From the IMG/VR virus record IMGVR_UViG_3300048591_000242, positions 138,180 through 202,179 of that record: a stretch of DNA of 64,000 bases. One strand, given 5' to 3'. The notes beneath the pieces were generated by a model. That model ran no database searches, had not been told where the DNA came from, and saw only the letters and a list, made by a program, of their open reading frames with translations. This document shows positions 1-64,000 of the stretch, piece after piece. The position numbers were made by a program, and so were the translations under genes. The stretch is from a virus. Its lineage: Duplodnaviria; Caudoviricetes. The number at the start of each line of letters is the position of its first letter. The first letter of the stretch is position 1.

Positions 1-83
1 AAATTAAAGATGAACTAACCGAAACCGACAGAAGTGGTGGTTTTGGCAGTACTGGTAAATTTATTAACAGATAGCATAAGCTA

Positions 84-113
84 TACAGATACCTCCGATC
101 GGAGGTATCTGTA
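84..113. terminator. Bidirectional terminator hairpin
   Basis: TACAGATACCTCC-GATC-GGAGGTATCTGTA perfect 13-bp stem just past the stop of the minus-strand 132..1226 gene; flanked by TATGC on both strands. Confidence 0.8.
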
Positions 114-131
114 ATGTATGCTGTATTTCTT

Positions 132-1226
132 TTATTGTACCCAAAGCTCTATTCTACCTAGAGTAGCTTCTATTTTATCCCTAAGAATCCTATCTTCTAT
201 TTTACGTAAAACCCCTACATTACGAATACGTCTATAGATCTTCTTTAGCGTGTTTCTGTACTTAGTAAGATTGCTATAGCTAGAGGATAGGAATAGGCTA
301 GCTTCTACTAACTGTAGGCTGGCTAATACTAAAACAGTATAGTTAGCCTGTGTATCTGAGGCTGATATAGTGGCCATGCCGTCCAATATAGAAACGCTTT
401 CACGTATGGAGGGTATGTTGGAAAGACATGCTTCTGGGGGGATATCCATTACGGTTATTCTATCCAATAAGCCAGATAGCTCCTTCTCTATTTTACTCTC
501 ATACGTAGTTACGTGCATACCTAGCTTGGACTGATAAAGATCCTCATGCCACTCCCCACTAATATTGGAAATCATGTTTAATATAGTACAATTAAACTGA
601 CTGTAAAGCATGTTAGGTAGCACGTATGAACCTAGAAACTGCTCTATGGTCTCTCTGGTATAGTCTGGGTTTTCTTTAACTAACTTGTTGTTATATTTTA
701 CCCATCCAGAATACATTATGGCTAAAGCTGGTATATCTACAGAAATTACAGAATAGTCATGTCCCTTACCAAAGCCTACTGGATAATGGGTACCTAATAG
801 TCTATAGGGGTGCCGTACTACCTTCAATGGCTCCAATGTAATCCAGTCTTCTTCTACCATATTTAGCGTGTCCTTGTACTGTAGGTCACTTGTGGCAATA
901 ACATATTCTTGACAAGACGGATAAAACACTGAATCAAAAGGAGAATTGCTATTTATGGCGGTGGTTATACCGGCGCCTTGCGCAAGCTCATCTTTACTAT
1001 CGCTTATTGTCGAATATATAGAAGTATAGTCTTCTGAAGAGGAGAAGATAAAACTATATACCAGTCTTGTTAGAAAATGACTACCGTCTACTTTCATGCC
1101 GCTTTTTCTATAGTAACTTATGGCTTTTTCTATAGAAACCATCTGCTGTTTCAGTAGCCTATCTAGGGTAGGCTCCGATAGCGTGGTTTTAGTGAATATA
1201 GAGGTTCTATCTAGTAAGGTATACAT
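132..1226 (-). CDS. Conserved phiKZ-like protein, probable virion/head protein (364 aa)
   Basis: Long ORF divergent from the chimallin block, the position of a similarly sized conserved gene in phiKZ-like phages; no catalytic motif recognised. Confidence 0.5.
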   Translation of the reverse strand: MYTLLDRTSIFTKTTLSEPTLDRLLKQQMVSIEKAISYYRKSGMKVDGSHFLTRLVYSFIFSSSEDYTSIYSTISDSKDELAQGAGITTAINSNSPFDSVFYPSCQEYVIATSDLQYKDTLNMVEEDWITLEPLKVVRHPYRLLGTHYPVGFGKGHDYSVISVDIPALAIMYSGWVKYNNKLVKENPDYTRETIEQFLGSYVLPNMLYSQFNCTILNMISNISGEWHEDLYQSKLGMHVTTYESKIEKELSGLLDRITVMDIPPEACLSNIPSIRESVSILDGMATISASDTQANYTVLVLASLQLVEASLFLSSSYSNLTKYRNTLKKIYRRIRNVGVLRKIEDRILRDKIEATLGRIELWVQ

Positions 1227-1284
1227 TTTTCACCTTCTGTGTGTAGCTCGATTGTAGAATGTATATTATCGGCTATTCTTCGAG

Positions 1285-1294
1285 TATATATTAC
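1285..1294 (+). promoter_or_regulatory. Early (virion RNAP) promoter
   Basis: TATATATTAC, contains the phiKZ early consensus TATATTAC; one of 10 intergenic copies in the window. Confidence 0.7.
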
Positions 1295-1366
1295 CGAAAT
1301 AGATGTATGCGTATTTACATCTATTAAAGCTTCAAACTTAAGGACTAGATCCTAGGAGAAACAACC

Positions 1367-1483
1367 ATGTATAAGAAAATAATAGAACCTGTATTTTTGT
1401 TTACAATCATGCTAATGCTAGGTATGGAGTTACCCGCTAAGGAGCTTATCGAAACAAAACCTGAAATAAGGGTTGTAAAATAA
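1367..1483 (+). CDS. Small hydrophobic peptide (38 aa), not in the ORF track
   Basis: AGGAG Shine-Dalgarno, ATG, MYKKIIEPVFLFTIMLMLGMELPAKELIETKPEIRVVK, downstream of an early promoter. Confidence 0.5.
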   Translation: MYKKIIEPVFLFTIMLMLGMELPAKELIETKPEIRVVK

Positions 1484-1689
1484 GTAATTTTTTACACGCC
1501 TAACTATCATATACGTTACATACACCAGTGCCTTCGGGTACTGGGTACCAAGCGCCGTCCGCTGGTTGTATGTAACACAGTTGTATTTTAATACACCTTG
1601 TACTCATGTTGTGCGATAGAAAGACAATGGTCTTCTATTCCAATCTTGATGTATATTCTAACCACAGTAACTTTCAGGTTTGTTTTAGG

Positions 1690-1699
1690 TATATATCAC
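1690..1699 (+). promoter_or_regulatory. Early promoter for chimallin
   Basis: AGG-TATATATCAC about 70 nt upstream of ATG 1768. Confidence 0.7.
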
Positions 1700-1767
1700 T
1701 AACCTGGTGTTCTAGAACTCACCAAGAAATAAATAAAACCATAAACCCAATGTTGGAGTAATAAAAA

Positions 1768-3681
1768 ATGGCTATTAAGAAAACAGGTGGAGAATCCGCA
1801 GAAGTGTCACAAGACAATGCTGGACCACAACAAGGATACACGTACCAACCACAATCTACAGGTGACGACCTGTTCTCTGGTATTGGTGTAGAGACTCTTT
1901 CTGGAGGCGTAGATACTGAAGGCTTCGCTGCGTTCAGTGCTGAGATGGAAAGACTATCTAAGTTACCTGAAGTACTCAGAACTATTAAGTTGAGTGTTAT
2001 TCCGGTATCAAACCAACACCTTAGACTGCCGGTATTGGCCATGGCGGCTGAGTCTAAAGACGGGGTTGTGGTTTACAGCCTTCTTATTGAAGGCATGATG
2101 GGTCAGCCTTTGGAGCCTATTCGTGAAATCCGTCGTGATTTCGGTGGCCCACAGGGAGCTGAGATTATTATTGATCGTCCTACTAGTCGTTGCTATGACA
2201 ACGGTTTGCGTAAGATCGTAGCGGCTGCGGTAGCTACGCAGTTAAATACCAGTGCTGAGCGTATCGTTCACCAGTCACATTGTGTTGTGCCACGTGGCGC
2301 TAACCTTAAGTGTGCTGAAACCTGTCGCTCGTTCTTTGACAGCGCTAACCTAGCTCTGACAAACGCTGTAGCGCGCGATCGTATTGCCGGTGTTACCGTA
2401 GCTAACCTTACCAACCCAGCGGGTGTGGTAAATCAGCGTACTACTATTACACCTGGACAAAACAAGTTGAACAAAATCGGTTTGCCTATTGCGGCTGACT
2501 TTACAACCACTATTGAACTTGCTCGTAAGGCGCAAGAAAAGACCAGTTGGTCATCAGATATTCACGTTGCACAACAGCGTTACCATTTGGCAGAAGTAAG
2601 CGGTTACATTGATTTCTCAGTAGCTGGCCCAATTCCACCAAAACCAAACATGAATCCAATGCTGCCACAAACTGTACCTGGTTACATTCCTATGGTTGTA
2701 ATTACAGAAATCGCTGGTTTGGCAAACAACGGTTCCTCTATTGAAGACATGCGCACGCAGTTACTGGGTATTGCTGCTACTACAGCGCTTACTGCAGATC
2801 ACGGCTGGGTACGTGTATTTGAAAAGATGGCCGGTGCCAAATCCGTCAAGGCAGATATCGGTTTATTAGGTTTGGAACACGATCCGTATATCGGTCGTAC
2901 ACCAGAACTAGGTATGGTTAGCGTAGACAGCATTAGCTACGGTAAGCAGCCAAAAGAAGGCACAATGACTCCGAAGCAAGTAGCGGATTTGTGGTGTACT
3001 GATAAAGTAGCAGTAGCGCTGGATGTTGAACAGGGTGGCCGTTTGCACTGGATTCAGGATATCTTTGTAGCGGCCTCTGGTGTAGGTGATGAAACTGGTC
3101 GCCGTACCGCAGCTAACGAACGTATCATTGCTGAGTGTGATGTTCTTACTAACGGTATTTTCTCACGTCTATGGACTGAGTTAAACGGTGGTCAGAAAGC
3201 ACACGTGGTAGCTACTGAAACTGTAGCAGTACATTTGGGTACGTATGATGGCGGTAAGAATGGCGGTCGCCGTGATCTTCGTTCTATCGACTATCTGACA
3301 ATGCTAGGTCAAATGCCGAAAGATCTGGAAAAGCTAAGTGCAGCTACTGCCGCTACCATTCCTGGTGGCTGTAATGCTATTACACTTACTGATCGCAGAA
3401 ACGCTATTGAAAACATTGTGGGCGATTGTGAATTCACCGGTATGGCTACACGCGTCTTCTTAACTGGTGGTTTCATCAATACTTTCGTACGTGCACTTAT
3501 CCAGGCAGGTGTTACTTTCCGTTCTGACGATTTGTTAGGTTACGGTCAGTCTAGCCAGCGTGTGGTAATGAACTACAACTTGGCCGGTACTGCTTCTGAA
3601 GGTTTATATCAGACAGCATATCAGCAGGGTTCAGTACCAGGCATCCCAGGCGGTGCTGGGTATATTAACCCATTGTTCTAG
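1768..3681 (+). CDS. chmA: Chimallin, phage nuclear shell protein (phiKZ gp54-like)
   Basis: 637 aa (chimallins are about 630 aa), low-complexity N-terminus, highly-expressed codon bias (CGT/GGT/CTG), early promoter, directly upstream of the nvRNAP beta' N subunit as in Chimalliviridae. Confidence 0.8.
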   Translation: MAIKKTGGESAEVSQDNAGPQQGYTYQPQSTGDDLFSGIGVETLSGGVDTEGFAAFSAEMERLSKLPEVLRTIKLSVIPVSNQHLRLPVLAMAAESKDGVVVYSLLIEGMMGQPLEPIREIRRDFGGPQGAEIIIDRPTSRCYDNGLRKIVAAAVATQLNTSAERIVHQSHCVVPRGANLKCAETCRSFFDSANLALTNAVARDRIAGVTVANLTNPAGVVNQRTTITPGQNKLNKIGLPIAADFTTTIELARKAQEKTSWSSDIHVAQQRYHLAEVSGYIDFSVAGPIPPKPNMNPMLPQTVPGYIPMVVITEIAGLANNGSSIEDMRTQLLGIAATTALTADHGWVRVFEKMAGAKSVKADIGLLGLEHDPYIGRTPELGMVSVDSISYGKQPKEGTMTPKQVADLWCTDKVAVALDVEQGGRLHWIQDIFVAASGVGDETGRRTAANERIIAECDVLTNGIFSRLWTELNGGQKAHVVATETVAVHLGTYDGGKNGGRRDLRSIDYLTMLGQMPKDLEKLSAATAATIPGGCNAITLTDRRNAIENIVGDCEFTGMATRVFLTGGFINTFVRALIQAGVTFRSDDLLGYGQSSQRVVMNYNLAGTASEGLYQTAYQQGSVPGIPGGAGYINPLF

Positions 3682-3692
3682 TAGTTAAACTC

Positions 3693-3720
3693 CAGGGTAC
3701 TCCTTAATTGGGGTACCCTG
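3693..3720 (+). terminator. Terminator hairpin after chimallin
   Basis: CAGGGTACTCC-TTAATT-GGGGTACCCTG stem with one G-U pair. Confidence 0.7.
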
Positions 3721-3755
3721 ACTTATTACACTAAAAATTTTACTAGGAAATAAGA

Positions 3756-4982
3756 ATGAGTAAAAACATCCGCGTACTGGATCACGATGAACATTTTAGA
3801 AGTTTAAATTTTCCACCGATTATTCTAAACGATATACCGGCCAGAACTAAGGAGGAGAGAGAAGCACTAAATAACATCATAATGACCACGTACGACAACA
3901 CAGATACTTTAGAGTCAGTACCTAGCTGTGCGTGTGGGGCTCTGTCGTATGGGCATAACTTAGGGGCCATGTGTAGTAGCTGTGGTACCAGAGTAGAAAC
4001 CCCTACAGACAGAAAAATAGAGGCTACCGTATGGATACGTTCTCCAGAAGGTATAGTTTCTTTAGTAAACCCAGTATTGTGGTTGGTGTTAGGGAAGATC
4101 TTAACAAAATCACACTACAACGTTCTGTATTGGTTTTGTAACCCATATGCTGAAGATCCCCCACATAACAACAAGGCTGCTATTCAGTTAATACGCAGAT
4201 TTTTAAACTCTGGCATACCTCGAGGATTAAATTCCTTTATAGTGAACTTCGATCAGTTAGTACCTATCTTTCTGGCCGCAGTACCACTAGCTTCTAACCG
4301 ACCACATCTGGAATCTTTTATTTCAGAAAATAAAGACAAGTTCTTTCCACAGCACCTACCAGTACCGTCTAAGGTAGCGTTTGTTCTGGAGAAAACTAGT
4401 ACTGGCTCTTATGCCGATATTAACATAAGAGACCCTATTAACGCATGTCTTACTGTAACTTCACTGGACTCTGGTACCTTAAGTAACGTTAAGAGACTAG
4501 AAAGCAGAATGTCTTCTGTTATCAATGATTTATCGAACTATTACAAACATATGTTTGGTGATCCGTTCTCAGCTAAGGCCGGTCTTCTTAGAAAGACTGT
4601 ATTTGGCAGTAGGATGGGTTATAGTTTTCGATGCGTTATAACCAGTGCTCACGGGGTACACGACTATGAGCAAATAAAGATACCTTATTCTCAAGCGGTA
4701 ACTCTACTTAAGGCACACCTTCTAAACAAGCTACACAAGTTGGAGTATAACGAGAGAGATGCTAAGGCTTATATAGCCCAGCATACCAAGGAGAGAGATC
4801 CTCTGCTTCTTAGGCTCTTATATGAGCTTATAGCAGAAGCACCAGGGGGTAAAGGTATACGTTGTCTCTGGATTCGGTACCCTACTTTAACGAGGGGCAG
4901 TATACAGTCGCTTCATATCTCGGATATCTCCGAGATGTCAGCTAGTCTTAGTATATTGGCCCTAAACGGCGCTACGGCTGAT
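3756..4982 (+). CDS. Non-virion RNA polymerase beta' N-terminal subunit (phiKZ gp55-like), exon 1
   Basis: Zn-ribbon CACG...CSSC, KAGLLRKTVFGSRM and RYPTL beta' motifs; the track ORF (to 4994) stops just before the catalytic DxDGD; predicted exon end at ...ACG GCT GAT (TAD). Confidence 0.9.
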
Positions 4983-6494
4983 GAAGCGGCTTAACTAACG
5001 ATACTTGAACAATTGTGTTTGCTAATGTACATTAATGCTCTATGTGTTCTTTAAATTAAATAAATATCATGGTGAGGATAAATGTATGTTAGTTGAAATT
5101 AAAGGTTTTCCTGGGTTCTATAGGGCTGTTGGTACAACAAACCTGGCCGTAAATAAAAATGGAATCATTCTAGATTTAGTTACCCGTAAATACAAACTCA
5201 CCGACGTTGCATCGGATGGGTACATCACCACAAATGATGGCGGAGTAACTAGGAACGTTCATCGCATTATGGGTGATACATTCCTAAAACGTCCTAGCGG
5301 GAAGGGGACGTACATAATCAACCATAAGGACGGAGATAAAACTAATCCTAGGTTAGATAATTTAGAATGGGTTACATATAGCGGTAACATAGAACATGCC
5401 TACGCTAATGGTCTAAGAACAGACAACACTCCGGTTGAAGTTTATAACTTGAAAACGGATGAAATTATAAAATTTATTAGTATACAGCAGTGTGCTAAGT
5501 ATTTTAAACGTAACCATAACGCTATAGTTAAGTATCTTAAAAGCAAGCGTAATGCACCGTTTATGTTGTCGTACAGCATTAGAAAGGTAGGGGAAGGTTG
5601 GCCACCTCTTACCAAGAATGATATTGGTAAAGTGGTAAATGGGGCACCCGTTAGCATAATAGCGGTTAATGTAAGTACCGGTGAAAAAATAATTTTCAGT
5701 GGTGCTAAAGCGGCGTCAGAATATCTGGGTCTAAAGAAATCTGGAATAGGTGGTAACTTACGTGGCACACATGGCGATAAGCCGTACCACGGTTATAGAT
5801 TTTACCATCTTAACACCTATAATCTTGAGTCTACAGATAACGCAATTGATGTGCGTGATCCTCAATCAACTAAATCTAAAGGAAAACCACCTAGACAAAA
5901 GCCCAAAATGGTTAGTGCATTTAATCATGATACCGGTATTGAGGATGTGTTTAACTCCATGCGCGTATTTGCTGAGTCTGTAGGGACAACCTATGATGCA
6001 ATAGCTAGATCGGTATGGAAAAACGCTGGTAGGTGGAAAAACTACACAATCAAGTATATAGGTTAAGCCGATAGTCCTCTAGGCTAGTAATGGTCTAGTA
6101 GTTTCTCTCTAATTGCTGGAACCCACTAAAGATTCACCCACTACAACGTAACTGGAAACGGTAAGCGTGAAGGTATCGAAAGATAGAAAAAAGTGGTGAG
6201 TATGGAATATGACGATAGTAAGTCTAAGTTCTATAGACAATGTGGGAATCAGCAGCGAAGTTCCTAAGCTACTCTACCTTGGTAGAGGTGTATGGAATGT
6301 GCTCAACGATCAACCGGTAGCTCGGTGTAGGGTGGCAAGCGATGTAACAATCAGGCCATTCGAAATGGGAGGGGGCCTTTCATGTTTGTGTGAAAGGTTC
6401 ATGATATGATCTAATATCCATCTGTAATGGATGGGAAGTTCGCTACTTCGGTAGTGAGAACTGTATGGGTGTCGCGGCCCATATGAATGCAATG
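4983..6494 (+). mobile_element. Group I intron with HNH homing endonuclease in the P1 loop
   Basis: P (AATTGCTGGAA ~6111), Q (AATCAGCAGCG ~6247), R (GCTCAACGATCA 6301), S (ATGATATGATCT ~6402), P7 GATCA/TGATC, three P9 hairpins, terminal G at 6494, exon ends in U; CGGCTTAACT near the 5' end pairs with GGTTAAGCCG (6061-6070); splicing restores TADYDGD in frame. Confidence 0.88.
5086..6066 (+). CDS. Intron-encoded HNH homing endonuclease (I-HmuI-like, NUMOD1/IENR1 repeats)
   Basis: VHRIM...INHKDGDKTNPRLDNLEWVTYSGNIEHA HNH core plus three C-terminal repeats; GAGGA SD favours ATG 5086 over the track start 5035. Confidence 0.92.
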   Translation: MLVEIKGFPGFYRAVGTTNLAVNKNGIILDLVTRKYKLTDVASDGYITTNDGGVTRNVHRIMGDTFLKRPSGKGTYIINHKDGDKTNPRLDNLEWVTYSGNIEHAYANGLRTDNTPVEVYNLKTDEIIKFISIQQCAKYFKRNHNAIVKYLKSKRNAPFMLSYSIRKVGEGWPPLTKNDIGKVVNGAPVSIIAVNVSTGEKIIFSGAKAASEYLGLKKSGIGGNLRGTHGDKPYHGYRFYHLNTYNLESTDNAIDVRDPQSTKSKGKPPRQKPKMVSAFNHDTGIEDVFNSMRVFAESVGTTYDAIARSVWKNAGRWKNYTIKYIG

Positions 6495-6704
6495 TACGAT
6501 GGTGATGTTCTCAGTGGCTGTATAGCCCTTAGTAGGAAGCAATATGATGACTTTGAGTACTTCAGACCACACTACGGTATTCATTCCTTTGTTAAGTTAG
6601 GTGAGCTAAATGGAAACTGCAGTTTACCAGAAACCGACATCGGTGTGATTAACTCGTGGTTTGAGTATGAAGAAGATGAGTTAGGTATTGTAGCTGAACG
6701 ATAG
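6495..6704 (+). CDS. nvRNAP beta' N-terminal subunit, exon 2 (catalytic YDGD)
   Basis: TAC GAT GGT GAT follows the intron terminal G; joined protein 478 aa with ...NGATADYDGDVLSG. Confidence 0.85.
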   Translation, partial: YDGDVLSGCIALSRKQYDDFEYFRPHYGIHSFVKLGELNGNCSLPETDIGVINSWFEYEEDELGIVAER

Positions 6705-6712
6705 TTGTAGAC

Positions 6713-6742
6713 AGGGGGAGCCAATGGCTCCCCTTTTATTTT
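6713..6742 (+). terminator. Rho-independent terminator
   Basis: GGGGAGCC-AAT-GGCTCCCC followed by T-tract. Confidence 0.8.
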
Positions 6743-6765
6743 TGTGCTGTTTGGAGGAAAGGTTT

Positions 6766-7161
6766 ATGGTTATTCAAAATGTGCCAGTAGGTTGGGTATT
6801 GGTAGCGGAAGGTAGTGAGGTACCGACGGTACATAGGGAAGGACATGTACAGGATGATGGTAGTGTGGTGTGGGCAGATATTCAATATGAGCACACCGAT
6901 GCTACGCCTGAATGGGTAGGTCAACAGGAGGGCGTATATATACTTACAACACTAGGGCATTTATTTAACATATATGTTAATAAAGGCGGCTATCGAATAT
7001 TTCCAGACGGTACCGTGTTTATAACCAAACATAATAGGCCGTCTGGGGACATGTATCGTAGTTTTAGACGAGACAAGGTTGGCAGTTTAATATGTAAAGA
7101 AACTGGGGATTACTTATTTAAGTATGAGGAACACAAACCATGCAGTTATGTGGAGTTTTAG
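6766..7161 (+). CDS. Hypothetical protein
   Basis: GGAGGA SD before ATG 6766 (track start 6724 lies inside the terminator); no motif recognised. Confidence 0.6.
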   Translation: MVIQNVPVGWVLVAEGSEVPTVHREGHVQDDGSVVWADIQYEHTDATPEWVGQQEGVYILTTLGHLFNIYVNKGGYRIFPDGTVFITKHNRPSGDMYRSFRRDKVGSLICKETGDYLFKYEEHKPCSYVEF

Positions 7162-7619
7162 TAGTAGATATCGCTAATGGCTTTTGTTATATATTTGAGT
7201 CTAGCGAATCTGCTTCAAGATACCTTATAGGGGAGAACATATTACATATAGAACCCAGTACGGTGGAAAATCTAATACGGGGTACAAATGGTAATCTGTA
7301 TAAGGGACTCTTCTTTATACTAATAAACGATTATGCATATAGTCTATCCATAGCTAGAAACGTACACATGCATGCTAGGACTATGCGTATAGAAGCTATG
7401 GATACTAACTCTGGTATTATAACTGAATATGTAAACTCCATTATGTTTGCTATGGTTACTAGAGTAAATTTATCTAGTTTGAAGCTTTTGTTTACAGGGC
7501 ATGAGAAACTGGTATATGTAGGGAGTTGGGTAGTGCGTTTAAAGGATACACCAGTAGACTGGCCTACGGAGGAGGAGATTAATGATTATTTTAATTACAT
7601 AACCGGCAAGGTATTGTAA
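7140..7619 (+). CDS. Stand-alone NUMOD1/IENR1-repeat DNA-binding protein without nuclease domain
   Basis: VLVVDIANGFCYIFESSESASRYL and RIEAMDTNSGIITEY...DWP resemble the repeats of the intron HNH; own GAGGA SD. Confidence 0.55.
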   Translation: MQLCGVLVVDIANGFCYIFESSESASRYLIGENILHIEPSTVENLIRGTNGNLYKGLFFILINDYAYSLSIARNVHMHARTMRIEAMDTNSGIITEYVNSIMFAMVTRVNLSSLKLLFTGHEKLVYVGSWVVRLKDTPVDWPTEEEINDYFNYITGKVL

Positions 7620-7687
7620 TATAACTGCGCATGGGTATATGTTGGAGTACTTTCTGTGCCCTATATAAGGCTCAGCACAATACCAGA

Positions 7688-7697
7688 TATATATTAC
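7688..7697 (+). promoter_or_regulatory. Early promoter
   Basis: AGA-TATATATTAC, CAACCAC 12 nt downstream. Confidence 0.72.
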
Positions 7698-7752
7698 GGT
7701 ATAGACACACAACCACAAAAAGCATGGGAAAAGCCCATGGGAGGATAATAAG

Positions 7753-8370
7753 ATAGCTACCTTTTATGGGTCACCAGAAGAAGCGGCTGCCGCACTATAC
7801 AGTGGTCCCAGTAACGCAGCCATGCAGTACGTAAATCAAACTGTAGATAGATTTGTAGGCTACGCGCAGGCTATGCCCGGTAGTATAGCTAACGTAGTAC
7901 GGCAGAAACACCAGGAGCTTTTGTCCAGTAGCACTAGTCGTAAAGTAGAGGCTATACGTCACAAAATAAACAACATGTGGCAGGATAATACTGTACGGGT
8001 AATGTGGAGTGTAGGGGCAGCTCAACAGGCACCAGACGCTATGGTACGTTGGATGATGGCTAATCCTAGAATACGTTCCTTGTATCATGACGGTAGGGTA
8101 GAAGGCTATGGCGATAGGTACAATGATATTCAGCCTAACTGTGTAGGGGAAGAACAGTATGATTATCGCAGGGTAATGGACGGGATGATTGTTAATACTG
8201 AAACAGGAAGCCATTATACTACCTATCACGAAGAAATAATACCGGATGACGTTGTATTAAATACTTTAGAGAAAATGAGTATTAGATTATCCTGGGACAT
8301 CGTTAATAAGGAAATAGAAGATGGGAATATGGATGATCCGACGTCAGAATGGAACGCACTGATTGGTTAG
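7753..8370 (+). CDS. Conserved phiKZ-like hypothetical protein, probable ATA start
   Basis: Track start 7822, but the frame is open upstream and GGAGGA lies 7 nt before ATA GCT ACC TTT. Confidence 0.7.
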   Translation: MATFYGSPEEAAAALYSGPSNAAMQYVNQTVDRFVGYAQAMPGSIANVVRQKHQELLSSSTSRKVEAIRHKINNMWQDNTVRVMWSVGAAQQAPDAMVRWMMANPRIRSLYHDGRVEGYGDRYNDIQPNCVGEEQYDYRRVMDGMIVNTETGSHYTTYHEEIIPDDVVLNTLEKMSIRLSWDIVNKEIEDGNMDDPTSEWNALIG

Positions 8371-8386
8371 TAAATTCAAAATAACA

Positions 8387-8415
8387 AAAGGGCAAAATTT
8401 TGCCCTTTATTTTTT
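8387..8415 (+). terminator. Rho-independent terminator
   Basis: AAAGGGCAAA/TTTGCCCTTT stem plus T-tract. Confidence 0.7.
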
Positions 8416-8439
8416 ATCAAAAATACAAGGAGAACAGTC

Positions 8440-8844
8440 GTGTCTAAGACGTTACCTATGTTAGGTGGAGAGGGTTGGCTGACTGATCCTGAACTCATTA
8501 TGAGTAGAATATACATGCATGTATTTCTAACGGATCACTCACAGAGTAATATTTACCAGGGCAACATTATCAGCATCCAGTATATTCTATCAAACTCCGG
8601 TGATGATCCGGTGGATATTTCCTCAAACATACAAGCTGGACTGAAGGCTATTTACTCCAAGTACTATGAAAACGTAGACGTAAGTTTTGAACAGTTACCT
8701 TCAGATTCATACGGTTTATCTGAAGCTATAATGGTATTCGGGCTGTCTGTAAAGGGCGAGTTAGATGGGGTTATCTATACGCTGGATAAGGTTTTACAGA
8801 CAGATAAATCTAGTAGTGTTAGAAAATTTAAAGAATTAGGATAA
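8440..8844 (+). CDS. Conserved phiKZ-like protein, possibly baseplate gp25-like fold
   Basis: 134 aa, AGGAG SD, GTG start, core-block synteny; fold assignment is tentative. Confidence 0.45.
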   Translation: MSKTLPMLGGEGWLTDPELIMSRIYMHVFLTDHSQSNIYQGNIISIQYILSNSGDDPVDISSNIQAGLKAIYSKYYENVDVSFEQLPSDSYGLSEAIMVFGLSVKGELDGVIYTLDKVLQTDKSSSVRKFKELG

Positions 8845-8853
8845 GGTGAATTT

Positions 8854-9321
8854 ATGTCAATGGAAAGCCTAAAGGCGCAACTTGGTAATCTACCGAAGAT
8901 TTCTCAATCTGAATTTAGAAAATTCTTACCGATTCTAATAGATCCTAAGGCAGATATAACCCTTAAGAGAAAGTGGTTAGATATCTGCATAGATCCAAGA
9001 TTATCAGTTATCGTGGTAGACGATAGTACTGGGGAAGAAGTACATAGGGTACCGCCACTTATTTATACCACTCAGGAGCTTACTGGTAGAAACATATCTG
9101 GTACATTAGATGTCATTGGTAGAATGGCTGATGCTAATCCTTTATTGGGTAGAAAGTATGCCAGAGAAAACCTTACTCCTGAGGTGGTTATTGGTAAGCC
9201 ACCTGAAGAAGATGTTCAGCTATGGAGAGAAATATTAGTCAGGTATGATATCACTAAAGAGGAGGATGCTGAGGCCTCTAATGTAGTAGCTGGTTTATCG
9301 GATGACCCAGGTGCCTGGTAA
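8854..9321 (+). CDS. Conserved hypothetical protein
   Basis: 155 aa in a tightly packed operon, AAGGTG SD. Confidence 0.6.
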   Translation: MSMESLKAQLGNLPKISQSEFRKFLPILIDPKADITLKRKWLDICIDPRLSVIVVDDSTGEEVHRVPPLIYTTQELTGRNISGTLDVIGRMADANPLLGRKYARENLTPEVVIGKPPEEDVQLWREILVRYDITKEEDAEASNVVAGLSDDPGAW

Positions 9322-9339
9322 CTTAACGGAGTAACTGCT

Positions 9340-10476
9340 GTGGGTATTAAACAGAAACCGTATGTTTTAAATCTAGCCTTTATCTCAGATATACATCTAG
9401 GTAATCCTAGAGTACCTACGCATGACATTATATCTAGGCTAGAAAAGGCATTTCCCTCTAATGCAAAAACAGGGGAATTAGATATACTTTTTATAGGGGG
9501 AGATTTATTTGATCAAATATTGAATCTTCCTGAGAATCAAGTAACTGAGATTCACCTATGGATGTATAGGCTTCTAGGCATATGTAAAAAATGGGATATA
9601 AAGCTTAGAGTACTGGAAGGTACGCCATCTCACGATAGAGGACAAAGTGCGTTATTTGATACAGTAAACACCGTTAGTAAAATAGGTGCTGACTGCAAGT
9701 ATATAGACAGACTATCCATAGAGCACATGGACGATCTGGATTTGGATATTCTCTATATACCAGATGAATGGCGACATGATCCGGATGATACCTGGAGCGA
9801 TGTACAGGAGGCACTGAATAAAGCAGGCATTGATAAAGTAGATTATTCCATAATGCACGGGGTATTTGAACATCAGCTCCCTGCCCATCTTAGAATACCC
9901 ACACACATCGGTTCTAGGTATTTAGGCATTACAAGGAAGTATATCTCCATAGGCCATCATCACACCATGGTGGTGAGGGATAGGATCATAGCACAAGGCT
10001 CTTTCGATAGGCTAAGGCATGGGGAAGAAGAGGCTAAAGGTTTCTTTAAAGTAACCTCTAGGGATAGAGTAAAGTGCGATAATGATACTTTGCTATTTGT
10101 AGAGAATAAGGAAGCAGCTACCTTTAAAACCATTAACTTAGTGGGTATGGACGAGGACACTATAAAAAACAGGCTGAATGAAGTTTGCTTATATAGGCAG
10201 GGTTCGCACATTCGTGTAGTTATAGATAAATTCTCACCTAGTATGGGTCTGGTACAAAGCTATATTAAAGCTAAAGTGGAATTTAAGTGGTCTACTGTAG
10301 CAGAAGGAGAGACAGGTAGCAAGGAGATAAAACCAGTGGAATTTGATAAAACCAAAATAGCTGTAGATATAGGTAAAAGAGATATCACGCAAGTACTAGA
10401 GACTCGTCTACGTACTAAGGGGCACTCTGATAAATTTATATCTAAGGCACTGTCTTTGTTGGAGGCTATTAAATGA
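9340..10476 (+). CDS. sbcD: SbcD/Mre11-like metallophosphoesterase nuclease
   Basis: ISDIHLG, GGDLFD, LEGTPSHD, MHG and GHHH calcineurin-like motifs. Confidence 0.85.
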   Translation: MGIKQKPYVLNLAFISDIHLGNPRVPTHDIISRLEKAFPSNAKTGELDILFIGGDLFDQILNLPENQVTEIHLWMYRLLGICKKWDIKLRVLEGTPSHDRGQSALFDTVNTVSKIGADCKYIDRLSIEHMDDLDLDILYIPDEWRHDPDDTWSDVQEALNKAGIDKVDYSIMHGVFEHQLPAHLRIPTHIGSRYLGITRKYISIGHHHTMVVRDRIIAQGSFDRLRHGEEEAKGFFKVTSRDRVKCDNDTLLFVENKEAATFKTINLVGMDEDTIKNRLNEVCLYRQGSHIRVVIDKFSPSMGLVQSYIKAKVEFKWSTVAEGETGSKEIKPVEFDKTKIAVDIGKRDITQVLETRLRTKGHSDKFISKALSLLEAIK

Positions 10477-11264
10477 TTACTCGAGAATTAGGCGAGAAGG
10501 TGGCTGTCAGCATAGGCACTGCCATACCGATAGAGGAGCAGCTACTAAAGGAAAGTTTACCTATTAGTCATTTGTGGGTTAACCTTAGTACCATCTTTAG
10601 AAACTTATACGAAGCGTATGATGATCCACAGATGATACCCAGGGGCAACCTTATAGGTGAGTTTATTGAGGAGTTGGAGAATATAGCTGGTTTGTTAAGT
10701 GGGATAGTGGAAGTGGTCTTCTATTCTACGGATTCTAGTTACCTACAACAGAAGTTCCCGCACGCTAATGTAAAGGTACCTACTACACCCAAACAGAAGT
10801 TATACGCCAACATGGAGCGTTTGGCTATAGCCGCTGCCACTAACAAGAAAACAGTACCTATAATTAAATGCAAATTAAAAATACCCGGTGATAATACTAG
10901 AGCATGGATACTAACCCATCATCCTTTAGATTTAATCTCCAGGTATGAGTTTTCCGAATTGACATTACTTAGTAGCCACACCGGATCACTTAAGAAACCG
11001 GTAGAGTGGATAGCTAAGCTTACTGCTAATCCGGAATATTTAAACATGCCGTTTAACCTACTTACTATACAGGTAGTAGGTGATAGGGCCACACAGTTTA
11101 AAGCCGGTAGCGCTATCTTTAGAAAGATGTTACTTAATGTAGCTAAGGGTGCTAACTGGAAACCAACTACTACCAGATCTAAAGTTAACCACGACTTGGA
11201 TAAAATAATCGTCCCAGATGTAAGGGATATCTTTAAGAAAATGTTAAACGTAAAATTAACATAA
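10473..11264 (+). CDS. Conserved phiKZ-like protein, possible PIN/5'-3' exonuclease-like fold
   Basis: ATGA overlap with the nuclease gene; LWVNLSTIFRN resembles the FEN/RNase H first strand-helix but lacks the acidic residue. Confidence 0.45.
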   Translation: MITRELGEKVAVSIGTAIPIEEQLLKESLPISHLWVNLSTIFRNLYEAYDDPQMIPRGNLIGEFIEELENIAGLLSGIVEVVFYSTDSSYLQQKFPHANVKVPTTPKQKLYANMERLAIAAATNKKTVPIIKCKLKIPGDNTRAWILTHHPLDLISRYEFSELTLLSSHTGSLKKPVEWIAKLTANPEYLNMPFNLLTIQVVGDRATQFKAGSAIFRKMLLNVAKGANWKPTTTRSKVNHDLDKIIVPDVRDIFKKMLNVKLT

Positions 11265-11283
11265 TTGTGCTAGGAGAATATAC

Positions 11284-12063
11284 ATGACTACATTTAAAGC
11301 TATACCCAAGAAAAACGTAACGGATGACCCTAAGTTAGCTCTGTTTGGGGAACCTTGGAGAGAAGGGGATTACAGTAAGAAACCTAGTATGAAGTTGAGA
11401 GTAATCAACTCTACGGGTAATCCAAAATCGGAAGTAAAACAAAGCACAGTCGGTGTTTGGATTACCGTATATTTAAATCATCCAGATGAAAATGATGATG
11501 CAAAGAAAATTGACATCAAAATGGATGCGGTCATATCGTCTACATTTATAGCTGCTATAGAGCGAGCTATAAAGAACCGAGAAGCCACTATGTTGGGTAT
11601 AGATAACATGGGGTATACCTTTGTAGGGGGCAACAAGTCAGATAAGCCCACTAGCCTGGGTAAGGTATTTGTGGGTAGAAACGGTGAGGGAGTATTGTGT
11701 CTGGTGGTAGATGCACCCAATAGACCAAGGGCTTTATTTCCGTTTACACCTACCTTTTGGTGGGCCCTTATTAATAAGAACGGGGATAAAATATCTGCCG
11801 TAGAGGCCTCTGAGTTGGTAGCAGAAGGCTGGGTAGCCATAGTGCGTCCTTTACTAGCTATGGCTGTAAAGGAAACCTACGACGACAAAGAAGCTGCACA
11901 CAGAAAAGCTGAATTGGAGGCAAATCGTAACTCACAAGGCAATAGCGGTGGTTACAGCAAGCCGTATGAGAAGAAGAGCTACGATGACAAAAAGAGCTAT
12001 GAAAAGAAACCGTATAACAACCCAAAGCCAACCACCACAGATGTCTTTGATAGCATTCATTAA
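11284..12063 (+). CDS. chmC: Probable nucleus-associated RNA-binding protein ChmC homologue
   Basis: 259 aa beta-rich domain plus disordered N/G/Y/K tail (EKKSYDDKKSYEKKPY); core-block position upstream of the sigma-like nvRNAP subunit; call rests on synteny. Confidence 0.5.
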   Translation: MTTFKAIPKKNVTDDPKLALFGEPWREGDYSKKPSMKLRVINSTGNPKSEVKQSTVGVWITVYLNHPDENDDAKKIDIKMDAVISSTFIAAIERAIKNREATMLGIDNMGYTFVGGNKSDKPTSLGKVFVGRNGEGVLCLVVDAPNRPRALFPFTPTFWWALINKNGDKISAVEASELVAEGWVAIVRPLLAMAVKETYDDKEAAHRKAELEANRNSQGNSGGYSKPYEKKSYDDKKSYEKKPYNNPKPTTTDVFDSIH

Positions 12064-12071
12064 TTAACTAT

Positions 12072-12103
12072 TTTAGGTAAAGGGCTTAGGCTCTTTACCT
12101 AAA
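12072..12103 (+). terminator. Terminator hairpin followed by TATGCC
   Basis: TTTAGGTAAAGGGC-TTAG-GCTCTTTACCTAAA, TATG at 12105. Confidence 0.75.
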
Positions 12104-12124
12104 GTATGCCTGGAGTACTGTAAA

Positions 12125-12673
12125 ATGAATAGTGAAAAAACAGTTAACATGCACACGGATATAGATGTGGCTAGATACTTATTAGCTACAGAAAACGCCA
12201 AACATATGTTTCTGGCATTAAGGGAAGCCATGTCGCCCTATGGCCAAGTAGATATGACCGTACATTGTGGCATATATACCAACAATGACAATCTGCTAGC
12301 AGCCATGTACAACTTATGTATACCTCTGGATTGCGTAAGAAACAATGAGGGCATAGGCAGTATAGTGTTGACGGTAGATAATAGGATATGCCCTACCTAC
12401 AGATACGATCGTGAGAACAGAGTACTGGTGTTCGATATGGCCCATAACGGAAAACATGTTAAGGTACAAATACCGCCTATTCTAATTATGGGTATGTGCG
12501 TGCGGGATTATCCTAGCACTAGAGTTAGTGTATCTAACTATGGGATAAATGAGTTTATCTCTGTAGCCGGAGATATGGCTATTACTAAATGCCCTGAGAC
12601 CATATACAAAAGAACGTTAATAAAGGGACAGAAGAATTTACCAGATAACGTGGTTTCTATATTCAACAAATAA
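12125..12673 (+). CDS. sspB: SspB-like ClpX adaptor, paralogue 1
   Basis: IPLDCVRNNEGIGSIVLTV...LVFDMAHNGKHVKVQIPPILIMGMCVRD aligns with the SspB core (VPMEYARDGQIVLNI...VRFNARFGGIPRQVSVPLAAVLAIYARE); tail DNVVSIFNK. Confidence 0.7.
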   Translation: MNSEKTVNMHTDIDVARYLLATENAKHMFLALREAMSPYGQVDMTVHCGIYTNNDNLLAAMYNLCIPLDCVRNNEGIGSIVLTVDNRICPTYRYDRENRVLVFDMAHNGKHVKVQIPPILIMGMCVRDYPSTRVSVSNYGINEFISVAGDMAITKCPETIYKRTLIKGQKNLPDNVVSIFNK

Positions 12674-12685
12674 TGAGGTTTTACT

Positions 12686-13243
12686 GTGACTGATAATCTA
12701 CCTTACCTTGAGTGTAACACTGAGCGATACCTAGCCAGCACTATAGCGGCTAAAGATTTATTTATGCATATGCGAAGCATTATGTCCAAGTATGGTACAG
12801 TACATGCCGCTATAAACTGTGGTACCTTTGTGAGTCCAACTGAGTTTATACCGGCGATGACCAATCTTAAAGTACCACAACCATACATAGAAAATCGAAA
12901 TGGTGCCGGTGTCATGATTTTGTCTGTATCAGAAGGCTCGTGCATTCATTACGACTATGATCTGTCTAAACGAGTTTTTGTTTTTAATTTGAGTTTCGGA
13001 GGTGTAGCCACTGTAGTACATATACCGCCTATTTTAATAGTGGGTCTGTATGTTAAAGACCACCCAGCTACTGTATCTACCATATCTACATACTCACGAG
13101 ATGAGTTTATTGGGGTAGCCAACGGTATGGCAGTTGGTATATGTCCAGATGAGGTCTATAGAAATTTGTTTCTACCGGTACATGAACCTGTAGGTAATGT
13201 AGTTAGTATATTCGATAAAAGCAAGGGTAAGCCGTCTAAGTAG
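12686..13243 (+). CDS. sspB: SspB-like ClpX adaptor, paralogue 2
   Basis: VPQPYIENRNGAGVMILSV...FVFNLSFGGVATVVHIPPILIVGLYVKD matches the SspB core including FGG; tail GNVVSIFDK. Confidence 0.78.
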   Translation: MTDNLPYLECNTERYLASTIAAKDLFMHMRSIMSKYGTVHAAINCGTFVSPTEFIPAMTNLKVPQPYIENRNGAGVMILSVSEGSCIHYDYDLSKRVFVFNLSFGGVATVVHIPPILIVGLYVKDHPATVSTISTYSRDEFIGVANGMAVGICPDEVYRNLFLPVHEPVGNVVSIFDKSKGKPSK

Positions 13244-13294
13244 TATTTAACGGTACCTACGTATTGGGTAGACCCGTTTTAATAGAATGACAGG

Positions 13295-13304
13295 TATATA
13301 TTAC
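13295..13304 (+). promoter_or_regulatory. Early promoter
   Basis: AGG-TATATATTAC, CAACCAC 12 nt downstream. Confidence 0.75.
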
Positions 13305-13337
13305 CTACATGTAAACCAACCACGCTAGGATGTTATC

Positions 13338-14774
13338 ATGGAAATAAAAATGAGTGAAATTGAAAAGAATATTCTTTTCGTCACCCACAGAGGGGAGAGT
13401 ATTCGGTGCCCTACCTCCGGATACTTTAAGAAACTATCAACCACAGGCAATAGCTTTGACCCATTAAACGAATACTGGGCCACACTTAGCACGCTGCATC
13501 AAGACGCCATATATGCGCTATACGCTGAAGCCAATATGGTTATCGAGGAAACCAATAGTTTTGACAGAACTAAAGCCGATTTGACTGATATCGTAGCTAG
13601 ACTGTTTGATTTAATAGACTACGGTCATCTAACTGATTGGGTACTTAGATATGGTAAGATTTCTTACAACAAAGATATCGCTACGTCCTATAGTGGTGTC
13701 TATGAAGAAAGATTAACTTATCTAAAAGACGACTATGATGGTCTGGTTGTGCTATCCATGTTCTTTAAGATGCTTACACCTATATGGGGTTTATTCTCTG
13801 ATACTTCACCTAATTTGGATATGGGGTTTAAGGAGATAAATGCATTAGAGATGATGGATACGTCTAAGGTACATTCATTACCGGCCATGGCCAGATTAAA
13901 GGACTATTGTGAGGCATTGGTAAATAAAAACAAGAAGGGGATGACTCCTGCTATACTGGGTAGACATATTGGTACCAGTGAGGTACCTAAGTACTTTTTG
14001 GCGTTAGCCGTCGTGCGCAGGTTAGCGATAGGTGACATTAGAGACAACAAAGACACGTTGATAAAACTGGTTTATAAGTTTCTAAAGTCAAATATAGAAA
14101 ACCTTAGCAAGGGTGTCAGGGATAAGCGTGGGTACAGTAGTGACCCAGATGACCCAGAGTCAGTAGCAGAAAGATATCGTATTTCTCAGAGGGTACCAGA
14201 TAACGATATTACTACTGCCGAGTCTTATGTAAAAGACATAGCTAGGTTTGTAACCGATGTATCGCCTACGGGTAATGTAGATAAAGCTATCGCTTATGTA
14301 AACGCTATTAAAAATAGCGCTAGCTTTAGCATAGCTGGATTTCACATACAGTTCATGGGACTAGTTTGTGATAGGGTTATAAGTCCTAGGACATGCAGAT
14401 TAATGTCAAGAAATAGTTATTTAACTGTTTTGGGAGTTACCGCTGGTTGGTTATCTGATAACGGGTATCAACTACTGGCCAACATTATAATGTCGCCTAG
14501 ATATGAAAGAGACCCTGAAGCCATGCAAATGCATTCGGTATCTGGTTTTGCTTTTACTGGATTAATTAAGGAAAACCGTGAAGCCTTGGATGCTATTTAT
14601 AGCCACCAACAGCTAGACTTACAGGGTAAATCTAAGGGTAACCCTGGAGTAATGATGATTGATATGATCGTGGAAGAAATAAATTCTTACGATTGGGATG
14701 AAACGTTAGTCGTACCACAGAACATAAGGAACGACATAGCTGCACTGTTATTATACCGGGAGAACGCGCTGTGA
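13338..14774 (+). CDS. Non-virion RNA polymerase sigma-like specificity subunit (phiKZ gp68-like)
   Basis: 478 aa, helical, VAERYRISQ-type motif, early promoter, core synteny. Confidence 0.7.
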   Translation: MEIKMSEIEKNILFVTHRGESIRCPTSGYFKKLSTTGNSFDPLNEYWATLSTLHQDAIYALYAEANMVIEETNSFDRTKADLTDIVARLFDLIDYGHLTDWVLRYGKISYNKDIATSYSGVYEERLTYLKDDYDGLVVLSMFFKMLTPIWGLFSDTSPNLDMGFKEINALEMMDTSKVHSLPAMARLKDYCEALVNKNKKGMTPAILGRHIGTSEVPKYFLALAVVRRLAIGDIRDNKDTLIKLVYKFLKSNIENLSKGVRDKRGYSSDPDDPESVAERYRISQRVPDNDITTAESYVKDIARFVTDVSPTGNVDKAIAYVNAIKNSASFSIAGFHIQFMGLVCDRVISPRTCRLMSRNSYLTVLGVTAGWLSDNGYQLLANIIMSPRYERDPEAMQMHSVSGFAFTGLIKENREALDAIYSHQQLDLQGKSKGNPGVMMIDMIVEEINSYDWDETLVVPQNIRNDIAALLLYRENAL

Positions 14775-16267
14775 GCTTAACAAATACCATAGAGTTAGTA
14801 AAGGCCTCATTCATAGGTGTACCCTGTGAGGCAAACATGCACTATCGCCCATACAAGGCGACATTAGATACCGCTACATTAAATGAGGTAGCAGAAACTA
14901 CCAGAGGTGGCACTAATATAGGGTCCAATGCATTTAGCGGTGTAGCTGGCAGAATCTTAGCGCCATCGAGTCAGTCTATGGGGGGTCTAATGATTCCATA
15001 CGGCTGGGATCAGCGACGCTACAGTGTTGTACTGGAGTTTGATGTGATAACGCCATTTGCCGTCGAGCGCTCTATTATAACTGGATATACCGGTTATGAT
15101 GAGATCACTGCAACTGGCCATTTAGATCCAAATATGCCCATATTTGTAAACAGTCACACCATAGCTACCGCTACTGCATTTAAGGATCAAATGGGTATTC
15201 GTCGTAACGCCTATAGAAGTAATGGGGCCAAGCAAGTACTTAGTGGTGTACAGTACATTAACAATACTGACGGTAGTGTTAATACGGCTAGTACACCAAT
15301 GCGTCCCTCAGATGCTTTGTTATACAAACAAAGACAAGAGATGTGTCTGCTAAATAACGTTGTAGACGCTCGCTCTATGTTGGGAGATGGATATTTGTCA
15401 TCTAACCGAGATAACGTTATTGGCAGTAAGTATTTATCTAAGGTCTGTATGGGCTATAGACAGGCGGCCTTATCCAATAGCGAGTATGCTGATACCGATG
15501 CGGTTATTTATGGAGATGCTGCTGAGGTATACGGTGTAGCTGAAAGCAACATAAACAAATCTTTGTTATTCCAAAGACTGAAGGCTCTTACTAGTTACGG
15601 ACATAACAACTCCATAACTGTAGGTGAATTGGCTAGCGTATGGCCACAGATTCATGACGATACCACTAAAACGGTTATTCACATGACTCCTGGGCTACCA
15701 GAGACTACAGCTAACTGTAACAACCACTGGGGTGGTGCTATAAAGGAAACTGCATTGGCATATATGCTTTGTCAATCAGTACCTGCATTGATGAGTACTT
15801 TACTATTTAGTGAGTTCTCTTTTGCTATGGATAACAAAACTATGGACGGCAGCGTACGTATAGCTCTATTAGGCATGCCTAAGTTCATTGTACCGATTCC
15901 AGATGACTTACATCGAATCCAGGCTATGGAGAGTAATCTAGTATCTGACGTAGCCGCACAAATTACTTCTAGTGGTGTAACTGATTTTGATGTAGTTATG
16001 ACCTGTAGGATAATCGGTAGCAATCAAGTTACCATTTCTGTCAACGGAGGGGAAAGAATACCCTATAGCGCTCCGGCTTACTGTGATGCCATATACACAC
16101 CTGTAATGGGTGAGAGCGCCGATTCATTAGTTAATTTAGGTAATGACATCGGTTATATGCTACATGGTATATTTGGAGACAGCCACAATAGGTCCAATAT
16201 ACAGCAGCCTGCGGTAGCGTGGGATGACATTAACGATACACCCGACATATACCTAGGGGGAATGTAG
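14771..16267 (+). CDS. picA: Probable nuclear import factor PicA/Imp1 (phiKZ gp69-like)
   Basis: 498 aa, GTGA-coupled directly after the gp68-like gene as in Chimalliviridae; call mainly by synteny and size. Confidence 0.62.
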   Translation: MSLTNTIELVKASFIGVPCEANMHYRPYKATLDTATLNEVAETTRGGTNIGSNAFSGVAGRILAPSSQSMGGLMIPYGWDQRRYSVVLEFDVITPFAVERSIITGYTGYDEITATGHLDPNMPIFVNSHTIATATAFKDQMGIRRNAYRSNGAKQVLSGVQYINNTDGSVNTASTPMRPSDALLYKQRQEMCLLNNVVDARSMLGDGYLSSNRDNVIGSKYLSKVCMGYRQAALSNSEYADTDAVIYGDAAEVYGVAESNINKSLLFQRLKALTSYGHNNSITVGELASVWPQIHDDTTKTVIHMTPGLPETTANCNNHWGGAIKETALAYMLCQSVPALMSTLLFSEFSFAMDNKTMDGSVRIALLGMPKFIVPIPDDLHRIQAMESNLVSDVAAQITSSGVTDFDVVMTCRIIGSNQVTISVNGGERIPYSAPAYCDAIYTPVMGESADSLVNLGNDIGYMLHGIFGDSHNRSNIQQPAVAWDDINDTPDIYLGGM

Positions 16268-17640
16268 TGAAACCTATAGTAAAGTTCTATAAACAATTTT
16301 TACAAGACTTAGGCCTTACCATTGGTGACGATGATGAGGTGATGTTGGTGGTAAAGGGACATGACCCTATACACATTAAAGTGAACGTTAAACGGGGTAA
16401 AGTATTTAAGCAGTTGCCTTTGTACTTACCCACTGACAGACATTTAAACGTGGATAATGGGGATAAGGTCTATTTTCATCCAGCAGGGGAGAGTTGTTCT
16501 CGCGGGCAAAGTGAGGTATTTAATGCTACACTTAAAATTGCTACTGAACGTATGTTTGCAGCAGTTACCTGTACAGTAGATAGTTTGCTTAAGCTGTGTG
16601 CCGATAGGGAGGCGCATAGTAACTCTAATGTTACTGTAGAGGCAGTGGAGCTATTAAGAGACGTAGGGGATGTATCTAAGCCTACAGTAGAGCAGTGGAA
16701 ATCTTTATTTAAGAAGACTACTGGGTATACTGGGGAAAGACCGATTATGTCGGTAGTAGTAGGTAGAAATAAAACCATAGATAAGGTTAGTTATTCTAGA
16801 ATCTGTGGTGTGCGTTTACCTATATTAGACAGTGCTGACATGTATGACATAAAGCTAACTAAGACTGCCCAGATGGCAATACGTAAGTCATTTGATTTGG
16901 TTTTAGGTAGTGAGCCTTGTGTTAACGGTAGTAACTCTCCTACAGCACCATACTTCATGGCATTGGCCAAAACCTATCATCAAGTAATGACCAGCGTTAT
17001 GTCTGTGGTTCGTATTATAGAGCCATACATGCATGGTGAAGTTAAGTTTGATGGCCGGTGGCTAAAATCTCTGGATAAACTACATGACTGGTATAGAAAC
17101 GACTTCTATATTCAGTTAGAAGGTAATTTGGGTTTAGGTAAGACCGTAGAGGAAGAAGACAAACCTGCAAGTAATACACAGGCTCCCCAACGTATCCTTA
17201 CTGAAGCTAGACAGGACTCTAGTGAATCCAGTGTGCGTCCAGTACAAATGCCTACACAGCAGCACGTGGAGCCTATACAGGTACCGGTAAAAGAGCCTGT
17301 GCCAGATGACGGCATACCGAGATTCAAACCACCCACTGGCGCTACGTTGCCTCCTCCATTACCTGCATACCAGCAATATGGTTACGGGCAACAGCCACAA
17401 AACAACGATACTTACTTTGATAGCCGTACCGGTACATACCGACCCAGGGGCAGCAACAATGTGGCGCCTAATCAGCAGCCGCAGTACCAGCAACCCCAGC
17501 AATATCCACCTGGGTACGCTCCACCACAACCACAGTACGTACCACCACCGACCTATCAACAACCACAACAGCCTATGGGTTATCCACCACAAGTGCAGCC
17601 TATAGCGTATGACCAATACGGGAGACCAATATACAGGTAA
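16267..17640 (+). CDS. Conserved phiKZ gp70-like protein with Q/P/Y-rich disordered tail
   Basis: 457 aa; YFHPAGES motif; C-terminal ~90 aa low complexity (QQPQYQQPQQYPPGYAPPQPQY). Confidence 0.6.
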   Translation: MKPIVKFYKQFLQDLGLTIGDDDEVMLVVKGHDPIHIKVNVKRGKVFKQLPLYLPTDRHLNVDNGDKVYFHPAGESCSRGQSEVFNATLKIATERMFAAVTCTVDSLLKLCADREAHSNSNVTVEAVELLRDVGDVSKPTVEQWKSLFKKTTGYTGERPIMSVVVGRNKTIDKVSYSRICGVRLPILDSADMYDIKLTKTAQMAIRKSFDLVLGSEPCVNGSNSPTAPYFMALAKTYHQVMTSVMSVVRIIEPYMHGEVKFDGRWLKSLDKLHDWYRNDFYIQLEGNLGLGKTVEEEDKPASNTQAPQRILTEARQDSSESSVRPVQMPTQQHVEPIQVPVKEPVPDDGIPRFKPPTGATLPPPLPAYQQYGYGQQPQNNDTYFDSRTGTYRPRGSNNVAPNQQPQYQQPQQYPPGYAPPQPQYVPPPTYQQPQQPMGYPPQVQPIAYDQYGRPIYR

Positions 17641-17650
17641 TGGCATAAAG

Positions 17651-17681
17651 ATACTCACTCCCACTAAAAGGGAGTGAGTAT
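17651..17681. terminator. Bidirectional terminator between convergent genes
   Basis: ATACTCACTCCC-ACTAAAA-GGGAGTGAGTAT 12-bp stem. Confidence 0.82.
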
Positions 17682-17702
17682 ACTTATCGCTCTATTTTAT
17701 TT

Positions 17703-18047
17703 TTATAATCTACCACTAGCACTAAGGTGTCTATCCAGAATACCAGTTATGGTGGAAGGTCTAATTATTTTGATTTGCATGTTTGGGTCTAGATAGTCGC
17801 CACTGGAATGTAATTCATTTACTCTTAGAGTTATCCAATGTAAATGCTCTCTTACACCTAGCTCTATAAGTAATCCAGTAAAGTCACCTTTGTATTTACT
17901 GTACTGTCTGCCACTAGGAGTCTCTACTCTTTCTATGCCACTTACACGAATTAAATCTAAATGATCTTCTATTACTTGACGAAATTCAGGACTATGAAAC
18001 TCAACAGGGCCCATATCCCTGGCTGTTCTTATAATAGACATTGTCAT
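17703..18047 (-). CDS. Conserved small protein, possible baseplate wedge (gp53/LysM-like)
   Basis: 114 aa, minus strand between the gp70-like and RNAP genes; HWITLRVN motif; function tentative. Confidence 0.45.
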   Translation of the reverse strand: MTMSIIRTARDMGPVEFHSPEFRQVIEDHLDLIRVSGIERVETPSGRQYSKYKGDFTGLLIELGVREHLHWITLRVNELHSSGDYLDPNMQIKIIRPSTITGILDRHLSASGRL

Positions 18048-18100
18048 GTTGTTATACCCTAGATTATGATTTATATATTATCGTCTAACCGATTGTTAAG

Positions 18101-18110
18101 TATATATTAC
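18101..18110 (+). promoter_or_regulatory. Early promoter
   Basis: TATATATTAC, CAACCAC 12 nt downstream, AGGAG SD. Confidence 0.75.
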
Positions 18111-18142
18111 TTAAATGTAAGACAACCACTATAAAAGGAGAA

Positions 18143-20236
18143 ATGTTCATGGGCAAACGTACCCTAACACTAGAAGAAAGAAAGGTACCCCTAACCAGAA
18201 GAACACATGGCACCATAGCGACTTTATCTAGTACCACTACGTTCGATAGTGCCTCCAGGGTACAAATGGCTAGTGTACAGGCAGGTCAAGCCCTAGTGCC
18301 ACACAAGTCAGATATACCAAGAATGTTACCTGGATTTGAAGATCAGTTAGCCAAATACACTTTTGGCGTAAAAGCACCAGATGATCTTAAGATTGTCTCA
18401 GTAATAAGTAAGTATAGCGGGGGCTTAGGCGCACATGCCATAAAGTCAAACCCCCTCATAACGGTAATTTATGTAAGTCTGAATACTGGGGAATATGGTT
18501 GCTTCCATATAGAGCAATATCAAAACCAGAGTGAGCGAGTACATGAGACTTTTGGCTTCAAATACAAACTTACTCCTAAAGCCAAGAATTTACACGTTAA
18601 CATGTGTTTAGAGAAAGGTGAAGTACTGTCTATCTCTCCCAATGTAGATGAACATGGATGGTACGCCACTGGTATATCAGCTAACGTAGCATACATGTCT
18701 ACTCCAGCTACTACGGAAGACGGATTTGAGATAAGTGATAGTCTATTGGAGAGAGCTAAGCCTACAGCTACTGGTTCTCGTGTAGCAGAATGGGGTAAGA
18801 AGTGTTATCCACTAAACATTTACAATGAGGGCGATGACAAGTATCGCCCTTTCCCAGAGATAGGAGACCCGATTCGTGAGGATGGTCTGGTGTACGCCAT
18901 GCGTGACTATGATGACGTTTTAGCTGGCTTAGACATGACCAACAAGTCTCTTTGTAAGGTGGACTTTGTACACGACGAGTGTGTCTACGGTAAACCAGGG
19001 GCTAAGGTATTTGATATAACTATCTATACTACTACCAATGAAGGTAGACGTAGCCATAACACTCCATCTGGCATGGAAAAGCTTTGTGAGAAATACTCAA
19101 AGCAGCACAGTCAGTATTATGAAAAGATACTGGAGTGCTATGCTAGCATTAAGCGAGTAACTAATGGGGATTTTAAAATAACCCCAGAATTACAAAACTT
19201 AATAGTAAGGGCTAACGGGGACATGCCTAACGTAGTGGTACGTAGACTGGAGGACAAGATACGTAAGAAAAATAGTATTATTAAAACTTGGCGAGCTAAC
19301 CCTATAGATGAGTGGCGAGTAGAGGTGTTCTATGAGTATTTATTCCCTATAGGGGAAGGGGCTAAGTTTAGTAATCGCCATGGAAGTAAGGGGGTTATTT
19401 GTCGAGTCACAAAATCTGAAGATATGCCTGTAGATGCCTTCGGTAACAGAGTAGATATAATTATCTATTCTAAAGGTTCTATCTCCAGACTAAACCCCGG
19501 GCAGTTTTATGAGCACTTCATAAACGCGTGTTCTAGAGACGTCACTCTGGACATAAAGGCCATGATAGGTACTGGTGATAGAAAGGGAGCACTGAAGCAT
19601 CTGTTGGAGTATTTACGCATTGCATCGCCTAGGTCATACGAGTTAATTGACTTTGATAATCAGGAGGAACTGGATGACTTATTGGATAGAGCGTGTAAGT
19701 ATGGTATTTATGTATTCGCGCCCTCTGACGATAAGGATTTAGGCATAGCTACGTTCTTTAAGCTAATGGAGTTTCGACCACCAAATAAATCACAAGTAAC
19801 ATATCGTGATGTATCTGGTAGGTTAGTTACTACAGTAGAACCTATTTTGGTAGGGGAAGAGGACGTTATTGTACTAGATAAGCTAGATCATAAACCGATG
19901 GCTGTATCTGGTATAAGAAGACAACATCATGGTTTCCCTGCTGTAGAGAATAAGAGTACTAAACATAGTACTCCTAGTAAGGAGCAGCCACCTAAGATTA
20001 TCGGTGAGTCTGAGGCTAGGACTGCGGCTGCCGTAATGGGTGGGGATGCAGTATCTGAGTTGTTGGATGTTACTACTAATCCAGAAACACACAGACGTAC
20101 AGCGGCTGCTATATTCGAAGCAGAAAATCCAATGGACATAGCGGATTTGGTTGATAGAGAGAATCCTTCTACTGGTGGTAGAAGTATACAATTTATTAAG
20201 CATGTGCTTAGCTGTGCTGGCTATACGATAAAATAA
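18143..20236 (+). CDS. Non-virion RNA polymerase beta C-terminal subunit (phiKZ gp71-73-like), uninterrupted
   Basis: GAKFSNRHGSKGVI, SRLNPGQFYE and KIIGESE rpoB motifs. Confidence 0.92.
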   Translation: MFMGKRTLTLEERKVPLTRRTHGTIATLSSTTTFDSASRVQMASVQAGQALVPHKSDIPRMLPGFEDQLAKYTFGVKAPDDLKIVSVISKYSGGLGAHAIKSNPLITVIYVSLNTGEYGCFHIEQYQNQSERVHETFGFKYKLTPKAKNLHVNMCLEKGEVLSISPNVDEHGWYATGISANVAYMSTPATTEDGFEISDSLLERAKPTATGSRVAEWGKKCYPLNIYNEGDDKYRPFPEIGDPIREDGLVYAMRDYDDVLAGLDMTNKSLCKVDFVHDECVYGKPGAKVFDITIYTTTNEGRRSHNTPSGMEKLCEKYSKQHSQYYEKILECYASIKRVTNGDFKITPELQNLIVRANGDMPNVVVRRLEDKIRKKNSIIKTWRANPIDEWRVEVFYEYLFPIGEGAKFSNRHGSKGVICRVTKSEDMPVDAFGNRVDIIIYSKGSISRLNPGQFYEHFINACSRDVTLDIKAMIGTGDRKGALKHLLEYLRIASPRSYELIDFDNQEELDDLLDRACKYGIYVFAPSDDKDLGIATFFKLMEFRPPNKSQVTYRDVSGRLVTTVEPILVGEEDVIVLDKLDHKPMAVSGIRRQHHGFPAVENKSTKHSTPSKEQPPKIIGESEARTAAAVMGGDAVSELLDVTTNPETHRRTAAAIFEAENPMDIADLVDRENPSTGGRSIQFIKHVLSCAGYTIK

Positions 20237-20284
20237 ACCATAAACTATCTAGTACTACAGCCATACTTTGGAGACAGTACTAGA

Positions 20285-20294
20285 TATATATTAC
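20285..20294 (+). promoter_or_regulatory. Early promoter
   Basis: AGA-TATATATTAC, CAACCAC 12 nt downstream, AGGAG SD. Confidence 0.75.
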
Positions 20295-20331
20295 CTTTTG
20301 AGTATACAACCACTAGTTAGGAGAAGAATAA

Positions 20332-22305
20332 ATGTCAATACCTAAATATAAGGCAAATGACATAGCCTTAATGTCTGAGGATGAGGTATGGGGTTTACCT
20401 AGGCAGATAGAAATTTTATTTGCAGATAAGGTAAAGTTAGTTACTACATGTAGAAGAACTATTATCAGTTGGTACATGTGGAGACTACATAGGGACTTTC
20501 CTGGGTGTCCTGTATTGAGTACGCATCACATAGGTAACAAGCGATTTGTGAAGCGTAGTGAGCTTAAAAGACTATCGGTTATTTTCTGGGACGTATATGA
20601 GGGTCATCTGGAAAAGCATGAAAATACCGTATGGGAGATGAGTAAAGCTACCTATGAAATAATAAATACCATTCACAACATAACGGTATCTAGACTGAGT
20701 CCTTATGTAACTACTACGGACTTAGCTGATATAGCTGAGATTATGACTCACCCAGTAATAGCTGGAGCTAAACGCAAGGCACAAGAGCGAATAGATGCTA
20801 ATGAGGATGGTTCGGTAGTACTGGCTGAAACCTTTAATGAAATCTTTTCTACGTTGGATGGAGATGACCCTAGCTTACGTAGAAATGGCATAGCCAAAAT
20901 GGTTCGTTGTGGATTGTTAAATAGAAACCAGATTTTACAATTCATAGGGCCTAGGGGATTTGTTAAGTCTACTGACGGTACTATGTATAGTGAGCCTATC
21001 TATGCAGGGTATGCGGATGGGTTAAAGAATCTGTATGACTCTATGACTGAGTCTAGAACTGCATCTTTAGCACTGTATATGAACGAAGGTCCTTTACAGG
21101 ACTCTGAGTACTTTAACAGACAGATGCAGCTTTTAGCAGCAGTTATCTCTGGGGTAGGTCAAGATGACTGTGGTACTCAGCATACCTTGGAGTGGTATGT
21201 AAATGAGAACGACCTAGAAGGGTTAGAGGGCAAGTACCATATAGTAGATGGCAAACCTGTTTTATTCAGTAAGCGGGACAGCCATTATGTAGGTAAGATT
21301 ATTAATCTTAGATCTATTACTAGATGTGCTAATCCAGACCCTACTGTAGTCTGTAAAACCTGTCTAGGATTAGTGCACAGGGTAATACCGCCTAGGACTA
21401 ACGTAGGGCACTTTCTTACAATTGAACCTCTAGCTACCTTGAGTCAGCTTATACTGTCTACAAAGCACGTAGTAGCCAGCGTAGCCTCATTGTATCTAGA
21501 TTTGTCTGGTTTACCGGGTAAATGGTTTAGATATGACTCTCAGAATAAATCCGCTATACGTGTAAAGAAAGCTAATATAGCTAACTCTTACTGTATTCGG
21601 TTTTTAGCTAGTGAGGCTTCTGGTTTAAACAGTATAGCTTCCTGTAGCGATGTATCGTCTTTACCGCCGCAGCGCATAAGTTGTATTACTGGCATACAGA
21701 TAGCTAACGCTGATGTAGACGGTAGTCCTAAGGGAGAATGGGATTCATTTGATACTGTGGTAGGTGGCGTGGGTAGTGCCTTGTCTGGGGATGTGATAGA
21801 AGCCATACAGCGTAATGGCTTTAAAGTAGTAGGGGAGATGATTGAGGTTTTGTTGGATGATTTTAGGGATAAGGTAATTATTATTACTCCTAGAAGAAAC
21901 GAAGATATGATGACTTATCTTAAACAGGTAAAGCATTTTGTATTCGGAGCTGAAAACAAAAACGACAAAGGGGACTCTCTAGTTAGCTATACTAACCCGG
22001 CTTTAGCTGTAGCTTCTTTGAAAAGAATATTTGATGAGAAGATTACAGTTAACGTTATACATGCTGAGATCTTAGTGAGGGCATGTATGACAAGGATAAA
22101 TCCGAATGACAGGTATGGTAACACTGACTACAATTTGCCGGTAGGGGGAGAGGCCTTTAGATTTACTAATGCTAAAGCTATAATTCATAATAGAAGTATA
22201 TCTGCGGCACTAGCATTTCAGGGACAGAAGAACTTACTTACCAATCCACAAACGTTTCTGGTACGAGACAGGCATCCACACCCACTGGATGCCTTTATTT
22301 ATTAA
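20332..22305 (+). CDS. Non-virion RNA polymerase beta' C-terminal subunit (phiKZ gp74-like)
   Basis: QILQFIGPRG, DDCGT, RSITRC...VCKTCLG Zn site, LSQLILSTKH (trigger-loop region). Confidence 0.92.
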   Translation: MSIPKYKANDIALMSEDEVWGLPRQIEILFADKVKLVTTCRRTIISWYMWRLHRDFPGCPVLSTHHIGNKRFVKRSELKRLSVIFWDVYEGHLEKHENTVWEMSKATYEIINTIHNITVSRLSPYVTTTDLADIAEIMTHPVIAGAKRKAQERIDANEDGSVVLAETFNEIFSTLDGDDPSLRRNGIAKMVRCGLLNRNQILQFIGPRGFVKSTDGTMYSEPIYAGYADGLKNLYDSMTESRTASLALYMNEGPLQDSEYFNRQMQLLAAVISGVGQDDCGTQHTLEWYVNENDLEGLEGKYHIVDGKPVLFSKRDSHYVGKIINLRSITRCANPDPTVVCKTCLGLVHRVIPPRTNVGHFLTIEPLATLSQLILSTKHVVASVASLYLDLSGLPGKWFRYDSQNKSAIRVKKANIANSYCIRFLASEASGLNSIASCSDVSSLPPQRISCITGIQIANADVDGSPKGEWDSFDTVVGGVGSALSGDVIEAIQRNGFKVVGEMIEVLLDDFRDKVIIITPRRNEDMMTYLKQVKHFVFGAENKNDKGDSLVSYTNPALAVASLKRIFDEKITVNVIHAEILVRACMTRINPNDRYGNTDYNLPVGGEAFRFTNAKAIIHNRSISAALAFQGQKNLLTNPQTFLVRDRHPHPLDAFIY

Positions 22306-22363
22306 ACTACAGAACGATAGGGTACAGCCGTGCCCTATCCGACTACATGGGAGTATATGGATA

Positions 22364-22651
22364 ATGAATAGACTAGAACATTTGATGGTTATATTCATGG
22401 AAGAATGTGGCGAGGTAGCGCACGAAACATCTAAGTTAATGCGTTTTGGTGTTAATGAAAGACAAAGTGATAAACATCTGACTAACATAGAAAGATTATC
22501 TATTGAGTTTAGTCAACTTATGGCTATGCGCGAAATGTTGGCTGATGAGGGTATAGACATTCAAATATATCCGGCATATCTGGCTGAGAAGAAACTGAAG
22601 GTAGAAGATTTTCTTGAGTACTCCAGACAGATTGGTACGCTAGTGCCATAA
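22364..22651 (+). CDS. MazG-like nucleotide pyrophosphohydrolase
   Basis: MEECGEVAHETSK...EFSQL acidic helical motif; GGAG SD favours ATG 22364 over the track start 22289. Confidence 0.65.
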   Translation: MNRLEHLMVIFMEECGEVAHETSKLMRFGVNERQSDKHLTNIERLSIEFSQLMAMREMLADEGIDIQIYPAYLAEKKLKVEDFLEYSRQIGTLVP

Positions 22652-22654
22652 TGG

Positions 22655-22939
22655 ATGATATGTAACTTAAGGGGGTATGTATTTTATTATATATCTGTAT
22701 TAACATTTGTTATAAGGCTTAGTGATATGATGTCGTGGCTAGCCGGACAGGGAATGTTAGTTATTAGTGTGGCAAGTATGTTTATTGTACTTTTAGGTAT
22801 GTTAGTTCTGGTAATACTTCTATTTAATATATTAAATTATTTAGAAAAGGATGCTAAGGGCAGTTACAAGTACAGTAGTGGGTATTCGCTGTTTAATAGT
22901 AGAAGTAATAATTCAAGTGACGGGGAGAGTAGAAAGTGA
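22655..22939 (+). CDS. Small membrane protein
   Basis: Long hydrophobic segment MLVISVASMFIVLLGMLVLVILLFNIL; true start may be the internal ATGATG. Confidence 0.55.
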   Translation: MICNLRGYVFYYISVLTFVIRLSDMMSWLAGQGMLVISVASMFIVLLGMLVLVILLFNILNYLEKDAKGSYKYSSGYSLFNSRSNNSSDGESRK

Positions 22940-23115
22940 AGAAAAGTAATTTAAAGGTACGACCTAATCAGAAGGCTAAGGCTGTAGCACGTAGAAAGAA
23001 AGGTATAGCTAAGCGTAATTCTCGAGGTGGGCAGCGACCGACTACACTAGCGAATCTACCACCAGAGATTCAGAAGATGGTGGCAGACATGCAGTTAAAA
23101 CAAAAAGCCCAATAA
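22936..23115 (+). CDS. Small highly basic protein (59 aa), not in the ORF track
   Basis: GTGA overlap, GGGGAGAG SD; MKKSNLKVRPNQKAKAVARRKKGIAKRNSRGGQRPTTLANLPPEIQKMVADMQLKQKAQ; followed by a terminator. Confidence 0.65.
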   Translation: MKKSNLKVRPNQKAKAVARRKKGIAKRNSRGGQRPTTLANLPPEIQKMVADMQLKQKAQ

Positions 23116-23135
23116 TTAAGGCTAGATTTAAGTGA

Positions 23136-23163
23136 CTAGAGAGAGGATAAAACCTCTCTCTAG
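23136..23163 (+). terminator. Terminator hairpin followed by TATGCT
   Basis: CTAGAGAGAGG-ATAAAA-CCTCTCTCTAG. Confidence 0.8.
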
Positions 23164-23222
23164 CTATGCTCTATTTTTTGAATGTAAGTTATGATATGGA
23201 TTCTATTTTTAGGAGAAGTATC

Positions 23223-23588
23223 ATGAAACCGCATAACTGGATGATGGTTAATTGGAAACCTATGTATGCGTTAATCTATTCTATAGTCTGTCTTGCTGAT
23301 TTTGTAGTCTTTCCAGCCTGGGTAGGCATACATCGAGTTAACTATTTTGAACTTTTAGAGGCAGTTAGTAAGTTTGATCCTAAGGTACAAGCGGAGCTTA
23401 TACACGTCGCTATGAAGAGTTGGGAGCCATTTACGTTAAAAGGTACCGGTCTATTTCATCTAGCTTCCGGGGCACTATTAACAGGCGCTGCCATTACTAA
23501 AGGACCAGACAGTAATGCGGTCTTTACTGACAAAGGTCTTAAGTTTGCACGTAGAAAAGAAGATAGAGTAAAGGTAAGTGTAGAGTAA
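23223..23588 (+). CDS. Holin-like membrane protein (3TM/GTA holin family)
   Basis: WKPMYALIYSIVCLADFVVFP...WEPFTLKGTGLFHLASGALL matches the family pattern; AGGAG SD before ATG 23223. Confidence 0.7.
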   Translation: MKPHNWMMVNWKPMYALIYSIVCLADFVVFPAWVGIHRVNYFELLEAVSKFDPKVQAELIHVAMKSWEPFTLKGTGLFHLASGALLTGAAITKGPDSNAVFTDKGLKFARRKEDRVKVSVE

Positions 23589-23594
23589 ACGTTC

Positions 23595-23622
23595 TAGGGT
23601 ATGGGTTTAGGCCTGTACTCTA
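23595..23622 (+). terminator. Terminator-like hairpin followed by TATGCTGT
   Basis: TAGGGTATGGGT/GCCTGTACTCTA stem with G-U pairs. Confidence 0.55.
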
Positions 23623-23661
23623 AACGCTATGCTGTAGTTTAAATATTAATCAGGGTAGAGA

Positions 23662-26136
23662 ATGGTATACGGCCCATATATAAAGGCCCTATGCCATTTA
23701 GCGTTCGCAGACATCCAAGGAGTTCCCATGGTACGTTATAAGTTCTCGGTATTTTCACATGGATTTACCGTTAGTCTTTTCTATGTAAACGACAAGCAGG
23801 CTATCCTTGAGTTTAGTAAAGACCTAGCTACATTTGAAGAAATGTGGGTACCCAAGCTACGTAGAAAAATAAGAAAGGTAAAGTCTGTGTTTGCAGCAGC
23901 TAGTATGGATAGAATGGAATATAGTTTTCTTATAGCTGACTTTGTACCTTTAATAAAATTCTTAAAGGAAAGAGGCTATACCGATGCGGATATGTCTATA
24001 TATAAACATAACGCCTCAGAGGGTATGCCTATTGAGATTGAATTGGGGGATGGAGTGGCTCCTAAAGATCAAGAACAAAGAGACGTAGTTGAGTTTATCA
24101 ATAGTCCAGACAAAACCAATATTGTTTTAAATCTAAGAACAGGTGGAGGTAAAGCACAACCTTTAGCTTCTAAGATTAAGATACCGGGTGGTTGGAGTAC
24201 TATGGGTGAGATGGAAGTAGGTAAAATTATAACTGCTCCAGACGGTACCCCCACTAAGGTAACCGGTGTACACCCTCAGGGGTTAAAGGGTTGTTATAAA
24301 TTAACTTTTAGCGACGGTAGAAGTTGTGAGGCTGACGGGGAACATTTATGGCGAGTATATGTGAAGGGAGAAGAACTTACTATAGATACCGCTGAAGTAC
24401 ATGGCTTGGTAGGTACAGGTAACGTACTGACCATACCGCTACCTACATCTGAGCACATATCGGAAGTAGAGTTACCCATGGACCCATATGAGCTAGGAAT
24501 TGGTTTAGGAGCTATGGATAATAACCATAAACTACCTACTGGTATAGTGGATTTAGAGGGATATACTCAGCTAAATGGATTAGCTTATGGCGAATATATC
24601 CCTAAACTATATCTACATGCTTCTACCACACAAAGACTAAATTTAGTACGTGGATTAATGGATGCTTGTGGTCACACTGTAACGGACGGCTCTGTTTACT
24701 TTACCTCCAATACCTATACCCTGGCAAAGAACCTTCAATATTTAGTTAGATCACTAGGAGGTTGTGCTAGCTTAACCACCAATACCACCAACAGGTTTGT
24801 AAGAGGGGCTATAAATAGAACTAGCTCGAGCTATAGGGTCTATGTAGAGTACCCTATTGTCACTGAGTTATATAGTTGTAATAGAAAGAAAACCAACTGT
24901 ATGTCTAGAGGCAAATACTTAAATAAGGTAGAGTGTCGTATAGTGAATGTAGAATACATAGGTAGAAAGGAAACTCAGTGTATCTCTGTAGATCACCCAG
25001 ACAAGCTTTACATTACTGATGACTTTATAGTAACGCATAACACGTTTTTGGGATTAAACTCCATAGCTAACTTTAAAGTACGCACGGCATTGATAATGAA
25101 TGCCGGGCACTTTAAGACATGGCAGGATTCCATGTCGTGGGTATACAAGGACGAAAAAAACTACTGTATAGTTAGGGGTAGAGATAATCTTAAACGGCTT
25201 ATAGAGCTATCTATAGCTGGAGAAAATGAGTATAAGCTTATCTATATCTCCATAGCTACGCTTAGAAAGTATATTACTGACTATCTAGCCACAGGGGAGA
25301 CTATAGAGGGGGTACATCCTAGAGAGTTATTTAGTGTATTAGGGGTAGGTTATCGCATAGTAGATGAGGCACATCAATCTATACATGCGATAGCCATACA
25401 AAACATTTTTACTCACGTAAACAAAACACTTTACTTATCTGCTACTTTAGTAACGGAAGATCCGTTTCTACAGAAACAGTATAAGAAAATGTTTCCTTTA
25501 GAAGATCAGTTTAAGAAAGGAGTAACTAACAAACACGCTCGAGGTATTAGTATTACCTATAGGGTAAAGGATAGGGATAAGATTCGCTGTACAGGGGGTA
25601 AAGGCTATAGTCATGTTGTTTATGAACATTGGATTATGTCAAATAAACAAAGACTTAGTAATTACATAGAGATGATAGAAAGTATTTTAACTGAATCATT
25701 CATAAGTGTAAGGGAAGGGAAACAAAAGGCACTTATCTTCTGCAGCACCACTGAGTTATGTAAGATAGTGGCAGATCAGCTAAGAATAAGTTATGGTGAT
25801 AGATTTACCATATCAGATTACGTAGCCAGTCACGATCCGTCTGTACTACACGACAACGATATAGTGGTATCTACACCACTATCGGCAGGTACTGGTGTAG
25901 ATATAGAAGACCTAAGAGTAGCCATATCTACTGTAGCCGTAAGATCCATTCAGCTTAACCAGCAGATGGCCGGGCGATTACGTCCGCTACGTAATCATCC
26001 AAATGTAACACCGGATTACATCTGGCTAAACTGTGGAGATATACCACAGCACTTGCAGTATAACTCAGCTAAGATGGAGCAGTTAGGAAACCATACCAAA
26101 GAGATTAAGTATACCTTTTATAACACTGAAATATAA
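23662..26136 (+). CDS. SF2 DEAD/H-like helicase (phiKZ gp75-like) containing an intein
   Basis: Walker A TGGGK|T split by the intein, VDEAH, LSAT, GTGVD and QMAGRLR motifs. Confidence 0.9.
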   Translation: MVYGPYIKALCHLAFADIQGVPMVRYKFSVFSHGFTVSLFYVNDKQAILEFSKDLATFEEMWVPKLRRKIRKVKSVFAAASMDRMEYSFLIADFVPLIKFLKERGYTDADMSIYKHNASEGMPIEIELGDGVAPKDQEQRDVVEFINSPDKTNIVLNLRTGGGKAQPLASKIKIPGGWSTMGEMEVGKIITAPDGTPTKVTGVHPQGLKGCYKLTFSDGRSCEADGEHLWRVYVKGEELTIDTAEVHGLVGTGNVLTIPLPTSEHISEVELPMDPYELGIGLGAMDNNHKLPTGIVDLEGYTQLNGLAYGEYIPKLYLHASTTQRLNLVRGLMDACGHTVTDGSVYFTSNTYTLAKNLQYLVRSLGGCASLTTNTTNRFVRGAINRTSSSYRVYVEYPIVTELYSCNRKKTNCMSRGKYLNKVECRIVNVEYIGRKETQCISVDHPDKLYITDDFIVTHNTFLGLNSIANFKVRTALIMNAGHFKTWQDSMSWVYKDEKNYCIVRGRDNLKRLIELSIAGENEYKLIYISIATLRKYITDYLATGETIEGVHPRELFSVLGVGYRIVDEAHQSIHAIAIQNIFTHVNKTLYLSATLVTEDPFLQKQYKKMFPLEDQFKKGVTNKHARGISITYRVKDRDKIRCTGGKGYSHVVYEHWIMSNKQRLSNYIEMIESILTESFISVREGKQKALIFCSTTELCKIVADQLRISYGDRFTISDYVASHDPSVLHDNDIVVSTPLSAGTGVDIEDLRVAISTVAVRSIQLNQQMAGRLRPLRNHPNVTPDYIWLNCGDIPQHLQYNSAKMEQLGNHTKEIKYTFYNTEI
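24154..25041 (+). mobile_element. Class 3 intein (296 aa) with LAGLIDADG-type endonuclease remnant
   Basis: Starts AQPL (Ala1), block B GEHLW, block F TQCISV, block G IVTHN followed by Thr+1; W-C-T signature; RGLMDACG motif. Confidence 0.9.
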
Positions 26137-26140
26137 ACCC

Positions 26141-26166
26141 AGGACTAGGGGATATCCTCTAGTCCT
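26141..26166 (+). terminator. Terminator hairpin followed by TATGCTGT
   Basis: AGGACTAGGGG/CTCTAGTCCT stem then TTTTATGCTGT. Confidence 0.75.
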
Positions 26167-26193
26167 TTTATGCTGTATATTGGAGAATTAATT

Positions 26194-26862
26194 ATGATAT
26201 CAATTTGTTTTAATAATAAGATGGTGGCTACAGACTCATTGCACCCAAAAACACCTATAGGGGGTAAAAACTATGGCGCCATATTTACCACGAAATGTGG
26301 AAAATTAAACGGCAACAAAATAATTGCTGTTGCATGCTGTGGAAATATCGTATTAGCTGGCCAGCTACTATACTCATATTTAGGTGACGTAACGCTGTAT
26401 AATACACCTGGAAATGAAGAGGATTTTTCTGTGTGGATCAGTAGAACCTATAAAAGGCTGTTAGGATTTGTCGATAACAGCGAAGTTGTAGTTTTCAGTA
26501 AGGGTACAGAAGGTACAGTTATACATACTTTTGGCATAAGTAGAAACGGTATATCTACGATTAAGGAAATACCTATGACTGAAGATGATATTGGTGTCTT
26601 AGACACATGTATTTATACCTCTGACGATCTAGACGAATATTGCGATAGTAAAGCCAACGTCAAATTACCAACCAACCCACTGGATAGGATGTGGGTTTAT
26701 TCTAAATACCACCAGGGTCGTAATCCTACTATCACATATCTAGAATTTGATACTATGGAACTTAAAACATACTCACCCACACCCGCCATTAAAAGGAAAT
26801 TAACTAAACTTGCAAAAGATACCCTTGAGTTTAGATTAGCTATAATAGAAAATAGAATTTAA
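26194..26862 (+). CDS. Hypothetical protein, possible HslV/proteasome-like Ntn fold lacking the catalytic Thr
   Basis: GGAG SD before ATG 26194; MISICFNNKMVATDS...KIIAVACCGN resembles the phage MTTIAxDGKxLAADS...GxAG family. Confidence 0.4.
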   Translation: MISICFNNKMVATDSLHPKTPIGGKNYGAIFTTKCGKLNGNKIIAVACCGNIVLAGQLLYSYLGDVTLYNTPGNEEDFSVWISRTYKRLLGFVDNSEVVVFSKGTEGTVIHTFGISRNGISTIKEIPMTEDDIGVLDTCIYTSDDLDEYCDSKANVKLPTNPLDRMWVYSKYHQGRNPTITYLEFDTMELKTYSPTPAIKRKLTKLAKDTLEFRLAIIENRI

Positions 26863-26949
26863 TCATGTATTGTATTATATGTAAGTTGCCGTGTCTTAAA
26901 TGCTTTATCGAGTATTTCTAGCAAACGAGACAATAGCACATAACCCGTT

Positions 26950-26977
26950 CTATGGCTAGCTTTAGTGCTAGCCATAG
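26950..26977 (+). terminator. Terminator hairpin
   Basis: CTATGGCTAGC-TTTAGT-GCTAGCCATAG 11-bp perfect stem. Confidence 0.7.
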
Positions 26978-27018
26978 ACACCCTTTATACCGCTTTTTTA
27001 TTTTTGGGGAATGCTGTA

Positions 27019-28041
27019 ATGTATACAGAAATCGTAGCAGAAGAATTAGAATTAGATGCAGCATTGGACTGTTGCTTGGTAAAGTCTAGACTGGTTATGG
27101 GGCTAGAGGATATATTTGAAAGTTTACCTACAGACTGTGACATGGGTAAAACGGTATTGGCTGTGGCGGCAACAAACACTGGCAATACACCCACATATAG
27201 TGCAGAAGGTATTTCCGATTTCCTCGCACAACTGTGGGAGGGGATTAAGAATGTAATGTCTAAGATCTGGGAAAACATTAAGAAATTCGGGGCATGGCTA
27301 CGTGCTGGCGTGTTAAGATTGTTTGGTATGTCCAAAAGTATAAAAGAAGAGGCGGATGGTAAACTTGACTTGGTAGGTCAGATAAAAGCGGAACAGTTAC
27401 AATTTCTTAAAGGGATGGCTGCTTATGACGATGGTATACGCAATGCAATGAATTTAAGTGAGGGTAGAGTGGGTGCCATTATAGATGCTGTTGATGAATT
27501 CAGTAAGAAAGAAATACCTACTACAGAAGAAACTATGGCCAATGCCAGGGCTTTTTTGGATGCTAAAAGAGCAGCAAAGGATGCTAAAGCTATTACCGAT
27601 AAACTGGCCATGGGGGAAATAGAAGTGACATCCACTAAAGATCCAGAATCTGGGGAAGAGACACTGGTTGGGTTTAATTATGTACCTAACAAACCAGCCA
27701 AGGACAGCGATAAGGTTACTAAAATAACCGGTAAGGATATTTCTAAAATGGCTGGAGAAATATCTAAGACAGAAAGTAAGGTCTTAGATATGACTAAACG
27801 ATTAACGGACACCAAATGGGCCGAGGATGCCATTAAGAAAATGGACTCAATGATACGTAGACTGGGTAGTGCGCCGGAAGGTAAAGTAAAACGCTACGTC
27901 GCCAGAAAATCCAGAGAACTATCTAGGGCCATCCAAACAGAAATAAAGCTCAATAAAATAATAGCCGATGACCTAAAAAAGACACTGGATGCATCCATTA
28001 GTGGTTTGGATGGGGCTCTTAAGTCACTCAGCAACAAATAA
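27019..28041 (+). CDS. Internal head protein with prohead-protease cleavage site, paralogue A
   Basis: Acidic propeptide then YSAE|GISDFLAQLWEGIK, typical of the phiKZ gp93-family S/A/G-x-E sites; start refined from 26965. Confidence 0.72.
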   Translation: MYTEIVAEELELDAALDCCLVKSRLVMGLEDIFESLPTDCDMGKTVLAVAATNTGNTPTYSAEGISDFLAQLWEGIKNVMSKIWENIKKFGAWLRAGVLRLFGMSKSIKEEADGKLDLVGQIKAEQLQFLKGMAAYDDGIRNAMNLSEGRVGAIIDAVDEFSKKEIPTTEETMANARAFLDAKRAAKDAKAITDKLAMGEIEVTSTKDPESGEETLVGFNYVPNKPAKDSDKVTKITGKDISKMAGEISKTESKVLDMTKRLTDTKWAEDAIKKMDSMIRRLGSAPEGKVKRYVARKSRELSRAIQTEIKLNKIIADDLKKTLDASISGLDGALKSLSNK

Positions 28042-28072
28042 TAGCCACCAGTAAACTTTGAGGAATGCCGTA

Positions 28073-29077
28073 ATGTATACAGAAGAATTAGAATTAGATG
28101 CAGCATTGGATGACTGCATCGCCAAGGCCAATTTAACTATCGGCCTGGAGAGTGTATTTCCAGATTTACCAGAAAATAGTAAGCTAGGTAGAAAGGTTTT
28201 AGAGGTAGCTTCCATGCATACCGGCATTACACCTACATATAGTGCTGAGGGTATAGGTGACTTTTTAATTAATGTCTGGGAAGGCATTAAAAATGTAATG
28301 TCTAAGATCTGGGAGAGTATTAAGAAGTTTGCTAAATGGGTAAAAGAGTCCATTGGCAATATGTTTGGCAAAATTGACGATAAAAGAATTGATTCAATAG
28401 CCGACAGCGATGTAGTTGTTGAAGTAGAAGAAGCTGCTGAGTTACCAGATCTTGCTAAACTTAAAAAAATGAATGAAGACGTTCTCTATGAAGGTGACGT
28501 TGAAAAGCAAATTGATGCTTTAGAGAAGGTAGATGAAGATCTTACCGATGACGTAGCTGAAGTAATAGAGGCCGGTACCGCTGAAGTAGATAAAGGTAAG
28601 GTAAAAGATCTTAATGAATTCTTTACTAATAACCAGGTAGTAATTGAATCTACTATTGACCCGCACAGTGGTAAAGAAACCAGAAATGCGGTTACTGTTG
28701 TGCCGTTAAACAGAAAAACCAATACGGTTAAAATTAAACGTATGAGTGGTAAGGATTTGGCCAAGATGGCTAAGGACACCAAGTCGCTACAAAAGGATGT
28801 AGAAGACGCAGTGGAAAATCTTACCGACACTAAATGGGGTGAAAAGCGTTTAGCCGATTTGGATAAAATCATTAAACGCATCAGTAAGGCGGGTACCTTA
28901 AAAGCTAAGAGTGTAGTAAAGAAACAGGCTATTACTCTTAGCGGTGTAGTGCGGGATAACCTTAAGGTAAAAAGAGCTATGGCTCGTGACCTATTAGAGT
29001 CATTAGAGGCCCGTATTAAAATAATTGATGGCGCCATTAAGGCTATGGAAGCTGCTGAAAAAGCCGATAAAGAGTAA
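28073..29077 (+). CDS. Internal head protein, paralogue B
   Basis: YSAE|GIGDFLINVWEGIKNVMSKIW; near-identical N-terminus to the upstream gene; GAGGA SD. Confidence 0.72.
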   Translation: MYTEELELDAALDDCIAKANLTIGLESVFPDLPENSKLGRKVLEVASMHTGITPTYSAEGIGDFLINVWEGIKNVMSKIWESIKKFAKWVKESIGNMFGKIDDKRIDSIADSDVVVEVEEAAELPDLAKLKKMNEDVLYEGDVEKQIDALEKVDEDLTDDVAEVIEAGTAEVDKGKVKDLNEFFTNNQVVIESTIDPHSGKETRNAVTVVPLNRKTNTVKIKRMSGKDLAKMAKDTKSLQKDVEDAVENLTDTKWGEKRLADLDKIIKRISKAGTLKAKSVVKKQAITLSGVVRDNLKVKRAMARDLLESLEARIKIIDGAIKAMEAAEKADKE

Positions 29078-29083
29078 CGCATT

Positions 29084-29572
29084 ATGAAATATATTCCGAT
29101 TTTTGATGATACTACGGTAGGTTCTGTATTTGCTGAGCTTTTGGCCTGTCAGAGTGAAGGGGAGACTGAGGCTACTTTAATCTTCAGTGCCCCTGATATG
29201 GGTATGTATATAGGTTTGGCCTTTAGAGACCTTTTATATACCTTTAAGGACACTCTTGCGCTTACGGCGGTAGCCCACATACCCCCTAACCTAAATGAGC
29301 TTGTAGCGATTACAGGGTTGCCTGTAGAGCAGAGAAAGATTACTAAGTCAAATCTAGTAATCTTTGTAAAAGAAACCTGGTTTATCGAAGGCTCTGTTTC
29401 TGAGCAGTACATTACTCATTCAGAAAAGCTTTTAGTAGAAAATAAAATTGTAAAACTAATAAGCGAGTCTTCTAAGCTTACCGAAGAAAACATAAACAAC
29501 CTAATTAAAGACGGTAAGGTTGTTCATGCTAAGGATGCTATAGAGGCAGGGTTATTTGGGAGTACTGTATAA
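29084..29572 (+). CDS. Catalytically inactive ClpP paralogue (ClpR-like)
   Basis: DDTTVGSVFAELLACQSE...GLAFRDLL...HAKDAIEAGLFGSTV follows the ClpP fold end to end, with no Ser at the nucleophile elbow (AHIPPN) and no His (VIFVKE). Confidence 0.72.
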   Translation: MKYIPIFDDTTVGSVFAELLACQSEGETEATLIFSAPDMGMYIGLAFRDLLYTFKDTLALTAVAHIPPNLNELVAITGLPVEQRKITKSNLVIFVKETWFIEGSVSEQYITHSEKLLVENKIVKLISESSKLTEENINNLIKDGKVVHAKDAIEAGLFGSTV

Positions 29573-30069
29573 TGGCTACTAAAAGAATACTTTACATTAC
29601 CGATGACATAGCTTTAGAAAACGGCTATGAGGTAATTATAGGTTTGCGTAAGCTAGAGGCAGAAGACCCTATCTCCCCTATAGTTTTGTTTATAAATTCA
29701 TACGGTGGCAGAGTAGACGTATGTCTGGCTATAGTAGACGTTATGAACGATCTGTCGTGTCCTGTATATACCGTGGGATACGGTCAGGTTATGTCAGCAG
29801 GTGCCTTTATTTTAGCAAACGGCTCTAAAGGTAATAGAAGCTTAGCCCCTAATGCCAGAGTACTACTACATCACCCTAACGGCAATAACGTACTGGGAGA
29901 TACAGACACCGGCATGGCTGTATTCTTAGCCTATCGTGATATGGTAGATGTATTAATAGCAGAAGCTTCTGAAAGAAGTATAGAAGAGGTATCTTCTAAG
30001 ATGTCTACTGACTATTATTTATCTGCTACAGAAGCTGTAGAATTTGGTATAGTAGATACTGTTTTATAG
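29572..30069 (+). CDS. clpP: ClpP serine protease
   Basis: LFINSYGG, QVMSAGA (Ser), LLHHP (His), STDYYLSATEAVEFGIVD (Asp); TAATG coupling to the upstream paralogue. Confidence 0.92.
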   Translation: MATKRILYITDDIALENGYEVIIGLRKLEAEDPISPIVLFINSYGGRVDVCLAIVDVMNDLSCPVYTVGYGQVMSAGAFILANGSKGNRSLAPNARVLLHHPNGNNVLGDTDTGMAVFLAYRDMVDVLIAEASERSIEEVSSKMSTDYYLSATEAVEFGIVDTVL

Positions 30070-30077
30070 CGTATTAG

Positions 30078-30110
30078 GTATAGTCCTCCATATAGAGGAC
30101 TATACTTTTT
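30078..30110 (+). terminator. Rho-independent terminator
   Basis: GTATAGTCCTC-CATATA-GAGGACTATAC plus T5. Confidence 0.8.
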
Positions 30111-30136
30111 ATGATGTTGTTTAGGTATTAGTAAAA

Positions 30137-30146
30137 TATATATTAC
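30137..30146 (+). promoter_or_regulatory. Early promoter
   Basis: TATATATTAC. Confidence 0.7.
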
Positions 30147-30270
30147 CTAGATGTATATGCACGCTAGAAAACCTCTAATTTAGCCCACAAGAGGTTTTCT
30201 AGTTTTAGCCATACAACCACAGGCCTTAAAATAAAACGGCTGTAAATGAAAATAAGAAGGAAGCATAAGA

Positions 30271-30660
30271 ATGTCAGTAGATGAAGCTTTTATGTTAAAA
30301 ATAAAACCTTTACTTAAAAACAGAGACGCTCTTTTAGAGATACAACAGTCTATAGATTTAGAGAAGCGAGAAGTAAAACGCTATCTAGATATAGAGACTA
30401 GAAAGAACAAGCACCCAGATAGAGACAGAAACTTGTCTATTCTAAAGGACGACTTAGTTTCTCTAGTAGAAAAAGGAAACTATGTTAGGGAAAAGCTACG
30501 TATACTGAAAAAGGAAAGGACTACTTTAAACAAAGCTAAAACTCGCGCTCTTAGATTTAATGATGCTTTTGTAGCAGCGGCTGAGCTTTTATTAGATGAG
30601 GAGCTATTTCTAGAGTTAGAAGCTAAGGCAGGTACATTGCTTTCTATAAACGAAAACTAA
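30271..30660 (+). CDS. Hypothetical coiled-coil protein
   Basis: 129 aa, K/R/E/L-rich heptads, AAGGA SD. Confidence 0.65.
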   Translation: MSVDEAFMLKIKPLLKNRDALLEIQQSIDLEKREVKRYLDIETRKNKHPDRDRNLSILKDDLVSLVEKGNYVREKLRILKKERTTLNKAKTRALRFNDAFVAAAELLLDEELFLELEAKAGTLLSINEN

Positions 30661-30666
30661 TAGGCA

Positions 30667-30698
30667 CTATACACTCTAGGTTGTCCTAGAGTGTATAG
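30667..30698 (+). terminator. Terminator hairpin followed by TATGCT
   Basis: CTATACACTCTAGG-TTGT-CCTAGAGTGTATAG 14-bp stem. Confidence 0.8.
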
Positions 30699-30729
30699 CC
30701 TTATGCTTCTATTCAATTTTTTTTTCAAA

Positions 30730-30739
30730 TATATATCAC
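30730..30739 (+). promoter_or_regulatory. Early promoter
   Basis: TATATATCAC. Confidence 0.68.
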
Positions 30740-30788
30740 CCTTATAGATAAAACTTAAACTTTACGTAGAGGTATAACCTCAAAAGGA

Positions 30789-31145
30789 ATGTTTTCTATG
30801 ATAGATAAAGTATTGAAAAAGGTCTTAGTACAAATAGGTAATCTTTCAGATAAAGAAGGAGTTAGTCTTACCGAAGGTATACTGATATATCCAGTAATGG
30901 GTATATTAGAATGCTGGGTAGTAGTATACCCAGAAGGACTATGCCATGCGGTTTATAAAGACGGCTACTACGTAGCTACACTTACGATACCCAAGCAGAT
31001 GATGGGTAGTTGGGATACTTTATTAAAGATAGAGCCTTCTGCTGAGCTAGCTATTCTAATGGAAGCCCTTAATGTGTTAGAGGTAGGGATTACTAATGAA
31101 GCCATCTTAAATGAACAGATTAACAAACTAATGAATAAGGAATAA
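30789..31145 (+). CDS. Hypothetical protein, tandem paralogue 1
   Basis: LTEGILI...YPEGLC motif shared with the next gene. Confidence 0.65.
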   Translation: MFSMIDKVLKKVLVQIGNLSDKEGVSLTEGILIYPVMGILECWVVVYPEGLCHAVYKDGYYVATLTIPKQMMGSWDTLLKIEPSAELAILMEALNVLEVGITNEAILNEQINKLMNKE

Positions 31146-31149
31146 GAAA

Positions 31150-31509
31150 ATGGAAACTAAGTTATCTAAACTAAAAGTAATACTGGAAATAGGGGCTACA
31201 GGTGAACCCATAGGTGCTATGCTATCTGAGGGTATACTGGTACGTAAGGTAGAGACAGAGCAAGACACATACATAGCTGCTTATCCAGACGGACTATGTA
31301 AGGTAGTCCTACAGGAAGACGGTCACTACAAAAGTACCCTAGTACTGTCTAAGCCTTTCTCATTCTGCTGGAATACGCATTTCGGTGTAACAGTAGCAGA
31401 AGTAGAAAACGATATGGCTGACGTACGGTATCTATATACCGGTATAATCTTTAAGTCTGAGATAGGAGACAGACTACGAGAATTAATGGAGTCTAAATAT
31501 GCAGCATAA
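31150..31509 (+). CDS. Hypothetical protein, tandem paralogue 2
   Basis: LSEGILV...YPDGLC motif; AAGGA SD. Confidence 0.65.
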   Translation: METKLSKLKVILEIGATGEPIGAMLSEGILVRKVETEQDTYIAAYPDGLCKVVLQEDGHYKSTLVLSKPFSFCWNTHFGVTVAEVENDMADVRYLYTGIIFKSEIGDRLRELMESKYAA

Positions 31510-31934
31510 AACATTACTCTCAGATTTCGGTCTGAGAGTATTTTCTATATTCTTTATTTTTTGTAAAAAAATCCTAGTAATAAAATACTGGCTAGGAGTT
31601 ATATGGACATCAGTTTTTCAGAATTATTTTTCACGTAAACATTGAATGCAATGATGTCGGTTTATTCGTCGGGGCCTTACGCCCCCTCCTCATAAACCTC
31701 CCCTCTTTTTACAAATCATCAGTAAACTGAATTAATTTTTACTAAATTTTGATATGTATGAACATAGTTTTTTAACATAAAAATGAGGTACAAAGTAACT
31801 CATTTTCTATACTAAAAATGTAAGTTTAAATTAAAATATTTTAATAGTATATTTTACCTTTAGTTTAGGTTACTAAACTAAAACAGAGGCAGTATGTTAG
31901 TTAACTATTCTAAACCTTTAAAACAATTAAGCTT

Positions 31935-31994
31935 CTCTTATTCTCACTAAGCAATAACGTGAGTGAGAATAAATAACGTGAGTGAGAATAAGAG
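31935..31994. repeat. 19-bp tandem direct repeat with an overlapping 14-bp inverted repeat
   Basis: AATAACGTGAGTGAGAATA x2 (31953-31990); CTCTTATTCTCACT (31935-48) is the reverse complement of 31981-94. Confidence 0.85.
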
Positions 31995-32279
31995 AGTATA
32001 TGTTTGTTTTACTGCAAAAAGAGAAAAGACTAGTTTTGATTTATATCTAGCCTTATACTTCTACCTGATCTTTAGCGTATGCTTATACTAAAGCGACTAG
32101 CGCTACACAAATTGGATTAGGGCCGTTTTCTGAAACCATATATTAAACCAGTATAAACGTAAACGAGAAGGCTCCTAATCTTCTTATAGAGAGCATATTG
32201 GCTATGTACCTATACAAAGGTATAGGTAAAATAAACTAAGCTTGTATGGGCTTACAATTAGCTTTAAGAAACATTCAGA

Positions 32280-32289
32280 TATATATCAC
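32280..32289 (+). promoter_or_regulatory. Early promoter
   Basis: AGA-TATATATCAC. Confidence 0.7.
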
Positions 32290-32351
32290 TTTTATAGAAG
32301 AAGACAATACCTGTCTTTACCTAATAGGGTTTTAAACCCAGGAGATTTAAT

Positions 32352-32924
32352 ATGAATACTGAAACTAATGTAAATGTAGATTCCTTGAATATTTCTGATA
32401 GAGATAAAGAGGGATTAAGAGAAATACAAAATGACTCCGAACTCAGTAATGAGGGAGTTATGGTAGTTCCATTCAAAAACGAATGGATTAGTGGTGATGG
32501 TACATTGGCTAATGCTACTGAGGAGCCAGTACCTCAAGGAAAGATCAGAATATTTGTAGACCCTACTGGTAGAAAGGCTATGCTCATAGGTACCGTAGCT
32601 GGTACTATTGTAGTCTATAACAAGTATCCTGGTAATAACGAAATAGTGGTTTGTAATTTGCCTAATGGATTTGATCTTGGTATTACGGAGATGCGTGAGG
32701 ATGATTTGAACTTCTTTGCGTCATTAGCTACAGAGGAAGAGCTATGCCCATTCAAGGCAAAGGCTTTATATTACATGTGGAAGTTGGAGGACGGCCGTAT
32801 CGGCGACTACGATTATGACTTAGAAACGCTGATGAACAAGAAGGACATCGTACCTAGATGGAGTGAGGAGCTAGATGAGTTAGATATAGAAAGACTCATT
32901 AGAGCATATTCTTCCGCTAGATAA
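32352..32924 (+). CDS. Hypothetical acidic protein
   Basis: 190 aa, AGGAG SD, early promoter. Confidence 0.7.
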   Translation: MNTETNVNVDSLNISDRDKEGLREIQNDSELSNEGVMVVPFKNEWISGDGTLANATEEPVPQGKIRIFVDPTGRKAMLIGTVAGTIVVYNKYPGNNEIVVCNLPNGFDLGITEMREDDLNFFASLATEEELCPFKAKALYYMWKLEDGRIGDYDYDLETLMNKKDIVPRWSEELDELDIERLIRAYSSAR

Positions 32925-32948
32925 AACAACAGATTAAGGAAACTATTT

Positions 32949-33374
32949 ATGGCTAAACAAACTAAAGGTAAAGTGGAATGGGAATTTGACGTGTTTTTAA
33001 GGAGGACAACTAGTTCTATCCCAATCACCGGCTATTCCGATATAATCAACAAGGCTGTAGTTGTTGCAGAAGTACCAATTGTTGTCAATGAGGCATTTGA
33101 GTATATTGCCACTGTGCTTGGTTCCAATATAGAAGCATCTAAAACTAGTACATTAAGATTATTTTCTGGTAGCGAGCTTCTTACAAGTGAATATGGCGAT
33201 TCTTTCCGGGCACGGGTACTTGAAAAACTAACACCTTTCTATACGGGTCGTCTAGATGTTGCCTATGACACTTACATCCATGTGCCATATCTAATGAGTA
33301 GGATGAGCCATTTGTATCCACCAGGATATCAGAATCCTGGCTATCAAAATAGATATGGTAGCCCACTTGGTTAG
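32949..33374 (+). CDS. Hypothetical protein
   Basis: 141 aa, AAGGA SD, C-terminal PPGYQNPGYQN repeat. Confidence 0.65.
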   Translation: MAKQTKGKVEWEFDVFLRRTTSSIPITGYSDIINKAVVVAEVPIVVNEAFEYIATVLGSNIEASKTSTLRLFSGSELLTSEYGDSFRARVLEKLTPFYTGRLDVAYDTYIHVPYLMSRMSHLYPPGYQNPGYQNRYGSPLG

Positions 33375-33387
33375 TGCTGTAGTTAGA

Positions 33388-33417
33388 ATAAGAGGGGCTT
33401 CCCTCTTATTTTTTTTA
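33388..33417 (+). terminator. Rho-independent terminator
   Basis: ATAAGAGGG-GCTT-CCCTCTTAT plus T-tract. Confidence 0.8.
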
Positions 33418-33458
33418 ATTAAATGCTATGGATTAAACATTTAAATTAGGAATTAGTT

Positions 33459-34304
33459 ATGGCGTTTTGGTCGGATTTAAGAATAGCAGTTAAGGAAATG
33501 CGGTATATCAAATATCTCTCTTGGTCTAATAGAGGGGATGGTCCTTATATGAACTGGCCTGAAGATAAACAGGTGATACGGGGCTTTAGAGGTACTATAG
33601 CTGGCATACTAAGTGCCTTTGTAGGGGATCACTCTAATAAGCCAGTCAGTGCTCCTTTAATAGCCAACAAGTACATGGACAATTATAAGGAAGACGAGAT
33701 TTGGATTTTTGTAAACGGTATTATGACAGATACCGATATTTTGAAGAATAACGGCGAGGCTTTAAATTACATATTTAGAAGGCCTATCCATCTTTATCAT
33801 AATCCTACTCGTGGCTTTATAAATGACATAGCTGAGGTTATGTTTGAGCGTACCTTTGAAGGGGTAAGTGACATTACCAGACAGATCTATGTTAGAGTAT
33901 TAGCACTTTTAAACTCCGGTACAAAGGTTAGGCTTATCGGCCACAGTCAGGGTACCATTATTCTAAGCGCAGTAATGGATTTACTTTTAGAGGCTAATGT
34001 AGTATTAGCAGAAGGAGACCTAGAGGTCTACTGTTTAGCAGGAGCTGATCGTAGAATGGCGGTACCTAAAAATACACACATTGAGTCCTTTGCCAATGAG
34101 CTAGACTATGTGGCACGCATAGGTACTTTAGCTCACGATATGCATGTGGCTGGGCCTACCTATATTCGTAAAGGAGCTACTGGACACTTATTAAACTGTC
34201 ACTATTTACCTGGTTTGGTAAGGGGCTCATTTGGTACTGAGAATAAGCTGTTTGATTATGTAGATCCAAAGGTGTTTATTGACTTAGAATTATCTAATAG
34301 ATAA
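33459..34304 (+). CDS. Alpha/beta hydrolase (lipase/esterase-like)
   Basis: FVNGI oxyanion strand, LIGHSQG nucleophile elbow, NELD (Asp), GHLL (His). Confidence 0.8.
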   Translation: MAFWSDLRIAVKEMRYIKYLSWSNRGDGPYMNWPEDKQVIRGFRGTIAGILSAFVGDHSNKPVSAPLIANKYMDNYKEDEIWIFVNGIMTDTDILKNNGEALNYIFRRPIHLYHNPTRGFINDIAEVMFERTFEGVSDITRQIYVRVLALLNSGTKVRLIGHSQGTIILSAVMDLLLEANVVLAEGDLEVYCLAGADRRMAVPKNTHIESFANELDYVARIGTLAHDMHVAGPTYIRKGATGHLLNCHYLPGLVRGSFGTENKLFDYVDPKVFIDLELSNR

Positions 34305-34309
34305 AACTC

Positions 34310-34339
34310 TATACCCTAGGGCCAGTGCCCTAGGGTATA
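34310..34339 (+). terminator. Terminator hairpin followed by TATGCCGT
   Basis: TATACCCTAGGG-CCAGTG-CCCTAGGGTATA. Confidence 0.8.
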
Positions 34340-34420
34340 TATGCCGTTATTTTTTAATTAATTAAAGTATTTAGTTAAATTATGAATCTTAATAAAAACG
34401 TAAGAAAGGAATATACTAAA

Positions 34421-34966
34421 ATGAAAGAAAATAAATTTCCAGAATTAATGAGTCCTAGATACTTCATACTCGGCTTCGGACGAGCAGGGAAAGACTCCGT
34501 AGCTGAGATGTTAGTAAAAAAGTTAAACTACAACATGGCTGCTTCTAGTTGGATTTGTGCTAATGAGTTTATCTTTGATAGGCTAAAGAATACCTTTGGA
34601 TATAAGACGGTAGATGAGTGCTTCAGGGACAGGCATAGAAATCAGGAAATGCGCGACCTGTGGCATAACCTAATATTTGAATATAACCAAAATGACTTAA
34701 CTAGATTAAGTAAACTTATATTCAAACACAACAACATCTATGTCGGTATAAGAAAAGATGTAGAGCTGTTGGCTGCACAAGAAATAGGTTTAGCGGATCA
34801 CTACATCTGGGTAGAGGCAGGGGATAGGATAGAGCCTGAGCCCATTACAAGCATGAATGTTACTAAAGACATGGCTGACTATGTTTTAGATAATACTGGC
34901 CCTGAAGAGCATTTAGAGGCTATGGTAGATATGATGATAAATGATTTAAACCTACAGCCTATGTAA
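34421..34966 (+). CDS. Deoxynucleoside monophosphate kinase-like P-loop protein
   Basis: GFGRAGKD P-loop, GIRKDVE, YVLDNTG; AAGGA SD before ATG 34421 (track start 34382). Confidence 0.75.
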   Translation: MKENKFPELMSPRYFILGFGRAGKDSVAEMLVKKLNYNMAASSWICANEFIFDRLKNTFGYKTVDECFRDRHRNQEMRDLWHNLIFEYNQNDLTRLSKLIFKHNNIYVGIRKDVELLAAQEIGLADHYIWVEAGDRIEPEPITSMNVTKDMADYVLDNTGPEEHLEAMVDMMINDLNLQPM

Positions 34967-34988
34967 ATTGTCTCAGCTAACCTTCAGG

Positions 34989-34998
34989 TATATATAAC
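34989..34998 (+). promoter_or_regulatory. Early promoter variant
   Basis: AGG-TATATATAAC. Confidence 0.55.
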
Positions 34999-35170
34999 CG
35001 TTATAGAAGACAGATGTTGTCTTCTATATCCAATAAAGCTTTATAGGTCTGGATAATGTTTTTGTAAAAGGCATACAAGCGGGTTGGGTTGACACACTAA
35101 CCGAAGATGAGTTGGCTTTAATAAGGTCGGCTTACCTTAAAGTATAAATTTAATTTACCTGGAGTAAAAC

Positions 35171-35422
35171 ATGTCTAAGTTAAACCCTAATGAGGTAGAG
35201 GTTGTTAAATTTGGTACAGTAGTAGTTGAAAACAAATATGATCTTCTACGTACCATGTTAAATGACGTACTTGTAGAGCTTAATAAAATACCATCTAATG
35301 AGCAAAGAGAAGAGATTGGTATCAAGTTAGCTGGCGGTATAATTACCTTAAGTAAAAACCCAACCCTAAGAACCTTTCCGGCTTTTGAGAAAATAGTAGA
35401 CGCTAAGGTTATTATTAAATAA
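35171..35422 (+). CDS. Small hypothetical protein
   Basis: 83 aa, GGAG SD, followed by a terminator. Confidence 0.65.
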   Translation: MSKLNPNEVEVVKFGTVVVENKYDLLRTMLNDVLVELNKIPSNEQREEIGIKLAGGIITLSKNPTLRTFPAFEKIVDAKVIIK

Positions 35423-35434
35423 AGCATAAAGCAC

Positions 35435-35465
35435 AGCTAGACTAGGGGATTCCCCTAGTCTAGCT
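35435..35465. terminator. Bidirectional terminator
   Basis: AGCTAGACTAGGGG-ATT-CCCCTAGTCTAGCT 14-bp stem between convergent genes. Confidence 0.85.
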
Positions 35466-35475
35466 TGTTTATTTT

Positions 35476-35955
35476 TTACATTCTATTACCTAAAGCACTC
35501 ATCAGCCCTTCCAAATCATCCATCTCGTTCATCTCTGTAGTAGTAAGTGCCCTACAGGAATTAACTACAATCTTAAAGGTTTCGGTGGGCAGGTTCATAA
35601 GCTCTAATAAAGACATGTTGGTTTTTTGAGGAACCTTATACTTTAATAGCATTCTTATTTGATTTGCTCCGGTAGAATGTTTAATGTTAGAAGAAAACTC
35701 GTTGTGTGTGGCCAGGGGATACGGATTGTTAGGATCTGTATTATCGTGGTCATATACATCGAGTATAGTCTCTATACGCTCTATAGAAAGCATTCTGTCT
35801 AGAACACCACTGTGGGTATTAGGGTGTTCTAATAAGCCCTTTAATAAAGCCAGTCTTTGTTTTTCAGTGGGACTATAGGCTGGCGATATAATTGGTTTTA
35901 CAGTATAGGGCTTTACAGTGCCATCTGGGCTGTAGCGATTCGTCCCAATCGCCAC
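35476..35955 (-). CDS. Conserved protein, probable baseplate assembly partner
   Basis: Overlaps the upstream 509 aa gene; LLELMNLP motif; function by analogy only. Confidence 0.4.
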   Translation of the reverse strand: MAIGTNRYSPDGTVKPYTVKPIISPAYSPTEKQRLALLKGLLEHPNTHSGVLDRMLSIERIETILDVYDHDNTDPNNPYPLATHNEFSSNIKHSTGANQIRMLLKYKVPQKTNMSLLELMNLPTETFKIVVNSCRALTTTEMNEMDDLEGLMSALGNRM

Positions 35956-37442
35956 GCCATTATGGTAAAAAAATAGCTCACCATATCCATAGGAATAAGA
36001 CCATGCTTAGCTTCTTCACCAGTTACCTGACTAGTGCCGCAGCTAGGGCACTTAAAGTTGGGTATACCGGTAAAAGAAACCTGTGTATCGGTCTTGTACT
36101 CATTCACAGACTCGGTAGCTAAATTAACCAGTTTTTCGTTTTGTGCGATTTCTTCCATTAAACCAAAGATAGTTTTAATGTCAGTTACTACTACTACGTC
36201 ATCGCTTTCTAAATCTAAACCGTACTGAATGGATTTAATCCAGGGGGCATGTTTTTGGAAACGTAAGATATACTCATAATCCTTAATAAAGTCACGACGC
36301 TTAGCTGCACGTGTTTTATTGTCAGCACCATTTACTGCCTTCATGGCTTTCTCTACCATATCGGTAATGCCAGCTATCCAGTATAACCCAGTGCTCTCGT
36401 ATCGCTTAAGGTTAGGTTGCTGATAAGATAAACGCAGCTTAGCTTCCCCTAGTTCTAATACCTCACTTAAGTTATCAGTACTATTAAAGCTTGCCTGATA
36501 GCTAAGAATAGACTCTTTGCTACGGCTACCCATGGCAGAAGACATGTGGCGTTTAGCTTCCAGACTTACGCGGTTAGTATCTACCCAGACAGTACGGTTA
36601 AACTTCAATAAAGAATCCGGAGTAAACTCCAAATTACCTATTTCCATTTTAACACCACCTTTATAATCACACTTATCTGTGCCACTATTAATGCAGTGTT
36701 TTTCGGTAGGATAACCAGACGGGTAAATAGAATCCAAAGAACCAGCTAACATAGAGGGTACATCGGATACTAAAATAAGTTCCTTTAACGTAGCTTTATC
36801 ACCTTGTATCCAGTCTTTTACGTTGGTAGCTATAACGTGATCTAGTACGAAGTCTACTACCTCCATTACTAGATTTACGTCATTACCAGAAAATAGGAAC
36901 CCTTGTGTGGCGTAACCTAGCTCCATACGTTGCTCGTTTAAAGTATGGTTTAGAGAAAGCATCTCACTTTCTTTAAAGTTACCTACAGTTAATACTACAC
37001 CGCTATGCCATAAAGGTATCTTAGTAGGTCGACCGACACCCATCATGTTTTGTAGCGCTATAATGGCACTAGCTCCGGTAGTAGCAGATTTATTGCTCAT
37101 CTGCTGACCTTGTATGCGGATAGGGCCACTTTCAGAATCTACCGTTTGATTAAACGCCGCTCCTTCCTTGACAAATAGGCTACTATACTCCCCACGTAAC
37201 CAATGTCCAGTATAGATAGACTTTAACTTACTACTATACTCCTTAATGGCAGCTATAGCGTCGTCTTCATCCAACTTACCCATTACTTCTTTTGTATATT
37301 CAGTAATAAGTTCACCGATTTCTTTTACTGTAGTTTCCGACATAGGTACCGGTACAGTCCAGTCTTTTACTAGAGCTATGCTGTCCTCTATGGATTCAAA
37401 CGGACTAGTGTAATTGTTAGACATTTTGCTTTTTCCTCTCAT
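35913..37442 (-). CDS. Conserved phiKZ-like structural/baseplate hub assembly protein
   Basis: 509 aa with CINSG...C and C-terminal CPSCG Zn motif; structural-module position. Confidence 0.5.
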   Translation of the reverse strand: MRGKSKMSNNYTSPFESIEDSIALVKDWTVPVPMSETTVKEIGELITEYTKEVMGKLDEDDAIAAIKEYSSKLKSIYTGHWLRGEYSSLFVKEGAAFNQTVDSESGPIRIQGQQMSNKSATTGASAIIALQNMMGVGRPTKIPLWHSGVVLTVGNFKESEMLSLNHTLNEQRMELGYATQGFLFSGNDVNLVMEVVDFVLDHVIATNVKDWIQGDKATLKELILVSDVPSMLAGSLDSIYPSGYPTEKHCINSGTDKCDYKGGVKMEIGNLEFTPDSLLKFNRTVWVDTNRVSLEAKRHMSSAMGSRSKESILSYQASFNSTDNLSEVLELGEAKLRLSYQQPNLKRYESTGLYWIAGITDMVEKAMKAVNGADNKTRAAKRRDFIKDYEYILRFQKHAPWIKSIQYGLDLESDDVVVVTDIKTIFGLMEEIAQNEKLVNLATESVNEYKTDTQVSFTGIPNFKCPSCGTSQVTGEEAKHGLIPMDMVSYFFTIMAWRLGRIATAQMAL

Positions 37443-37842
37443 CGTGTTCTAATGACATGCTGGTTAGTATTGAAAATGGCTCAATTAACTTACCGGGTAA
37501 TTCTTCATTTAATAAAACCAAATTACTGTAGGCTACATAGTAATGTGGAAACTGATCTTCCGTTACGGTAACTTTAGTTTCCGTAGGTAACGTATTAGCT
37601 ATTTCTTTTAATTCATTTTTAAGTGGCACTATAGCCTTTACTATTAAATCTATACAGCCTTTAGCTGAGTCTCCGCATTCAGCCATAAACTCAGAGTTTT
37701 CTTTAAGTTTTAAAACACCCAGTGCGGTGCTTCTAATGATACCGTCGATGCATTTAGCTAAATCTATAGCATCGTCCCAGGTAGCCTGTGGTTTAGGGGC
37801 AGGTTTCTTTTTCTTTATAACTCTTTTCTTTTTAACCGACAT
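37417..37842 (-). CDS. Hypothetical protein with Lys-rich N-terminus
   Basis: MSVKKKRVIKKKKPAPKPQ then a helical domain. Confidence 0.6.
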   Translation of the reverse strand: MSVKKKRVIKKKKPAPKPQATWDDAIDLAKCIDGIIRSTALGVLKLKENSEFMAECGDSAKGCIDLIVKAIVPLKNELKEIANTLPTETKVTVTEDQFPHYYVAYSNLVLLNEELPGKLIEPFSILTSMSLEHDERKKQNV

Positions 37843-37973
37843 ACATGCTCTTCCTATAGTACTGGGGGTGTTTGTTTTGAATTCACATACTGTTATATGT
37901 GCTTGTGTATTTTTAATCTATACCTGTCGGGTGGATAGTATATAAGAAACCAATAAATAAAGGGTATATACCG

Positions 37974-38786
37974 ATGGTACCGCAAACTCTAATAGACATA
38001 TCTTCATTTACACCAGCCACTGAACTTAGTCTATATGTAGATATAGAAAAAACATTGTTTAAGCTTAACTATACTGATCACCTGGTAGGACTGGATAACT
38101 CTGTAGGCGGAGAGAGTTTAACTAGCAATGACATTATAGCTAACATCCGCTCCGTCTATACCGAGACACTGGAAGATGTTTTAGAGCAACACGGCATTTT
38201 ACTAAACGAAGAAGAAACCGTACCCCTTAGATTTATGCTAGCTCTGGTAGACGCTATATTAGTATTAGCCGATGGCGACATAGCGGACATAGTAGCCTCT
38301 ATAGATCTAGAAGAGGCAGACGATTTGACTATTTTAGGTACCTTAATTACTGAGGTGAGTGAATTGGATCTGGGAGATATTTACAAATATCTATCTGAGG
38401 TGGACTCTGGTTTAATTAAAAAGATAGCCGCTTCCGTGGTAATAGAGGAAGACTCGTCTAATTCTGATTACTACAAACAAAGGTATTTGGCTTATGTAGG
38501 GGAAAGGCGACATGGAGTGGTAAAAGACTTTATATCCAAAAGAGGCACCCTACCTTTAGACTTTATTTTCTCAGTAACTGCACTAAAGGACAAGCTTTCT
38601 GAAATAACTGATATAGAGGAGTTAGCCTTTGAGTACATTTCACTGTTTAATGCCTCAGATTTAAACACAGAAGACTTCGTATCGGTAGGCTTAAAAGCAA
38701 TAGAAGACAGCACTGAGGTATCCTTATTTATACCGCTGTCAAACAGAATTACTACATATGTAAGGGAGCTAACAAATGGCCAGTAA
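37974..38786 (+). CDS. Conserved acidic protein, probable virion protein
   Basis: 270 aa, overlaps the vRNAP subunit gene, phiKZ-like order. Confidence 0.55.
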   Translation: MVPQTLIDISSFTPATELSLYVDIEKTLFKLNYTDHLVGLDNSVGGESLTSNDIIANIRSVYTETLEDVLEQHGILLNEEETVPLRFMLALVDAILVLADGDIADIVASIDLEEADDLTILGTLITEVSELDLGDIYKYLSEVDSGLIKKIAASVVIEEDSSNSDYYKQRYLAYVGERRHGVVKDFISKRGTLPLDFIFSVTALKDKLSEITDIEELAFEYISLFNASDLNTEDFVSVGLKAIEDSTEVSLFIPLSNRITTYVRELTNGQ

Positions 38787-40050
38787 GTATGAGTATTTTA
38801 AGTTAGCACACTCTTTAGGTTGCACTAAGGAGAGATATTGGGTAATGAGAGTATTCTCCATGCCCACTACTACTAGAAAGCATAGCCATTCTTTAGACAC
38901 CCCTGGCTATATTTTCTATAATGAACTAGAAGTGCCTTTGTTTATAAATGCAGAGGGTAAGCCGGAAACTATAGATGACTATAAACCAGGTGAGCCTATA
39001 TACGGCATAAAGGAAAAAGTAGTTATTTCTAAGGGCGACTTTACTATAGCCGATAGCGATTACGATAGTTTTTATAGTACACTCTACTTAAACCTTATTC
39101 TGCTGGAATACGCGTTTGGTAATATCTTCCCATATCACAATGGCAAATTTAGCGCCAAACAGTTAGATACTTTAATCGGTGCCGCTCTTAAAAACGGTAC
39201 TATTACAGTAGCTCAATATCGTGAATACTCCAAGACCTTAGGTTTTATAACGTGTCTTTCTACCGTAGCACTACCTGCCGCTTCTAGGAAGTCCATTATA
39301 CCCCCGGCCGATATTACCAAAATACGAGATAAGTTACTGGCTGAACATAAAGAACAGTTAGATGATCCTGTAGTAGTGGCTAAGATAGAAAAGCAGTTGG
39401 TGGATATTTACAAAGACTATATAAAAGGTGATATTTCAGAAGGTTTCTTCTTAGACGAAAAGATTTATTCGGTAGTACTTAAGAAGTCATACATAATGCT
39501 TGGCTCTGAACCTAAGTTAGAAGATCCGAATAAGATTAACTTATCGGTTACTTCTCTTAAAGAGGGCTGGCAGGTTAAGGACTTACCCATGATAGCTAAC
39601 TCACTTAGAATGGGGTCGTATAACCGAGGGGCTGCTACTGCTTTAGGCGGTGAGGCAGCTAAGTTTTCTAGTCGTATATACCAGAATACTAAACTTATAC
39701 CTGGGGACTGCGGCTCTACTGTAGGCATACCGGTAAATGTAAACAAGTATAACGTTGACTCATTTAACGGCAGAGCTATGCTTGTAAACGGAAAGCCAGT
39801 TTACCTAAATAAAGGTGACCTAGCTAAGCACTTAGGTAAAACCGTATACATGCGTTCCCCACAAACATGTAATACACCTAGCGGTGATTTTTGTGAGGTG
39901 TGTATGGGCAAGGAGGTAACTGAGGTAGGCTTAGGCTTAGGCCCACAGGCGTCTGCGGTAGGCAGTGTGTTCCTGTCGCAATCGTTAGCAGCTATGCATG
40001 GTACGAGTCTTTCTTTAGAGCCTATAGACCTAGAAAATTCAATGGATTAA
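38776..40050 (+). CDS. Virion RNA polymerase beta' subunit fragment (phiKZ gp80-like)
   Basis: GDCGS, RSPQTC...FCEVCMG Zn site, SQSLAAMHG, GGEAAK bridge-helix-like region. Confidence 0.88.
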   Translation: MASKYEYFKLAHSLGCTKERYWVMRVFSMPTTTRKHSHSLDTPGYIFYNELEVPLFINAEGKPETIDDYKPGEPIYGIKEKVVISKGDFTIADSDYDSFYSTLYLNLILLEYAFGNIFPYHNGKFSAKQLDTLIGAALKNGTITVAQYREYSKTLGFITCLSTVALPAASRKSIIPPADITKIRDKLLAEHKEQLDDPVVVAKIEKQLVDIYKDYIKGDISEGFFLDEKIYSVVLKKSYIMLGSEPKLEDPNKINLSVTSLKEGWQVKDLPMIANSLRMGSYNRGAATALGGEAAKFSSRIYQNTKLIPGDCGSTVGIPVNVNKYNVDSFNGRAMLVNGKPVYLNKGDLAKHLGKTVYMRSPQTCNTPSGDFCEVCMGKEVTEVGLGLGPQASAVGSVFLSQSLAAMHGTSLSLEPIDLENSMD

Positions 40051-40069
40051 TAAAACACCATGCATTCTT

Positions 40070-40597
40070 GTGGTATACAAATGGATTAGAATAATGAACC
40101 TATTGTACCTTTTTAGCGTACTTCTATGTGTGTTATTCGACCTAATACTTATACTGACTGTATCTATAGTAGCTATAAAGTCCGACCTGTCTTTAAAAAG
40201 ACTAGAAGTCGGACTAGTACTATGTATACACTGGTTGTATTTATCAATATACCTAAATATGGCAAATAGTGATAGTTATACGTTATCCATATTAGGTTTT
40301 GTATTGTTTTCATCCGGAGCAGCTTTAAGACTATTGGGCGCTATACTCAAAGAGAACGATACGTATAACGACTCTGAAGTAAAGGAGCTAGAATATACCT
40401 CCATAGGACTTTTAGCTTTATCAGCTACAAGCTTTGGCGTTATAAGCTTCTTTTCTTCTAGCATTAATTACATGAATAGCTTATCTAGTGTACCAGCGGT
40501 ACCTATTTACATTGTGTGTTTAATGCTAATATTCGATCGTAAGTTTAGAATACAACTAGACAAAGCGATTTTGAATTTTTTATTCTCCCACCGATAA
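40070..40597 (+). CDS. Multi-pass membrane protein
   Basis: Four to five hydrophobic segments. Confidence 0.6.
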   Translation: MVYKWIRIMNLLYLFSVLLCVLFDLILILTVSIVAIKSDLSLKRLEVGLVLCIHWLYLSIYLNMANSDSYTLSILGFVLFSSGAALRLLGAILKENDTYNDSEVKELEYTSIGLLALSATSFGVISFFSSSINYMNSLSSVPAVPIYIVCLMLIFDRKFRIQLDKAILNFLFSHR

Positions 40598-40642
40598 AAC
40601 TTAAACTAATAACAAGGGCCCTATAAAGGGTAGGTATAAACA

Positions 40643-40972
40643 ATGCTTTTAAAATTAATCGACAACACTAAGAACTCCATGAAAACCATGTTAGAAATAT
40701 CAGTACCCGGTAGAGTCTATAGAAAGGTAATGGACTTTATGACACCCGGTGAGTTTCTGATAGACTCTGAAGAAACCTTTGTTAAGTTAGAATATGTACC
40801 AGAGGCTGATTTGGATAGTCTGCGTAATGACATAGAGGACTACATAGACCTCGAGTATACCAGAATCAAACGTGGTAAAGGAAGTGATGTCGTATTAGAA
40901 GCGTTGGCTGAGTTATATGACATGTTGGTGGAGATTAAAGATACTGGTAAAACAGTATTACTTACAAACTAA
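40643..40972 (+). CDS. Hypothetical acidic protein
   Basis: 109 aa followed by a terminator. Confidence 0.6.
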   Translation: MLLKLIDNTKNSMKTMLEISVPGRVYRKVMDFMTPGEFLIDSEETFVKLEYVPEADLDSLRNDIEDYIDLEYTRIKRGKGSDVVLEALAELYDMLVEIKDTGKTVLLTN

Positions 40973-40988
40973 ATAAGCGGCATAAAAG

Positions 40989-41016
40989 CTATACTGTCCC
41001 TTGTGGGACAGTATAG
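40989..41016. terminator. Bidirectional terminator flanked by TATGCCG on both strands
   Basis: CTATACTGTCCC-TTGT-GGGACAGTATAG. Confidence 0.85.
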
Positions 41017-41030
41017 TACTTATGCCGTAA

Positions 41031-41645
41031 TTAACCTACGTTATAGGCAATACGTAGACGACGCATAATGGTTTCGCTACGAGTAGGAGACATGAAGCGC
41101 CCCATGCCACTCCAGTCGAGCTTCTTAATTTCGTTACCACGTGTAGAAGGATCTGCTGTATTTTCAAATAAAGCCAGTAAAGATTCGATTTCACGACGGT
41201 CTTCTTTGCTATTCCATGGAGTAACATCATAGAAACGGAACAAAGAACGAATGCTGAAAACACCAGTTTTGTCGTTGTGAATGAAGTTCAGGATTTCTTT
41301 AATGTTAGCTACAGCTTTAGTTTCATCTGCATCTGTAACTGCATTAATGATGGCCGCCCTGAAAGCCTTCTGATGCTTAGCACCTGTACGCGCATCTGTA
41401 GGCTTATTAGGAGCCATAGACTCTGCGTATGTTCTTAAAGCACGACCGATTACAGTATCGCTGGTAGCTTCTTCTTTAATTACTGGTACTGGTGTAGGCT
41501 CTGGGGCAGGAACCGGTTGTACTTCTGGCTCAGCCGCAGGTTCAGTAGCTACATTGGCTTCTGCAGTAACCGTCTCTTCTTGGGTAGCTACAGGCTCCGT
41601 TACAGTAGCCGGTTTAGTTGTAGCTTGTGAGTTTTTCTTAGCCAT
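41031..41645 (-). CDS. Conserved protein with T/E/P/A-rich disordered N-terminus
   Basis: GGAG SD before ATG 41645 (track start 41660); PAPEPTPVPV linker. Confidence 0.65.
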   Translation of the reverse strand: MAKKNSQATTKPATVTEPVATQEETVTAEANVATEPAAEPEVQPVPAPEPTPVPVIKEEATSDTVIGRALRTYAESMAPNKPTDARTGAKHQKAFRAAIINAVTDADETKAVANIKEILNFIHNDKTGVFSIRSLFRFYDVTPWNSKEDRREIESLLALFENTADPSTRGNEIKKLDWSGMGRFMSPTRSETIMRRLRIAYNVG

Positions 41646-41729
41646 CTTTATTATCTCCAAACATAATTTATGTTAGTTTATTGGTATATGATACACAGCG
41701 GTACCGTGTAGTGCAAAGGGGGTAGTTGC

Positions 41730-43388
41730 CTACCCCTTACTTACCTTGTAATCTCTAAGCATATCGCCCATAGAAGGTAGATTGTACAAAGTCTGACCAA
41801 GGTCTATAGCATTGTTTCGGATAGCAGTCATATTAACTCCTACCCTACGTAATTCTTGTTCTGGTAAACCATTAATACCACATACCTCTCTAAGCGTAGT
41901 GGCTTTACTGATATTCATAATGGCACCGGTAGTAGGATAACCACTGGCAATGTCGACGTCGAATACGTGCGTAAATAACTTAGACGGCATGTTATCTATA
42001 TCGCTTATTATCGGTGTACCTCCTTCTGCCAGTAGCTCAGAATGCAAGGTCACGATCCACCCTACCATAGACATTGTAAGGCTGTCCATTTCCTCCGTCA
42101 TGTTTGGAGAAGTAGCGCAGATAATTTTACCCTGTTCCTTTAAAAACAGATGTAGATCATTGGCTAGGTTCTTAGGGCCACTAGTTAAACTACTTAAGTC
42201 AGTTATACCACAGCCGGACAATACAGCTTTTCGTAGATCACCTGTCTTCTCGTCTAATAGCTCTAGAGATATACCGTCGAATATAGCATATACGCCATAT
42301 TCTAGTTTGTGGTTCTTCTGCATGAACTGATGCCACTCTAGCCCCTCTAAACCCTCCGCCTCTTTGAATCTAAGTTTTCCTAGATTTAGTTCTTCTTTTA
42401 AAATATTATCCAAACTGTAACTGTGTCTGGCTGCTTCTCTAACTCTATTTATCTTAAAGAAGCACATTGCATCAATGATATAGAAGCTAGCAGGCGCGTC
42501 TACCACGTGCCATAGGTTGGCATGGTGCTTACTAGTAACCTTTCCGGTAGCAGTAGTTTTCTGTGGATTATCCTTTCTCCAGTTAAATCTTCTATACTTT
42601 TCCGGGACTATTGGATCACAGAATATTTCAGCAGGATCTACGTTATAGTACTCCAGACATTCTACTATTTTGTCTATGTCGAACGCCATGTTCCAGATGG
42701 ATACAAAGTCAGGTTTTTTACTATGTAGAAAACGAAACATTAACTTAACTACACCTAGGTCATTTTCCATGACCTTTACGTATAAATCTATGTTTCTTTC
42801 TTTTTTGTATTTACCTAAGTAATCTTCAAACAGATCGTGTATCCTAGCTTCTGGATCTACCATCTGACCCAACCACTCACCATTTACAGCCAATACTGCT
42901 TTATCTTTAAAGGTACATACGCCGTAGATTATTTCACCGCGTTCAGAGAAAACATTTGTCTCTGTATCTAGAGTGGCCACTGTAGCTTCTGGCTGATAGG
43001 TTGGCCACTTCTCTACGTATTGCTGTTTTATAAGTGAGGTAGTGGTTATGTCGGTACCGTATAAATAGGGACTTTCCCTAAGTTCTGACATGCGTGCATA
43101 GCCGTTTATACCCATGGCTTTAGCTATGGCTCTAGGTAATCTAGCCTGGTTGGTACTATAGACATCTAGATTTTCTAAATACTCAAACTCCTTTTTGGTT
43201 TTGTGTGTGGCCCTATGGCCTTTCTTGGTGATATAGAACTCTCGTTGAAAATTATGAATAAGGCGCACCTCTGATCTCTCAGTGCCGTCTTGTTCACGTA
43301 TACGTTCCTTTATAAGGACAATGTCGTCACCAGATCTATCTGTGGCCTCACTGTATGTAGCTAACATACACGCTCTTGCTTTTTTCAT
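41730..43388 (-). CDS. Split family B DNA polymerase, exonuclease-containing subunit (phiKZ gp82-like)
   Basis: ExoI LDTET, ExoII WNMAFD, ExoIII YAIFD, motif A DVDIASGYP; motifs B and C absent, so they are expected in a separate gene. Confidence 0.88.
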   Translation of the reverse strand: MKKARACMLATYSEATDRSGDDIVLIKERIREQDGTERSEVRLIHNFQREFYITKKGHRATHKTKKEFEYLENLDVYSTNQARLPRAIAKAMGINGYARMSELRESPYLYGTDITTTSLIKQQYVEKWPTYQPEATVATLDTETNVFSERGEIIYGVCTFKDKAVLAVNGEWLGQMVDPEARIHDLFEDYLGKYKKERNIDLYVKVMENDLGVVKLMFRFLHSKKPDFVSIWNMAFDIDKIVECLEYYNVDPAEIFCDPIVPEKYRRFNWRKDNPQKTTATGKVTSKHHANLWHVVDAPASFYIIDAMCFFKINRVREAARHSYSLDNILKEELNLGKLRFKEAEGLEGLEWHQFMQKNHKLEYGVYAIFDGISLELLDEKTGDLRKAVLSGCGITDLSSLTSGPKNLANDLHLFLKEQGKIICATSPNMTEEMDSLTMSMVGWIVTLHSELLAEGGTPIISDIDNMPSKLFTHVFDVDIASGYPTTGAIMNISKATTLREVCGINGLPEQELRRVGVNMTAIRNNAIDLGQTLYNLPSMGDMLRDYKVSKG

Positions 43389-43462
43389 GTCTCTGTACTC
43401 CTTTTGGTCTACAGAATAGAACCGATCAATTATTAACTATCTTTTTATGGAGCATTACGGTA

Positions 43463-44770
43463 ATGTCAATTTTAAGTGTAGCTATGGAAGCTATTCGCTT
43501 TCAAACTAATTCTAAACTAGGGGAAAGCATCGAGAGTGCTATTAAGCTTATTAGAGGTAGCGATAGCGTTACCGATAGAACAGTAAGTAATTCTGGCCTA
43601 GAGAAGGCCATAAAAGATGCTACCGGGCTAGACATAGAGGTAGCCTTAGCTAATGGTGAATTCGGTGACATTGAAAACTTTGCGGCTATAGCTGTTACTG
43701 ACATAGATAGAAACAATCCAGTACTAAACGACTGGAGACAAGCCTACGCTACTGGCAAAGATGGTTTTAAAGAATTAAGTAAAAGAGATAACGTCATAAA
43801 AGGTGAGGTGGATTTAGTAAACGCTAAGGTTAGTGGTGATTTTACTAAATTTAAATCTACTCTTTATTTAAGCCGTGACGTTATTTCTAAAGGCAGTAGA
43901 TTTACTGTTAAGGAGATAACCGCTATCATACTACATGAAATAGGTCACAAGTTCTCCTACATGGAAGCTTTAGGTAGAAGCGTTAGAACCAATCATGTTT
44001 TAATGACGGCAGCTAAGGAATTGATTGGCACCAGTGATGCTCAAAAGAAGTATGAGATTCTGGATGAGGTAGAAGCCTTTACCAAATCAAAAATCACTGA
44101 TAGAAATACCATACTGCAGGCTAATGAGCCGATGGCAATAACTACCGTGTTGCTAAGTGAGTCAATGATAGCCATGCGTAGTGAGTTAGGTTGTAACATT
44201 TATGACTACCGGGGTTTTGAACAATTGGCTGATCAGTTCGCTACTCGAATGGGCTACGGTGCAGACATTGTATCGGCATTAGATAAGCTGTTTAGACTGT
44301 ATGGGGATAAAGCATATTACGGTAGAATTGGGTTTAGCTTGATGGAGGTGTTTAAACTTACTCTATTTGTGGTTGGAACGGCTGCAACTATTATGCTAGC
44401 TACCTTAGCTCCTGTCATGGCAATGCTATATGCATCTATGGGCGTACTCATGTTAAGTATGAACCCGCTATTAGATGAATATGACAACCCTAAGCGTAGG
44501 TTTGAAGTTATTCGTAATGAAATTCAGAAAGCGCTTAAGAATACCAAACTGCCTAAGGCAGACAAACAGCGTTATTTAGAGAATCTGGAGTGCATTGAAA
44601 ACGTTCTGATAAATATGAATGATCATAAACCTCTATATGAGTGGGTGTGGCGTAACATCTATCCTTGGGGTAGAAAACAGGCTAAAGCCATTGATGTCCA
44701 AAAGGCATTAGAGGATTTAGCCAATACACGACTGTATGCGGTTTCCGCTAAATTAGATTTACTGGTTTGA
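43463..44770 (+). CDS. Virion protein with zincin metallopeptidase motif and hydrophobic segment
   Basis: AME|A cleavage-type N-terminus, ILHEIGH, EQLADQFA third-ligand motif, TM-like stretch; start refined from 43376. Confidence 0.7.
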   Translation: MSILSVAMEAIRFQTNSKLGESIESAIKLIRGSDSVTDRTVSNSGLEKAIKDATGLDIEVALANGEFGDIENFAAIAVTDIDRNNPVLNDWRQAYATGKDGFKELSKRDNVIKGEVDLVNAKVSGDFTKFKSTLYLSRDVISKGSRFTVKEITAIILHEIGHKFSYMEALGRSVRTNHVLMTAAKELIGTSDAQKKYEILDEVEAFTKSKITDRNTILQANEPMAITTVLLSESMIAMRSELGCNIYDYRGFEQLADQFATRMGYGADIVSALDKLFRLYGDKAYYGRIGFSLMEVFKLTLFVVGTAATIMLATLAPVMAMLYASMGVLMLSMNPLLDEYDNPKRRFEVIRNEIQKALKNTKLPKADKQRYLENLECIENVLINMNDHKPLYEWVWRNIYPWGRKQAKAIDVQKALEDLANTRLYAVSAKLDLLV

Positions 44771-44780
44771 GGTTAAGAAA

Positions 44781-45602
44781 ATGATAAGCAAAACACACCT
44801 TGAAAACATCAAGAAAGAAATAAAGGCATACAACGGTGACTCCAGAGCAAAGTGCCTTGTAGTAGCTATGATTATTATGGCTAATGTAAAAGTACAACCG
44901 GCGTCTTCTATACCAGAATCGGTGTCTGAATGGACAGATACTTACTCTAAAATGGTTAAAACTGAATACGATAAGCTAACTACGGCTGTGTACCTAAACA
45001 AAGCTTTAGTAATAGAAATGTGTCGTCAGTTATACAGCATCAGGTCTCTGTTTGCATATAAGCACACAGGGTTAATTTTTGATGATGAAACTATCGTTAA
45101 TGGCATAACTAGTACTAAAGAAGAGGCCGATCGCTTAAATGCAATTCAATCGGATAGTATCGGTTTTCTTTTAGACGCATTAGTCTCTAAGTACTCCAAT
45201 GTCTCGGATACCATTGTCTACATTATGGCAGGTAATGGTCCGGATGCATTTATTAAATCCCCAGATGAAATAAGGGTAGCGGTATCTGAGCTAGGTTTAC
45301 GTAAAGAAGACAGTACCTTTGTTTATCATCACGCCATGCAGTTGCGCTTAGTTAAATATTCCATTACTCAGTTTATTTTGGAAGGCGACTACACCGGCTA
45401 CTTACTGCAGGGTAGATACAGTAATCCGCTGTCTACCGAACTCTTTATGACTGCCTTCAATGAGACTACACTCAAGAAAGAGGAACTTATCTCTGCATTT
45501 GAGATCCTTGAAAGAACCAAAGTAGAATTTCGTAGTAAGTCATTAAAAACACCAACCGAGCTTAGACTGTTAAAGGTAAATCGTTATGGAGCAACTTCCT
45601 GA
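44781..45602 (+). CDS. Conserved virion protein
   Basis: 273 aa in the structural operon. Confidence 0.55.
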   Translation: MISKTHLENIKKEIKAYNGDSRAKCLVVAMIIMANVKVQPASSIPESVSEWTDTYSKMVKTEYDKLTTAVYLNKALVIEMCRQLYSIRSLFAYKHTGLIFDDETIVNGITSTKEEADRLNAIQSDSIGFLLDALVSKYSNVSDTIVYIMAGNGPDAFIKSPDEIRVAVSELGLRKEDSTFVYHHAMQLRLVKYSITQFILEGDYTGYLLQGRYSNPLSTELFMTAFNETTLKKEELISAFEILERTKVEFRSKSLKTPTELRLLKVNRYGATS

Positions 45603-46815
45603 GTATTTTGTAGAAACTGAGTCGGTGCTAGCAAAGATAGCTGAAACTGATATGTTGGTAAGTAACCTACACTGTGTTTACAAATCGGCTCTAGCGGATG
45701 GAGTGAATAGAGATTTGGCTCTATCGCTGGAGTCGATTTGCCCTGAAGCTATACCGAAAGGTCTTTTAGTTCAGTCGTATACGGAGGCTAAATCTACTAC
45801 TAATCTAAATGTTACTTTAGAGGGCATTCTAGTTAGTATAAAGGAAGCTATAGTCAATGTACTAACCTATGTGTATGATGCCATTTTAAAGGCTATACGG
45901 GCCATTATAAAGTTCTTTAGTAAGGAAACTAGTGGTAATGGCAGTCAGTCTCCTAAGGCTATAGCTACAGTGGTGGAGGCGGTAGAGGCTAATACTAAAT
46001 CAGTTAAGGTAGGTAGATTTAAGGTATCTGTTTCTACTGCTACCTATGAAAACAAAAATCACGCCATGCGGTATATAGAAAACGAATACAAGCATCTTAC
46101 CACAAATAAGCAGGCACTTCGGCTATTCAAAGAGACTACTGATCTAATGGTGCTTATTACAAGTCGAATGGATTCCGCTATAGACAATCTTTCTGTTTAC
46201 TCAGAAGAGGAGTATAGTAAGGACAAGTTTGATAAGGTTTTTATGGAGGCCTATACTGGACTCAGAAAACCCATAGAAAAGCTATGGAATTCTGCTCCGA
46301 TAATGGATCTATATAGAACCACAACTAACTATTTCTATACGGTTGGTTTAGATAAAGCTATAAAGCTTCCCCCGGTATCTCCTAAAGATACTGACGTGCC
46401 TAATAATCGCAGAATGCCGCATTCATTATCCATAATGGAGCGCAGAAGGATAATGCTTGCCGGAATGCGAGATACGGCTACCGTCAATAAAGTATCTGTA
46501 AAAGAAATGTTTGAAATGGCGGAACACGGCCTAGATGTAGAATCTTATCCACATGCAATAGCGGATATAGTTAGTCTTTTTGAATCTTTAGAGGGAAGAA
46601 TAGAGAAATCAAAAAATAGCCTTATAAAGAACCGAAGTAAAATTGTTAATAGAAATCCTTTAGTAGCAGAACATCGTGAGTTGATTATGGAAAGTGCCAG
46701 ATATATGGTAATGTTCGGCAGATATCAGGAAGTAACTATTACCATGATGCGTATAGTGCAACATGAGAAGAGAAAGATTCTAGATAACTACAACAACTCC
46801 ATGGTGCCTGCATAA
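45586..46815 (+). CDS. Internal head protein with cleavage site
   Basis: SLE and TLE|GILVSIKEAIV pattern shared with the other head paralogues. Confidence 0.65.
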   Translation: MEQLPEYFVETESVLAKIAETDMLVSNLHCVYKSALADGVNRDLALSLESICPEAIPKGLLVQSYTEAKSTTNLNVTLEGILVSIKEAIVNVLTYVYDAILKAIRAIIKFFSKETSGNGSQSPKAIATVVEAVEANTKSVKVGRFKVSVSTATYENKNHAMRYIENEYKHLTTNKQALRLFKETTDLMVLITSRMDSAIDNLSVYSEEEYSKDKFDKVFMEAYTGLRKPIEKLWNSAPIMDLYRTTTNYFYTVGLDKAIKLPPVSPKDTDVPNNRRMPHSLSIMERRRIMLAGMRDTATVNKVSVKEMFEMAEHGLDVESYPHAIADIVSLFESLEGRIEKSKNSLIKNRSKIVNRNPLVAEHRELIMESARYMVMFGRYQEVTITMMRIVQHEKRKILDNYNNSMVPA

Positions 46816-46819
46816 GGCA

Positions 46820-46851
46820 TACAGACTGTCCCAGCTAAGGGACAGTCTGTA
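46820..46851. terminator. Bidirectional terminator flanked by TATGCC on both strands
   Basis: TACAGACTGTCCC-AGCTAA-GGGACAGTCTGTA. Confidence 0.85.
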
Positions 46852-46863
46852 CTTATGCCGTAT

Positions 46864-49743
46864 TTAAGCAGTTACTTTCTTGCTAAAGGTTACTTCTAAC
46901 GCATCTGCGATGGTAAGCTTACCATTACTCAGTGGCCTAATCTCTGATTTAATAGAGAATCTGCCGTTTCCTGGTATAAGGGTAACTACGTTATAATCAC
47001 CCAAAGGACTACCGATATCTACATCTACTACGTTATTACCTCCGTTTATCTTAAGGCGACTAATAAGCTCCCCTAAAGATAATGTACTATCAGTAAGTAC
47101 TGAGTTAATAATAGTTTTAGTGGATTTAGTTAACTCCTTACGAATAGAGCTATCTTCATATGCTCCAGGTACTAGCATATAGTTAATGGTAAACGCTATG
47201 GATGTATCCACAACTACCGTGCTCTTTCCGTCTACTATACCAGTTACTTCTCCTATAGTAGCAGTAGGCTGTAATACTAGTTTAGTTCTAGCCATCATAT
47301 CTTTAGAGATTACATCTATGTCTTGCTCTAAAGAATCCAGCACTGAGTCTACTACATCACTGCGATAGGTTTCCAATACATCGGTATCTGCGAAACGATA
47401 TCTAGCATCTAGCAATACAGGTTCTATCTCCCAAACCATTCTTTCTTCAGTCAACACAGTAGGTGCACCATATGCATCTAACACTGGGTCACCAGCTCTA
47501 TACTTCAACACTGAATTACCACTACCGTCTAACACTGGATCACCTACATTGTGCAGTATAGTAAATACCGGTGTATTAGTAAGTGGATCTATAGACCACT
47601 CTAATTTACCTTCACTGTCTCTACTGTATACTACACTAGTGTATGTGGCATATACGTCATCGCTATGAGTAAGATAGGTAGGGGGTATTAAATAACCCTT
47701 AGACCGTACATGTAGATTAGTTAGCTCTGTGCCAAAGACAACATCAAAGGTTTCGTGTGTTATACCTATAGCTCCTACAATGCCAGCGGTCTCTACGTCA
47801 TTGTCAAATAACGCCGGAGGATAACTATCCTCCCCTACCTTTATGTAGTACAGGTCAAAGCTAGACTCTAAACCCATCAGTATACTACCAGTTAGACCAG
47901 AATTATCGGTAAGATTAACTACTTCCATGTTGTTATCTGAGGTTATATCCAGTGTACTTTCTAGTACATACGTAAGTGTAAAATACGTATCACTTATAGA
48001 TACACTCTGAGCATTTAACCTGTATTTCTTACCCGAGGGTTCGGTATACACTAACTGACCAATTACGTCAGCTATGCCTTTAGGGCCTTCCGCTGTAATT
48101 GTAAGTACAAACTGATTATCCACTCTACGGATCTTTATAGCTTTAGTATTTACGGCGTATGGTAATGCTACGTTATTAGCCACAAATGACCTGCTGTTAG
48201 ATACTGGCTTATCTAGGTGATAGGTACGGATACTAAATAAACTATTAGCTGGATCTAATACGTAAACAAACGGACTATAGTAATATCTGTTGTTGTTTAG
48301 CTCGCTAGCAAACAACTCAGTCTCACTTACTCGTTTATCTAACAACGTACCAATCTCCGTATCAGATAAAATATTTATTCCAATATCCGTTTCCTTATAC
48401 AGTGCCTGAGTAGTTATGGTAGAGCGCTTGCTGTGGTTAATTACCGATAAGGCGTTATCCGTTCTATCGGTATCCACAACTACCTTACCGTGTCTTACTC
48501 CTACGCGGTTAGTGCTACTATCGGTATCTAGCATAGGTAATGGTTTTGAACAAATGTACTTACGCTCAGTAAGATTATCCTTGCTCTTAGTAACACTGTA
48601 ACCTCTGTCACTTAACTCAAAAGACAACTCTTCATAGGTTATACTTACACGACTATCCGCACTTCTATAGATTACCCTTTCACGTAACTCACTAAAGGAA
48701 AGTGGGTTTCTACCCCCTACTACTTTGTCTGAAGCAAACAACAACATATCCGTCATTGTCTTAAGTGGTAAAATATAGGGATTCTGTTGATTACCTATAT
48801 CCTGCCATCTGCCCTCAAAATCACCAGAACTAAAGTCACCTAAATCTATGTCTATGGCTCCCTTAGTAGTAAGTAAGTCTACCCTAATGGTTTCCCCTAT
48901 TACCCCAGTACTTGCATAAATTTCTGGTAGCTTAAGCTTCAAGCTACCCTCCGTCACAATAGCTAGTAGCGTAGGAGCGGTAGGGTCGTATACCTGTTTG
49001 CTATGTGTTACGCTAAGCTCATGCCAAACTCCATCCCCAAAGGTATGATAAGCCCTTGTGTGGTAGTAATGATCAGAGTAGTTTATAGTTACATTAAATC
49101 CATTGGATGCAGAAATAGGTACACTTAAGGTATCTAATCGCAACTGCTCTACCGGAATATCTATAACCAACTCTTCCCTACCAGCATTATTAGTTATGTT
49201 GTAGTTAAGTAGGTTGTTGTTGGTAGATACTAACGGTGTCTTAGCAGCCATATCGTAGTATACCTGGATAGCTCCGTTAGGTGATACTACAATGTCTATA
49301 GGGCGGTGTACGTACCAGTGTAAACCACCTACTACGAAAGCTGTATCTTTAGGTATAGTAACCTTAGAAGTACCTGAGATTGGATCACTTACTGCATTTA
49401 GCTTTAAACTGTTTACCGACAATACCAGGGTAAGTATAGTTCTACTAGGAGAGGCAAATCTATCTAGGTAATCTATATCACTCATGTGGTTGTAAAGGTC
49501 AGAATAGTTAGTAGCTAATAGAGGATATAATTCCCGTGATACTGATTCCGACTTTAACATAGCTGCATGCGTATTTGATGCACTAGCCTCCAGTAGAAAC
49601 ATAAATGGATTGGAGGCATCTACAATATCAAATTTGCCCTCTGTGGCTTCTTCCAGTAAATCTAGAGCTACCTTCTGTATAAGAGAAGGGTTGTTGTAGT
49701 ACAAAGCTACTTCATTAGCTATTGTATTTTTTGTATTTGACAT
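46864..49743 (-). CDS. Baseplate wedge-like virion protein (T4 gp6-type, phiKZ gp87-like)
   Basis: 959 aa, NPFMFLLEAS N-terminus, GGRNPLSFSELRERV baseplate-J-like motif. Confidence 0.65.
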   Translation of the reverse strand: MSNTKNTIANEVALYYNNPSLIQKVALDLLEEATEGKFDIVDASNPFMFLLEASASNTHAAMLKSESVSRELYPLLATNYSDLYNHMSDIDYLDRFASPSRTILTLVLSVNSLKLNAVSDPISGTSKVTIPKDTAFVVGGLHWYVHRPIDIVVSPNGAIQVYYDMAAKTPLVSTNNNLLNYNITNNAGREELVIDIPVEQLRLDTLSVPISASNGFNVTINYSDHYYHTRAYHTFGDGVWHELSVTHSKQVYDPTAPTLLAIVTEGSLKLKLPEIYASTGVIGETIRVDLLTTKGAIDIDLGDFSSGDFEGRWQDIGNQQNPYILPLKTMTDMLLFASDKVVGGRNPLSFSELRERVIYRSADSRVSITYEELSFELSDRGYSVTKSKDNLTERKYICSKPLPMLDTDSSTNRVGVRHGKVVVDTDRTDNALSVINHSKRSTITTQALYKETDIGINILSDTEIGTLLDKRVSETELFASELNNNRYYYSPFVYVLDPANSLFSIRTYHLDKPVSNSRSFVANNVALPYAVNTKAIKIRRVDNQFVLTITAEGPKGIADVIGQLVYTEPSGKKYRLNAQSVSISDTYFTLTYVLESTLDITSDNNMEVVNLTDNSGLTGSILMGLESSFDLYYIKVGEDSYPPALFDNDVETAGIVGAIGITHETFDVVFGTELTNLHVRSKGYLIPPTYLTHSDDVYATYTSVVYSRDSEGKLEWSIDPLTNTPVFTILHNVGDPVLDGSGNSVLKYRAGDPVLDAYGAPTVLTEERMVWEIEPVLLDARYRFADTDVLETYRSDVVDSVLDSLEQDIDVISKDMMARTKLVLQPTATIGEVTGIVDGKSTVVVDTSIAFTINYMLVPGAYEDSSIRKELTKSTKTIINSVLTDSTLSLGELISRLKINGGNNVVDVDIGSPLGDYNVVTLIPGNGRFSIKSEIRPLSNGKLTIADALEVTFSKKVTA

Positions 49744-49758
49744 TAGTTAGTTTCCTTT

Positions 49759-50871
49759 TTAAACAAAACTACCATTGGCAAGATTGCCTATAGCAGAAAG
49801 ATCGAATGCGCCTACGGTATTTAAGGTGGACTTATATTCCTTCTCATCCACCCACCACTCTAACTCATTTAACTCATTTATCCTAGGATAGCCCCTGTAG
49901 TTAAATAGAAGTTTTTCGTTAGGTTTAAGTTTAACCATAACCTCATCTCTAACGGAATCACGCATAGAGGAGTTAAAGGTAGCCACAGTTCTATTAAAGT
50001 TAACAATGGTAATTGGATCATTGTACCTTACGCCATTACAAGTAAAGCGTATACCTATTTGTTTATTCTCTTCATTGAACATGGTATCTGAGTCATAGTT
50101 AAAAGCTGCGCCATTAGGTACTGCAGATGGAAAGGCTATACCCACATCAGCTATCTTTCGTACAAAGGTTTTTGTAGGGTCTAGTATCAAACGATAGATT
50201 CTAGTCTGATAATCTATCTCGTTTTCAATTATCATTTGTGGGTAAGGATTCATAGAACCCTCAGCGACTCTAGCCGCATATTCCATCCATACTGAGAACA
50301 ATACCGTAATAGGGTCACCGTCTATGTTTTGAAAGTTAGCTGTTAAATCAAACGATCCATAATTGTCAGCGATGCTGTCTACCCAGGACACTGTTTCCTT
50401 TCGTAGGCCTTCCTTAGAATTAAAAGCTTCTACTACAAAATCAGGCCAACCGGATAGACTAATAAGGGTATTGGTAAGTAGAGGTATAAAGGCATAACGG
50501 TCATCTGTTACTGAGGAACGTATGTCCTGTGGATGTCGCTTAGGCATAGCCGACTGTGACCAACCCGGATGTATGCCTACGGTGCTTTCTACTAAAGGAC
50601 TAAGCGTACAGCGTATAGCTGCACCTAAAGAATTTGATCCACCTTGCGCTAAAAAGCTTAACCGCCTTACCGCATTAACGTTATCGTATGATAAATTTAG
50701 GTTCGGTTTGGTGAAAAAAGTAAAGCCTTGTTCGTCTGTGTTTGCCGGTACAATGTTACCGGAACCACGGTGGTTTATGCCTCGCAAAATGTTCAATGTG
50801 GCTATGCTGGTTCTACCGTAACCACCACGCACCTTGGTAATGTCTAGGGCGTCACGTATCTTTTTACTCAT
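49759..50871 (-). CDS. Virion structural protein, tail tube/baseplate initiator-like
   Basis: GFTFFTKPNLNL, LSGWPD, DYQTRIYRLILD; start refined from 51099 to MSKKIR. Confidence 0.55.
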   Translation of the reverse strand: MSKKIRDALDITKVRGGYGRTSIATLNILRGINHRGSGNIVPANTDEQGFTFFTKPNLNLSYDNVNAVRRLSFLAQGGSNSLGAAIRCTLSPLVESTVGIHPGWSQSAMPKRHPQDIRSSVTDDRYAFIPLLTNTLISLSGWPDFVVEAFNSKEGLRKETVSWVDSIADNYGSFDLTANFQNIDGDPITVLFSVWMEYAARVAEGSMNPYPQMIIENEIDYQTRIYRLILDPTKTFVRKIADVGIAFPSAVPNGAAFNYDSDTMFNEENKQIGIRFTCNGVRYNDPITIVNFNRTVATFNSSMRDSVRDEVMVKLKPNEKLLFNYRGYPRINELNELEWWVDEKEYKSTLNTVGAFDLSAIGNLANGSFV

Positions 50872-50896
50872 TTGAAAAACTCCAAAACAATGTATT

Positions 50897-51982
50897 TTGA
50901 GGACATTTATGATAAATTTTAATTTAGGCGACAATGCCAAAAATAGCTCGCCCCTGGATGTAGTACGACAAATAACCCAGGTCGTTAACGAGGCCTCTAT
51001 TTCATCGCTTCCAGAATATACCTCTCCTACAAGACTTACCCCTGTTACACTGATTGACAAAAGTCTAACTCTTGTAGAAGACAACGTACTGTCAAACATA
51101 TTACAGACAATGGTGTCTATTTACTCTGCACACTATCTACAGGCAGTGGCATTAACTACCAATATTCAAGGCATAAACACCATGAAATTGTTGGATCAGT
51201 TCTCCACCAATGCAGATATCAATGCAGGTAATATTGGTTCTGGCTGGTTAGACTTCGCAGAGATGAATGGCATCGGTACTGAATCAGCCAAGTTACCTAT
51301 GTATAAGCCTTCTACTGAAGCTCGTGACAACGACCTACAGGGTCATGTTAATTTAGCTGTAGGTAGAGTACTGCATGTTAAAGTGGGCGATAACAAAAAT
51401 TCAATTACTATCCCAGTAACTGTAGTAATTAACCCACGGGTAATTAACAGCGATGTACTGCCTTCTACTTTAGCTATGGTAGAAACAGATACTTCCGTTA
51501 TGGGTAGATACCACAAGTGGCGTAGTGGTGAAATTGAATCGTTTATTGATTATATCTTTGCTTTAGATTTAATCGAAAATGATAAAAAGGCTTTATTAAA
51601 TGACACCTCTGGTGTCTATAAAGAAGCCCGTGAAAAGAAATCAAAGAGCCTGTTCAAAAGCCTAGTTACCGGTAAGAAGACGCTTAATACGGCTTCTACT
51701 ATGGCCGTTATTACTACAGCAGTAGCGGAAGAACTAGAGCTAGCTATTAAGGGTAGACTGAGTAATTTCCGTGATCGTGAAAAGTATTTCCGTGCTACAA
51801 ATTCCATGATGTTGGTAGTGGCAGATACTCGACGAGAGCGTCTACAGATTTACCAGAGAGGTATCTCTGAGCACGGTACTTATACCTTTACGGATATCGA
51901 AGATGCTGGCTCTAAAAGCAATTCTATGGACATTTCCAGTATCCTTAAGGCTTATAAGTTAGGAGAGTCTCCTTCTCTATAG
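50897..51982 (+). CDS. Virion head protein (phiKZ gp89-like)
   Basis: 361 aa with GTE/STE cleavage-type sites; structural synteny. Confidence 0.55.
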   Translation: MRTFMINFNLGDNAKNSSPLDVVRQITQVVNEASISSLPEYTSPTRLTPVTLIDKSLTLVEDNVLSNILQTMVSIYSAHYLQAVALTTNIQGINTMKLLDQFSTNADINAGNIGSGWLDFAEMNGIGTESAKLPMYKPSTEARDNDLQGHVNLAVGRVLHVKVGDNKNSITIPVTVVINPRVINSDVLPSTLAMVETDTSVMGRYHKWRSGEIESFIDYIFALDLIENDKKALLNDTSGVYKEAREKKSKSLFKSLVTGKKTLNTASTMAVITTAVAEELELAIKGRLSNFRDREKYFRATNSMMLVVADTRRERLQIYQRGISEHGTYTFTDIEDAGSKSNSMDISSILKAYKLGESPSL

Positions 51983-52030
51983 TAGAAAGGGATAAATGTA
52001 TTTTTATTTGTAGTTTTGGAGATAATAAAG

Positions 52031-52936
52031 ATGGCTAGTAAGATAGCTTCGGCTCAAGGCGGCATTCGTTCATTCGTGAGCGCTATGTTACCTACCTTTG
52101 AAAAAACCAGACTGCTTGAGGACTTTAACTCGGCAGTAAAAGAATTACGCATTACACGTGATATGTACAATGTAGATACGCGTGACTATATGCCTGTTCT
52201 GGATAAGAAATTTGGTACTTTGGTATCTGAATTTAAGAAACACGTAAATACCTATAATGGTGATGTATTTGGTACTTTGGTAAAAATCATGGATGCTCGT
52301 TTAGCAGACATTGATAAAATTATCGACTATGCCGAAGAGTTATATGCGCCGGTTATCGTACGTGATTTACTGGACTATCAGAAAATCAACATGTTGCGAT
52401 ACGTAGACGGTATTAGTTTCTTTAATAGCTACGCCAGAAAACTGATGCTTTCTGCCACTACATTAAGGCTTGGCGACAAGACTCTAGTAGCGGTAACAGA
52501 TAAGCTGGATTATGAGTTTTTAAATGAACTCAATAATACCCGTTCATTTGCGATTATGAGCTCTGCATTGGAGAACAGTTATAAGGAGATTCGTCAGGCT
52601 ATGGATAAAATGGCTAAGGTTACCTTCAGTGCAGATAGTCATGAGATGGTAGCTAAGACAAATTCGGTAAGTGATCCTATGCGTTTAGGCTTTATGCCAG
52701 TAGTAGGTACTCTGGTTTACCACATAGGCTTAGCCATAAATCTGTATCACAGTAAACGACAGGATCTGGCTCGTGAAGAGTTAGAGAAGTTAAGAATTCA
52801 GCAACTTCTACTTAGAAGAAAAGCTGAAGAATCTACTGATCCTACCGAGATCGCTAAGCTTGAGAAGCAGATGAAATACCATAATAACAGAATTAACAAA
52901 ATCTCCATGTCTTTAGAAGAAATGGCTGAGGGTTAA
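52031..52936 (+). CDS. Abundant virion head protein (phiKZ gp90-like)
   Basis: GGAG SD before ATG 52031; C-terminal coiled coil; structural synteny. Confidence 0.55.
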   Translation: MASKIASAQGGIRSFVSAMLPTFEKTRLLEDFNSAVKELRITRDMYNVDTRDYMPVLDKKFGTLVSEFKKHVNTYNGDVFGTLVKIMDARLADIDKIIDYAEELYAPVIVRDLLDYQKINMLRYVDGISFFNSYARKLMLSATTLRLGDKTLVAVTDKLDYEFLNELNNTRSFAIMSSALENSYKEIRQAMDKMAKVTFSADSHEMVAKTNSVSDPMRLGFMPVVGTLVYHIGLAINLYHSKRQDLAREELEKLRIQQLLLRRKAEESTDPTEIAKLEKQMKYHNNRINKISMSLEEMAEG

Positions 52937-53021
52937 ACTCTGCAATATGGTATACCTAGGGTAATGGGGGTATATTCTACCCCCTAGTGTAAATTATAAC
53001 AGTGGTAGAGGGTTAAGGGTT

Positions 53022-53486
53022 ATGTTCGTTATTGACAATGAAAGCAGTTGGGTGAGGTTCGAGGAGCTATATAGAAAACAAGATATGGAAGAGCTTACCA
53101 TGGCTGACGTTATGGAGATAACAAACATTCTAAAGAAACTAATTATACCAGCAAGCTATAGCATGCAGCGTATGTCTATTTCTTTCTTTGATTTGTATTA
53201 TGACCTACTGTCTACCATGAAGTATGCCATCGAAAACGATTTGCCGTTTATACCTCCCAGTAAGCCTGAGTTCTACCTGACTCTAGGGGCGGGGGAAGTT
53301 AGCAACGCCTCACTGGATGAACAGGTAAATAAGATTCGGCCTCTACTTAGTTATTTTGCAGGTAGAACCCCTAGTAAGCACTTACGTAATGGTCTATTGG
53401 ATATCTGTCTTGTCACTGACTTGAATGACCTTAGATACGTTATGAGTGTGGTGTATGCTGCTACCAGATTCTGGCGCAGAACATAA
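53022..53486 (+). CDS. Conserved hypothetical/virion protein
   Basis: 154 aa within the head operon. Confidence 0.55.
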   Translation: MFVIDNESSWVRFEELYRKQDMEELTMADVMEITNILKKLIIPASYSMQRMSISFFDLYYDLLSTMKYAIENDLPFIPPSKPEFYLTLGAGEVSNASLDEQVNKIRPLLSYFAGRTPSKHLRNGLLDICLVTDLNDLRYVMSVVYAATRFWRRT

Positions 53487-53589
53487 TCAAGCAATAATAC
53501 TATGTCGATAGGTAAGTTCGACGTACTTACCCCGGCAATTTAACGTACGTCATTTTCTATAAAACTTAATTAAGTAAAGGAAGTATTTC

Positions 53590-54822
53590 ATGTCAATTCA
53601 AAATATTTTGGCCACAGCTATGGCCGCTAAGGTATCTCAAGAGTCAGAAACAGAAGAAGTGGTTCTGGATGAAGTGTTAATGTCTTTGGATCAGTCTGAA
53701 GATATGGTTGATGCTGAACTCGAACTGTCTGAAGTTGAAGGCGCTTTGGAAATCACAGAAAACACTGAAGTTGCTCTGGAATCTCTGGCTGAAGCAGTTA
53801 TTGCTTCTCAAGAAAACGGTGGCCTGGATGCGCAATCTGCTGCCCTGTTGAATGTTGCTACTGCCGCAATCATGGCTCCTTTTGGTGGTCAGACTTCTTC
53901 ACCAATGCCTGGCATGGAGTCATATGAAGGTGACGGCGGTCGTGCTACTGCTACTCAAGTAGCTTTAGAAGGTATCAAGGAAACTCTGGCCAACATGTGG
54001 GAAACCATCATGCGTCTAGTTACCAAAGCGGTAGAAGCTATCAAGAAGTTCTTCACTGCTAACTTCACGCAGTTAGGTCGTATCGAAAAAGCAGCCAAAG
54101 GTCTGGGTGATAAAGCCGGTAAGTCAAAAGGTGTTCCAAAAGAAAAAGAATTGGAATTCAAAAACGCTGCTGCGCTGAAAAGCGGTTCAAAAGACGACGC
54201 TGGTTTGAATCCTTCTACTATCGCTGGTTTGGAAAAATCAATGGCCGGTAGCTTCGGTGGCCTGGTCTCTTTAACAGACAATATCCTGTCTGTTAAAGCT
54301 ACAGACTACGATGGCATGAAAGTCGCTGTTAAGAAAGCCAACAAAGATGCTGCTGGTACCAAGTTCAATGACATTCCCGCTGCTTATGAAATCGAAGTCG
54401 ATGCACCAAAGGGTGATGATGACAACGGTACCAAATTGTTCTCTTTGAAAGTTAAAGAAGTCAAAGATGCCAAGGGTAAACTGAAAGCACTGGATGCCTC
54501 TACTATCGCTTCTCTGTGTGGTGCTATCGAAAAAGCGGCTCCTGCTATGGCCAAGACGGCTAAGGCTATGGACAAAGTAGTGTCTGATCTGAAGAAAGAA
54601 ATGGACAAAAACGGTTCAGAACTTCTGAAAGAAGCCCGTACCAAAACTGATGCTGATTCCAGTGAAGCAGTTAGCATCAAGCGCGCTATGTCAATGTCTA
54701 ACAAGGCATTCGGTTTAGGTCGCCAGTTAGCGGCATACCAGGTTAAGTATGGCGTTAAAGTATTGGCTGCTTCTCTGCAGTTCGCTAAAGCTTCTTACGA
54801 TAACTTAGAAGTTAAAGCGTAA
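53590..54822 (+). CDS. Major internal head protein (phiKZ gp93-family)
   Basis: Acidic propeptide with ALE, GME and ALE|GIKETLANMWE sites; A/K-rich mature part; strong codon bias. Confidence 0.8.
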   Translation: MSIQNILATAMAAKVSQESETEEVVLDEVLMSLDQSEDMVDAELELSEVEGALEITENTEVALESLAEAVIASQENGGLDAQSAALLNVATAAIMAPFGGQTSSPMPGMESYEGDGGRATATQVALEGIKETLANMWETIMRLVTKAVEAIKKFFTANFTQLGRIEKAAKGLGDKAGKSKGVPKEKELEFKNAAALKSGSKDDAGLNPSTIAGLEKSMAGSFGGLVSLTDNILSVKATDYDGMKVAVKKANKDAAGTKFNDIPAAYEIEVDAPKGDDDNGTKLFSLKVKEVKDAKGKLKALDASTIASLCGAIEKAAPAMAKTAKAMDKVVSDLKKEMDKNGSELLKEARTKTDADSSEAVSIKRAMSMSNKAFGLGRQLAAYQVKYGVKVLAASLQFAKASYDNLEVKA

Positions 54823-54833
54823 GTAATAAAACT

Positions 54834-54870
54834 AAAAACCAGTGGCTTCGGTCACTGGTTTTTTTTTATT
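54834..54870 (+). terminator. Rho-independent terminator
   Basis: AAAAACCAGTGGC-TTCG-GTCACTGGTTTTT plus T-tract. Confidence 0.85.
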
Positions 54871-54898
54871 TCTTTTTAGGTAAAAAGGTATTTTAAAA

Positions 54899-56434
54899 AT
54901 GAACTCATACGCACAATGTCCTCTGGCGGAACTGGAAGAACACGTGGCGGCGCTTGAGGCCTGTCATGTACGTTTAGATTTATGTAATAACATTATTTCT
55001 ATGGAGAACTTACCTGCTCCAGATTCTCCTATTTATGATATATTAACCCCAATACTTGCTCCTTTTAACTACGATAGAAGCGCTGTTTCCACTGAAGGTA
55101 TTGGCATGGTTCTGAAGGGTATTGTAGCCGGTATTCTTATAGCCATTGCCGCTATAATCCTATCCATAATTAGCTTGGTCGAAAGATTTTGGAATTGGAT
55201 TACTGGTAAAACTTCTGACTTAGATAAAAAATTAGCTTCTATAGAAGGTACCATGAAGGTTTCTCCTATTAAAAATATTGAGATTCCAAAAAAATATAAG
55301 GATCTTGATAAAAAGACAGATTTTGTTAAAAAGGCAGAAGAGGCTCAAACTAAAAATAAAGAAGAAAAACTTAAAGTAGTTAAGGACATACTGAAGGATG
55401 AAAAGATTATAGCTTCAATAGATAATAAAGACGTATCTAATGAGGAGAAAAAGGCATCTGCCAAGGAAATTATTGATAAAGCGGTCGTAGAATCAAGAAA
55501 GCAACTTACAGATTTCTTTAATAAAGAGATTAAACCATATACCGGTAAGCTTGTAAGTAAGATTAAAAATCCTAGAACAGCTTTAGATAGACACGATAAA
55601 GAAACTGTTATCTATTTAACAGATGGACTCAGAGAAGTGGGTGTCAGTGGCGTACATATTTCCTATATTGATGACTTGGTTGACTCTTTTAAATTTCAGG
55701 GAGTTGACCCTAATGATGAAGAACATTTTTCAAACTCTACTATAGATACATACACCATAGACTTAAAAGGTGCTATTAAAGATATTAGGAAATCTTTAAA
55801 TACATTAGATTCTGCTAAAATGGCTAAAGAAAGAAGTAAGGAGTTAGAAGAAATTAAGGATAATGCTAATTCTATTTTAAAAACAGCAGAAAATCTTAGC
55901 GCCAAAACAGGTAATGAGGATTCTGTAGCTATAAAAGTATTAGTAGATGAGATACAGTCTATTATAAAGGAGCTGTCTTCAGAAACTACTAGTAATTTAA
56001 AGGCATACAGGGAATCTATTAAGACAAATAGCGATTTGCTTAAAACCATAGAGCTAACCGTAATGGATATGGCGATATCTGAATATAAATCTAAAAGGGG
56101 AGTTATCAAACTGTCTGCCAGACAAACAGGTAGTAAGGATTATTTTGGAGAATGTTTATATATCTACAGCACAAAGTACACCACGTACGTAGTATGGGAT
56201 GGGTTTATAGGTATTGCCAGTAGTCACGATTCCTTTGCATGTACTTCAAATAAAGCAATATCGACTAATAGCTTAACCATAGGTAAAGAGATAGGTGGTT
56301 TATACTTTACATATACTAAAGAAATGCACGATGCGGCTAGTAGTTTAAAGGAATTAAATTTTGAAGAGTATAAAGATACAGAAAATTATAAATCACTATA
56401 TGGTGATAAATATACTGCCTTTTCTGATCTTTAA
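54899..56434 (+). CDS. Internal head protein with variable, AT-rich C-terminal module
   Basis: STE|GIGMVLKGIV, hydrophobic helix, K/E-rich coiled region. Confidence 0.62.
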   Translation: MNSYAQCPLAELEEHVAALEACHVRLDLCNNIISMENLPAPDSPIYDILTPILAPFNYDRSAVSTEGIGMVLKGIVAGILIAIAAIILSIISLVERFWNWITGKTSDLDKKLASIEGTMKVSPIKNIEIPKKYKDLDKKTDFVKKAEEAQTKNKEEKLKVVKDILKDEKIIASIDNKDVSNEEKKASAKEIIDKAVVESRKQLTDFFNKEIKPYTGKLVSKIKNPRTALDRHDKETVIYLTDGLREVGVSGVHISYIDDLVDSFKFQGVDPNDEEHFSNSTIDTYTIDLKGAIKDIRKSLNTLDSAKMAKERSKELEEIKDNANSILKTAENLSAKTGNEDSVAIKVLVDEIQSIIKELSSETTSNLKAYRESIKTNSDLLKTIELTVMDMAISEYKSKRGVIKLSARQTGSKDYFGECLYIYSTKYTTYVVWDGFIGIASSHDSFACTSNKAISTNSLTIGKEIGGLYFTYTKEMHDAASSLKELNFEEYKDTENYKSLYGDKYTAFSDL

Positions 56435-56475
56435 TTTTTTAAATAAATCTCAGGCACATACCCGATTAATATTTA

Positions 56476-56506
56476 TAGAAACAGGGAAAACCCTGTTTCT
56501 ACTTTT
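56476..56506 (+). terminator. Terminator hairpin followed by TATGCAGT
   Basis: TAGAAACAGGG-AAAA-CCCTGTTTCTA. Confidence 0.8.
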
Positions 56507-56623
56507 ATGCAGTTTTTAGTAAATAAAATAAAAGAGTAATCCCTGTTTTTTTATGCCGTATAAAGGGATTGTATATTAAAGTAATGTAATTACATAGGTA
56601 AATTTATTTAGGAGAATAGGCTT

Positions 56624-58321
56624 ATGCCCGTTGTAACATTAGCTGTACCGCAGACACAGGAGACAGTTACACGCAGTGTAGTAAAGTCAGTTGTAGGTGA
56701 TATAATGGCCAGTATAGGAGTCTCCCCAGATACTGACGTTATCTACAAGGAAGAAATAGGCTCTCCTCCTACTACTGGGGGTACCTTAAATCAAACTCCT
56801 AGTGTAAAGCTTAGACAAGACAATCACGTAGTAGTAAGTTACGTAGAGAAATATACTGAAGACGGTGTACTTAGCAGTGCTATGTATAACACCGAGTATC
56901 CTCACGTTTTTTCTGATAGAGACATCGGTATCTTTATTAAACCTACTTATGCTAGAGTACAGATAGAGGCTACTATTAGATTTGAGTTTAGAGAAAAGAC
57001 GGCTCTTAGTAGAATCCGTAGACTATTTAGAATGCACCATGGTAAGGGAATATTAGCTAACAAACATAACGTTAGATATGAGTATTCTTTACATAATGAC
57101 CTACTAGCCTTCTTATATGACGCACACGCCATGCAGGAGCCCGTAGGCGGCGTTACGGAGACACTTAAGGAGTATCTACAGAGGTGCTTCTTACAGGGCT
57201 TAGGGAGGCGTACAAGCCGTTCTGGAGACAACGTCAGATTAATACTGGATGAGATACAAGGAAACATTATAGGAAGCTACAGTGAAGAGAACTTCTATAA
57301 TGAGTCTGAAAGTGAGGGAGGTAACTACGCTTTAGAGTTTACGTATACTTTCTCCTATAACCAGATACAGGGTACTATAGCTCAGTACCCTAATGTAATT
57401 CATAATAAAAGAATACCTAAGTCATATCGAGTAGCTTGGGCTGTAGCCGATATACCTACAGATGAGGAGACCTCCATAAAGACACTCTCCTATATGCCTC
57501 CTTTATGGAGAGGTAGAGTAGGTAAGTATTATAGAGGACTAGGTGGATATAAGTTAGACCCTACTGATGAGTGGGAACCTAAGAATAGTACGCCTAATAT
57601 AAAGCCTATTGTACTTACCCCGGTAAGAGTAAATATGGGTGATCCTAATTTGCTGTTAAGTGTCTATGATTTTACAGAAGAGCAACTGCCTTTATATATA
57701 AAGGAATATATCTGTAAGTATAGTTCAGTGATACATGAGTTACACCAGACTCCGTTTTTAGTACAAGCTTATGGTGTGGATGCTAAAGAAACACAAACCA
57801 CCATAACAGTATTGCCTAACGGTGAAATACGAAGTACGTTACCTCTTAGTATACTAAAGAGACACTATGTGCGTATATCCATGATGACAGATTTATCTAA
57901 ATTACCTACCATACACGTAGGGGATATGCTGGTAAATCCAGTGGATACCGTTAGGGTATTGCGTGCTTTACATCCTAATGTAAAGATAACCGACAAACAT
58001 CAACCGTATGAGTTTTCCGCTGGTGAGTCTAGAGGCGAAATAGTTTTATCCGTATTGGGTGCTTCTGTAGAGACTACAATAATGCCGCCTTCTGTAGAGC
58101 CTCCTTTAGAAACAGAAAGTACAGCAGTAATTGTAACTAAGCTTAATAACGGTAATCGTGAGGTTAGGGTAATAGACTACAGTGTTGGTAAAATAAAGGC
58201 AGATAGCTTTAGGAAAGCTATTAAGAAGATATCTACTACTAGTAGAGCCTACGCCAATATGGACGAGAACAACCCAAGACTATCCAGTAACGTCAGTGTT
58301 GCTACTAGAAGAAGCAACTAG
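56624..58321 (+). CDS. Conserved virion structural protein
   Basis: 565 aa, AGGAG SD, phiKZ-like structural order. Confidence 0.55.
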   Translation: MPVVTLAVPQTQETVTRSVVKSVVGDIMASIGVSPDTDVIYKEEIGSPPTTGGTLNQTPSVKLRQDNHVVVSYVEKYTEDGVLSSAMYNTEYPHVFSDRDIGIFIKPTYARVQIEATIRFEFREKTALSRIRRLFRMHHGKGILANKHNVRYEYSLHNDLLAFLYDAHAMQEPVGGVTETLKEYLQRCFLQGLGRRTSRSGDNVRLILDEIQGNIIGSYSEENFYNESESEGGNYALEFTYTFSYNQIQGTIAQYPNVIHNKRIPKSYRVAWAVADIPTDEETSIKTLSYMPPLWRGRVGKYYRGLGGYKLDPTDEWEPKNSTPNIKPIVLTPVRVNMGDPNLLLSVYDFTEEQLPLYIKEYICKYSSVIHELHQTPFLVQAYGVDAKETQTTITVLPNGEIRSTLPLSILKRHYVRISMMTDLSKLPTIHVGDMLVNPVDTVRVLRALHPNVKITDKHQPYEFSAGESRGEIVLSVLGASVETTIMPPSVEPPLETESTAVIVTKLNNGNREVRVIDYSVGKIKADSFRKAIKKISTTSRAYANMDENNPRLSSNVSVATRRSN

Positions 58322-58344
58322 ACATAACTTAGAGAGTATATGAA

Positions 58345-59571
58345 ATGCCTTTCTTTGAAGATGATGAAGAAGAGTTAGAAATACCGGTACCGGTAGTTTC
58401 TCCTGTAGATAACAACGCCAGCTCCCCTGTATACGAGGAGCAAGATAATCGCCAATCACTTATAGTGGACATAGAAGGTGAGCCTTGGGAGGTATCCTAT
58501 TACGGACAAATACTGTCTAGTACGGAATCCCCAAAACCGTTAGATATACATCTGGATGCTACACTGCAGCAATATATACACATAAAGTCATTTATTTTAA
58601 GTGTAACTGAAGAGCTATCCAGTGATGTAGATACTGAAACCGGTACTACTACAGTAACTGGGACAGGTGTGGTATATCCGCTTACAGTAGTACCTAACGT
58701 AGGGGATATGTTTATAGGTAAAATGGACTTAGGCTTTAATGGTCTATTTACCATAACTACTGTACGTAGAGAAGGCTTCTATGATAGAAGTGCCTATACC
58801 GTAGAATATAGACTGTTTGATCAGTTAGATAATACTCTTAGAGATAACTTGACTCTTAAAACCGTAGAGAACAAGTACTTCGATAAGATAAGACTACTCT
58901 CTGGTAGATCCCCTTTAATAAGCTATGCTGCAGCTAATGCCTCTGTAGGGTATAAACAGGCCTTAGAAAATGTACTAGATATTCTTTATCAGAGTTTTTA
59001 TGATGAAAGAATGCAAACCTTTATCTATCCACACAACGACTCAGTTACTGTATATGACCCATGGGCAGTAAACTTCTTTAATCAGGTGATACCCAGAAAG
59101 TATATTAACAAATACAGTATGCCTAAAGAGTACTCCATAGGGGTAGCTGACGTTAATAAAAAGGCTACACTGTGGAGAGCTATAGTTAATGTAAATGGCC
59201 ATGGCCTGGATTATTTGTACCCCAGGGTATTTAACCTAGTGTCTGCTAGTAGACTAGGCACCTTGTATATTCAGAATACCATAGCCCACGCCCCCGTTGA
59301 CTATGTACCTATGCCTGATAAGTTCACGCCTGGGTTTACAGTACCTGCAGGTGCAGAGACCTATGTCTTTACCGAAGCCTTTTATGATAAAGACTTAGAA
59401 AACGCTACTGCATTGGAGAAGGCGGTACTTACTGTTATAGATGGTAAGGTACCTACGGATGGTGTAATAGACTCCCTACTAGATACATTAAAGACACTAT
59501 CTGGTAAAGATCTATTCTACGCGTCTGTATTAATGGCTTCTATTTTAACTATCAGAATTACCGAGGGATAA
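58345..59571 (+). CDS. Virion structural protein (neck/head-tail region candidate)
   Basis: IEGEPWEVSYYGQ and PNVGDMFI motifs; synteny. Confidence 0.5.
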   Translation: MPFFEDDEEELEIPVPVVSPVDNNASSPVYEEQDNRQSLIVDIEGEPWEVSYYGQILSSTESPKPLDIHLDATLQQYIHIKSFILSVTEELSSDVDTETGTTTVTGTGVVYPLTVVPNVGDMFIGKMDLGFNGLFTITTVRREGFYDRSAYTVEYRLFDQLDNTLRDNLTLKTVENKYFDKIRLLSGRSPLISYAAANASVGYKQALENVLDILYQSFYDERMQTFIYPHNDSVTVYDPWAVNFFNQVIPRKYINKYSMPKEYSIGVADVNKKATLWRAIVNVNGHGLDYLYPRVFNLVSASRLGTLYIQNTIAHAPVDYVPMPDKFTPGFTVPAGAETYVFTEAFYDKDLENATALEKAVLTVIDGKVPTDGVIDSLLDTLKTLSGKDLFYASVLMASILTIRITEG

Positions 59572-59574
59572 GTA

Positions 59575-60225
59575 ATGTCAGAAAAAAGATATGTTGAACT
59601 TGCAAATCTAATATTTGATAAGGCATTTGCTTGTTCCGCCATACCTAAGTATTTAGATGCTGCCTCTCCGCGTACTGATGGTTTAGGAGAAGACGCTGTT
59701 CTCTATAATGCAGATGGAGTACAGTTGGAAGTATGTTCTCCTAACGAGGCATTTATAATTGACGCCATGTGTGGCCATATCTCATACACCGGTAACAAGA
59801 ATGAAGATGAGGATAGGGCACATACTCCGATAGACGTATATTTACCTATGTCTGTTATGGCGGAGATGCTATATTTAGGTGGTAATTTTATTATACAAGA
59901 TCCAAGAGATACTACTATAATAAATGATACTTTAGACGAATACTTGAGTTTGGTATTTGAAAGAAAGCGAATGGAGCCACATTACATGCCGCCCCCAGAA
60001 GAAGACCTAGATAAACTGCATAAGCTAAATAAGGCAGTAGAGCCCTTAGCTAGACGTTTAGGTACATTAGGTCTGGGTACTGGTACATGGGCTGAGATTG
60101 AGGCTCTGTTTACGCGTACAGGTAACTATGTAGTAGGCGGTAACAATGACGCTTTGCTTTCTGCGGTAGGGGAAGTATCTAACCGAGGTAAGAGTAAGGG
60201 TCCAGTAGATCCGTATAAATTTTAA
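59575..60225 (+). CDS. Conserved hypothetical protein
   Basis: 216 aa, PPPEEDLDKL motif, structural operon. Confidence 0.55.
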   Translation: MSEKRYVELANLIFDKAFACSAIPKYLDAASPRTDGLGEDAVLYNADGVQLEVCSPNEAFIIDAMCGHISYTGNKNEDEDRAHTPIDVYLPMSVMAEMLYLGGNFIIQDPRDTTIINDTLDEYLSLVFERKRMEPHYMPPPEEDLDKLHKLNKAVEPLARRLGTLGLGTGTWAEIEALFTRTGNYVVGGNNDALLSAVGEVSNRGKSKGPVDPYKF

Positions 60226-60271
60226 ACGGTATCTACCTCTATTTTAAGTATGTTTTAAGAGGAACGTTTCA

Positions 60272-61633
60272 GTGAGTATTTCAAACGCTAGTACATTTGC
60301 TGAGCTAATGGAACTTAACAAATATCCGGTAGCTCTAGTAAACTGGAAGATAGAAGCAAAGCTTATTGTAAAGGGTGAGACAATAGGTATAGCTAATGTA
60401 GTGGCTTATCGAAAGTTTGCTGACTACGAGAAGAAATATTACGCAGATATGTTTCTTACTATAGAGGTAGACCCTATTGCTCATAGAGCCATACTGGGTA
60501 ATTTAAATAACGTACAGATCTCAATAACCAAGGCATTGCAGTCTGCAGACGGTATTTATACCACTGGTTTACGTAGAGTGAGTCAGATATTTAATGCCTA
60601 TTTAACCGATGCCACTAACAGTAACCTAATGTCAGTAAGTGGCTCTGGTAAGTTAAAGGGAGATAGCGTAGAGCAAATTAGTACTCTACGCTCACTGTCA
60701 TTTCAGCTAATAGAGCCTGTAGTAGCGGACATGCGTTTAGCTGAAACTGGAGGTATATATAAATCTACTACTCTGGAAAACGTACTACGGGTAACTCTAG
60801 GTTATGGTTTAGGAGAAGAACCTAAACCAGATCTATGGAAAGAGCCTTCTTATACCGGTATAAGGGGGGTAGATGTAATTACACCAAACAACAACACCGT
60901 ATATCAGCATATCGTTATACCTAATGGTACTAGACTAGTAAATATACCTAAATTTCTACAAGAGGAATACGGTATATATAGTAGTGGTTTGGGCTGGCAA
61001 ATTGAAGACGGCAGATGTTATTTATACCCATTGTTAAACTACAATGAGTACGACAAAAGACATGTAGTCTTAACTATACTAAATGTACCTACCGATGAAA
61101 TTCCTACAATGGAGAGAACCTTTATTTTAAGAGATAAGGAGATTTATATATTTGCTACTGGTGAAACTAAACATCTAGATATATCGGAAAACGTACAAAC
61201 CAACATGGGAAATGGGATACGCTTTAGTACCTCTAGAGATCTATTAGATGGAATGGTAGTTACCTCTGAGAATATATCCAAGTTAAGCTCTAAGGAAAAC
61301 GTCAAGTCCATGCTTTTAAGTGAAAGACCGAATGGTAAGAACAACATTAGGTTTGTAAAAGATAGATTTACCGACAACCCGTATAAGGATACCAGTGCCC
61401 TTACTATGGGACTAGGCACTAGAATAAGGGTAAACTGGGACAACTCTGACCCTAGTCTGTTATATCCTGGTATGCAGGTTAAGTTTTTGTATAAGGATGC
61501 TGGATTAATAAAGGAAATGAAAGGGGTACTTATAGGGCTGGAAGTAATAACCTCGCCTTCTACTGGTTCTATTTTAGACAACCACTATATAACCCAATCA
61601 GTATTAACTCTACAGATAAACAAAGTAGGCTAA
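60272..61633 (+). CDS. Baseplate hub-like virion protein (T4 gp27-type, phiKZ gp101-like)
   Basis: 453 aa, YGIYSSGLG, LLYPGMQVKF; directly convergent with DnaB as in phiKZ-like phages. Confidence 0.55.
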   Translation: MSISNASTFAELMELNKYPVALVNWKIEAKLIVKGETIGIANVVAYRKFADYEKKYYADMFLTIEVDPIAHRAILGNLNNVQISITKALQSADGIYTTGLRRVSQIFNAYLTDATNSNLMSVSGSGKLKGDSVEQISTLRSLSFQLIEPVVADMRLAETGGIYKSTTLENVLRVTLGYGLGEEPKPDLWKEPSYTGIRGVDVITPNNNTVYQHIVIPNGTRLVNIPKFLQEEYGIYSSGLGWQIEDGRCYLYPLLNYNEYDKRHVVLTILNVPTDEIPTMERTFILRDKEIYIFATGETKHLDISENVQTNMGNGIRFSTSRDLLDGMVVTSENISKLSSKENVKSMLLSERPNGKNNIRFVKDRFTDNPYKDTSALTMGLGTRIRVNWDNSDPSLLYPGMQVKFLYKDAGLIKEMKGVLIGLEVITSPSTGSILDNHYITQSVLTLQINKVG

Positions 61634-61644
61634 ACGGCATAAAT

Positions 61645-61675
61645 CTACAGGTACTCCTAACCGGAGTACCTGTAG
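61645..61675. terminator. Bidirectional terminator
   Basis: CTACAGGTACTCC-TAACC-GGAGTACCTGTAG. Confidence 0.85.
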
Positions 61676-61689
61676 TCTATGTCTGTTAT

Positions 61690-63261
61690 CTACCAAGGAT
61701 CATCATTATGCTCAGCCTGGTCTTCTGAACTACTTACCGATTCACCGCTATCTCTATTTACATTGGTGCTTGTAAGCGGACCATGCATGCATAGCGGTAC
61801 ATCTAACATCACGTCATCCAATAACCCACCTACAGGTGCAAATGGTTGGAAGTATGTGCGATGTTTTTCAGGGGTGTCCTCCCCTCCACGATGTTTTCCT
61901 CTAGCTACGGTTAAATAACTAACGCCGTCTAGTTTTACAATGTGAGTTATTATCTCAAGATCAAGCTTAGTATGGAGCGATTTAGTATTTCTATAATAGC
62001 CACCAGTGGATACTTTCTCTGCGAAATTAGCGGTACCTTCGCGTGCTAACTGCTGTGCTTCTGTAGACAACTGGTGTGCCGTAACAACAGTTATGCCTTT
62101 AGGAAAACAATGGTTTCGTATTACCTGAAAGGCATCGTTTATAGCCTCGTCTCGTCTATCTGCACTTTTGGCTATATTTACAATTAACTCCATGTAATCT
62201 ACCACCAATAGATGTAACTCATATCCATCAGCCTCGTATTTAGAAATAAGATCAATAAGGTCATATACATCAAAGTTATTTGGGTCATAACACTCCATGC
62301 CAAACTTATATCCATTTACCTCTAATCTATTTTTTATGTATTGGGCTGCCTTTACCTGATCTATTTCGGAGAGTGTTATTTTTTCACCAGTCTCTTGCTC
62401 TATAAGAGACTTGTAGATTATAGGTAAATCTTGCTCCAGTTTGTTTTCAAAAGACACCCGAAGTACCAATGGTTTCTTTTTTACATCAAACATAAAGGGT
62501 GTGTTGTATAACGGCACCTGTCTGGCTAGATCGTTAAGCATACCTGTTTTGTAATTGTGAGTAAGTGCACCCACGTTAATAAGCTCACCTCTACGTAAAC
62601 CTATACCACCGGCCATTCTATTCAGACCTACAAACCCAGTACGCAGTAAGCCTTCAGGAGAGTTTACTTCTTTAGCCGTTTCAAAAACCTTTTCCATGGC
62701 CTCCAGATCTGTAGTAATTAATCTACCTACAAAGCCTGCTTTTTCACTCCCTTCTGGATCTACATTGTATTTAGCCAGATTCTCCTGTAACTCTCTTATG
62801 GCTTCTTTAGTATCTATACCACTGGCACTAAAGTTAATCCGATGATTCATTCTAGCTACTAGTTTCTTTATTCTCTGCTTGTTTAAATCAAACTTTAATT
62901 CAGAGTTTATAGAACGAATTCTTTTTCTAGATCTATCCTCGTCACCTTCTATGGATATAGATAACTCCAGTTCGTTTAAGTAGCTAGTTTCCCCTCTTAG
63001 ATTAATTCTAATTCTACCTAAAATATCTTCCTTATTAAAATCAATACCTTCTTCTACAGAAAGCATCCAGTCAGCCATAGATCTTAGGTTGATGGATATT
63101 ATACCATCACTACCGTCTCCTATTGTAGCGGTAGGTAATTCTATATACGTTAATGTCTCCTTTATGGTCTTCTTAATATCTGTCCAGTTACCTGGGGTTT
63201 TGTTAATTAGATAAAGGGCAGTTATGCAACGTATTAAAACAACATATGGATTGTCATACAT
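61690..63261 (-). CDS. dnaB: DnaB-like replicative helicase (phiKZ gp118-like)
   Basis: LRTGFVGLNRM, degenerate Walker A GALTHNYKT, VVDYMEL, AHQLS, ARGKHRG. Confidence 0.88.
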   Translation of the reverse strand: MYDNPYVVLIRCITALYLINKTPGNWTDIKKTIKETLTYIELPTATIGDGSDGIISINLRSMADWMLSVEEGIDFNKEDILGRIRINLRGETSYLNELELSISIEGDEDRSRKRIRSINSELKFDLNKQRIKKLVARMNHRINFSASGIDTKEAIRELQENLAKYNVDPEGSEKAGFVGRLITTDLEAMEKVFETAKEVNSPEGLLRTGFVGLNRMAGGIGLRRGELINVGALTHNYKTGMLNDLARQVPLYNTPFMFDVKKKPLVLRVSFENKLEQDLPIIYKSLIEQETGEKITLSEIDQVKAAQYIKNRLEVNGYKFGMECYDPNNFDVYDLIDLISKYEADGYELHLLVVDYMELIVNIAKSADRRDEAINDAFQVIRNHCFPKGITVVTAHQLSTEAQQLAREGTANFAEKVSTGGYYRNTKSLHTKLDLEIITHIVKLDGVSYLTVARGKHRGGEDTPEKHRTYFQPFAPVGGLLDDVMLDVPLCMHGPLTSTNVNRDSGESVSSSEDQAEHNDDPW

Positions 63262-63381
63262 GTTAAGGATTCCATTTTAGCTTGTTATGTATTCTGGGTA
63301 CAATATCTTATTGGCGGTAAAAAACCACAGTTAATCTGACTGAATGCTATGATAACTATTACTAACACTGGGTATTAAATT

Positions 63382-63816
63382 ATGAAAGCTGTTTATTTAA
63401 GTGAAACATTCCGTAATGCATTAACCGCTAATGGTTTACCTATTAGAAGCATTAAGTCATTAGAGGATTTACATAAGTACTTCACATACGACGATTGCTA
63501 TGTTATCAAATGTGAGACTGAGGCTTTATTAAACACAAATGCTCTAGTTGGTTATAAGTTTGAATCTTTACTGGTCGATGAGGATGCACCTTATAGTGCA
63601 CCCCCTGCCAAGGTGATAGATTCTATGCGTAAAGAACTGTCTGATGCAACATTTAAATGTGTTGCTGTGGACCCCAATATAGTAGTATTGTATGCATACT
63701 CAATGACACCACCTCAACGAGGCTGTATCGAGAATGTATTCAATGCGCTGGCTCTGATCATGCCGGTGAATGCAGTAATGCAGACTGGACAATATCAACA
63801 CTATATTCTTCAATAG
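63382..63816 (+). CDS. Conserved protein upstream of the major capsid gene
   Basis: 144 aa, divergent from DnaB as in phiKZ-like order. Confidence 0.6.
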   Translation: MKAVYLSETFRNALTANGLPIRSIKSLEDLHKYFTYDDCYVIKCETEALLNTNALVGYKFESLLVDEDAPYSAPPAKVIDSMRKELSDATFKCVAVDPNIVVLYAYSMTPPQRGCIENVFNALALIMPVNAVMQTGQYQHYILQ

Positions 63817-63839
63817 TAACGTTACTAAGGATTATCTAA

Positions 63840-64000
63840 ATGTCAATTATTTCAAAGAAAAACACACGTGGGGTTCAGGTAGCTGACGTTATCGCCCAAG
63901 TATCAAACATTTTCAGTGACCACCGTGGCGACTTGTTCGATGCAGATGCAGCACGCGCAGTTGTTGGTATGGAGTCGTTACAAGGCGCTGAGTTAGTAAA
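63840..64000 (+). CDS. Major capsid protein, N-terminal fragment (truncated by window end)
   Basis: AAGGA SD, MSIISKKNTRGVQVADVIAQ...VGME|SLQ propeptide cleavage motif, synteny after DnaB and the 144 aa gene. Confidence 0.65.
   Translation, partial: MSIISKKNTRGVQVADVIAQVSNIFSDHRGDLFDADAARAVVGMESLQGAELV

Follow-up and report, generated by a model that had tools for sequence, protein, structure and literature searches.

Two tandem genes of an uncultured nucleus-forming jumbo phage encode proteins that are, on balance, probably fast-evolving members of the superfamily of SspB, a bacterial adaptor that delivers proteins to the ClpXP protease. The pair appears to have been duplicated within its own lineage, and its members would dock on host ClpX through a C-terminal peptide and bring along cargo bound by the core domain. 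The genes are located in the window examined here, which comprises the final 64 kb of an IMG/VR virus record that is 202,179 bp in length and carries direct terminal repeats. The two genes and the tail motifs of their products are as follows.

12125-12673, plus strand: SspB-like gene 1 (182 aa), with an ATG start codon and GGAG 9 nt upstream
12647-12670, plus strand: tail motif NVVSIFNK at the extreme C-terminus of protein 1
12686-13243, plus strand: SspB-like gene 2 (185 aa), with a GTG start codon and a GAGG ribosome-binding site 7 nt upstream
13196-13219, plus strand: tail motif NVVSIFDK of protein 2, followed by SKGKPSK

The two proteins are paralogues that share 38% identity over 173 residues (E 1e-43). 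Protein 1 consists of a long N-terminal helix, an SspB-type beta core (approximately residues 40-135), a conserved hydrophobic linker of 37 aa, and the NVVSIFNK tail. The same architecture is seen in protein 2, which retains the FGG motif and whose core pattern VPQPY...FGG...HIPPILIVGLYVKD aligns with VPMEY...FGG...VPLAAVLAIYARE of E. coli SspB. An earlier note on this DNA had described tandem paralogues with the SspB core pattern and a shared C-terminal NVVSIF[N/D]K, and both observations hold, with the shared motif lying near the end of protein 2 rather than at its very terminus. The public call for gene 2 (P0001) begins at an internal Met codon and yields a product of 128 aa. We favour the longer reading from the GTG start because homology to gene 1 extends over residues 7-57.

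The source phage is a chimallivirus, and the gene order around the SspB-like pair is that of gp65-gp70 in phiKZ. In that phage, gp67 is ChmC (bioRxiv 10.1101/2023.09.22.559000) and gp69 is PicA (PMC11087766). The following genes define the setting within the window.

1768-3681: nuclear-shell (chimallin) gene
3756-4994, 18143-20236 and 20332-22305: split multisubunit RNA-polymerase genes
11284-12063: homologue of phiKZ gp67 (ChmC), E 3e-11
13338-14774: homologue of phiKZ gp68
14771-16267: homologue of phiKZ gp69 (PicA), E 2e-39

This phage is distant from all cultured ones, since no GenBank phage shares more than 27% identity with its gp68-like protein and a megablast search of the SspB-like region against phages returned no matches. 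The G+C content is even over the region (about 0.39-0.42), and thus the SspB-like genes are not compositionally foreign.

The pair had been described in the earlier note as an insertion into the phage-nucleus core block, and the comparison of related genomes bears this out. The genes lie between the homologues of chmC (gp67) and gp68, and in seven of eight related contigs the chmC-like and gp68-like genes are adjacent with no SspB-like gene between them. The gp68-like proteins of these seven contigs are 36-72% identical to that of the window, whose closest relative is among them. There is likewise no SspB-like gene between gp67 and gp68 of phiKZ. Given this absence at the site in seven of eight contigs and in phiKZ, the SspB-like genes are accessory and do not belong to the chimallivirus core.

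Very few relatives of these proteins could be found. An exhaustive profile search of 1.84 billion representatives of approximately 15 billion proteins yielded one further member, P0003 (188 aa, E 4.5e-11). Two other matches from the same search (P0004 and P0005) were rejected on inspection as spurious repeat proteins. No relative beyond the window itself was recovered by a word-index search of 5.8 billion proteins, and none by a tblastn search with the window proteins of 50,697 phage records, by scanning IMG/VR for patterns drawn from the family alignment, or by using the gp68-like neighbour to scan IMG/VR and JGI metagenomes. The gene for P0003 is present as a single copy on a 23-kb metagenomic contig (L004), where it occupies exactly the same site, flanked by chmC-like and gp68-like genes with 38% and 55% identity, respectively, to their window counterparts. 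Each window paralogue shares 24% identity with P0003, compared with 38% between the two paralogues, which indicates that the duplication arose in the lineage of the window. The SspB-like genes evolve much faster than their neighbours.

Structure prediction provides the clearest link between these proteins and SspB. AlphaFold2 models were built template-free from alignments that contained family members only (two and three sequences). The mean pLDDT values are 58 for protein 2 and 67 for protein 1, whose core reaches 70-86, and the pTM values are 0.63 and 0.64. A long N-terminal helix, the element through which SspB homodimerises, is predicted in both cases (residues 6-39 in protein 1 and 12-36 in protein 2). 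The earlier note had proposed an SspB-like identity with a Foldseek search as a check, and this search placed only SspB chains at the top for both models (18 chains for protein 1 and 13 for protein 2; E 1e-4 to 4e-4), which supports the predicted identity. A Foldseek-independent comparison by VIA-align, in which protein 1 was matched against the full set of 48,161 representative chains, ranked the four SspB clusters first. The Z scores are 10.2 for E. coli SspB (104 of 105 residues, rmsd 2.8 A), 10.1 for H. influenzae SspB, 6.9 for A. tumefaciens SspB and 6.5 for C. crescentus SspB, and the best unrelated chain scores 3.6. The SspB substrate-binding-domain fold, with its N-terminal helix and small beta-barrel core, can therefore be considered established for both proteins at the level that a prediction allows.

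Taken by itself, sequence makes a weak case for SspB. The Pfam SspB model (PF04386) matches protein 2 at 13.9 bits (E 0.057) over 33 residues of the FGG..P..A strand, which is below the gathering threshold of 27 bits, and does not match protein 1. When this model was run against all six frames of the complete phage record, the same single sub-threshold match was obtained. PHROG 8945, annotated as 'SspB-like', matches both proteins (E 0.0018 for protein 2 and 0.0071 for protein 1), and phmmer against PDB sequences finds E. coli SspB at E 1.5. The matches from Pfam, PHROG and phmmer share one stretch, which is the strand pair F-G-G ... IP...I..LY.

Other phage proteins provide a stronger connection. 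The gp39 protein of Erwinia phage RAY scores 29.3 bits with the Pfam SspB model, above the cut-off, and pairwise BLASTP aligns protein 2 with it at E 8e-5. When the three-member family was compared by hhalign with four phage SspB proteins (the RAY group), the profiles aligned over 79 columns (Prob 84%, E 7.5e-6). Members of this group carry Pfam SspB in precomputed database annotation, and RAY gp39 was re-scanned. The corresponding comparison with 50 bacterial SspB proteins covered only 33 columns (P 0.008, Prob 5-14%).

One could argue that these proteins are not SspB relatives at all, and that the match reflects either a generic resemblance among small beta-barrels or an artefact of low-confidence models. 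The Pfam score is indeed below the cut-off, the mean pLDDT values are only 58-67, Sm- and SH3-like barrels are common, and unrelated barrels do reach Z scores of 3-3.6. However, the four PDB SspB clusters come first with a top Z score of 10.2 versus 3.6 and nearly all residues aligned, and each paralogue independently gives SspB. Moreover, Pfam, PHROGs, phmmer against the PDB, BLASTP to RAY gp39 and hhalign converge on one family and one strand. We consider a chance resemblance very improbable, and common ancestry of both proteins with SspB is likely.

The C-terminal tail is a further possible link between these proteins and SspB. The residues N-V-V-S, followed by I or L, are invariant in all three family members and constitute the best-conserved segment after the invariant IPPIL. 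Because VV[ST][LIV] is rare near C-termini, occurring within 20 residues of the C-terminus in only three of the other 644 ORFs of at least 60 aa in the genome, the resemblance to SspB tails is unlikely to be pure chance, with the proviso that this comparison was made after the fact.

For a bacterial reference, SspB proteins were taken from 70 genomes sampled across Pseudomonadota, and their tails fall into two classes. Class 1 has the form [LF]-x-[VLI]-[VI]-K, as in ALRVVK of E. coli, and class 2 has the form [VI]VSL[DE]xFRKK, with variants such as SNVVTVDFGKKK. Nearly all class-1 proteins (41 of 43) are nearer to E. coli SspB, and all 27 class-2 proteins are nearer to the Agrobacterium type. 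One class-2 protein, for example, is nearly identical to A. tumefaciens AGR_C_3712 (PDB 2NYS; E 2e-64), which ends in VVSLDAFRKK, and also matches Caulobacter SspB at E 3e-32. The statement in the earlier note that alphaproteobacterial SspB ends in a VVSLD-type motif is thus correct, as the Agrobacterium/Caulobacter-type proteins in this sample (27 of 27) end in [VI]VSL[DE].FRKK or a close variant.

The window tails have VVS[LI] in common with the alpha-type tail and lack the D.FRKK half. In the third family member, the sequence NVVSLTDMRRIK aligns gap-free to xVVSLDAFRKK. A position-weight matrix derived from the tails of 23 bacterial proteins did not place the window tails among the 15 best of 96,079 phage ORF positions, and we therefore restrict the claim of tail likeness to the shared VVS[LI] core. 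The possibility that SIF in the tail mimics the IGF loop of ClpX for docking to ClpP was also considered and was dropped, as P0003 does not carry SIF.

Between the core and the tail, the family members carry a segment of 34-37 aa that is 35-42% hydrophobic or aromatic and includes conserved Tyr and Cys. The linkers of the bacterial SspB proteins sampled have a median length of 55 aa and contain 15% hydrophobic residues. Since the phage segment is shorter and hydrophobic, it is not a typical flexible SspB linker, and it may fold into a small extension instead of serving as a flexible tether. The models assign low confidence to this region.

These features allow for the possibility that the SspB fold has been re-used without ClpX. 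The core would still bind peptides, and the tail and structured linker would contact another phage or host partner, for which the phage ClpP-like pair, ChmC, gp68 and PicA are candidates. The atypical linker, which is both hydrophobic and conserved, would suit such a role, and the tail fits the consensus of bacterial ClpX-binding (XB) tails only partly. The genes are also situated within the chmC-gp68-picA block of a phage that has its own ClpP and a degenerate ClpP-like protein. This proposal is nonetheless doubtful, because the nearest profile relatives are phage SspB proteins with host-type XB tails, and because the lack of the gene at this site in most related contigs argues against a part in core machinery.

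We therefore favour an interaction with host ClpX. In this mechanism, the SspB-type core would bind peptide cargo, and the NVVS[IL] peptide most likely would serve as an XB tail that engages the N-terminal zinc-binding domain of host ClpX. The two proteins would in this manner tether chosen cargo to host ClpXP in the cytoplasm and cause its degradation. The cargo probably differs from that of bacterial SspB proteins, to which the core is only 12-16% identical. A complex prediction for the C-terminal 46 residues of protein 2 and two copies of the Caulobacter ClpX N-domain (residues 1-62), made without controls, scored 0.17 versus a mark of 0.34 and speaks neither for nor against binding.

The same structural evidence, including a tail that is equally conserved, would also be expected of proteins that inhibit degradation. 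In this case, the tail would occupy the ClpX N-domain or the core would sequester degrons, and degradation that depends on adaptors or on the N-domain would be blocked, which might shield phage proteins or ssrA-tagged products. The dosage of tails would be raised by having two paralogues whose tails are nearly identical and whose cores have diverged. There is also a precedent for the idea in phage pf16, whose SspB homologue was described in 2017 from modelling only and was proposed by its authors to act by competitive inhibition (PMC5587285). However, a role that involves only the tail needs no core, and the core is recognisably kept in all three members, as exemplified by IPPIL. We regard a decoy or blocker as unlikely, and the evidence at hand does not discriminate delivery from blockade.

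For delivery of cargo, the unfoldase must be supplied by the host, since the phage record carries neither a ClpX zinc domain nor an AAA_2 module of the ClpX/ClpA type. The phage does encode ClpP (Pfam E 3e-39) along with an adjacent degenerate ClpP-like protein (29084-30069). ARAGORN detected no tmRNA in the window. It is conceivable, and in our estimation quite unlikely, that a hybrid protease is formed in which both adaptors, possibly as a heterodimer with two cargo sites, work with the phage ClpP, its degenerate partner and the host ClpX motor. The phage would then contribute substrate selection as well as the peptidase chamber, and the host the motor alone. Such a machine, if it exists, would allow host proteins of defence or regulation to be destroyed selectively outside the phage nucleus.

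The tail could also provide information on the host. Its sequence suggests a host lineage with an alpha-type SspB, and recognisable tail classes could more generally serve as a clue to host lineage. A second indicator is the phage YbaK-HDOD gene, which is probably host-derived. Full-length relatives of this gene (34-38% identity) are present in eight of the 151 genomes sampled, and the SspB proteins of all eight have the class-1 tail PSLKVVK. Because full-length relatives of YbaK-HDOD are found only in genomes with class-1 tails, the alpha-type tail of the phage proteins may not match the tail of the host's own SspB. The assignment of an alphaproteobacterial-type host from the tail class was therefore not adopted.

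Chimalliviruses and other phages frequently carry SspB-like accessory genes, and the kind is already known, with published SspB annotations in pf16 and RAY. The novelty implied by the earlier note was to this extent overstated. With E. coli SspB as the query, tblastn finds 78 phage records, among them phiKZ gp232 and many jumbo phages of Pseudomonas, Erwinia, Ralstonia and Xanthomonas. A fold search of BFVD adds 201phi2-1, PhiPA3, Psa21, Phabio, Noxifer and Aeromonas phage phiA8-29, among others. This search found two proteins each for phiA8-29 and 201phi2-1, with the second protein of 201phi2-1 matching only weakly (E 0.22). The SspB-like protein of phage RAY (gp039) is cytoplasmic in infected cells (PMC10299810). 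No functional test of any phage SspB-like protein was encountered in the literature searched.

The previously annotated phage proteins (RAY gp039, phiKZ gp232, pf16 gp18 and PHROG 8945) resemble the window pair in several respects. They are likewise accessory, they combine an SspB-type core with a short conserved C-terminal peptide, and they too occur in nucleus-forming jumbo phages. Unlike the window proteins, which are missed both ways, the RAY group carries Pfam SspB in database annotation, and the known phage genes are recovered by tblastn with E. coli SspB. Because members of the family can fall far below the detection limit of Pfam, annotation surveys undercount it. RAY gp39 and phiKZ gp232 are also encoded elsewhere in their genomes, whereas the window genes form a tandem pair between chmC and gp68.

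The tails differ as well. Four of the five other phage SspB homologues examined have class-1 tails of the form L[RTS][VI][VI]K, as do the SspB proteins of their beta- or gammaproteobacterial hosts, in contrast to NVVS[IL] in the window subfamily. By analogy, this agreement supports the idea that the C-terminal tails of phage SspB homologues are functional. The class-1 tails are listed here.

phiKZ gp232: KLTVIKGGKK
RAY gp39: PTLTVVK
pf16 gp18: PTLRVVK
Ralstonia phage FLC4-3B gp94: FLSVVK

Among bacterial proteins, the best structural match is to SspB of E. coli and H. influenzae (PF04386; PDB 1OU8, 1OU9, 1OX9 and 8ET3). E. coli SspB, which binds the ssrA tag (its AANDENY part) and RseA, has in common with the window proteins the strand motif F-G-G ... 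[VI]P...[VI]..[IL]Y and the order of core, linker and C-terminal peptide. The differences are a sequence identity of 12-16%, a tail that reads ALRVVK rather than NVVSIF, and a linker that is long, acidic and disordered in the E. coli protein. SspB-alpha from Caulobacter crescentus (2QAS/2QAZ) and Agrobacterium tumefaciens (2NYS) has a similar fold (Z 6.5 and 6.9) and the same VVS[LI] tail core. Identity to these proteins is 6-12%, the window linker is shorter and hydrophobic, and D.FRKK is missing. In structure, the models lie closer to the E. coli and H. influenzae proteins, with Z scores of about 10, than to SspB-alpha.

What is particular to this locus is the extreme divergence of the proteins, which form an orphan subfamily of three, together with the tandem duplication, the site between chmC and gp68, the alpha-type core of the tail and the atypical linker. 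By itself, the locus opens no new kind of biology. If phage SspB-like proteins redirect or jam host ClpXP, they would represent a general device for takeover or counter-defence that acts in the cytoplasm, the compartment in which phage proteins are synthesised and host defences are active. The recent tandem duplication, with its diverged cores and near-identical tails, offers a natural test of whether cargo is determined by the core and the docking site by the tail.

The earlier note had further proposed that the pair forms its own unit, flanked by a hairpin with TATGCC and by the next early promoter. The relevant elements are given below.

12069-12106, plus strand: RNA hairpin between the ChmC-like gene and gene 1 (17 pairs, -23 kcal/mol, z -5.3)
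13297-13323, plus strand: TATATTAC-N12-CAACCAC element that precedes the gp68-like gene and belongs to it

These elements are present in the sequence as described. The upstream hairpin is strong, as none of 200 shuffled sequences is equally stable, and it is not followed by a T-run on its 3' side. The TATGCC sequence (12105-12110) overlaps the last two stem bases of this hairpin. With 60 copies in the window compared to 34 expected, TATGCC is enriched throughout and therefore is not specific to the site upstream of gene 1. We treat the hairpin and TATGCC as features of the sequence and assign them no function. A scan for sigma-70 promoters and intrinsic terminators around the genes gave nothing above shuffled expectation. 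Only a weak hairpin (-10.1 kcal/mol, z -1.2) is located 3' of gene 2, and thus the unit is less clearly delimited on its downstream side than had been implied. The TATATTAC-N12-CAACCAC element, which presumably acts as a promoter given the phiKZ early-promoter consensus, is also present at 7690, 18103 and 20287, in each case before another gene of the core block. With its copy at 13297-13323, the inserted unit reaches its downstream limit.

The public protein call for SspB-like gene 2 (P0001; gene at 12686-13243) comprises only 128 aa and begins at an internal methionine. The GTG at 12686 is supported as the true start of this gene, and the public call as truncated, because of homology with SspB-like gene 1 and the presence of a GAGG ribosome-binding site.

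A pair of SspB-fold proteins is apparently also encoded by other jumbo phages. The fold search with the SspB-like model returned two BFVD matches in Aeromonas phage phiA8-29 (A0A1W6DXU6 and A0A1W6DY71) and two in 201phi2-1 (B3FJK8 and B3FJL0, the latter weak with an E value of 0.22). Because both phages seem to have two such proteins, duplication of SspB-type adaptors may be recurrent. The C-terminal tails were compared among five SspB homologues from other phages:

L146:1471-2379, phiKZ gp232
L003:39467-39919, RAY gp39
L149:1007-1393, pf16 gp18
L147:1001-1408, FLC4-3B gp94
L148:953-1519, Xanthomonas phage LucasX 196

Four of the five have a tail of the L-x-V-[VI]-K class, as does the SspB of their beta- or gammaproteobacterial hosts. 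The exception is LucasX 196, whose C-terminus (..MADFRARRKPSS) is reminiscent of the latter half of the alpha-type SspB tail. In phiKZ gp232, an extension of roughly 200 residues is placed between the core and the tail.

A possible clue to the host lineage is provided by the distribution of a second phage-encoded protein, located outside the window:

G000:C1:63902-65278 (whole phage record), 458-aa YbaK-HDOD protein

Among the 151 Pseudomonadota genomes that were sampled, 8 contain a full-length homologue with 34-38% identity, and all eight of these genomes encode an SspB with a PSLKVVK-type tail. The SspB-like genes, with their alpha-type tail, are at odds with this clue.

The window also contains two adjacent protease-related genes:

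29084-29572, degenerate ClpP-like gene (E 0.0023), immediately before the ClpP gene
29572-30069, ClpP gene (Pfam CLP_protease, E 3.3e-39)

No ClpX/ClpA-type unfoldase was found in the phage record. The pair may function as a head-maturation protease or as an auxiliary protease.

A further open reading frame lies immediately 3ˊ of the RNA-polymerase subunit gene at 3756-4994:

5035-6066, HNH endonuclease ORF (PHROG 59, E 6e-27)

Its placement fits an intron-borne homing endonuclease.

A bipartite element, TATATTAC-N12-CAACCAC, is present at 7690, 13297, 18103 and 20287, with downstream genes that are gp59-like, gp68-like and two RNA-polymerase genes. When only the first box is considered, more copies are found at 1287, 25270, 30139 and 32767.

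Follow-up and report, generated by a model that had tools for sequence, protein, structure and literature searches.

A 64,000-nucleotide stretch of DNA (hereafter the window) from a nucleus-forming phage encodes a ClpP-family peptidase, a catalytically dead paralogue of this peptidase and two SspB-fold proteins, which raises the question of whether these genes form a single proteolysis system or separate ones. Nucleus-forming phages compartmentalise the infected cell. The chimallin gene is present in the genome studied here and in all four Vibrio phage relatives discussed below. The record represents a closed genome of 202 kb, its ends being joined by a 127-bp end repeat, and the negative searches for Clp partners thus apply genome-wide.

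The active peptidase, P0002 (165 aa), is encoded at 29572..30069 on the + strand. It matched the Pfam CLP_protease profile (PF00574, MEROPS S14) with an E-value of 3.3e-39 and 135 bits, as compared to a curated cut-off of 20.2, and scored 136.5 bits in the genome-wide profile search; the match to solved ClpPs had an E-value of 5.6e-25. The catalytic residues S75, H100 and D147 correspond to S97, H122 and D171 of E. coli ClpP, and the Ser-His-Asp triad is invariant in all six active clade members. The alignment to solved ClpPs begins only at residue 26-29 of the latter, and the open frame of P0002 extends upstream by about 12 codons only. Missing are residues 1 to about 25 of mature ClpP, which comprise the axial loops and helix A, and all six active clade members start in the same way at strand beta-1. 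The handle region, which forms the ring-ring joint, is of full length. The sequence-only reading had described an intact ClpP, and this holds for the catalytic triad and not for the N-terminus, where about 25 residues are absent.

The gene just upstream, at 29084..29572 on the + strand, encodes P0001 (162 aa), a catalytically dead, ClpR-like paralogue with the ClpP fold. On its own, P0001 matched the Pfam ClpP profile weakly (E-value 0.0023), and a homologue search with it returned a 98%-identical copy as the sole match. A profile built from six family members matched solved ClpPs with an E-value of 1e-9 over positions 17-157, which is nearly the full length, and hhalign aligned this family to the active family with a probability of 94%. 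The columns of the Ser, His and Asp residues are occupied by Asn, Val and Gly in P0001, and at least two triad residues are gone in each of the six dead paralogues. P0001 is truncated like the active subunit, its first element being strand beta-1, and the axial loops and helix A are missing here too. The two genes are joined by a stop/start overlap, TAATG, which was read directly from the sequence. Thus, the earlier suggestion of a dead ClpP paralogue coupled to ClpP was confirmed by the lost triad, the profile match and the overlap. Based on this gene coupling and on co-inheritance, P0001 and P0002 presumably co-assemble in one barrel of the mixed ClpR/ClpP type; a complex prediction for the two proteins scored 0.16 (mark 0.34), which counts neither for nor against binding.

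No ClpX, ClpA, HslU or ClpS is encoded in the closed 202-kb genome, and the AAA_2, AAA, Proteasome and ClpS profiles gave no matches anywhere in it. Nor did the AAA_2 profile match in the four related Vibrio phage genomes. The lack of a ClpX/ClpA ATPase, first noted for the window, was therefore borne out by the search of the rest of the genome, HslU included. No tmRNA or tRNA genes were found in the genome. The partner of the phage ClpP could be a host AAA+ unfoldase. However, the hydrophobic pocket in which the IGF/LGF loops of ClpX/ClpA dock, and which we take to be formed by L48, F49, F82, F112 and L114 of E. coli ClpP, is mostly lost in the active subunits. In the six proteins, L48 is replaced by charged residues (R/D/E/E/E/E) and F82 by charged or polar ones (D/S/R/K/R/T), and the residues at F112 and L114 are small or polar in most. 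The missing N-terminal elements and the polar or charged residues in the pocket make it doubtful that host ClpX docks on the phage ClpP in the canonical way, and the earlier notion of a custom barrel made for the host unfoldase is likewise doubtful. The position of L48 is hydrophobic in five of the six dead paralogues, as is that of F112 (again five of six), and these subunits might still offer a one-sided, ClpP2-like docking face.

These features bear on the reading of the locus as an integrated toolkit, in which the SspB-like proteins would tether substrates to host ClpX, which would then feed the phage ClpR/ClpP barrel and so reprogram host proteolysis. Consistent with such a toolkit, one genome encodes every part save the unfoldase, some hydrophobic pocket positions are kept by the dead subunit, and there are known mixed ClpP1P2 cores in which a single ring docks the ATPase (PMC6889138). 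Both phage subunits are nevertheless truncated at the N-terminus, as described above, the pocket of the active subunit is polar or charged, and the gene distribution described below also speaks against the toolkit, which we consider unlikely. Given the truncation of both subunits and the loss of the docking pocket, we favour an ungated barrel, which would cleave peptides or unfolded chains with no AAA+ unfoldase docked.

The dead and active genes are conserved together, as a module, within a single chimallivirus subclade (n=7 genomes or contigs), which comprises the phage studied here, the Vibrio phages pir03, Yong XC32, sm033 and BONAISHI, and the contigs L009 and L050/L051. The stop/start overlap recurs in all four Vibrio phages and in the contigs, and the dead subunit is retained in 7/7 genomes or contigs. 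Compared with the Vibrio phage counterparts, ClpP is 28-33% identical and the paralogue 12-23%. A scan of IMG/VR with P0002 found nothing, and the 33 ClpP loci recovered from IMG/VR with another query (A3) were single ClpPs from unrelated phages with no adjoining gene for a dead paralogue. BONAISHI ORF86/87 have been annotated as Clp subunits (PMC6207643), and the pair of pir03 is likewise annotated; the two papers name these genes nowhere but in their tables (PMC6207643, PMC7765460). The ClpP of jumbo phages of the phiKZ group has been proposed to be a host-directed peptidase (Iyer et al., 2021; PMC7824862). Together with the SspB-like protein gp039 of Erwinia phage RAY (PMC10299810), these reports make the claim that nothing of the kind had been described in nucleus-forming phages outdated.

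The conservation pattern also bears on a possible action against the host Clp system, in which the truncated subunits would enter host ClpP rings or stack against them, so that ClpXP/ClpAP would be blocked or retuned and phage proteins protected from degradation. The full-length handle that joins the rings and the universal retention of the dead subunit are in line with such a role, as is the replacement of the Arg of the ring-ring sensor beside the catalytic Asp in our phage and L009. These points bear on it indirectly, however, and the active subunit has a strictly conserved triad, for which a pure inhibitor would have no use. Moreover, P0002 is only about 34% identical to E. coli ClpP, which makes mixed rings unlikely, and we regard an anti-host function as very improbable.

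The pair is located in a five-gene unit bounded by hairpins. A hairpin 3' of the helicase gene (26141..26176, + strand; 11-bp stem and TTTATGCTGTAT tail) opens the unit, and a second one (30076..30107, + strand; 13-bp stem and T-rich tail) closes it, with an early-type promoter word, TATATTAC, at 30139 on the 3' side of the closing hairpin. Matches to sigma-70-type promoters were fewer than in shuffled sequences (34 observed versus 56), which is unsurprising in a phage that encodes its own polymerases, and were disregarded. Two paralogous internal-head-protein-like (IP-like) genes at 26965..28041 and 28058..29077, both on the + strand, are the only members of their family in the genome. The first matched the phiKZ_IP family (PF12699) weakly, with an E-value of 0.005, and the homologues in L009 and L050 carry PF12699. 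The IP-like proteins have an invariant Y-S-x-E-G motif, and we take its S-x-E to be the type of site cut by the gp175-type prohead protease. An IP-like gene and the ClpP pair share one hairpin-bounded unit in 3/3 close lineages (our phage, L009 and L050), with a changed gene order. In L050, the ClpR-like gene overlaps the IP gene (ATGA), as compared to a 7-nt gap in our genome.

This arrangement suggests that the pair could be a head-associated protease, assembled or packaged with the internal head proteins and either processing them or ejected alongside them into the next host. The close spacing of the genes is consistent with this, as are the matches of P0002 to PHROG families of head maturation proteases (best E-value 8e-16) and the non-canonical or lost N-termini that are common in other phage ClpP-like proteins. 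However, a homologue of the phiKZ gp175-type prohead protease is encoded at genome positions 98432-99091 (38% identity, E-value 7e-39). Neither gene of the ClpP pair is related to gp175, and the separate homologue makes ClpP dispensable for that role, which supports the earlier view that this ClpP is probably not the prohead protease. In addition, the S-x-E sites of the IP-like proteins are of the kind cut by gp175, and no N-terminal propeptide was seen on either subunit. In the four Vibrio phages, no IP-like gene lies beside the pair, which stands alone 3' of the helicase within the polymerase/replication block. We therefore judge a head-associated protease to be quite unlikely. For the ungated barrel that we favour, the shared unit in our phage and its two closest relatives would rather point to a function in the late phase or in connection with the internal head proteins, for instance the clearing or trimming of propeptide and internal-protein fragments.

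An orphan reading frame at 26194..26862 on the + strand (222 aa, or 230 aa from 26170; GGAG 8 nt before the ATG at 26194) possibly has a proteasome/HslV-like fold without the N-terminal Thr, the N-terminus being M-I-S-I-C. An ESM Atlas feature match (score 0.95) to clusters carrying PF00227 in part is a language-model lead only. The orphan matched neither Pfam (including PF00227) nor PHROG nor PDB sequences, for which the phmmer results were noise, and searches for homologues found none. An AF2 model made without an alignment had a pLDDT of 36 and was unusable. The RAY protein gp116 was considered as an HslV-like counterpart and rejected, being an HslU-like ATPase.

The SspB-like unit is opened by a terminator-type hairpin at 12075..12112 (+ strand; 14-bp stem and GTATGCC tail), which is of a type, hairpin plus TATGC tail, that recurs across the genome. 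This element is at least a terminator; a phiKZ-type late promoter ahead of both modules was rejected as its sole reading, since the tail also flanks single hairpins between convergent genes. The unit encodes the tandem paralogues P0003 (182 aa; 12125..12673, + strand) and P0004 (185 aa; 12686..13243, + strand; GTG start with GAGG 8 nt upstream), which are 38% identical. Profile matches were below threshold, both for P0003 to PHROG 8945 'SspB-like' (E-value 0.007) and for P0004 to Pfam SspB (PF04386; 13.9 bits versus a cut-off of 27), and the Pfam SspB profile did not match P0003 or the homologue P0007. The AF2 model of P0004 had a pLDDT of 70-83 in the core and low confidence in the tail. A Foldseek search with this model returned SspB as the top 13 matches (E-value 2e-5), and VIA-align superposed it on SspB with Z-scores of 11.3-11.8 and an rmsd of 2.5-2.8 A over 104-112 residues, whereas the next unrelated fold reached a Z-score of 3.2. 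ESM Atlas likewise gave feature and structure matches of P0004 to SspB clusters. Thus, the two SspB-like adaptors proposed from the sequence do have the SspB fold, although they fall below the Pfam threshold.

The tails of these proteins differ from that of SspB, in which the peptide L-x-V-V-K, the canonical ClpX-binding element, ends a flexible tail. This peptide is absent from P0003 and P0004, which carry NVVS[I/L] 3 to 14 residues before the end, off the very C-terminus in two of the three SspB-like members; P0003 ends in the conserved NVVSIFNK. The family has three known members. A search of 1.8 billion representatives with P0004 returned only its own fragment, its paralogue and P0007, and scans of IMG/VR and of metagenomes with the family alignment (A1) found nothing. 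A published precedent is gp039 of the nucleus-forming Erwinia phage RAY (Agricanvirus), which was described as an SspB-like ClpXP adaptor and is cytoplasmic in RAY (PMC10299810). By analogy with the role proposed for gp039, P0003 and P0004 may be cytoplasmic tethers, or competing anti-adaptors, on host ClpX.

The ClpP pair and the SspB-like genes are situated 16 kb apart in separate hairpin-bounded units. Both are present in the two genomes where both could be checked (our phage and L009), which favours the toolkit reading. The four complete Vibrio phage genomes with the ClpP pair contain no member of the SspB-like family, however, and no ClpP was found in RAY, which has an SspB-like gene. Of the clpP, clpR-like and sspB genes, whose co-occurrence had been proposed as a check, the dead and active ClpP genes alone are paired throughout the subclade, and the distribution argues against one linked proteolysis system.

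The reading that we prefer, although we hold it tentatively and at somewhat less than an even chance, is that of two independent, lineage-restricted accessory modules of bacterial Clp origin, namely an unfoldase-independent ClpR/ClpP-like peptidase and divergent SspB-fold adaptors for host ClpX. Several points count against it. The list of pocket residues is taken from the ADEP/IGF literature, and the dead paralogue keeps the hydrophobic positions mentioned above. The pair and the SspB-like genes occur together in both genomes in which both could be looked for, the four Vibrio phages show no link of the pair to IP genes, head proteases make up most of the phage ClpP-like proteins by their PHROG matches, and the SspB-like tail motif departs from the canonical one. 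A single pathway of new design is decidedly unlikely; here, an SspB-fold hetero-dimer would select host or phage proteins via the NVVS[I/L] tail and pass them to a non-canonically docked host ClpX or straight to the ungated barrel, which would be made together with the internal head proteins. In this way, the phage would redirect proteolysis in its host cell while encoding no unfoldase of its own.

If our preferred reading is correct, a ClpP barrel that has lost its gate and docking surface, and that a whole subclade keeps together with a dead partner, would provide a natural case of ClpP working free of an unfoldase, a state that ADEP-type drugs bring about artificially. The SspB-fold pair would add a very divergent family to the single published chimallivirus look-alike of a ClpX adaptor, RAY gp039. 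Since the modules occur apart in other phages, each is testable separately, and cultured relatives exist in pir03 and BONAISHI (Vibrio) and in RAY (Erwinia).

Among known systems, the closest resemblance is to BONAISHI ORF86/ORF87 and the pairs of vB_pir03, vB_VmeM-Yong XC32 and vB_VpaM_sm033, in which a triad-less gene likewise overlaps an N-terminally truncated active ClpP. These modules occupy the same position, 3' of the helicase gene and the nvRNAP beta/beta' genes, but the four phages lack an SspB-like gene altogether and have no IP-like gene in the unit. The ClpP-like head maturation proteases of phages (PHROG 94, 2976, 133 and 1684) are also serine peptidases of the ClpP fold that work without an unfoldase; each is encoded by one gene within a head module, and many are fusions with scaffold domains. 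Judged by their PHROG profiles (284-668 positions), they are longer than the stand-alone P0002, which furthermore has a dead partner in a genome already provided with a gp175-type prohead protease. E. coli ClpP (PDB 1TYF) and H. pylori ClpP (2ZL0) have the fold, family, Ser-His-Asp triad and full-length handle in common with P0002, whereas the phage protein differs in its missing axial loops and helix A, in its pocket positions, which are not hydrophobic, and in having no cognate unfoldase gene.

SspB of E. coli and H. influenzae (1OU9, 1OX9 and 8ET3) resembles the phage proteins in the N-terminal helix and beta-sandwich followed by a tail, of low confidence in the model, with a short conserved peptide. 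The identity is about 15%, and the phage genes are in tandem and have the divergent tail. RAY gp039 is similarly an SspB-like accessory gene carried by a chimallivirus, but passes the Pfam SspB threshold (E-value 1e-6) and ends in LTVVK, neither of which applies to P0003 or P0004, and tblastn of P0004 against RAY showed no similarity. RAY also differs in carrying the HslU-like ATPase gp116 and no ClpP. Finally, the ClpP/ClpR cores of cyanobacteria and plastids and the ClpP1P2 cores of mycobacteria and Chlamydia resemble the phage pair in that active and divergent or inactive paralogues are encoded side by side and presumably co-assemble. The cellular mixed cores retain the N-terminal loops and dock ClpX or ClpC (PMC6889138, PMC6773864). 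The likeness to the phage pair is one of analogy and not of orthology, the phage paralogue having arisen within or before its own phage clade.

The window forms the final 64 kb of a 202,179-bp IMG/VR virus record that has a 127 bp repeat at both ends, which indicates that the assembly is closed and thus that a gene missing here is missing from the whole phage. Three features identify it as a chimallivirus: a chimallin homologue (window 1768-3681; PHROG 4795, E 1.8e-37), split multisubunit RNA polymerase genes and, at genome 98432-99091, a gene homologous to that for phiKZ gp175, the prohead protease (38% identity, E 7e-39). Based on RNA polymerase beta, the closest cultured relatives are the Vibrio phages vB_pir03, C-ZP2022, Yong, sm033 and BONAISHI (34-37% identity). 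One RNA polymerase beta fragment is followed directly by an HNH endonuclease ORF (window 3756-6066; PHROG 2987, E 1e-112, and PHROG 59), which fits an intron-borne homing endonuclease. No tRNA or tmRNA genes were found by aragorn in the whole 202-kb genome.

A strong hairpin with a stem of 11-14 bp recurs more than 40 times across the genome; 0-5 nt after it comes a conserved tail resembling TATGC[C/T]GTATTT. The TATG of the tail is the phiKZ late-promoter core. Examples in the window are located at 60-135, 12075-12112, 26141-26176, 30076-30120, 30667-30712, 40960-41045, 46800-46880 and 61625-61700. Convergent genes share a single hairpin with the tail on both sides, which makes it a terminator at the least; hairpin and tail together form a phage-specific terminator signature that, given its TATG, may also be a restart site. 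Another word, TATATTAC, which matches the phiKZ early-promoter consensus, is located 38-52 nt upstream of many plus-strand genes across the genome. Sites in the window include 13297, 18103, 20287, 30139, 7690 and 1287. The word is positioned 40-45 nt upstream of the gene at 13338 and of both nvRNAP genes, and approximately 130 nt upstream of the genes at 7822 and 30271. No copy was found upstream of the SspB-like pair or the ClpP unit.

The active ClpP (P0002, window 29572-30069) gave E 3.3e-39 with the Pfam CLP_protease profile and E 5.6e-25 with bacterial ClpPs of solved structure; PHROG head-protease families were matched too, but more weakly. In the alignment, each residue of the E. coli triad has its counterpart in P0002 (Ser, His and Asp), without variation among six clade members. 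The Arg adjoining the catalytic Asp serves in ClpP as the ring-ring "oligomerisation sensor". The four Vibrio phage ClpPs retain it, with Thr at this position in P0002 (window ~30007-30012) and Gly in the related metagenomic contig L009. The upstream gene, joined by a TAATG junction in which stop and start overlap by one base, encodes a paralogue (P0001, 29084-29572) that gave only a weak match by itself (E 0.0023). A profile built from six orthologous paralogues of this type reached solved ClpPs at E 1e-9 over approximately the full length, and the family aligned with the active ClpP family at 94% probability. P0001 carries Asn, Val and Gly in the triad columns; each of the six paralogues lacks two or more residues of the triad.

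The pair was also identified in the Vibrio phages pir03, Yong XC32, sm033 and BONAISHI, all four of which encode chimallin, where it follows the nvRNAP beta/beta' genes and a helicase, and in two metagenomic lineages (L009 and L050/L051). The sequence-only reading knew of no description of its combination of genes in nucleus-forming phages, which is outdated: BONAISHI ORF86/87 are already named "Clp protease subunit" and ClpP in GenBank and in print (PMC6207643), and pir03 ORF127 is ClpP in a published list (PMC7765460). In some phiKZ-group jumbo phages, ClpP was named by Iyer et al. 2021 as a peptidase probably directed at the host (PMC7824862). The best-supported interpretation is that the pair represents a ClpR/ClpP-like module, already known yet unstudied, of one chimallivirus subclade.

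Every active copy starts at strand beta-1, the alignment with E. coli ClpP begins at about mature residue 26, and the open frame upstream of P0002 has space for only ~12 extra codons; the axial loops and helix A are therefore absent. The dead paralogue starts even further in. In the ADEP and IGF-loop literature, ClpP positions L48, F82, F112 and L114 belong to the pocket for unfoldase loops. In the six active subunits these are R/D/E/E/E/E at L48, D/S/R/K/R/T at F82, and for the most part small or polar at F112 and L114. The earlier observation that no unfoldase is encoded extends to the closed 202-kb genome, which lacks both AAA_2 and AAA domains as well as ClpS; AAA_2 domains were also absent from the four Vibrio phage genomes. 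Non-canonical N-termini are found in many unrelated phage ClpP-like proteins. Taken together, the missing N-terminus, the pocket residues, the lack of AAA domains, these other phage proteins and the PHROG matches argue that the predicted barrel probably works with no unfoldase docked, instead of serving host ClpX as a reserve core. This is not proof, since some pocket positions are still hydrophobic in the dead paralogue and ClpP1P2 is known to dock on one side (PMC6889138).

Five genes are located between the hairpins at 26141-26166 and 30076-30107: a 222-aa orphan, two paralogous genes for internal head protein (IP)-like products, the dead paralogue and ClpP. The two IP-like genes (26965-29077) are the only members of their family in the genome; their phiKZ_IP match is weak, and the homologues in L009 (15827-16822) and L050 (2747-3706) carry PF12699. 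About 60-80 residues from the N-terminus, all members of the family share Y-S-x-E-G, and WEGIKN..KIWE comes after it. Y-S-x-E-G fits the S/A/G-x-E sites cut by gp175-type proteases and is a likely prohead-protease cleavage site; the segment behind it is conserved and amphipathic. Here the genes are ordered IP-IP-R-P (R, dead paralogue; P, ClpP). L050 has IP-R-P, with an ATGA overlap joining its first two genes, and L009 has R-P-IP, so that the linkage has been kept through rearrangement in each of the three close lineages. The four Vibrio phages lack it. For this sublineage, the linkage hints at a late or head-linked role of the pair, no more. Of all the parts, the ClpP, ungated and paired with a dead partner, and its repeated association with internal head proteins most deserve experiment. 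The helicase at 23662-26136 is 824 aa long, as compared to 462 aa in pir03, and is also long in L009 (859 aa) and L050 (778 aa); with a weak LAGLIDADG_3 match in its middle (Pfam E 0.009), this fits an intein.

The orphan (26194-26862) had been put forward as possibly HslV-like. This stays a lead only, through a score of 0.95 for Atlas features against clusters partly carrying PF00227; no match was obtained in Pfam, PHROG, PDB sequences or phage databases, no homologue was found outside its own record, the N-terminus lacks Thr and the fold model was unusable. Neither L009 nor L050 has the gene, which places it outside any conserved system. Erwinia phage RAY gp116, assigned to the "HslUV family" in the literature, was rejected as a counterpart, being an HslU-like ATPase.

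The two SspB-like proteins (P0003, 12125-12673; P0004, 12686-13243) are 38% identical and gave faint profile matches (Pfam SspB, E 0.057; PHROG 8945, E 0.002-0.007; genome search, E 0.02). When 1.8 billion representatives were searched exhaustively with HMMER, a single further relative emerged, P0007, encoded at the corresponding syntenic position of contig L008/L009. For the AF2 model built from these three sequences (core pLDDT 70-83), the top 13 Foldseek matches were all SspB structures (E 2e-5 to 6e-4). VIA-align superposed 104-112 residues, nearly the entire SspB domain (Z 11.3-11.8, rmsd 2.5-2.8 A), followed by alphaproteobacterial SspB orthologues (Z ~6) and an unrelated fold (Z 3.2). 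Together with agreement from the ESM Atlas, these results make the predicted SspB fold a sound assignment.

The ClpP and SspB-like pairs are 16 kb apart, each in its own hairpin-bounded unit. Co-occurrence does not support a link between them: none of the four complete genomes carrying the ClpP pair has a member of the SspB-like family, and an SspB-like gene occurs in the RAY-like Erwinia phages (17 records), with ClpP absent from RAY. Both modules are found together only in this phage and L009, L050 being too short to judge. This pattern fits independent accessory genes meeting by chance in one sublineage. The components seen in the sequence-only reading (ClpP, dead paralogue, SspB folds) were largely right, but uniting them in one proteolysis toolkit was an over-reach.

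P0003 and P0004 are best interpreted as a new, very divergent branch of phage SspB-fold adaptors. From their architecture, a ClpX contact is plausible only, because the poorly modelled tail (residues 137-185) holds a conserved peptide, NVVS[I/L], that differs from the ClpX-binding motif L-x-V-V-K. In contrast, the published chimallivirus SspB-like protein, RAY gp039, has this motif and ends in LTVVK.

Follow-up and report, generated by a model that had tools for sequence, protein, structure and literature searches.

Why does a large phage encode two ClpP-like proteins side by side, one of which has none of the residues needed for catalysis? The question is raised by a pair of overlapping genes in a 64-kb stretch of DNA (hereafter the window) at the very end of a 202,179-bp IMG/VR phage record (G000) that carries direct terminal repeats. 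The source phage is phiKZ-like, and the related phages that carry the pair belong to a marine phiKZ-like clade; a Pfam Tubulin search of the whole record gave no match. A preliminary description of the locus had proposed a translationally coupled dead and active ClpP, likened them to ClpR and ClpP, and tied them to the internal-head genes upstream. Our analysis agrees with the first part of that description, including the ClpR comparison, and argues against the tie to the head genes.

Layout of the locus and its two ClpP-like proteins

The features of the window on which the argument rests are as follows.

23662-26136, plus strand: UvsW-like SF2 helicase with an intein-like insert, the conserved neighbour 5' of the Clp pair
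26141-26166, plus strand: terminator-like hairpin directly after the helicase gene
26965-29077, plus strand: two IP-like paralogues of 358 and 339 aa, with weak similarity to the phiKZ internal head protein
29084-29572, plus strand: ORF1, 162 aa, predicted dead ClpP-fold subunit (ClpR-like), stop codon TAA
29558-29574, plus strand: coupling junction, GGGAG (29558-29562) followed by the ORF1 stop/ORF2 ATG overlap TAATG
29572-30069, plus strand: ORF2, 165 aa, short ClpP with the triad predicted to be intact
30076-30107, plus strand: terminator-like hairpin, a 13-bp stem followed by a T-run, 7 nt 3' of the ORF2 stop

At the TAATG junction the final A of the ORF1 stop codon is also the first base of the ORF2 start codon, giving a 1-base overlap. 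A Shine-Dalgarno-like GGGAG, read from the sequence, lies within the 3' end of ORF1, nine bases 5' of the ORF2 ATG. Downstream of the pair, the hairpin at 30076-30107 (dG -23.3 kcal/mol, z -5.0) is consistent with the terminator that had been proposed to end the unit. A scan from 26166 to 30076 found no strong terminator-like hairpin (at least 10 stem pairs) and picked up two plus-strand stems of 5-6 pairs each, suggesting that the five genes from 26170 to 30069 could form one transcription unit, as far as such consensus scans can tell. A search for sequencing runs, as a source of expression or habitat data, returned none. Seven terminator-like sites were detected in all, versus 2.9 expected from shuffles. 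Near-perfect long hairpins with 11-14 bp stems and T-rich tails lie between gene blocks at 26141-26166, 30076-30107 and 30667-30698 (all on the plus strand). We also note that the same putative transcription unit includes a gene for a 230-aa protein (26170-26862, plus strand) that has no Pfam or PHROG match and no homologue across the ten related loci described below; its ESM Atlas model is predicted to resemble proteasome/Ntn-hydrolase subunits (TM 0.60/0.58 to an archaeal PF00227 cluster).

Judged by sequence comparison, ORF2 is clearly a ClpP (MEROPS S14) with an intact catalytic triad. It scored 135.1 bits against Pfam CLP_protease (PF00574; cut-off 20.2) and 124.9 bits against the cellular ClpP model NF001368, and it matched E. 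coli ClpP (1tyf) with an E value of 5.5e-24. Residues Ser75, His100 and Asp147 align with Ser97, His122 and Asp171 of the E. coli enzyme, and the protein covers E. coli mature residues ~23-189, ending without the C-terminal R192.

The relationship of ORF1 to ClpP emerges when its family is taken together. On its own ORF1 was borderline against Pfam ClpP (18.2 bits, with the cut-off at 20.2, and 20.9 bits in a six-frame scan), and a direct BLASTP comparison with ORF2 returned one 14-residue match at chance level, the homology of the two proteins being visible at the profile level only. Relatives were gathered through a HMMER search of sequence representatives combined with contig look-ups. The exhaustive HMMER search, which covered 1.8 billion representatives, yielded eight real relatives of ORF1, and a profile search added one more; none came from tblastn of ORF1 and P0008 against the phage collection, from megablast of the region or from two-protein pattern scans of viral contigs. 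Two candidate members, P0010 and P0014, were rejected as ordinary ClpPs, encoded on short contigs whose context was uninformative, and P0010 was left out of the profile of dead copies. Taken individually, the ORF1 orthologues scored 19.6-41.6 bits against Pfam ClpP. A profile built from the dead copies only matched solved ClpPs with an E value of 7.6e-13 over positions 8-160 of 162, and hhalign of the dead-family against the active-family profile gave a probability of 98% (E 7.7e-14). The best matches of the ORF1-family profile are generic bacterial ClpPs.

Structure prediction points the same way. An AlphaFold model of ORF1 made from a 9-sequence alignment reached a pLDDT of 72, with values below 50 in the handle region, and superseded a single-sequence model that was unusable (pLDDT 48). 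When the alignment-based model was searched with Foldseek, every top match was a ClpP at probability 1.0, with TM scores of only 0.41-0.46 for this predicted fold. ORF1 begins at about E. coli ClpP residue 29 and covers residues ~29-189, and at the positions of the catalytic Ser, His and Asp it has Asn69, Val95 and Gly144. These substitutions mark ORF1, at the level of sequence, as a diverged ClpP homologue without a catalytic triad rather than an active member of the family. The preliminary reading of 162-aa and 165-aa ClpP-fold proteins joined by TAATG, the first without the catalytic Ser and His and the second with the full triad, thus agrees with the coordinates, the overlap and the Pfam and profile matches, and can be extended in that the Asp of ORF1 is gone as well.

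Conservation of the pair, its missing gate and its docking pocket

We compared the pair across 11 loci: the window, a JGI contig that is 98% identical to it (L004), six metagenomic contigs (L003, L005, L006, L014, L015 and L016) and three cultured Vibrio phages (vB_pir03, BONAISHI and Yong XC31). The phages C-ZP2022 and sm033 also match the dead copy of vB_pir03. In 11/11 loci the active copy directly follows the dead copy, and the two genes overlap by 1, 4 or 8 nt, except in Yong XC31, where they are separated by a 2-nt gap. Ser, His and Asp are kept in all 11 active copies and the full triad is found in none of the 11 dead copies. The dead copies are intact ORFs of 162-190 aa and retain the residues aligned with E. 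coli D78, R111 and G183, the same residues being invariant in the active family. Identity to the window is 46% (dead copy) and 49% (active copy) for L003, and 20-24% (dead) and 31-33% (active) for the Vibrio phages; mean pairwise identity is 29% within the dead family versus 37% within the active family. By this measure the dead copy diverges somewhat faster than the active copy. Even between lineages whose copies are only 20-30% identical, the pairing, the gene order and the overlap have been kept. The translational coupling suggested by the TAATG overlap is in line with this conservation, and the analogy to ClpP/ClpR is apt in that dead and active homologues are encoded together at every one of the 11 loci.

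In its normal state ClpP does no harm, because its N-terminal gate opens only to an AAA+ unfoldase or to ADEP-type antibiotics. ORF1 and ORF2 both start at about E. coli mature residue 23-29; neither has a propeptide or the axial loops (residues 1-19), as the preliminary description had said, and most of helix A is gone from both. Across the clade the N-termini map to E. coli residues 22-32, with short unrelated N-terminal extensions in three of the dead copies. In ClpP residues 1-19 form the pore gate and make contact with ClpX/ClpA, and their deletion allows isolated ClpP to degrade unfolded proteins (bioRxiv 10.1101/2023.03.01.530711).

The surface on which unfoldases dock is altered as well. 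The IGL/IGF docking pocket is formed by L23, L48, F49, A52, Y60, Y62, F82, I90, M92, F112, L114 and L189 (bioRxiv 10.1101/820209). At the aligned positions ORF2 has, in the same order, M1, R, K, A, V, F, D, V, Y, S, A and L; about half of its predicted pocket consists of polar or small residues, and the helix side is charged (L48R, F49K and F82D). The strand side (positions 60, 62, 90, 92 and 189) remains hydrophobic, which counts against a loss of unfoldase docking. Across the 11 active copies 5-9 of the 12 pocket residues are hydrophobic, versus 12/12 in both E. coli ClpP and the ClpP of phage Atu_ph07, and nearly all of these copies have a charged or polar residue at positions 48, 49 and 82. 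This pattern in the alignment argues that the clade has abandoned canonical unfoldase docking. Pfam searches of the whole 202-kb record for AAA (PF00004), AAA_2 (PF07724) and ClpS gave no match, and thus no phage-encoded AAA+ unfoldase was found.

The explanation we favor is that ORF1 and ORF2 are probably subunits of one phage-made ClpP-type core, which would act as an accessory enzyme and not as a head protease. ORF2 would supply the active sites of this core, and ORF1, its synthesis tied to that of ORF2 via translational coupling, would be a ClpR-like structural partner that takes no part in catalysis. Strict co-occurrence, fixed gene order and coupling all suggest that the two proteins co-assemble into mixed rings or a ring pair, and we consider this reasonably likely. 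Counting against co-assembly, ClpP paralogues can build separate homo-oligomers, as in the apicoplast, where ClpP and ClpR are each homoheptamers (PMC7966870). A complex prediction for ORF2 with ORF1 gave a score of 0.02, which the tool itself reports as 'no answer' and which counts neither for nor against binding.

Such a core may also be a constitutively open chamber in which peptides or unfolded chains are broken down with no AAA+ partner involved, as the preliminary description had suggested for an open pore. Loss of the gate, changes in the pocket and the absence of a phage unfoldase lend this indirect support, and we hold ATPase independence to be a serious possibility that falls a little short of an even chance. 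As an accessory enzyme, the pair would belong to the early/middle block of RNA-polymerase and helicase genes in the marine phiKZ-like clade, and its candidate substrates are defence proteins and proteins of the host or of the phage itself. In its fullest form, the proposal is that marine phiKZ-like jumbo phages of one clade combine an active and a dead subunit in a ClpP/ClpR-type chamber of their own that has no gate, works without an ATPase and needs no host unfoldase; we advance this tentatively and think it rather unlikely to hold in every part. If such a self-contained chamber were real, it might allow protein turnover in a compartment or infection stage in which host proteases are not available, or the destruction of host or defence proteins.

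The main rival to this explanation is that the pair forms an alternative proteolytic core that plugs into host ClpX, ClpA or ClpC and so redirects ATP-dependent degradation to substrates chosen by the phage. All characterised ClpP and ClpP/R cores use AAA+ partners (PMC7966870), and the hydrophobic strand side of the ORF2 pocket would still suit one. Jumbo-phage ClpP and ClpS have also been proposed to act on host proteins (Iyer et al. 2021, PMC7824862). A further point concerns two tandem paralogues at 12125-12673 and 12686-13243 (plus strand), which match the SspB-like phage family phrog_8945 weakly (E 7e-3 and 2e-3) and Pfam SspB below the cut-off (E 0.02-0.06). The similarity, if real, would hint at use of host ClpX, but every one of these matches is below threshold. 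Moreover, the N-terminal loops are missing, nearly all of the 11 active copies carry charged or polar residues in place of L48, F49 and F82, and ORF2 ends at residue 189, without R192. We therefore regard docking to a host unfoldase as unlikely, though it deserves to be kept in view.

Less likely again is that ORF1 and ORF2 act separately, ORF2 as a homo-oligomeric peptidase and ORF1 either as a decoy that inhibits host ClpP by capping it or mixing with its subunits, or in a role unrelated to proteolysis. Dead homologues of enzymes are often inhibitors or regulators, and the faster divergence of ORF1 would fit such a role. Strict adjacency, fixed order and the start/stop overlap point instead to co-production of the two proteins, and the N-terminal region is absent from ORF1 as it is from ORF2, so that ORF1 would be a better fit to ORF2 than to a full-length host ClpP. 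We consider separate action improbable and retain the joint ClpP-type core as the more probable explanation of the pair.

Genomic neighbours and the head-protein question

All nine loci with upstream DNA have the same conserved neighbours 5' of the pair: the UvsW-like helicase gene and, ahead of it, split genes for RNA-polymerase subunits. The helicase of the window has a weak LAGLIDADG_3 match at residues 325-377. Its L014 homologue aligns contiguously with window residues 18-266 and 426-815, its L016 homologue with residues 18-164 and 460-816, and its vB_pir03 homologue only from residue 461 on; therefore ~160-295 residues of the window helicase represent an insertion.

The preliminary description had the pair follow two head genes after a 7-nt gap. 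Two IP-like genes, 37% identical to each other, do lie upstream, but the gap between ORF1 and the preceding gene is 6 nt and the matches of the two proteins to phiKZ_IP are sub-threshold (16.5 and 16.0 bits, with a cut-off of 27). These genes adjoin the pair only in the window, L003, L004 and L005, which are the closest relatives, and the adjacency is missing in the seven more distant loci (L006, L014, L015, L016, vB_pir03, BONAISHI and Yong XC31). The clear phiKZ_IP gene of the window lies at 53590-54822 (plus strand; 108.8 bits), 24 kb from the pair. A weak match to the phiKZ internal head protein (19.7 bits) was also seen at 45586-46815 (plus strand).

The genome has a separate protease dedicated to head maturation, outside the window:

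G000:C1:98420-99175 (= L010:1468-2223): head-maturation protease of the gp175/gp21 type, phrog_3014, E 1e-72

This protein is 38% identical to vB_pir03 ORF42, which the authors of that phage matched to T4 gp21 (PMC7765460). A Pfam Peptidase_S77 search of the phage's own genome gave no match, and the head protease was located through vB_pir03 ORF42 and PHROG. The gene that precedes it encodes a virion structural protein (phrog_2926, E 3e-76). ORF2 itself matches phrog_94 (E 8e-16) and scored 44.3 bits against the ClpP-related head-protease model NF045542, for which the cut-off is 120.

The Clp pair is not the head-maturation protease. A head-maturation role as the main reading was rejected on the separate head protease, the low NF045542 score and the restriction of the IP adjacency to close relatives. 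That the pair nonetheless serves head assembly, by processing the adjacent internal-head-like proteins or by being packaged into the virion, is very improbable: a shared transcript with the two IP-like genes is possible given the absence of a strong hairpin from 26166 to 30076, the same genes adjoin the pair in L003, L004 and L005, and ClpP-related head proteases are common in phages, among them phrog_94, but the genome has a dedicated head protease elsewhere, ORF2 scores 44 bits on the head-protease model versus 125 on the cellular ClpP model, the adjacency is missing in seven more distant loci, and the clear phiKZ_IP gene is far away. With the IP adjacency confined to four loci and the conserved neighbours being helicase and RNA-polymerase genes, the functional tie to internal-head genes or packaging that had been suggested for the pair is not upheld.

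Comparison with known systems

As a pair of ClpP paralogues, ORF1 and ORF2 resemble the ClpP1/ClpP2 heterocomplexes of Listeria, Mycobacterium and Pseudomonas aeruginosa, which build one chamber from two paralogues, and the ClpP1/ClpP2 entries 8xon, 4ryf, 9ndj and 6vgk are among the best structural and sequence matches of the ORF1 family. In those systems, unlike the phage pair, both subunits are catalytic or conditionally so, full length and ATPase-dependent. A second likeness is to engineered, N-terminally truncated E. coli ClpP, which has lost its gate and degrades unfolded proteins without an ATPase, as the phage pair lacks the axial loops. The engineered enzyme is a laboratory homo-tetradecamer with its docking pocket intact, whereas the phage truncation is natural, extends beyond the engineered one, to about residue 23-29, and is shared by the two paralogues.

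In organisation the pair parallels ClpR, the name given to a ClpP homologue that has no triad and takes its place beside ClpP in the cores of cyanobacteria, plastids and apicoplasts (PMC7966870). As in cyanobacterial ClpP3/ClpR and plastid or apicoplast ClpP/ClpR, an active ClpP is co-encoded with a triad-less homologue (PMC7966870); unlike those cores, which keep their N-terminal regions and work with ClpC as partner, the phage pair is without the gate and much of the pocket. The triad was probably lost independently in the phage dead copy and in cyanobacterial ClpR.

Among phage proteins, ClpP has been noted in some group 1 and 2.2 jumbo phages, with host targeting proposed (Iyer et al. 2021, PMC7824862). 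The full-length ClpPs of the jumbo phages Atu_ph07 (Agrobacterium) and Va1 (Vibrio) resemble the pair in being accessory, patchy in distribution and separate from the capsid protease (PMC7824862). They differ from it in that each is a single gene, and the Atu_ph07 protein has an N-terminus nearly identical to that of E. coli ClpP as well as a pocket that is hydrophobic at all 12 positions. The ClpP-related phage head-maturation proteases (NF045542; PHROG 94, 2976 and 133) share with ORF2 the fold and the character of a phage-borne serine protease. ORF2, by contrast, falls far below the NF045542 cut-off, lies outside a portal-protease-capsid module and occurs in a phage with another head protease.

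The same module, consisting of an RNA-polymerase beta' subunit, the helicase, the dead copy and ClpP with their overlap, is represented by BONAISHI ORF86/ORF87 and its equivalents in vB_pir03, C-ZP2022, sm033 and Yong XC31; the Vibrio-phage dead copies differ from ORF1 of the window in having C-terminal tails, at 174-190 aa. In the BONAISHI publication a table gives 'Clp protease subunit' for ORF86 and ClpP for ORF87, with no comment (PMC6207643); the vB_pir03 and Yong XC31 annotations call the dead copy a 'hypothetical protein'. The pair is thus not wholly new, as that table names both genes as Clp subunits and jumbo-phage ClpP is known (Iyer et al. 2021). Our searches of the literature on phage-encoded ClpP and on Chimalliviridae ClpP found no study of such a pair, and none on the missing triad or the truncation.

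The presence of the module in the cultured Vibrio phages BONAISHI and vB_pir03 makes these ideas directly testable by biochemistry and phage genetics. A natural gate-less ClpP pair with a rebuilt docking surface and a dead partner would show how an unregulated, or differently regulated, chamber can evolve. The ClpP/ClpR theme, which to date has its examples in cyanobacteria, plastids and apicoplasts, would also gain one encoded by a virus.

Follow-up and report, generated by a model that had tools for sequence, protein, structure and literature searches.

Terminators and late promoters of phiKZ-like phages

ONT-cappable-seq of phiKZ revealed 61 terminators with a common design, in which TTAT comes after a stem-loop (Putzeys et al. 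2024, PMC10914365). Their motif was written BCCYCCCCHWWDGGGRRGGBYTTATKYYGT, that is, a hairpin followed by TTATKYYGT, and ARNold classed the elements as intrinsic terminators (PMC10914365). Six of the seven bidirectional terminator regions in the same study are those of phiKZ, each located between a convergent gene pair (PMC10914365). For 201phi2-1, a motif A (n = 59) was described that resembles the phiKZ motif; where it co-occurs with a motif B, a longer hairpin results, and eight terminators of this phage proved functional when assayed in a Pseudomonas chlororaphis terminator trap (PMC11512511). The word TATG is absent from the text of both terminator-motif papers (PMC10914365, PMC11512511).

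TATG has been described as a start signal. Initiation by the nvRNAP of phiKZ requires TATG with the G at position +1 (PMC4666361), in agreement with the original prediction, which had named TATG as the established late promoter of this enzyme. The β-like subunit GP123 reads the word on the non-template strand; this reading needs an already open strand, the sigma-like subunit stays integral to the complex, and the pocket is, according to the authors, incomplete in the transcribing complex (PMC12809450). Another phage strategy is represented by the class II terminators of T7 RNAP, a single-subunit polymerase, which need no hairpin (bioRxiv 10.64898/2026.02.12.705533).

We analysed a stretch of 64,000 nucleotides (the window), which corresponds to bases 138180-202179 of a single IMG/VR contig of 202,179 bp with 40% GC. 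It encodes a chimallin-type nuclear shell protein (phrog_4795; window 1768-3681) and split RNA-polymerase β- and β′-like subunits (window 18143-22305 and 38776-40050). Also encoded are a DNA polymerase of family B and a helicase of the DnaB type. Because of these four features, the source of the window is, judging by its gene content, a phiKZ-like, nucleus-forming jumbo phage (Chimalliviridae), i.e., one that encodes chimallin and whose multisubunit RNA polymerases are split. A megablast search of phage sequences gave no match to the phage, and its DNA polymerase shares at most 44% identity with any phage record (tblastn) and at most 40% with any IMG/VR contig, indicating that it has no close relative in these collections. 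The same searches accordingly gave no close relatives for a test of compensatory changes at orthologous junctions.

Anatomy and distribution of the hairpin and its tail

The convergent ORFs 40643-40972 (+) and 41031-41660 (-) are separated by a 58-nt spacer between their stop codons, which contains a hairpin (40989-41016) with a perfect 12-bp stem (CTATACTGTCCC / GGGACAGTATAG) and a 4-nt loop. On the plus strand, the tail TATGCCGTA (41021-41029) serves gene 40643-40972, and on the minus strand, the tail TATGCCGCT (40976-40984) serves gene 41031-41660; both start 4 nt past the stem. The minus-strand tail is the reverse complement of the plus-strand tail. Pairing between them can therefore form an outer stem, which gives the segment 40977-41028 a two-tier hairpin fold (-37.6 kcal/mol, z = -10). 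The same two-sided architecture is found at the convergent gp153/gp154 junction of phiKZ.

The original prediction had placed the motif on both sides of the hairpins at three convergent junctions (84-113, 40989-41016 and 46820-46851), and this description was correct. At the first, the module spans 70-125, with tails at 70-78 (-) and 117-125 (+); at the third, it spans 46806-46862, again with tails on both strands. A further convergent junction (61633-61686) carries a hairpin at 61645-61675 with a TATGCCGTT tail on the minus side and, on the plus side, a TATGTCTGT variant of the TATGT type. Two further modules serve minus-strand genes: the one at 17639-17681 (-), 3′ of ORF 17703-18047 at a convergent junction, has merely a degenerate TTATCGCT on its plus side, and the one at 35420-35465 (-), 3′ of ORF 35476-35955, has a T-tract instead of TATGC on its plus flank.

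One-sided modules on the plus strand were observed at 12072-12113, 3′ of ORF 11284-12063 and with the next start codon 20 nt past TATG; at 23136-23173 and 56476-56514, both at co-directional junctions; at 23590-23636, with an imperfect stem (-17.8 kcal/mol) and the tail at 23628; at 26141-26177, 3′ of the 824-aa ORF 23662-26136; at 30667-30710, with a promoter-like box, TATATATCAC, about 35 nt further on; and at 34310-34348, where the tail begins right at the stem end. An orphan module at 31500-31542 has its tail on the minus strand and no called minus-strand gene upstream. Overall, all 16 sites that had been listed proved to have a stable hairpin, with TATGC following at a distance of 0-7 nt.

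A stretch of 840 nt (window 31510-32350) has no called gene and several hairpins. This stretch includes an exact 19-nt tandem duplication (31953-31990) and a perfect 15-nt inverted repeat (31934-31948 / 31981-31995). Neither an Rfam search at gathering scores nor a tRNA scan gave a match in the window, this stretch included. It could hold small RNAs or small ORFs.

Enrichment of the motif was evaluated in two ways. Against dinucleotide shuffles, TATGCYG occurred 28 times in the window versus 14.7 ± 4.0, and none of 100 shuffles reached 28. In addition, we collected all the strong hairpins of the 202,179-bp genome, 63 in total with 126 flanks, and tallied each 5-mer within the adjoining 14 nt. 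As the hairpins were enumerated first and the 5-mers counted after, this test is free of conditioning on the motif. Across the whole genome, the top 5-mer in these flanks was TATGC, present in 38 flanks compared to 1.9 expected from the genome k-mer frequency, a 20-fold enrichment.

The position of TATGC relative to the stem is similarly constrained. In the genome, 50 of 507 TATGC sites have a stem with a score of at least 9 ending no more than 8 nt upstream, and all but one of these lie outside ORFs. The 50 nt upstream of TATGC have a mean fold energy of -16.6 kcal/mol at non-coding sites versus -7.7 kcal/mol at coding sites. Of the TATGC found within 70 nt of a stem, 44 of 50 begin at -3 to +7 relative to it (mode +4), and the tail typically sets in 2-5 nt past the stem.

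Alignment of 44 non-redundant modules yielded the consensus (T)TATGC(T/C)GT(A/T)TTT, in which the C at +2 occurs in all 44 as a consequence of the search definition; TATGT variants exist. This anatomy matches that of the phiKZ class, a stable stem-loop directly followed by a TTAT(G/T)YYGT tail. Stems are 11-14 bp long and mostly close on 4-nt loops, with a TA-rich base and a CC-loop-GG top, and their sequence varies between sites while pairing is retained. One-sided modules do not have a 5′ GCATA, which indicates that the tail is a sequence signal and more than an extension of the stem.

That many of these hairpins lack a U-tract was borne out: the longest T run in the 9 nt past the stem is at most 3 in 40 of the 44 modules, and the U-tract of canonical intrinsic terminators is not found directly after the stem. 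The first 8 nt past the stem contain on average 3.8 T, a T-rich stretch (5.8 T per 12 nt) lies 3′ of the tail, and the G of TATG is located at a median of 7 nt past the stem. Separately, in a minority of the hairpins at gene ends the stem runs directly into a classical T-tract instead of TATGC, e.g., at window 8387-8408, 33385-33412 and 54834-54863, all on the plus strand. Hence, the phage has two terminator designs.

The module closely resembles the phiKZ terminator, as in both TTATG(C/T)(C/T)GT comes 2-4 nt after a stem-loop that lies just past the gene end, one hairpin is common to two opposed tails at convergent genes, and the phage has its own multisubunit RNA polymerases. It differs from phiKZ in its longer stems (11-14 bp) of mixed composition, compared to the short CCYCCCC/GGGRRGG of phiKZ, and in a tail that is stricter at +2 (C, by search definition) and then T-rich; the modules described here are known from sequence, whereas those of phiKZ come from mapped RNA ends. 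The likeness to 201phi2-1 lies in motif A, which resembles the phiKZ motif, and in the complementary tails, which lengthen the hairpin as A and B together do; host and stem sequences differ, and the 201phi2-1 motifs were compared by their published description.

Our rescan of phiKZ (150 kb) found TTATG in 25 hairpin flanks versus 3.1 expected, typically as TTATG(T/C)(C/T)GT. The top 4-mer in hairpin flanks was TATG or TTAT in phiKZ, 201phi2-1, Burkholderia phage FLC9 (57% GC) and Erwinia phage SNUABM_54, and also in two Vibrio phages and one IMG/VR contig. No 4-mer stood out in the hairpin flanks of the control, Bacillus phage AR9, which has a polymerase with a different promoter. The Vibrio phages, which are the closest by DNA polymerase, mostly have a TTAT(T) tail without the G, and this weakens a strict TATG requirement.

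Strand logic of the modules

Each oriented hairpin flank was scored for a same-strand gene ending upstream and for a same-strand gene starting downstream. Where a same-strand gene ended upstream, 35 of 59 flanks carried the motif; where none did, 2 of 41 carried it. Separated by class, it occurred on 26 of 39 flanks with an upstream gene end only, on 9 of 20 with both an upstream end and a downstream start, on none of the three with a downstream start only, and on 2 of 38 with neither. A downstream same-strand gene thus does not raise the motif frequency (9/20 vs 26/39).

A census of gene junctions, in which the module was defined as TATG[CT] plus hairpin, was consistent with this result. The module was found at 18 of 21 convergent junctions, 12 of them two-sided on one hairpin. 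At co-directional junctions it was oriented in the sense direction only in 21 cases, antisense only in 3 and both ways in 7. Thirteen of the 17 divergent junctions had no module, and in the other four it is mostly a weak TATGT site. Accordingly, the module sits downstream of genes on the sense strand, takes a bidirectional form between convergent genes, and does not occupy the place of a phiKZ late promoter, upstream of and pointing into a same-strand gene. Its presence at gene ends and its absence from most divergent junctions suggest that the motif is placed where a transcript must end, not where it must begin. A few cases do not follow the called genes: in the symmetric modules at genome 2178/2210 and 103367/103405, a tail lies on a strand without a called gene upstream.

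The occurrence of the motif on both strands at convergent junctions is explained by each gene needing its own stop, with the opposed terminators sharing one palindromic hairpin. The complementary tails that extend the stem are a geometric by-product of this arrangement and not a sign of antisense promoters.

At about 12 of 28 co-directional modules, a separate promoter-like box, TATATAT(T/C)AC, follows 17-66 nt later; nine were found by pattern, and the remaining three are the TATATATCAC variant, spotted by eye. A module followed by a separate box is the arrangement expected of a terminator and a distinct promoter. Further TATATAT(T/C)AC boxes occur at window 1287 and 30139, and across the genome. 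Outside the window, genome 2210-2260 and 123135-123185 share about 50 nt, in which a terminator tail is followed by TTTTAGATTCAA..TTTATTCAGATATATATTAAAGTAATAG; judged from the sequence, a cassette of terminator plus promoter seems to have been duplicated. The TATATTAAAGTAAT box occurs a third time at window 56572.

A different promoter-like element was also noted on the plus strand. The bipartite box TATATTAC-N12-CAACCAC occurs four times with identical spacing versus 0.01 expected (window 7690-7716, 13297-13323, 18103-18129 and 20287-20313), each time 40-130 nt upstream of a plus-strand gene, including two adjacent RNA-polymerase subunit genes. Since TATATTAC is the early-promoter word of phiKZ, the box is probably an early promoter with a shared leader.

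The original prediction had offered two alternatives, namely that every terminator doubles as a late promoter, giving systematic antisense RNA into the opposing gene, or that hairpin plus TATGC is a termination or processing signal specific to the phage polymerase. The second was supported, as the module fits sense-strand gene 3′ ends. The first was not supported, because the occurrence of the motif is unrelated to gene starts downstream of it, most divergent junctions lack it although promoters are needed there, and separate boxes follow it at about 12 of 28 co-directional modules.

Read as a dual element, the module would end the upstream transcript while its TATG also served as a late-promoter initiator with the G as +1. 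The polymerase would then re-initiate at the tail, making antisense RNA into the opposing gene at convergent junctions. The tail does share its four letters with the phiKZ late promoter, in which TATG with the G as +1 is required by nvRNAP (PMC4666361) and is read by GP123 on the non-template strand (PMC12809450). Moreover, the phage encodes a GP123 homologue outside the window (genome 5681-7276; 27% overall identity) whose TATG pocket is largely conserved: of its 16 named residues, nine are kept (S144, R156, K158, N186, H331, S334, Y399, S402 and Q466), and three more are aromatic-for-aromatic swaps (F151Y, H185F and Y406F). Some genes also start very close to a tail. At the co-directional junctions 12105, 23165, 23628 and 26169, the gap between tail and next start codon is only 20-35 nt, with no other promoter box between. 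As this leaves no room for another promoter, these genes need either read-through or initiation at TATG, and the tail may have a dual role at some sites.

The distribution of the motif argues against such a dual role. Whereas phiKZ late promoters lie upstream of genes, the tail lies downstream of them and often faces a convergent gene, with 25 of 44 modules directed at the 3′ end of one, and it is mostly missing where genes diverge. In addition, the phiKZ reference promoter p119L is located at a divergent junction, has no hairpin and continues into a different downstream sequence that does not carry the CYGT extension. Taken together with the RNA ends described below, we consider it unlikely that the tail is also an initiator.

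Two related ideas were rejected. An N4-type hairpin-dependent promoter disagrees with the strand logic. The ATG of the tail might also act as a start codon, and mechanical ORF calls at 23166 and 26170 begin there; these are probably tail artefacts, because at 26170 a GGAG ribosome-binding site and a better-placed ATG follow about 20 nt downstream.

RNA ends in a relative and the termination mechanism

To relate the tail to transcript ends, contigs of four RNA runs were placed on L014, a phiKZ-like IMG/VR locus with a gp153/gp154-type junction. In nanopore cDNA contigs, loose poly-T ends, which are the oligo-dT side of the library, abut L014 2364, 2365 and 2367 at the convergent hairpin. These positions are inside the minus-strand tail TTATGTC (T2369-A-T-G-T-C2364), 5-8 nt past the stem. 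Poly(A)-tailed RNA 3′ ends therefore fall inside the tail at a phiKZ-like convergent hairpin, which is supporting evidence and not proof of termination. The ends come from few assembled contigs of one run, and exonuclease trimming back to the hairpin could also yield them, so that a causal role of the tail itself in termination does not follow from them.

The same locus provided an internal control. Three loose ends that carry the strand-switch primer, and so mark 5′ ends, fall exactly on the G of TATG (L014 +1326, +5632 and -3357), which is the published start of late promoters (PMC4666361). Like p119L, these three sites have neither an upstream hairpin nor the CYGT extension, and no 5′ end at a terminator-tail TATG was found among the loose ends listed for the nanopore cDNA run. 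That these start sites have no hairpin and no extension speaks against a dual role of the tail. The 5′ end at L014 1326 (+) lies inside a long ORF, suggesting an internal late promoter.

Together, the strand logic, the match to the phiKZ and 201phi2-1 motifs obtained from mapped 3′ ends, and the tailed 3′ ends in the L014 tail make it probable, with good confidence on our part, that hairpin + (T)TATGC(Y)GT is the standard transcription terminator of this phage and belongs to the phiKZ-type class of nucleus-forming jumbo phages. That class is already published for phiKZ, and the finding is real but mostly ordinary; our observations concern the anatomy of the module, its strand logic, its family-wide conservation and the 3′ ends inside the tail of a relative.

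Another possibility is that the module acts on RNA stability or processing. The polymerase would read through, and the 3′ ends would be generated by exonuclease trimming or by cleavage in the single-stranded UUAUGC tail, a site for a nuclease or an RNA-binding protein. It is known that 3′-to-5′ exonucleases also leave ends 5-8 nt past a stable stem, long-read 3′-end mapping cannot separate termination from processing, and the tail shows a sequence conservation that a plain intrinsic terminator would not require. Nevertheless, when tested between two reporters in uninfected cells, the 201phi2-1 elements stopped expression of the downstream one, which fits true termination (PMC11512511), the phiKZ elements are intrinsic terminators according to ARNold (PMC10914365), and no candidate nuclease or binding protein is known. 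RNA-level processing as the function of the module is thus quite improbable.

A palindromic repeat family (REP- or MITE-like) or a composition artefact, in which the tail has no transcriptional role, is strongly disfavoured: although a few stems are near-identical, e.g., TACACTAGTACCC at genome 9732 and 105657, and the intergenic cassettes at genome 2210 and 123135 are paralogous, most stems differ and yet keep their pairing, the tail is strand-specific relative to gene ends and conserved across phages of 37 to 57% GC with unrelated stems, and the enrichment is 20-fold above the genome's own k-mer frequency.

Returning to the terminator reading, the phage's own multisubunit RNA polymerase would transcribe the 11-14 bp stem-loop just past the stop codon. 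The tail, which replaces the U-tract, would then provide a weak A/U-rich hybrid (UUAU) and a pause-prone step with a pyrimidine at -1 and G at +1. The consensus pause of bacterial polymerases is G-10 Y-1 G+1, and UAU|G resembles it in having a pyrimidine at -1 and G at +1. Given that the G lies at a median of 7 nt past the stem, a polymerase held at U-1/G+1 would have a short A/U-rich hybrid at the distance at which, as established for intrinsic termination, a terminator hairpin acts on bacterial enzymes. The RNA 3′ end would come to lie about 5-8 nt past the stem, where the hairpin can strip the transcript. For a convergent gene pair, a single palindromic hairpin would serve both genes, with each strand providing its own tail. 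We infer that the tail acts during termination by pausing, through DNA or RNA.

In common with bacterial intrinsic terminators, the module places a stable hairpin at gene ends, and RNA 3′ ends lie a few nucleotides past the stem in both bacterial and phiKZ-type elements; phiKZ-type elements are predicted by ARNold, and those of 201phi2-1 work with the bacterial polymerase. Unlike bacterial intrinsic terminators, a conserved mixed-sequence tail stands in place of the U-tract. As in T7 class II terminators, a short specific sequence would contribute to stopping the polymerase; unlike these, a hairpin is present and the pause at the tail is a proposed one.

How the polymerase might recognise the tail leads back to TATG. 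It is possible, and we suggest this tentatively, that the word is read by the same GP123-type pocket on the non-template strand both at promoters, as the start site, and behind hairpins, as a pause. The reasoning is that the pocket needs an open strand and that an elongating enzyme meets an open TATG at the tail. An elongating enzyme with its sigma-like subunit would capture TATG in the open bubble and pause with the RNA end at U-1; the hairpin would then release the transcript without a U-tract, and the polymerase might pass straight to initiation. The incomplete pocket in the transcribing complex (PMC12809450) and the Vibrio-phage tails, which often have no G, count against this idea.

In practical terms, for a jumbo phage without a close sequenced relative the module is a reliable annotation mark that shows where genes end, on which strand they lie and where operons are bounded. 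Very distant Chimalliviridae share the terminator design of phiKZ, even though their stems are unrelated and their GC contents range from 37 to 57%. The intriguing thread is the presence, within the terminator tail, of TATG, the word at which the polymerase itself initiates; if the shared reading of this word is true, it would constitute a start/stop code specific to Chimalliviridae polymerases.
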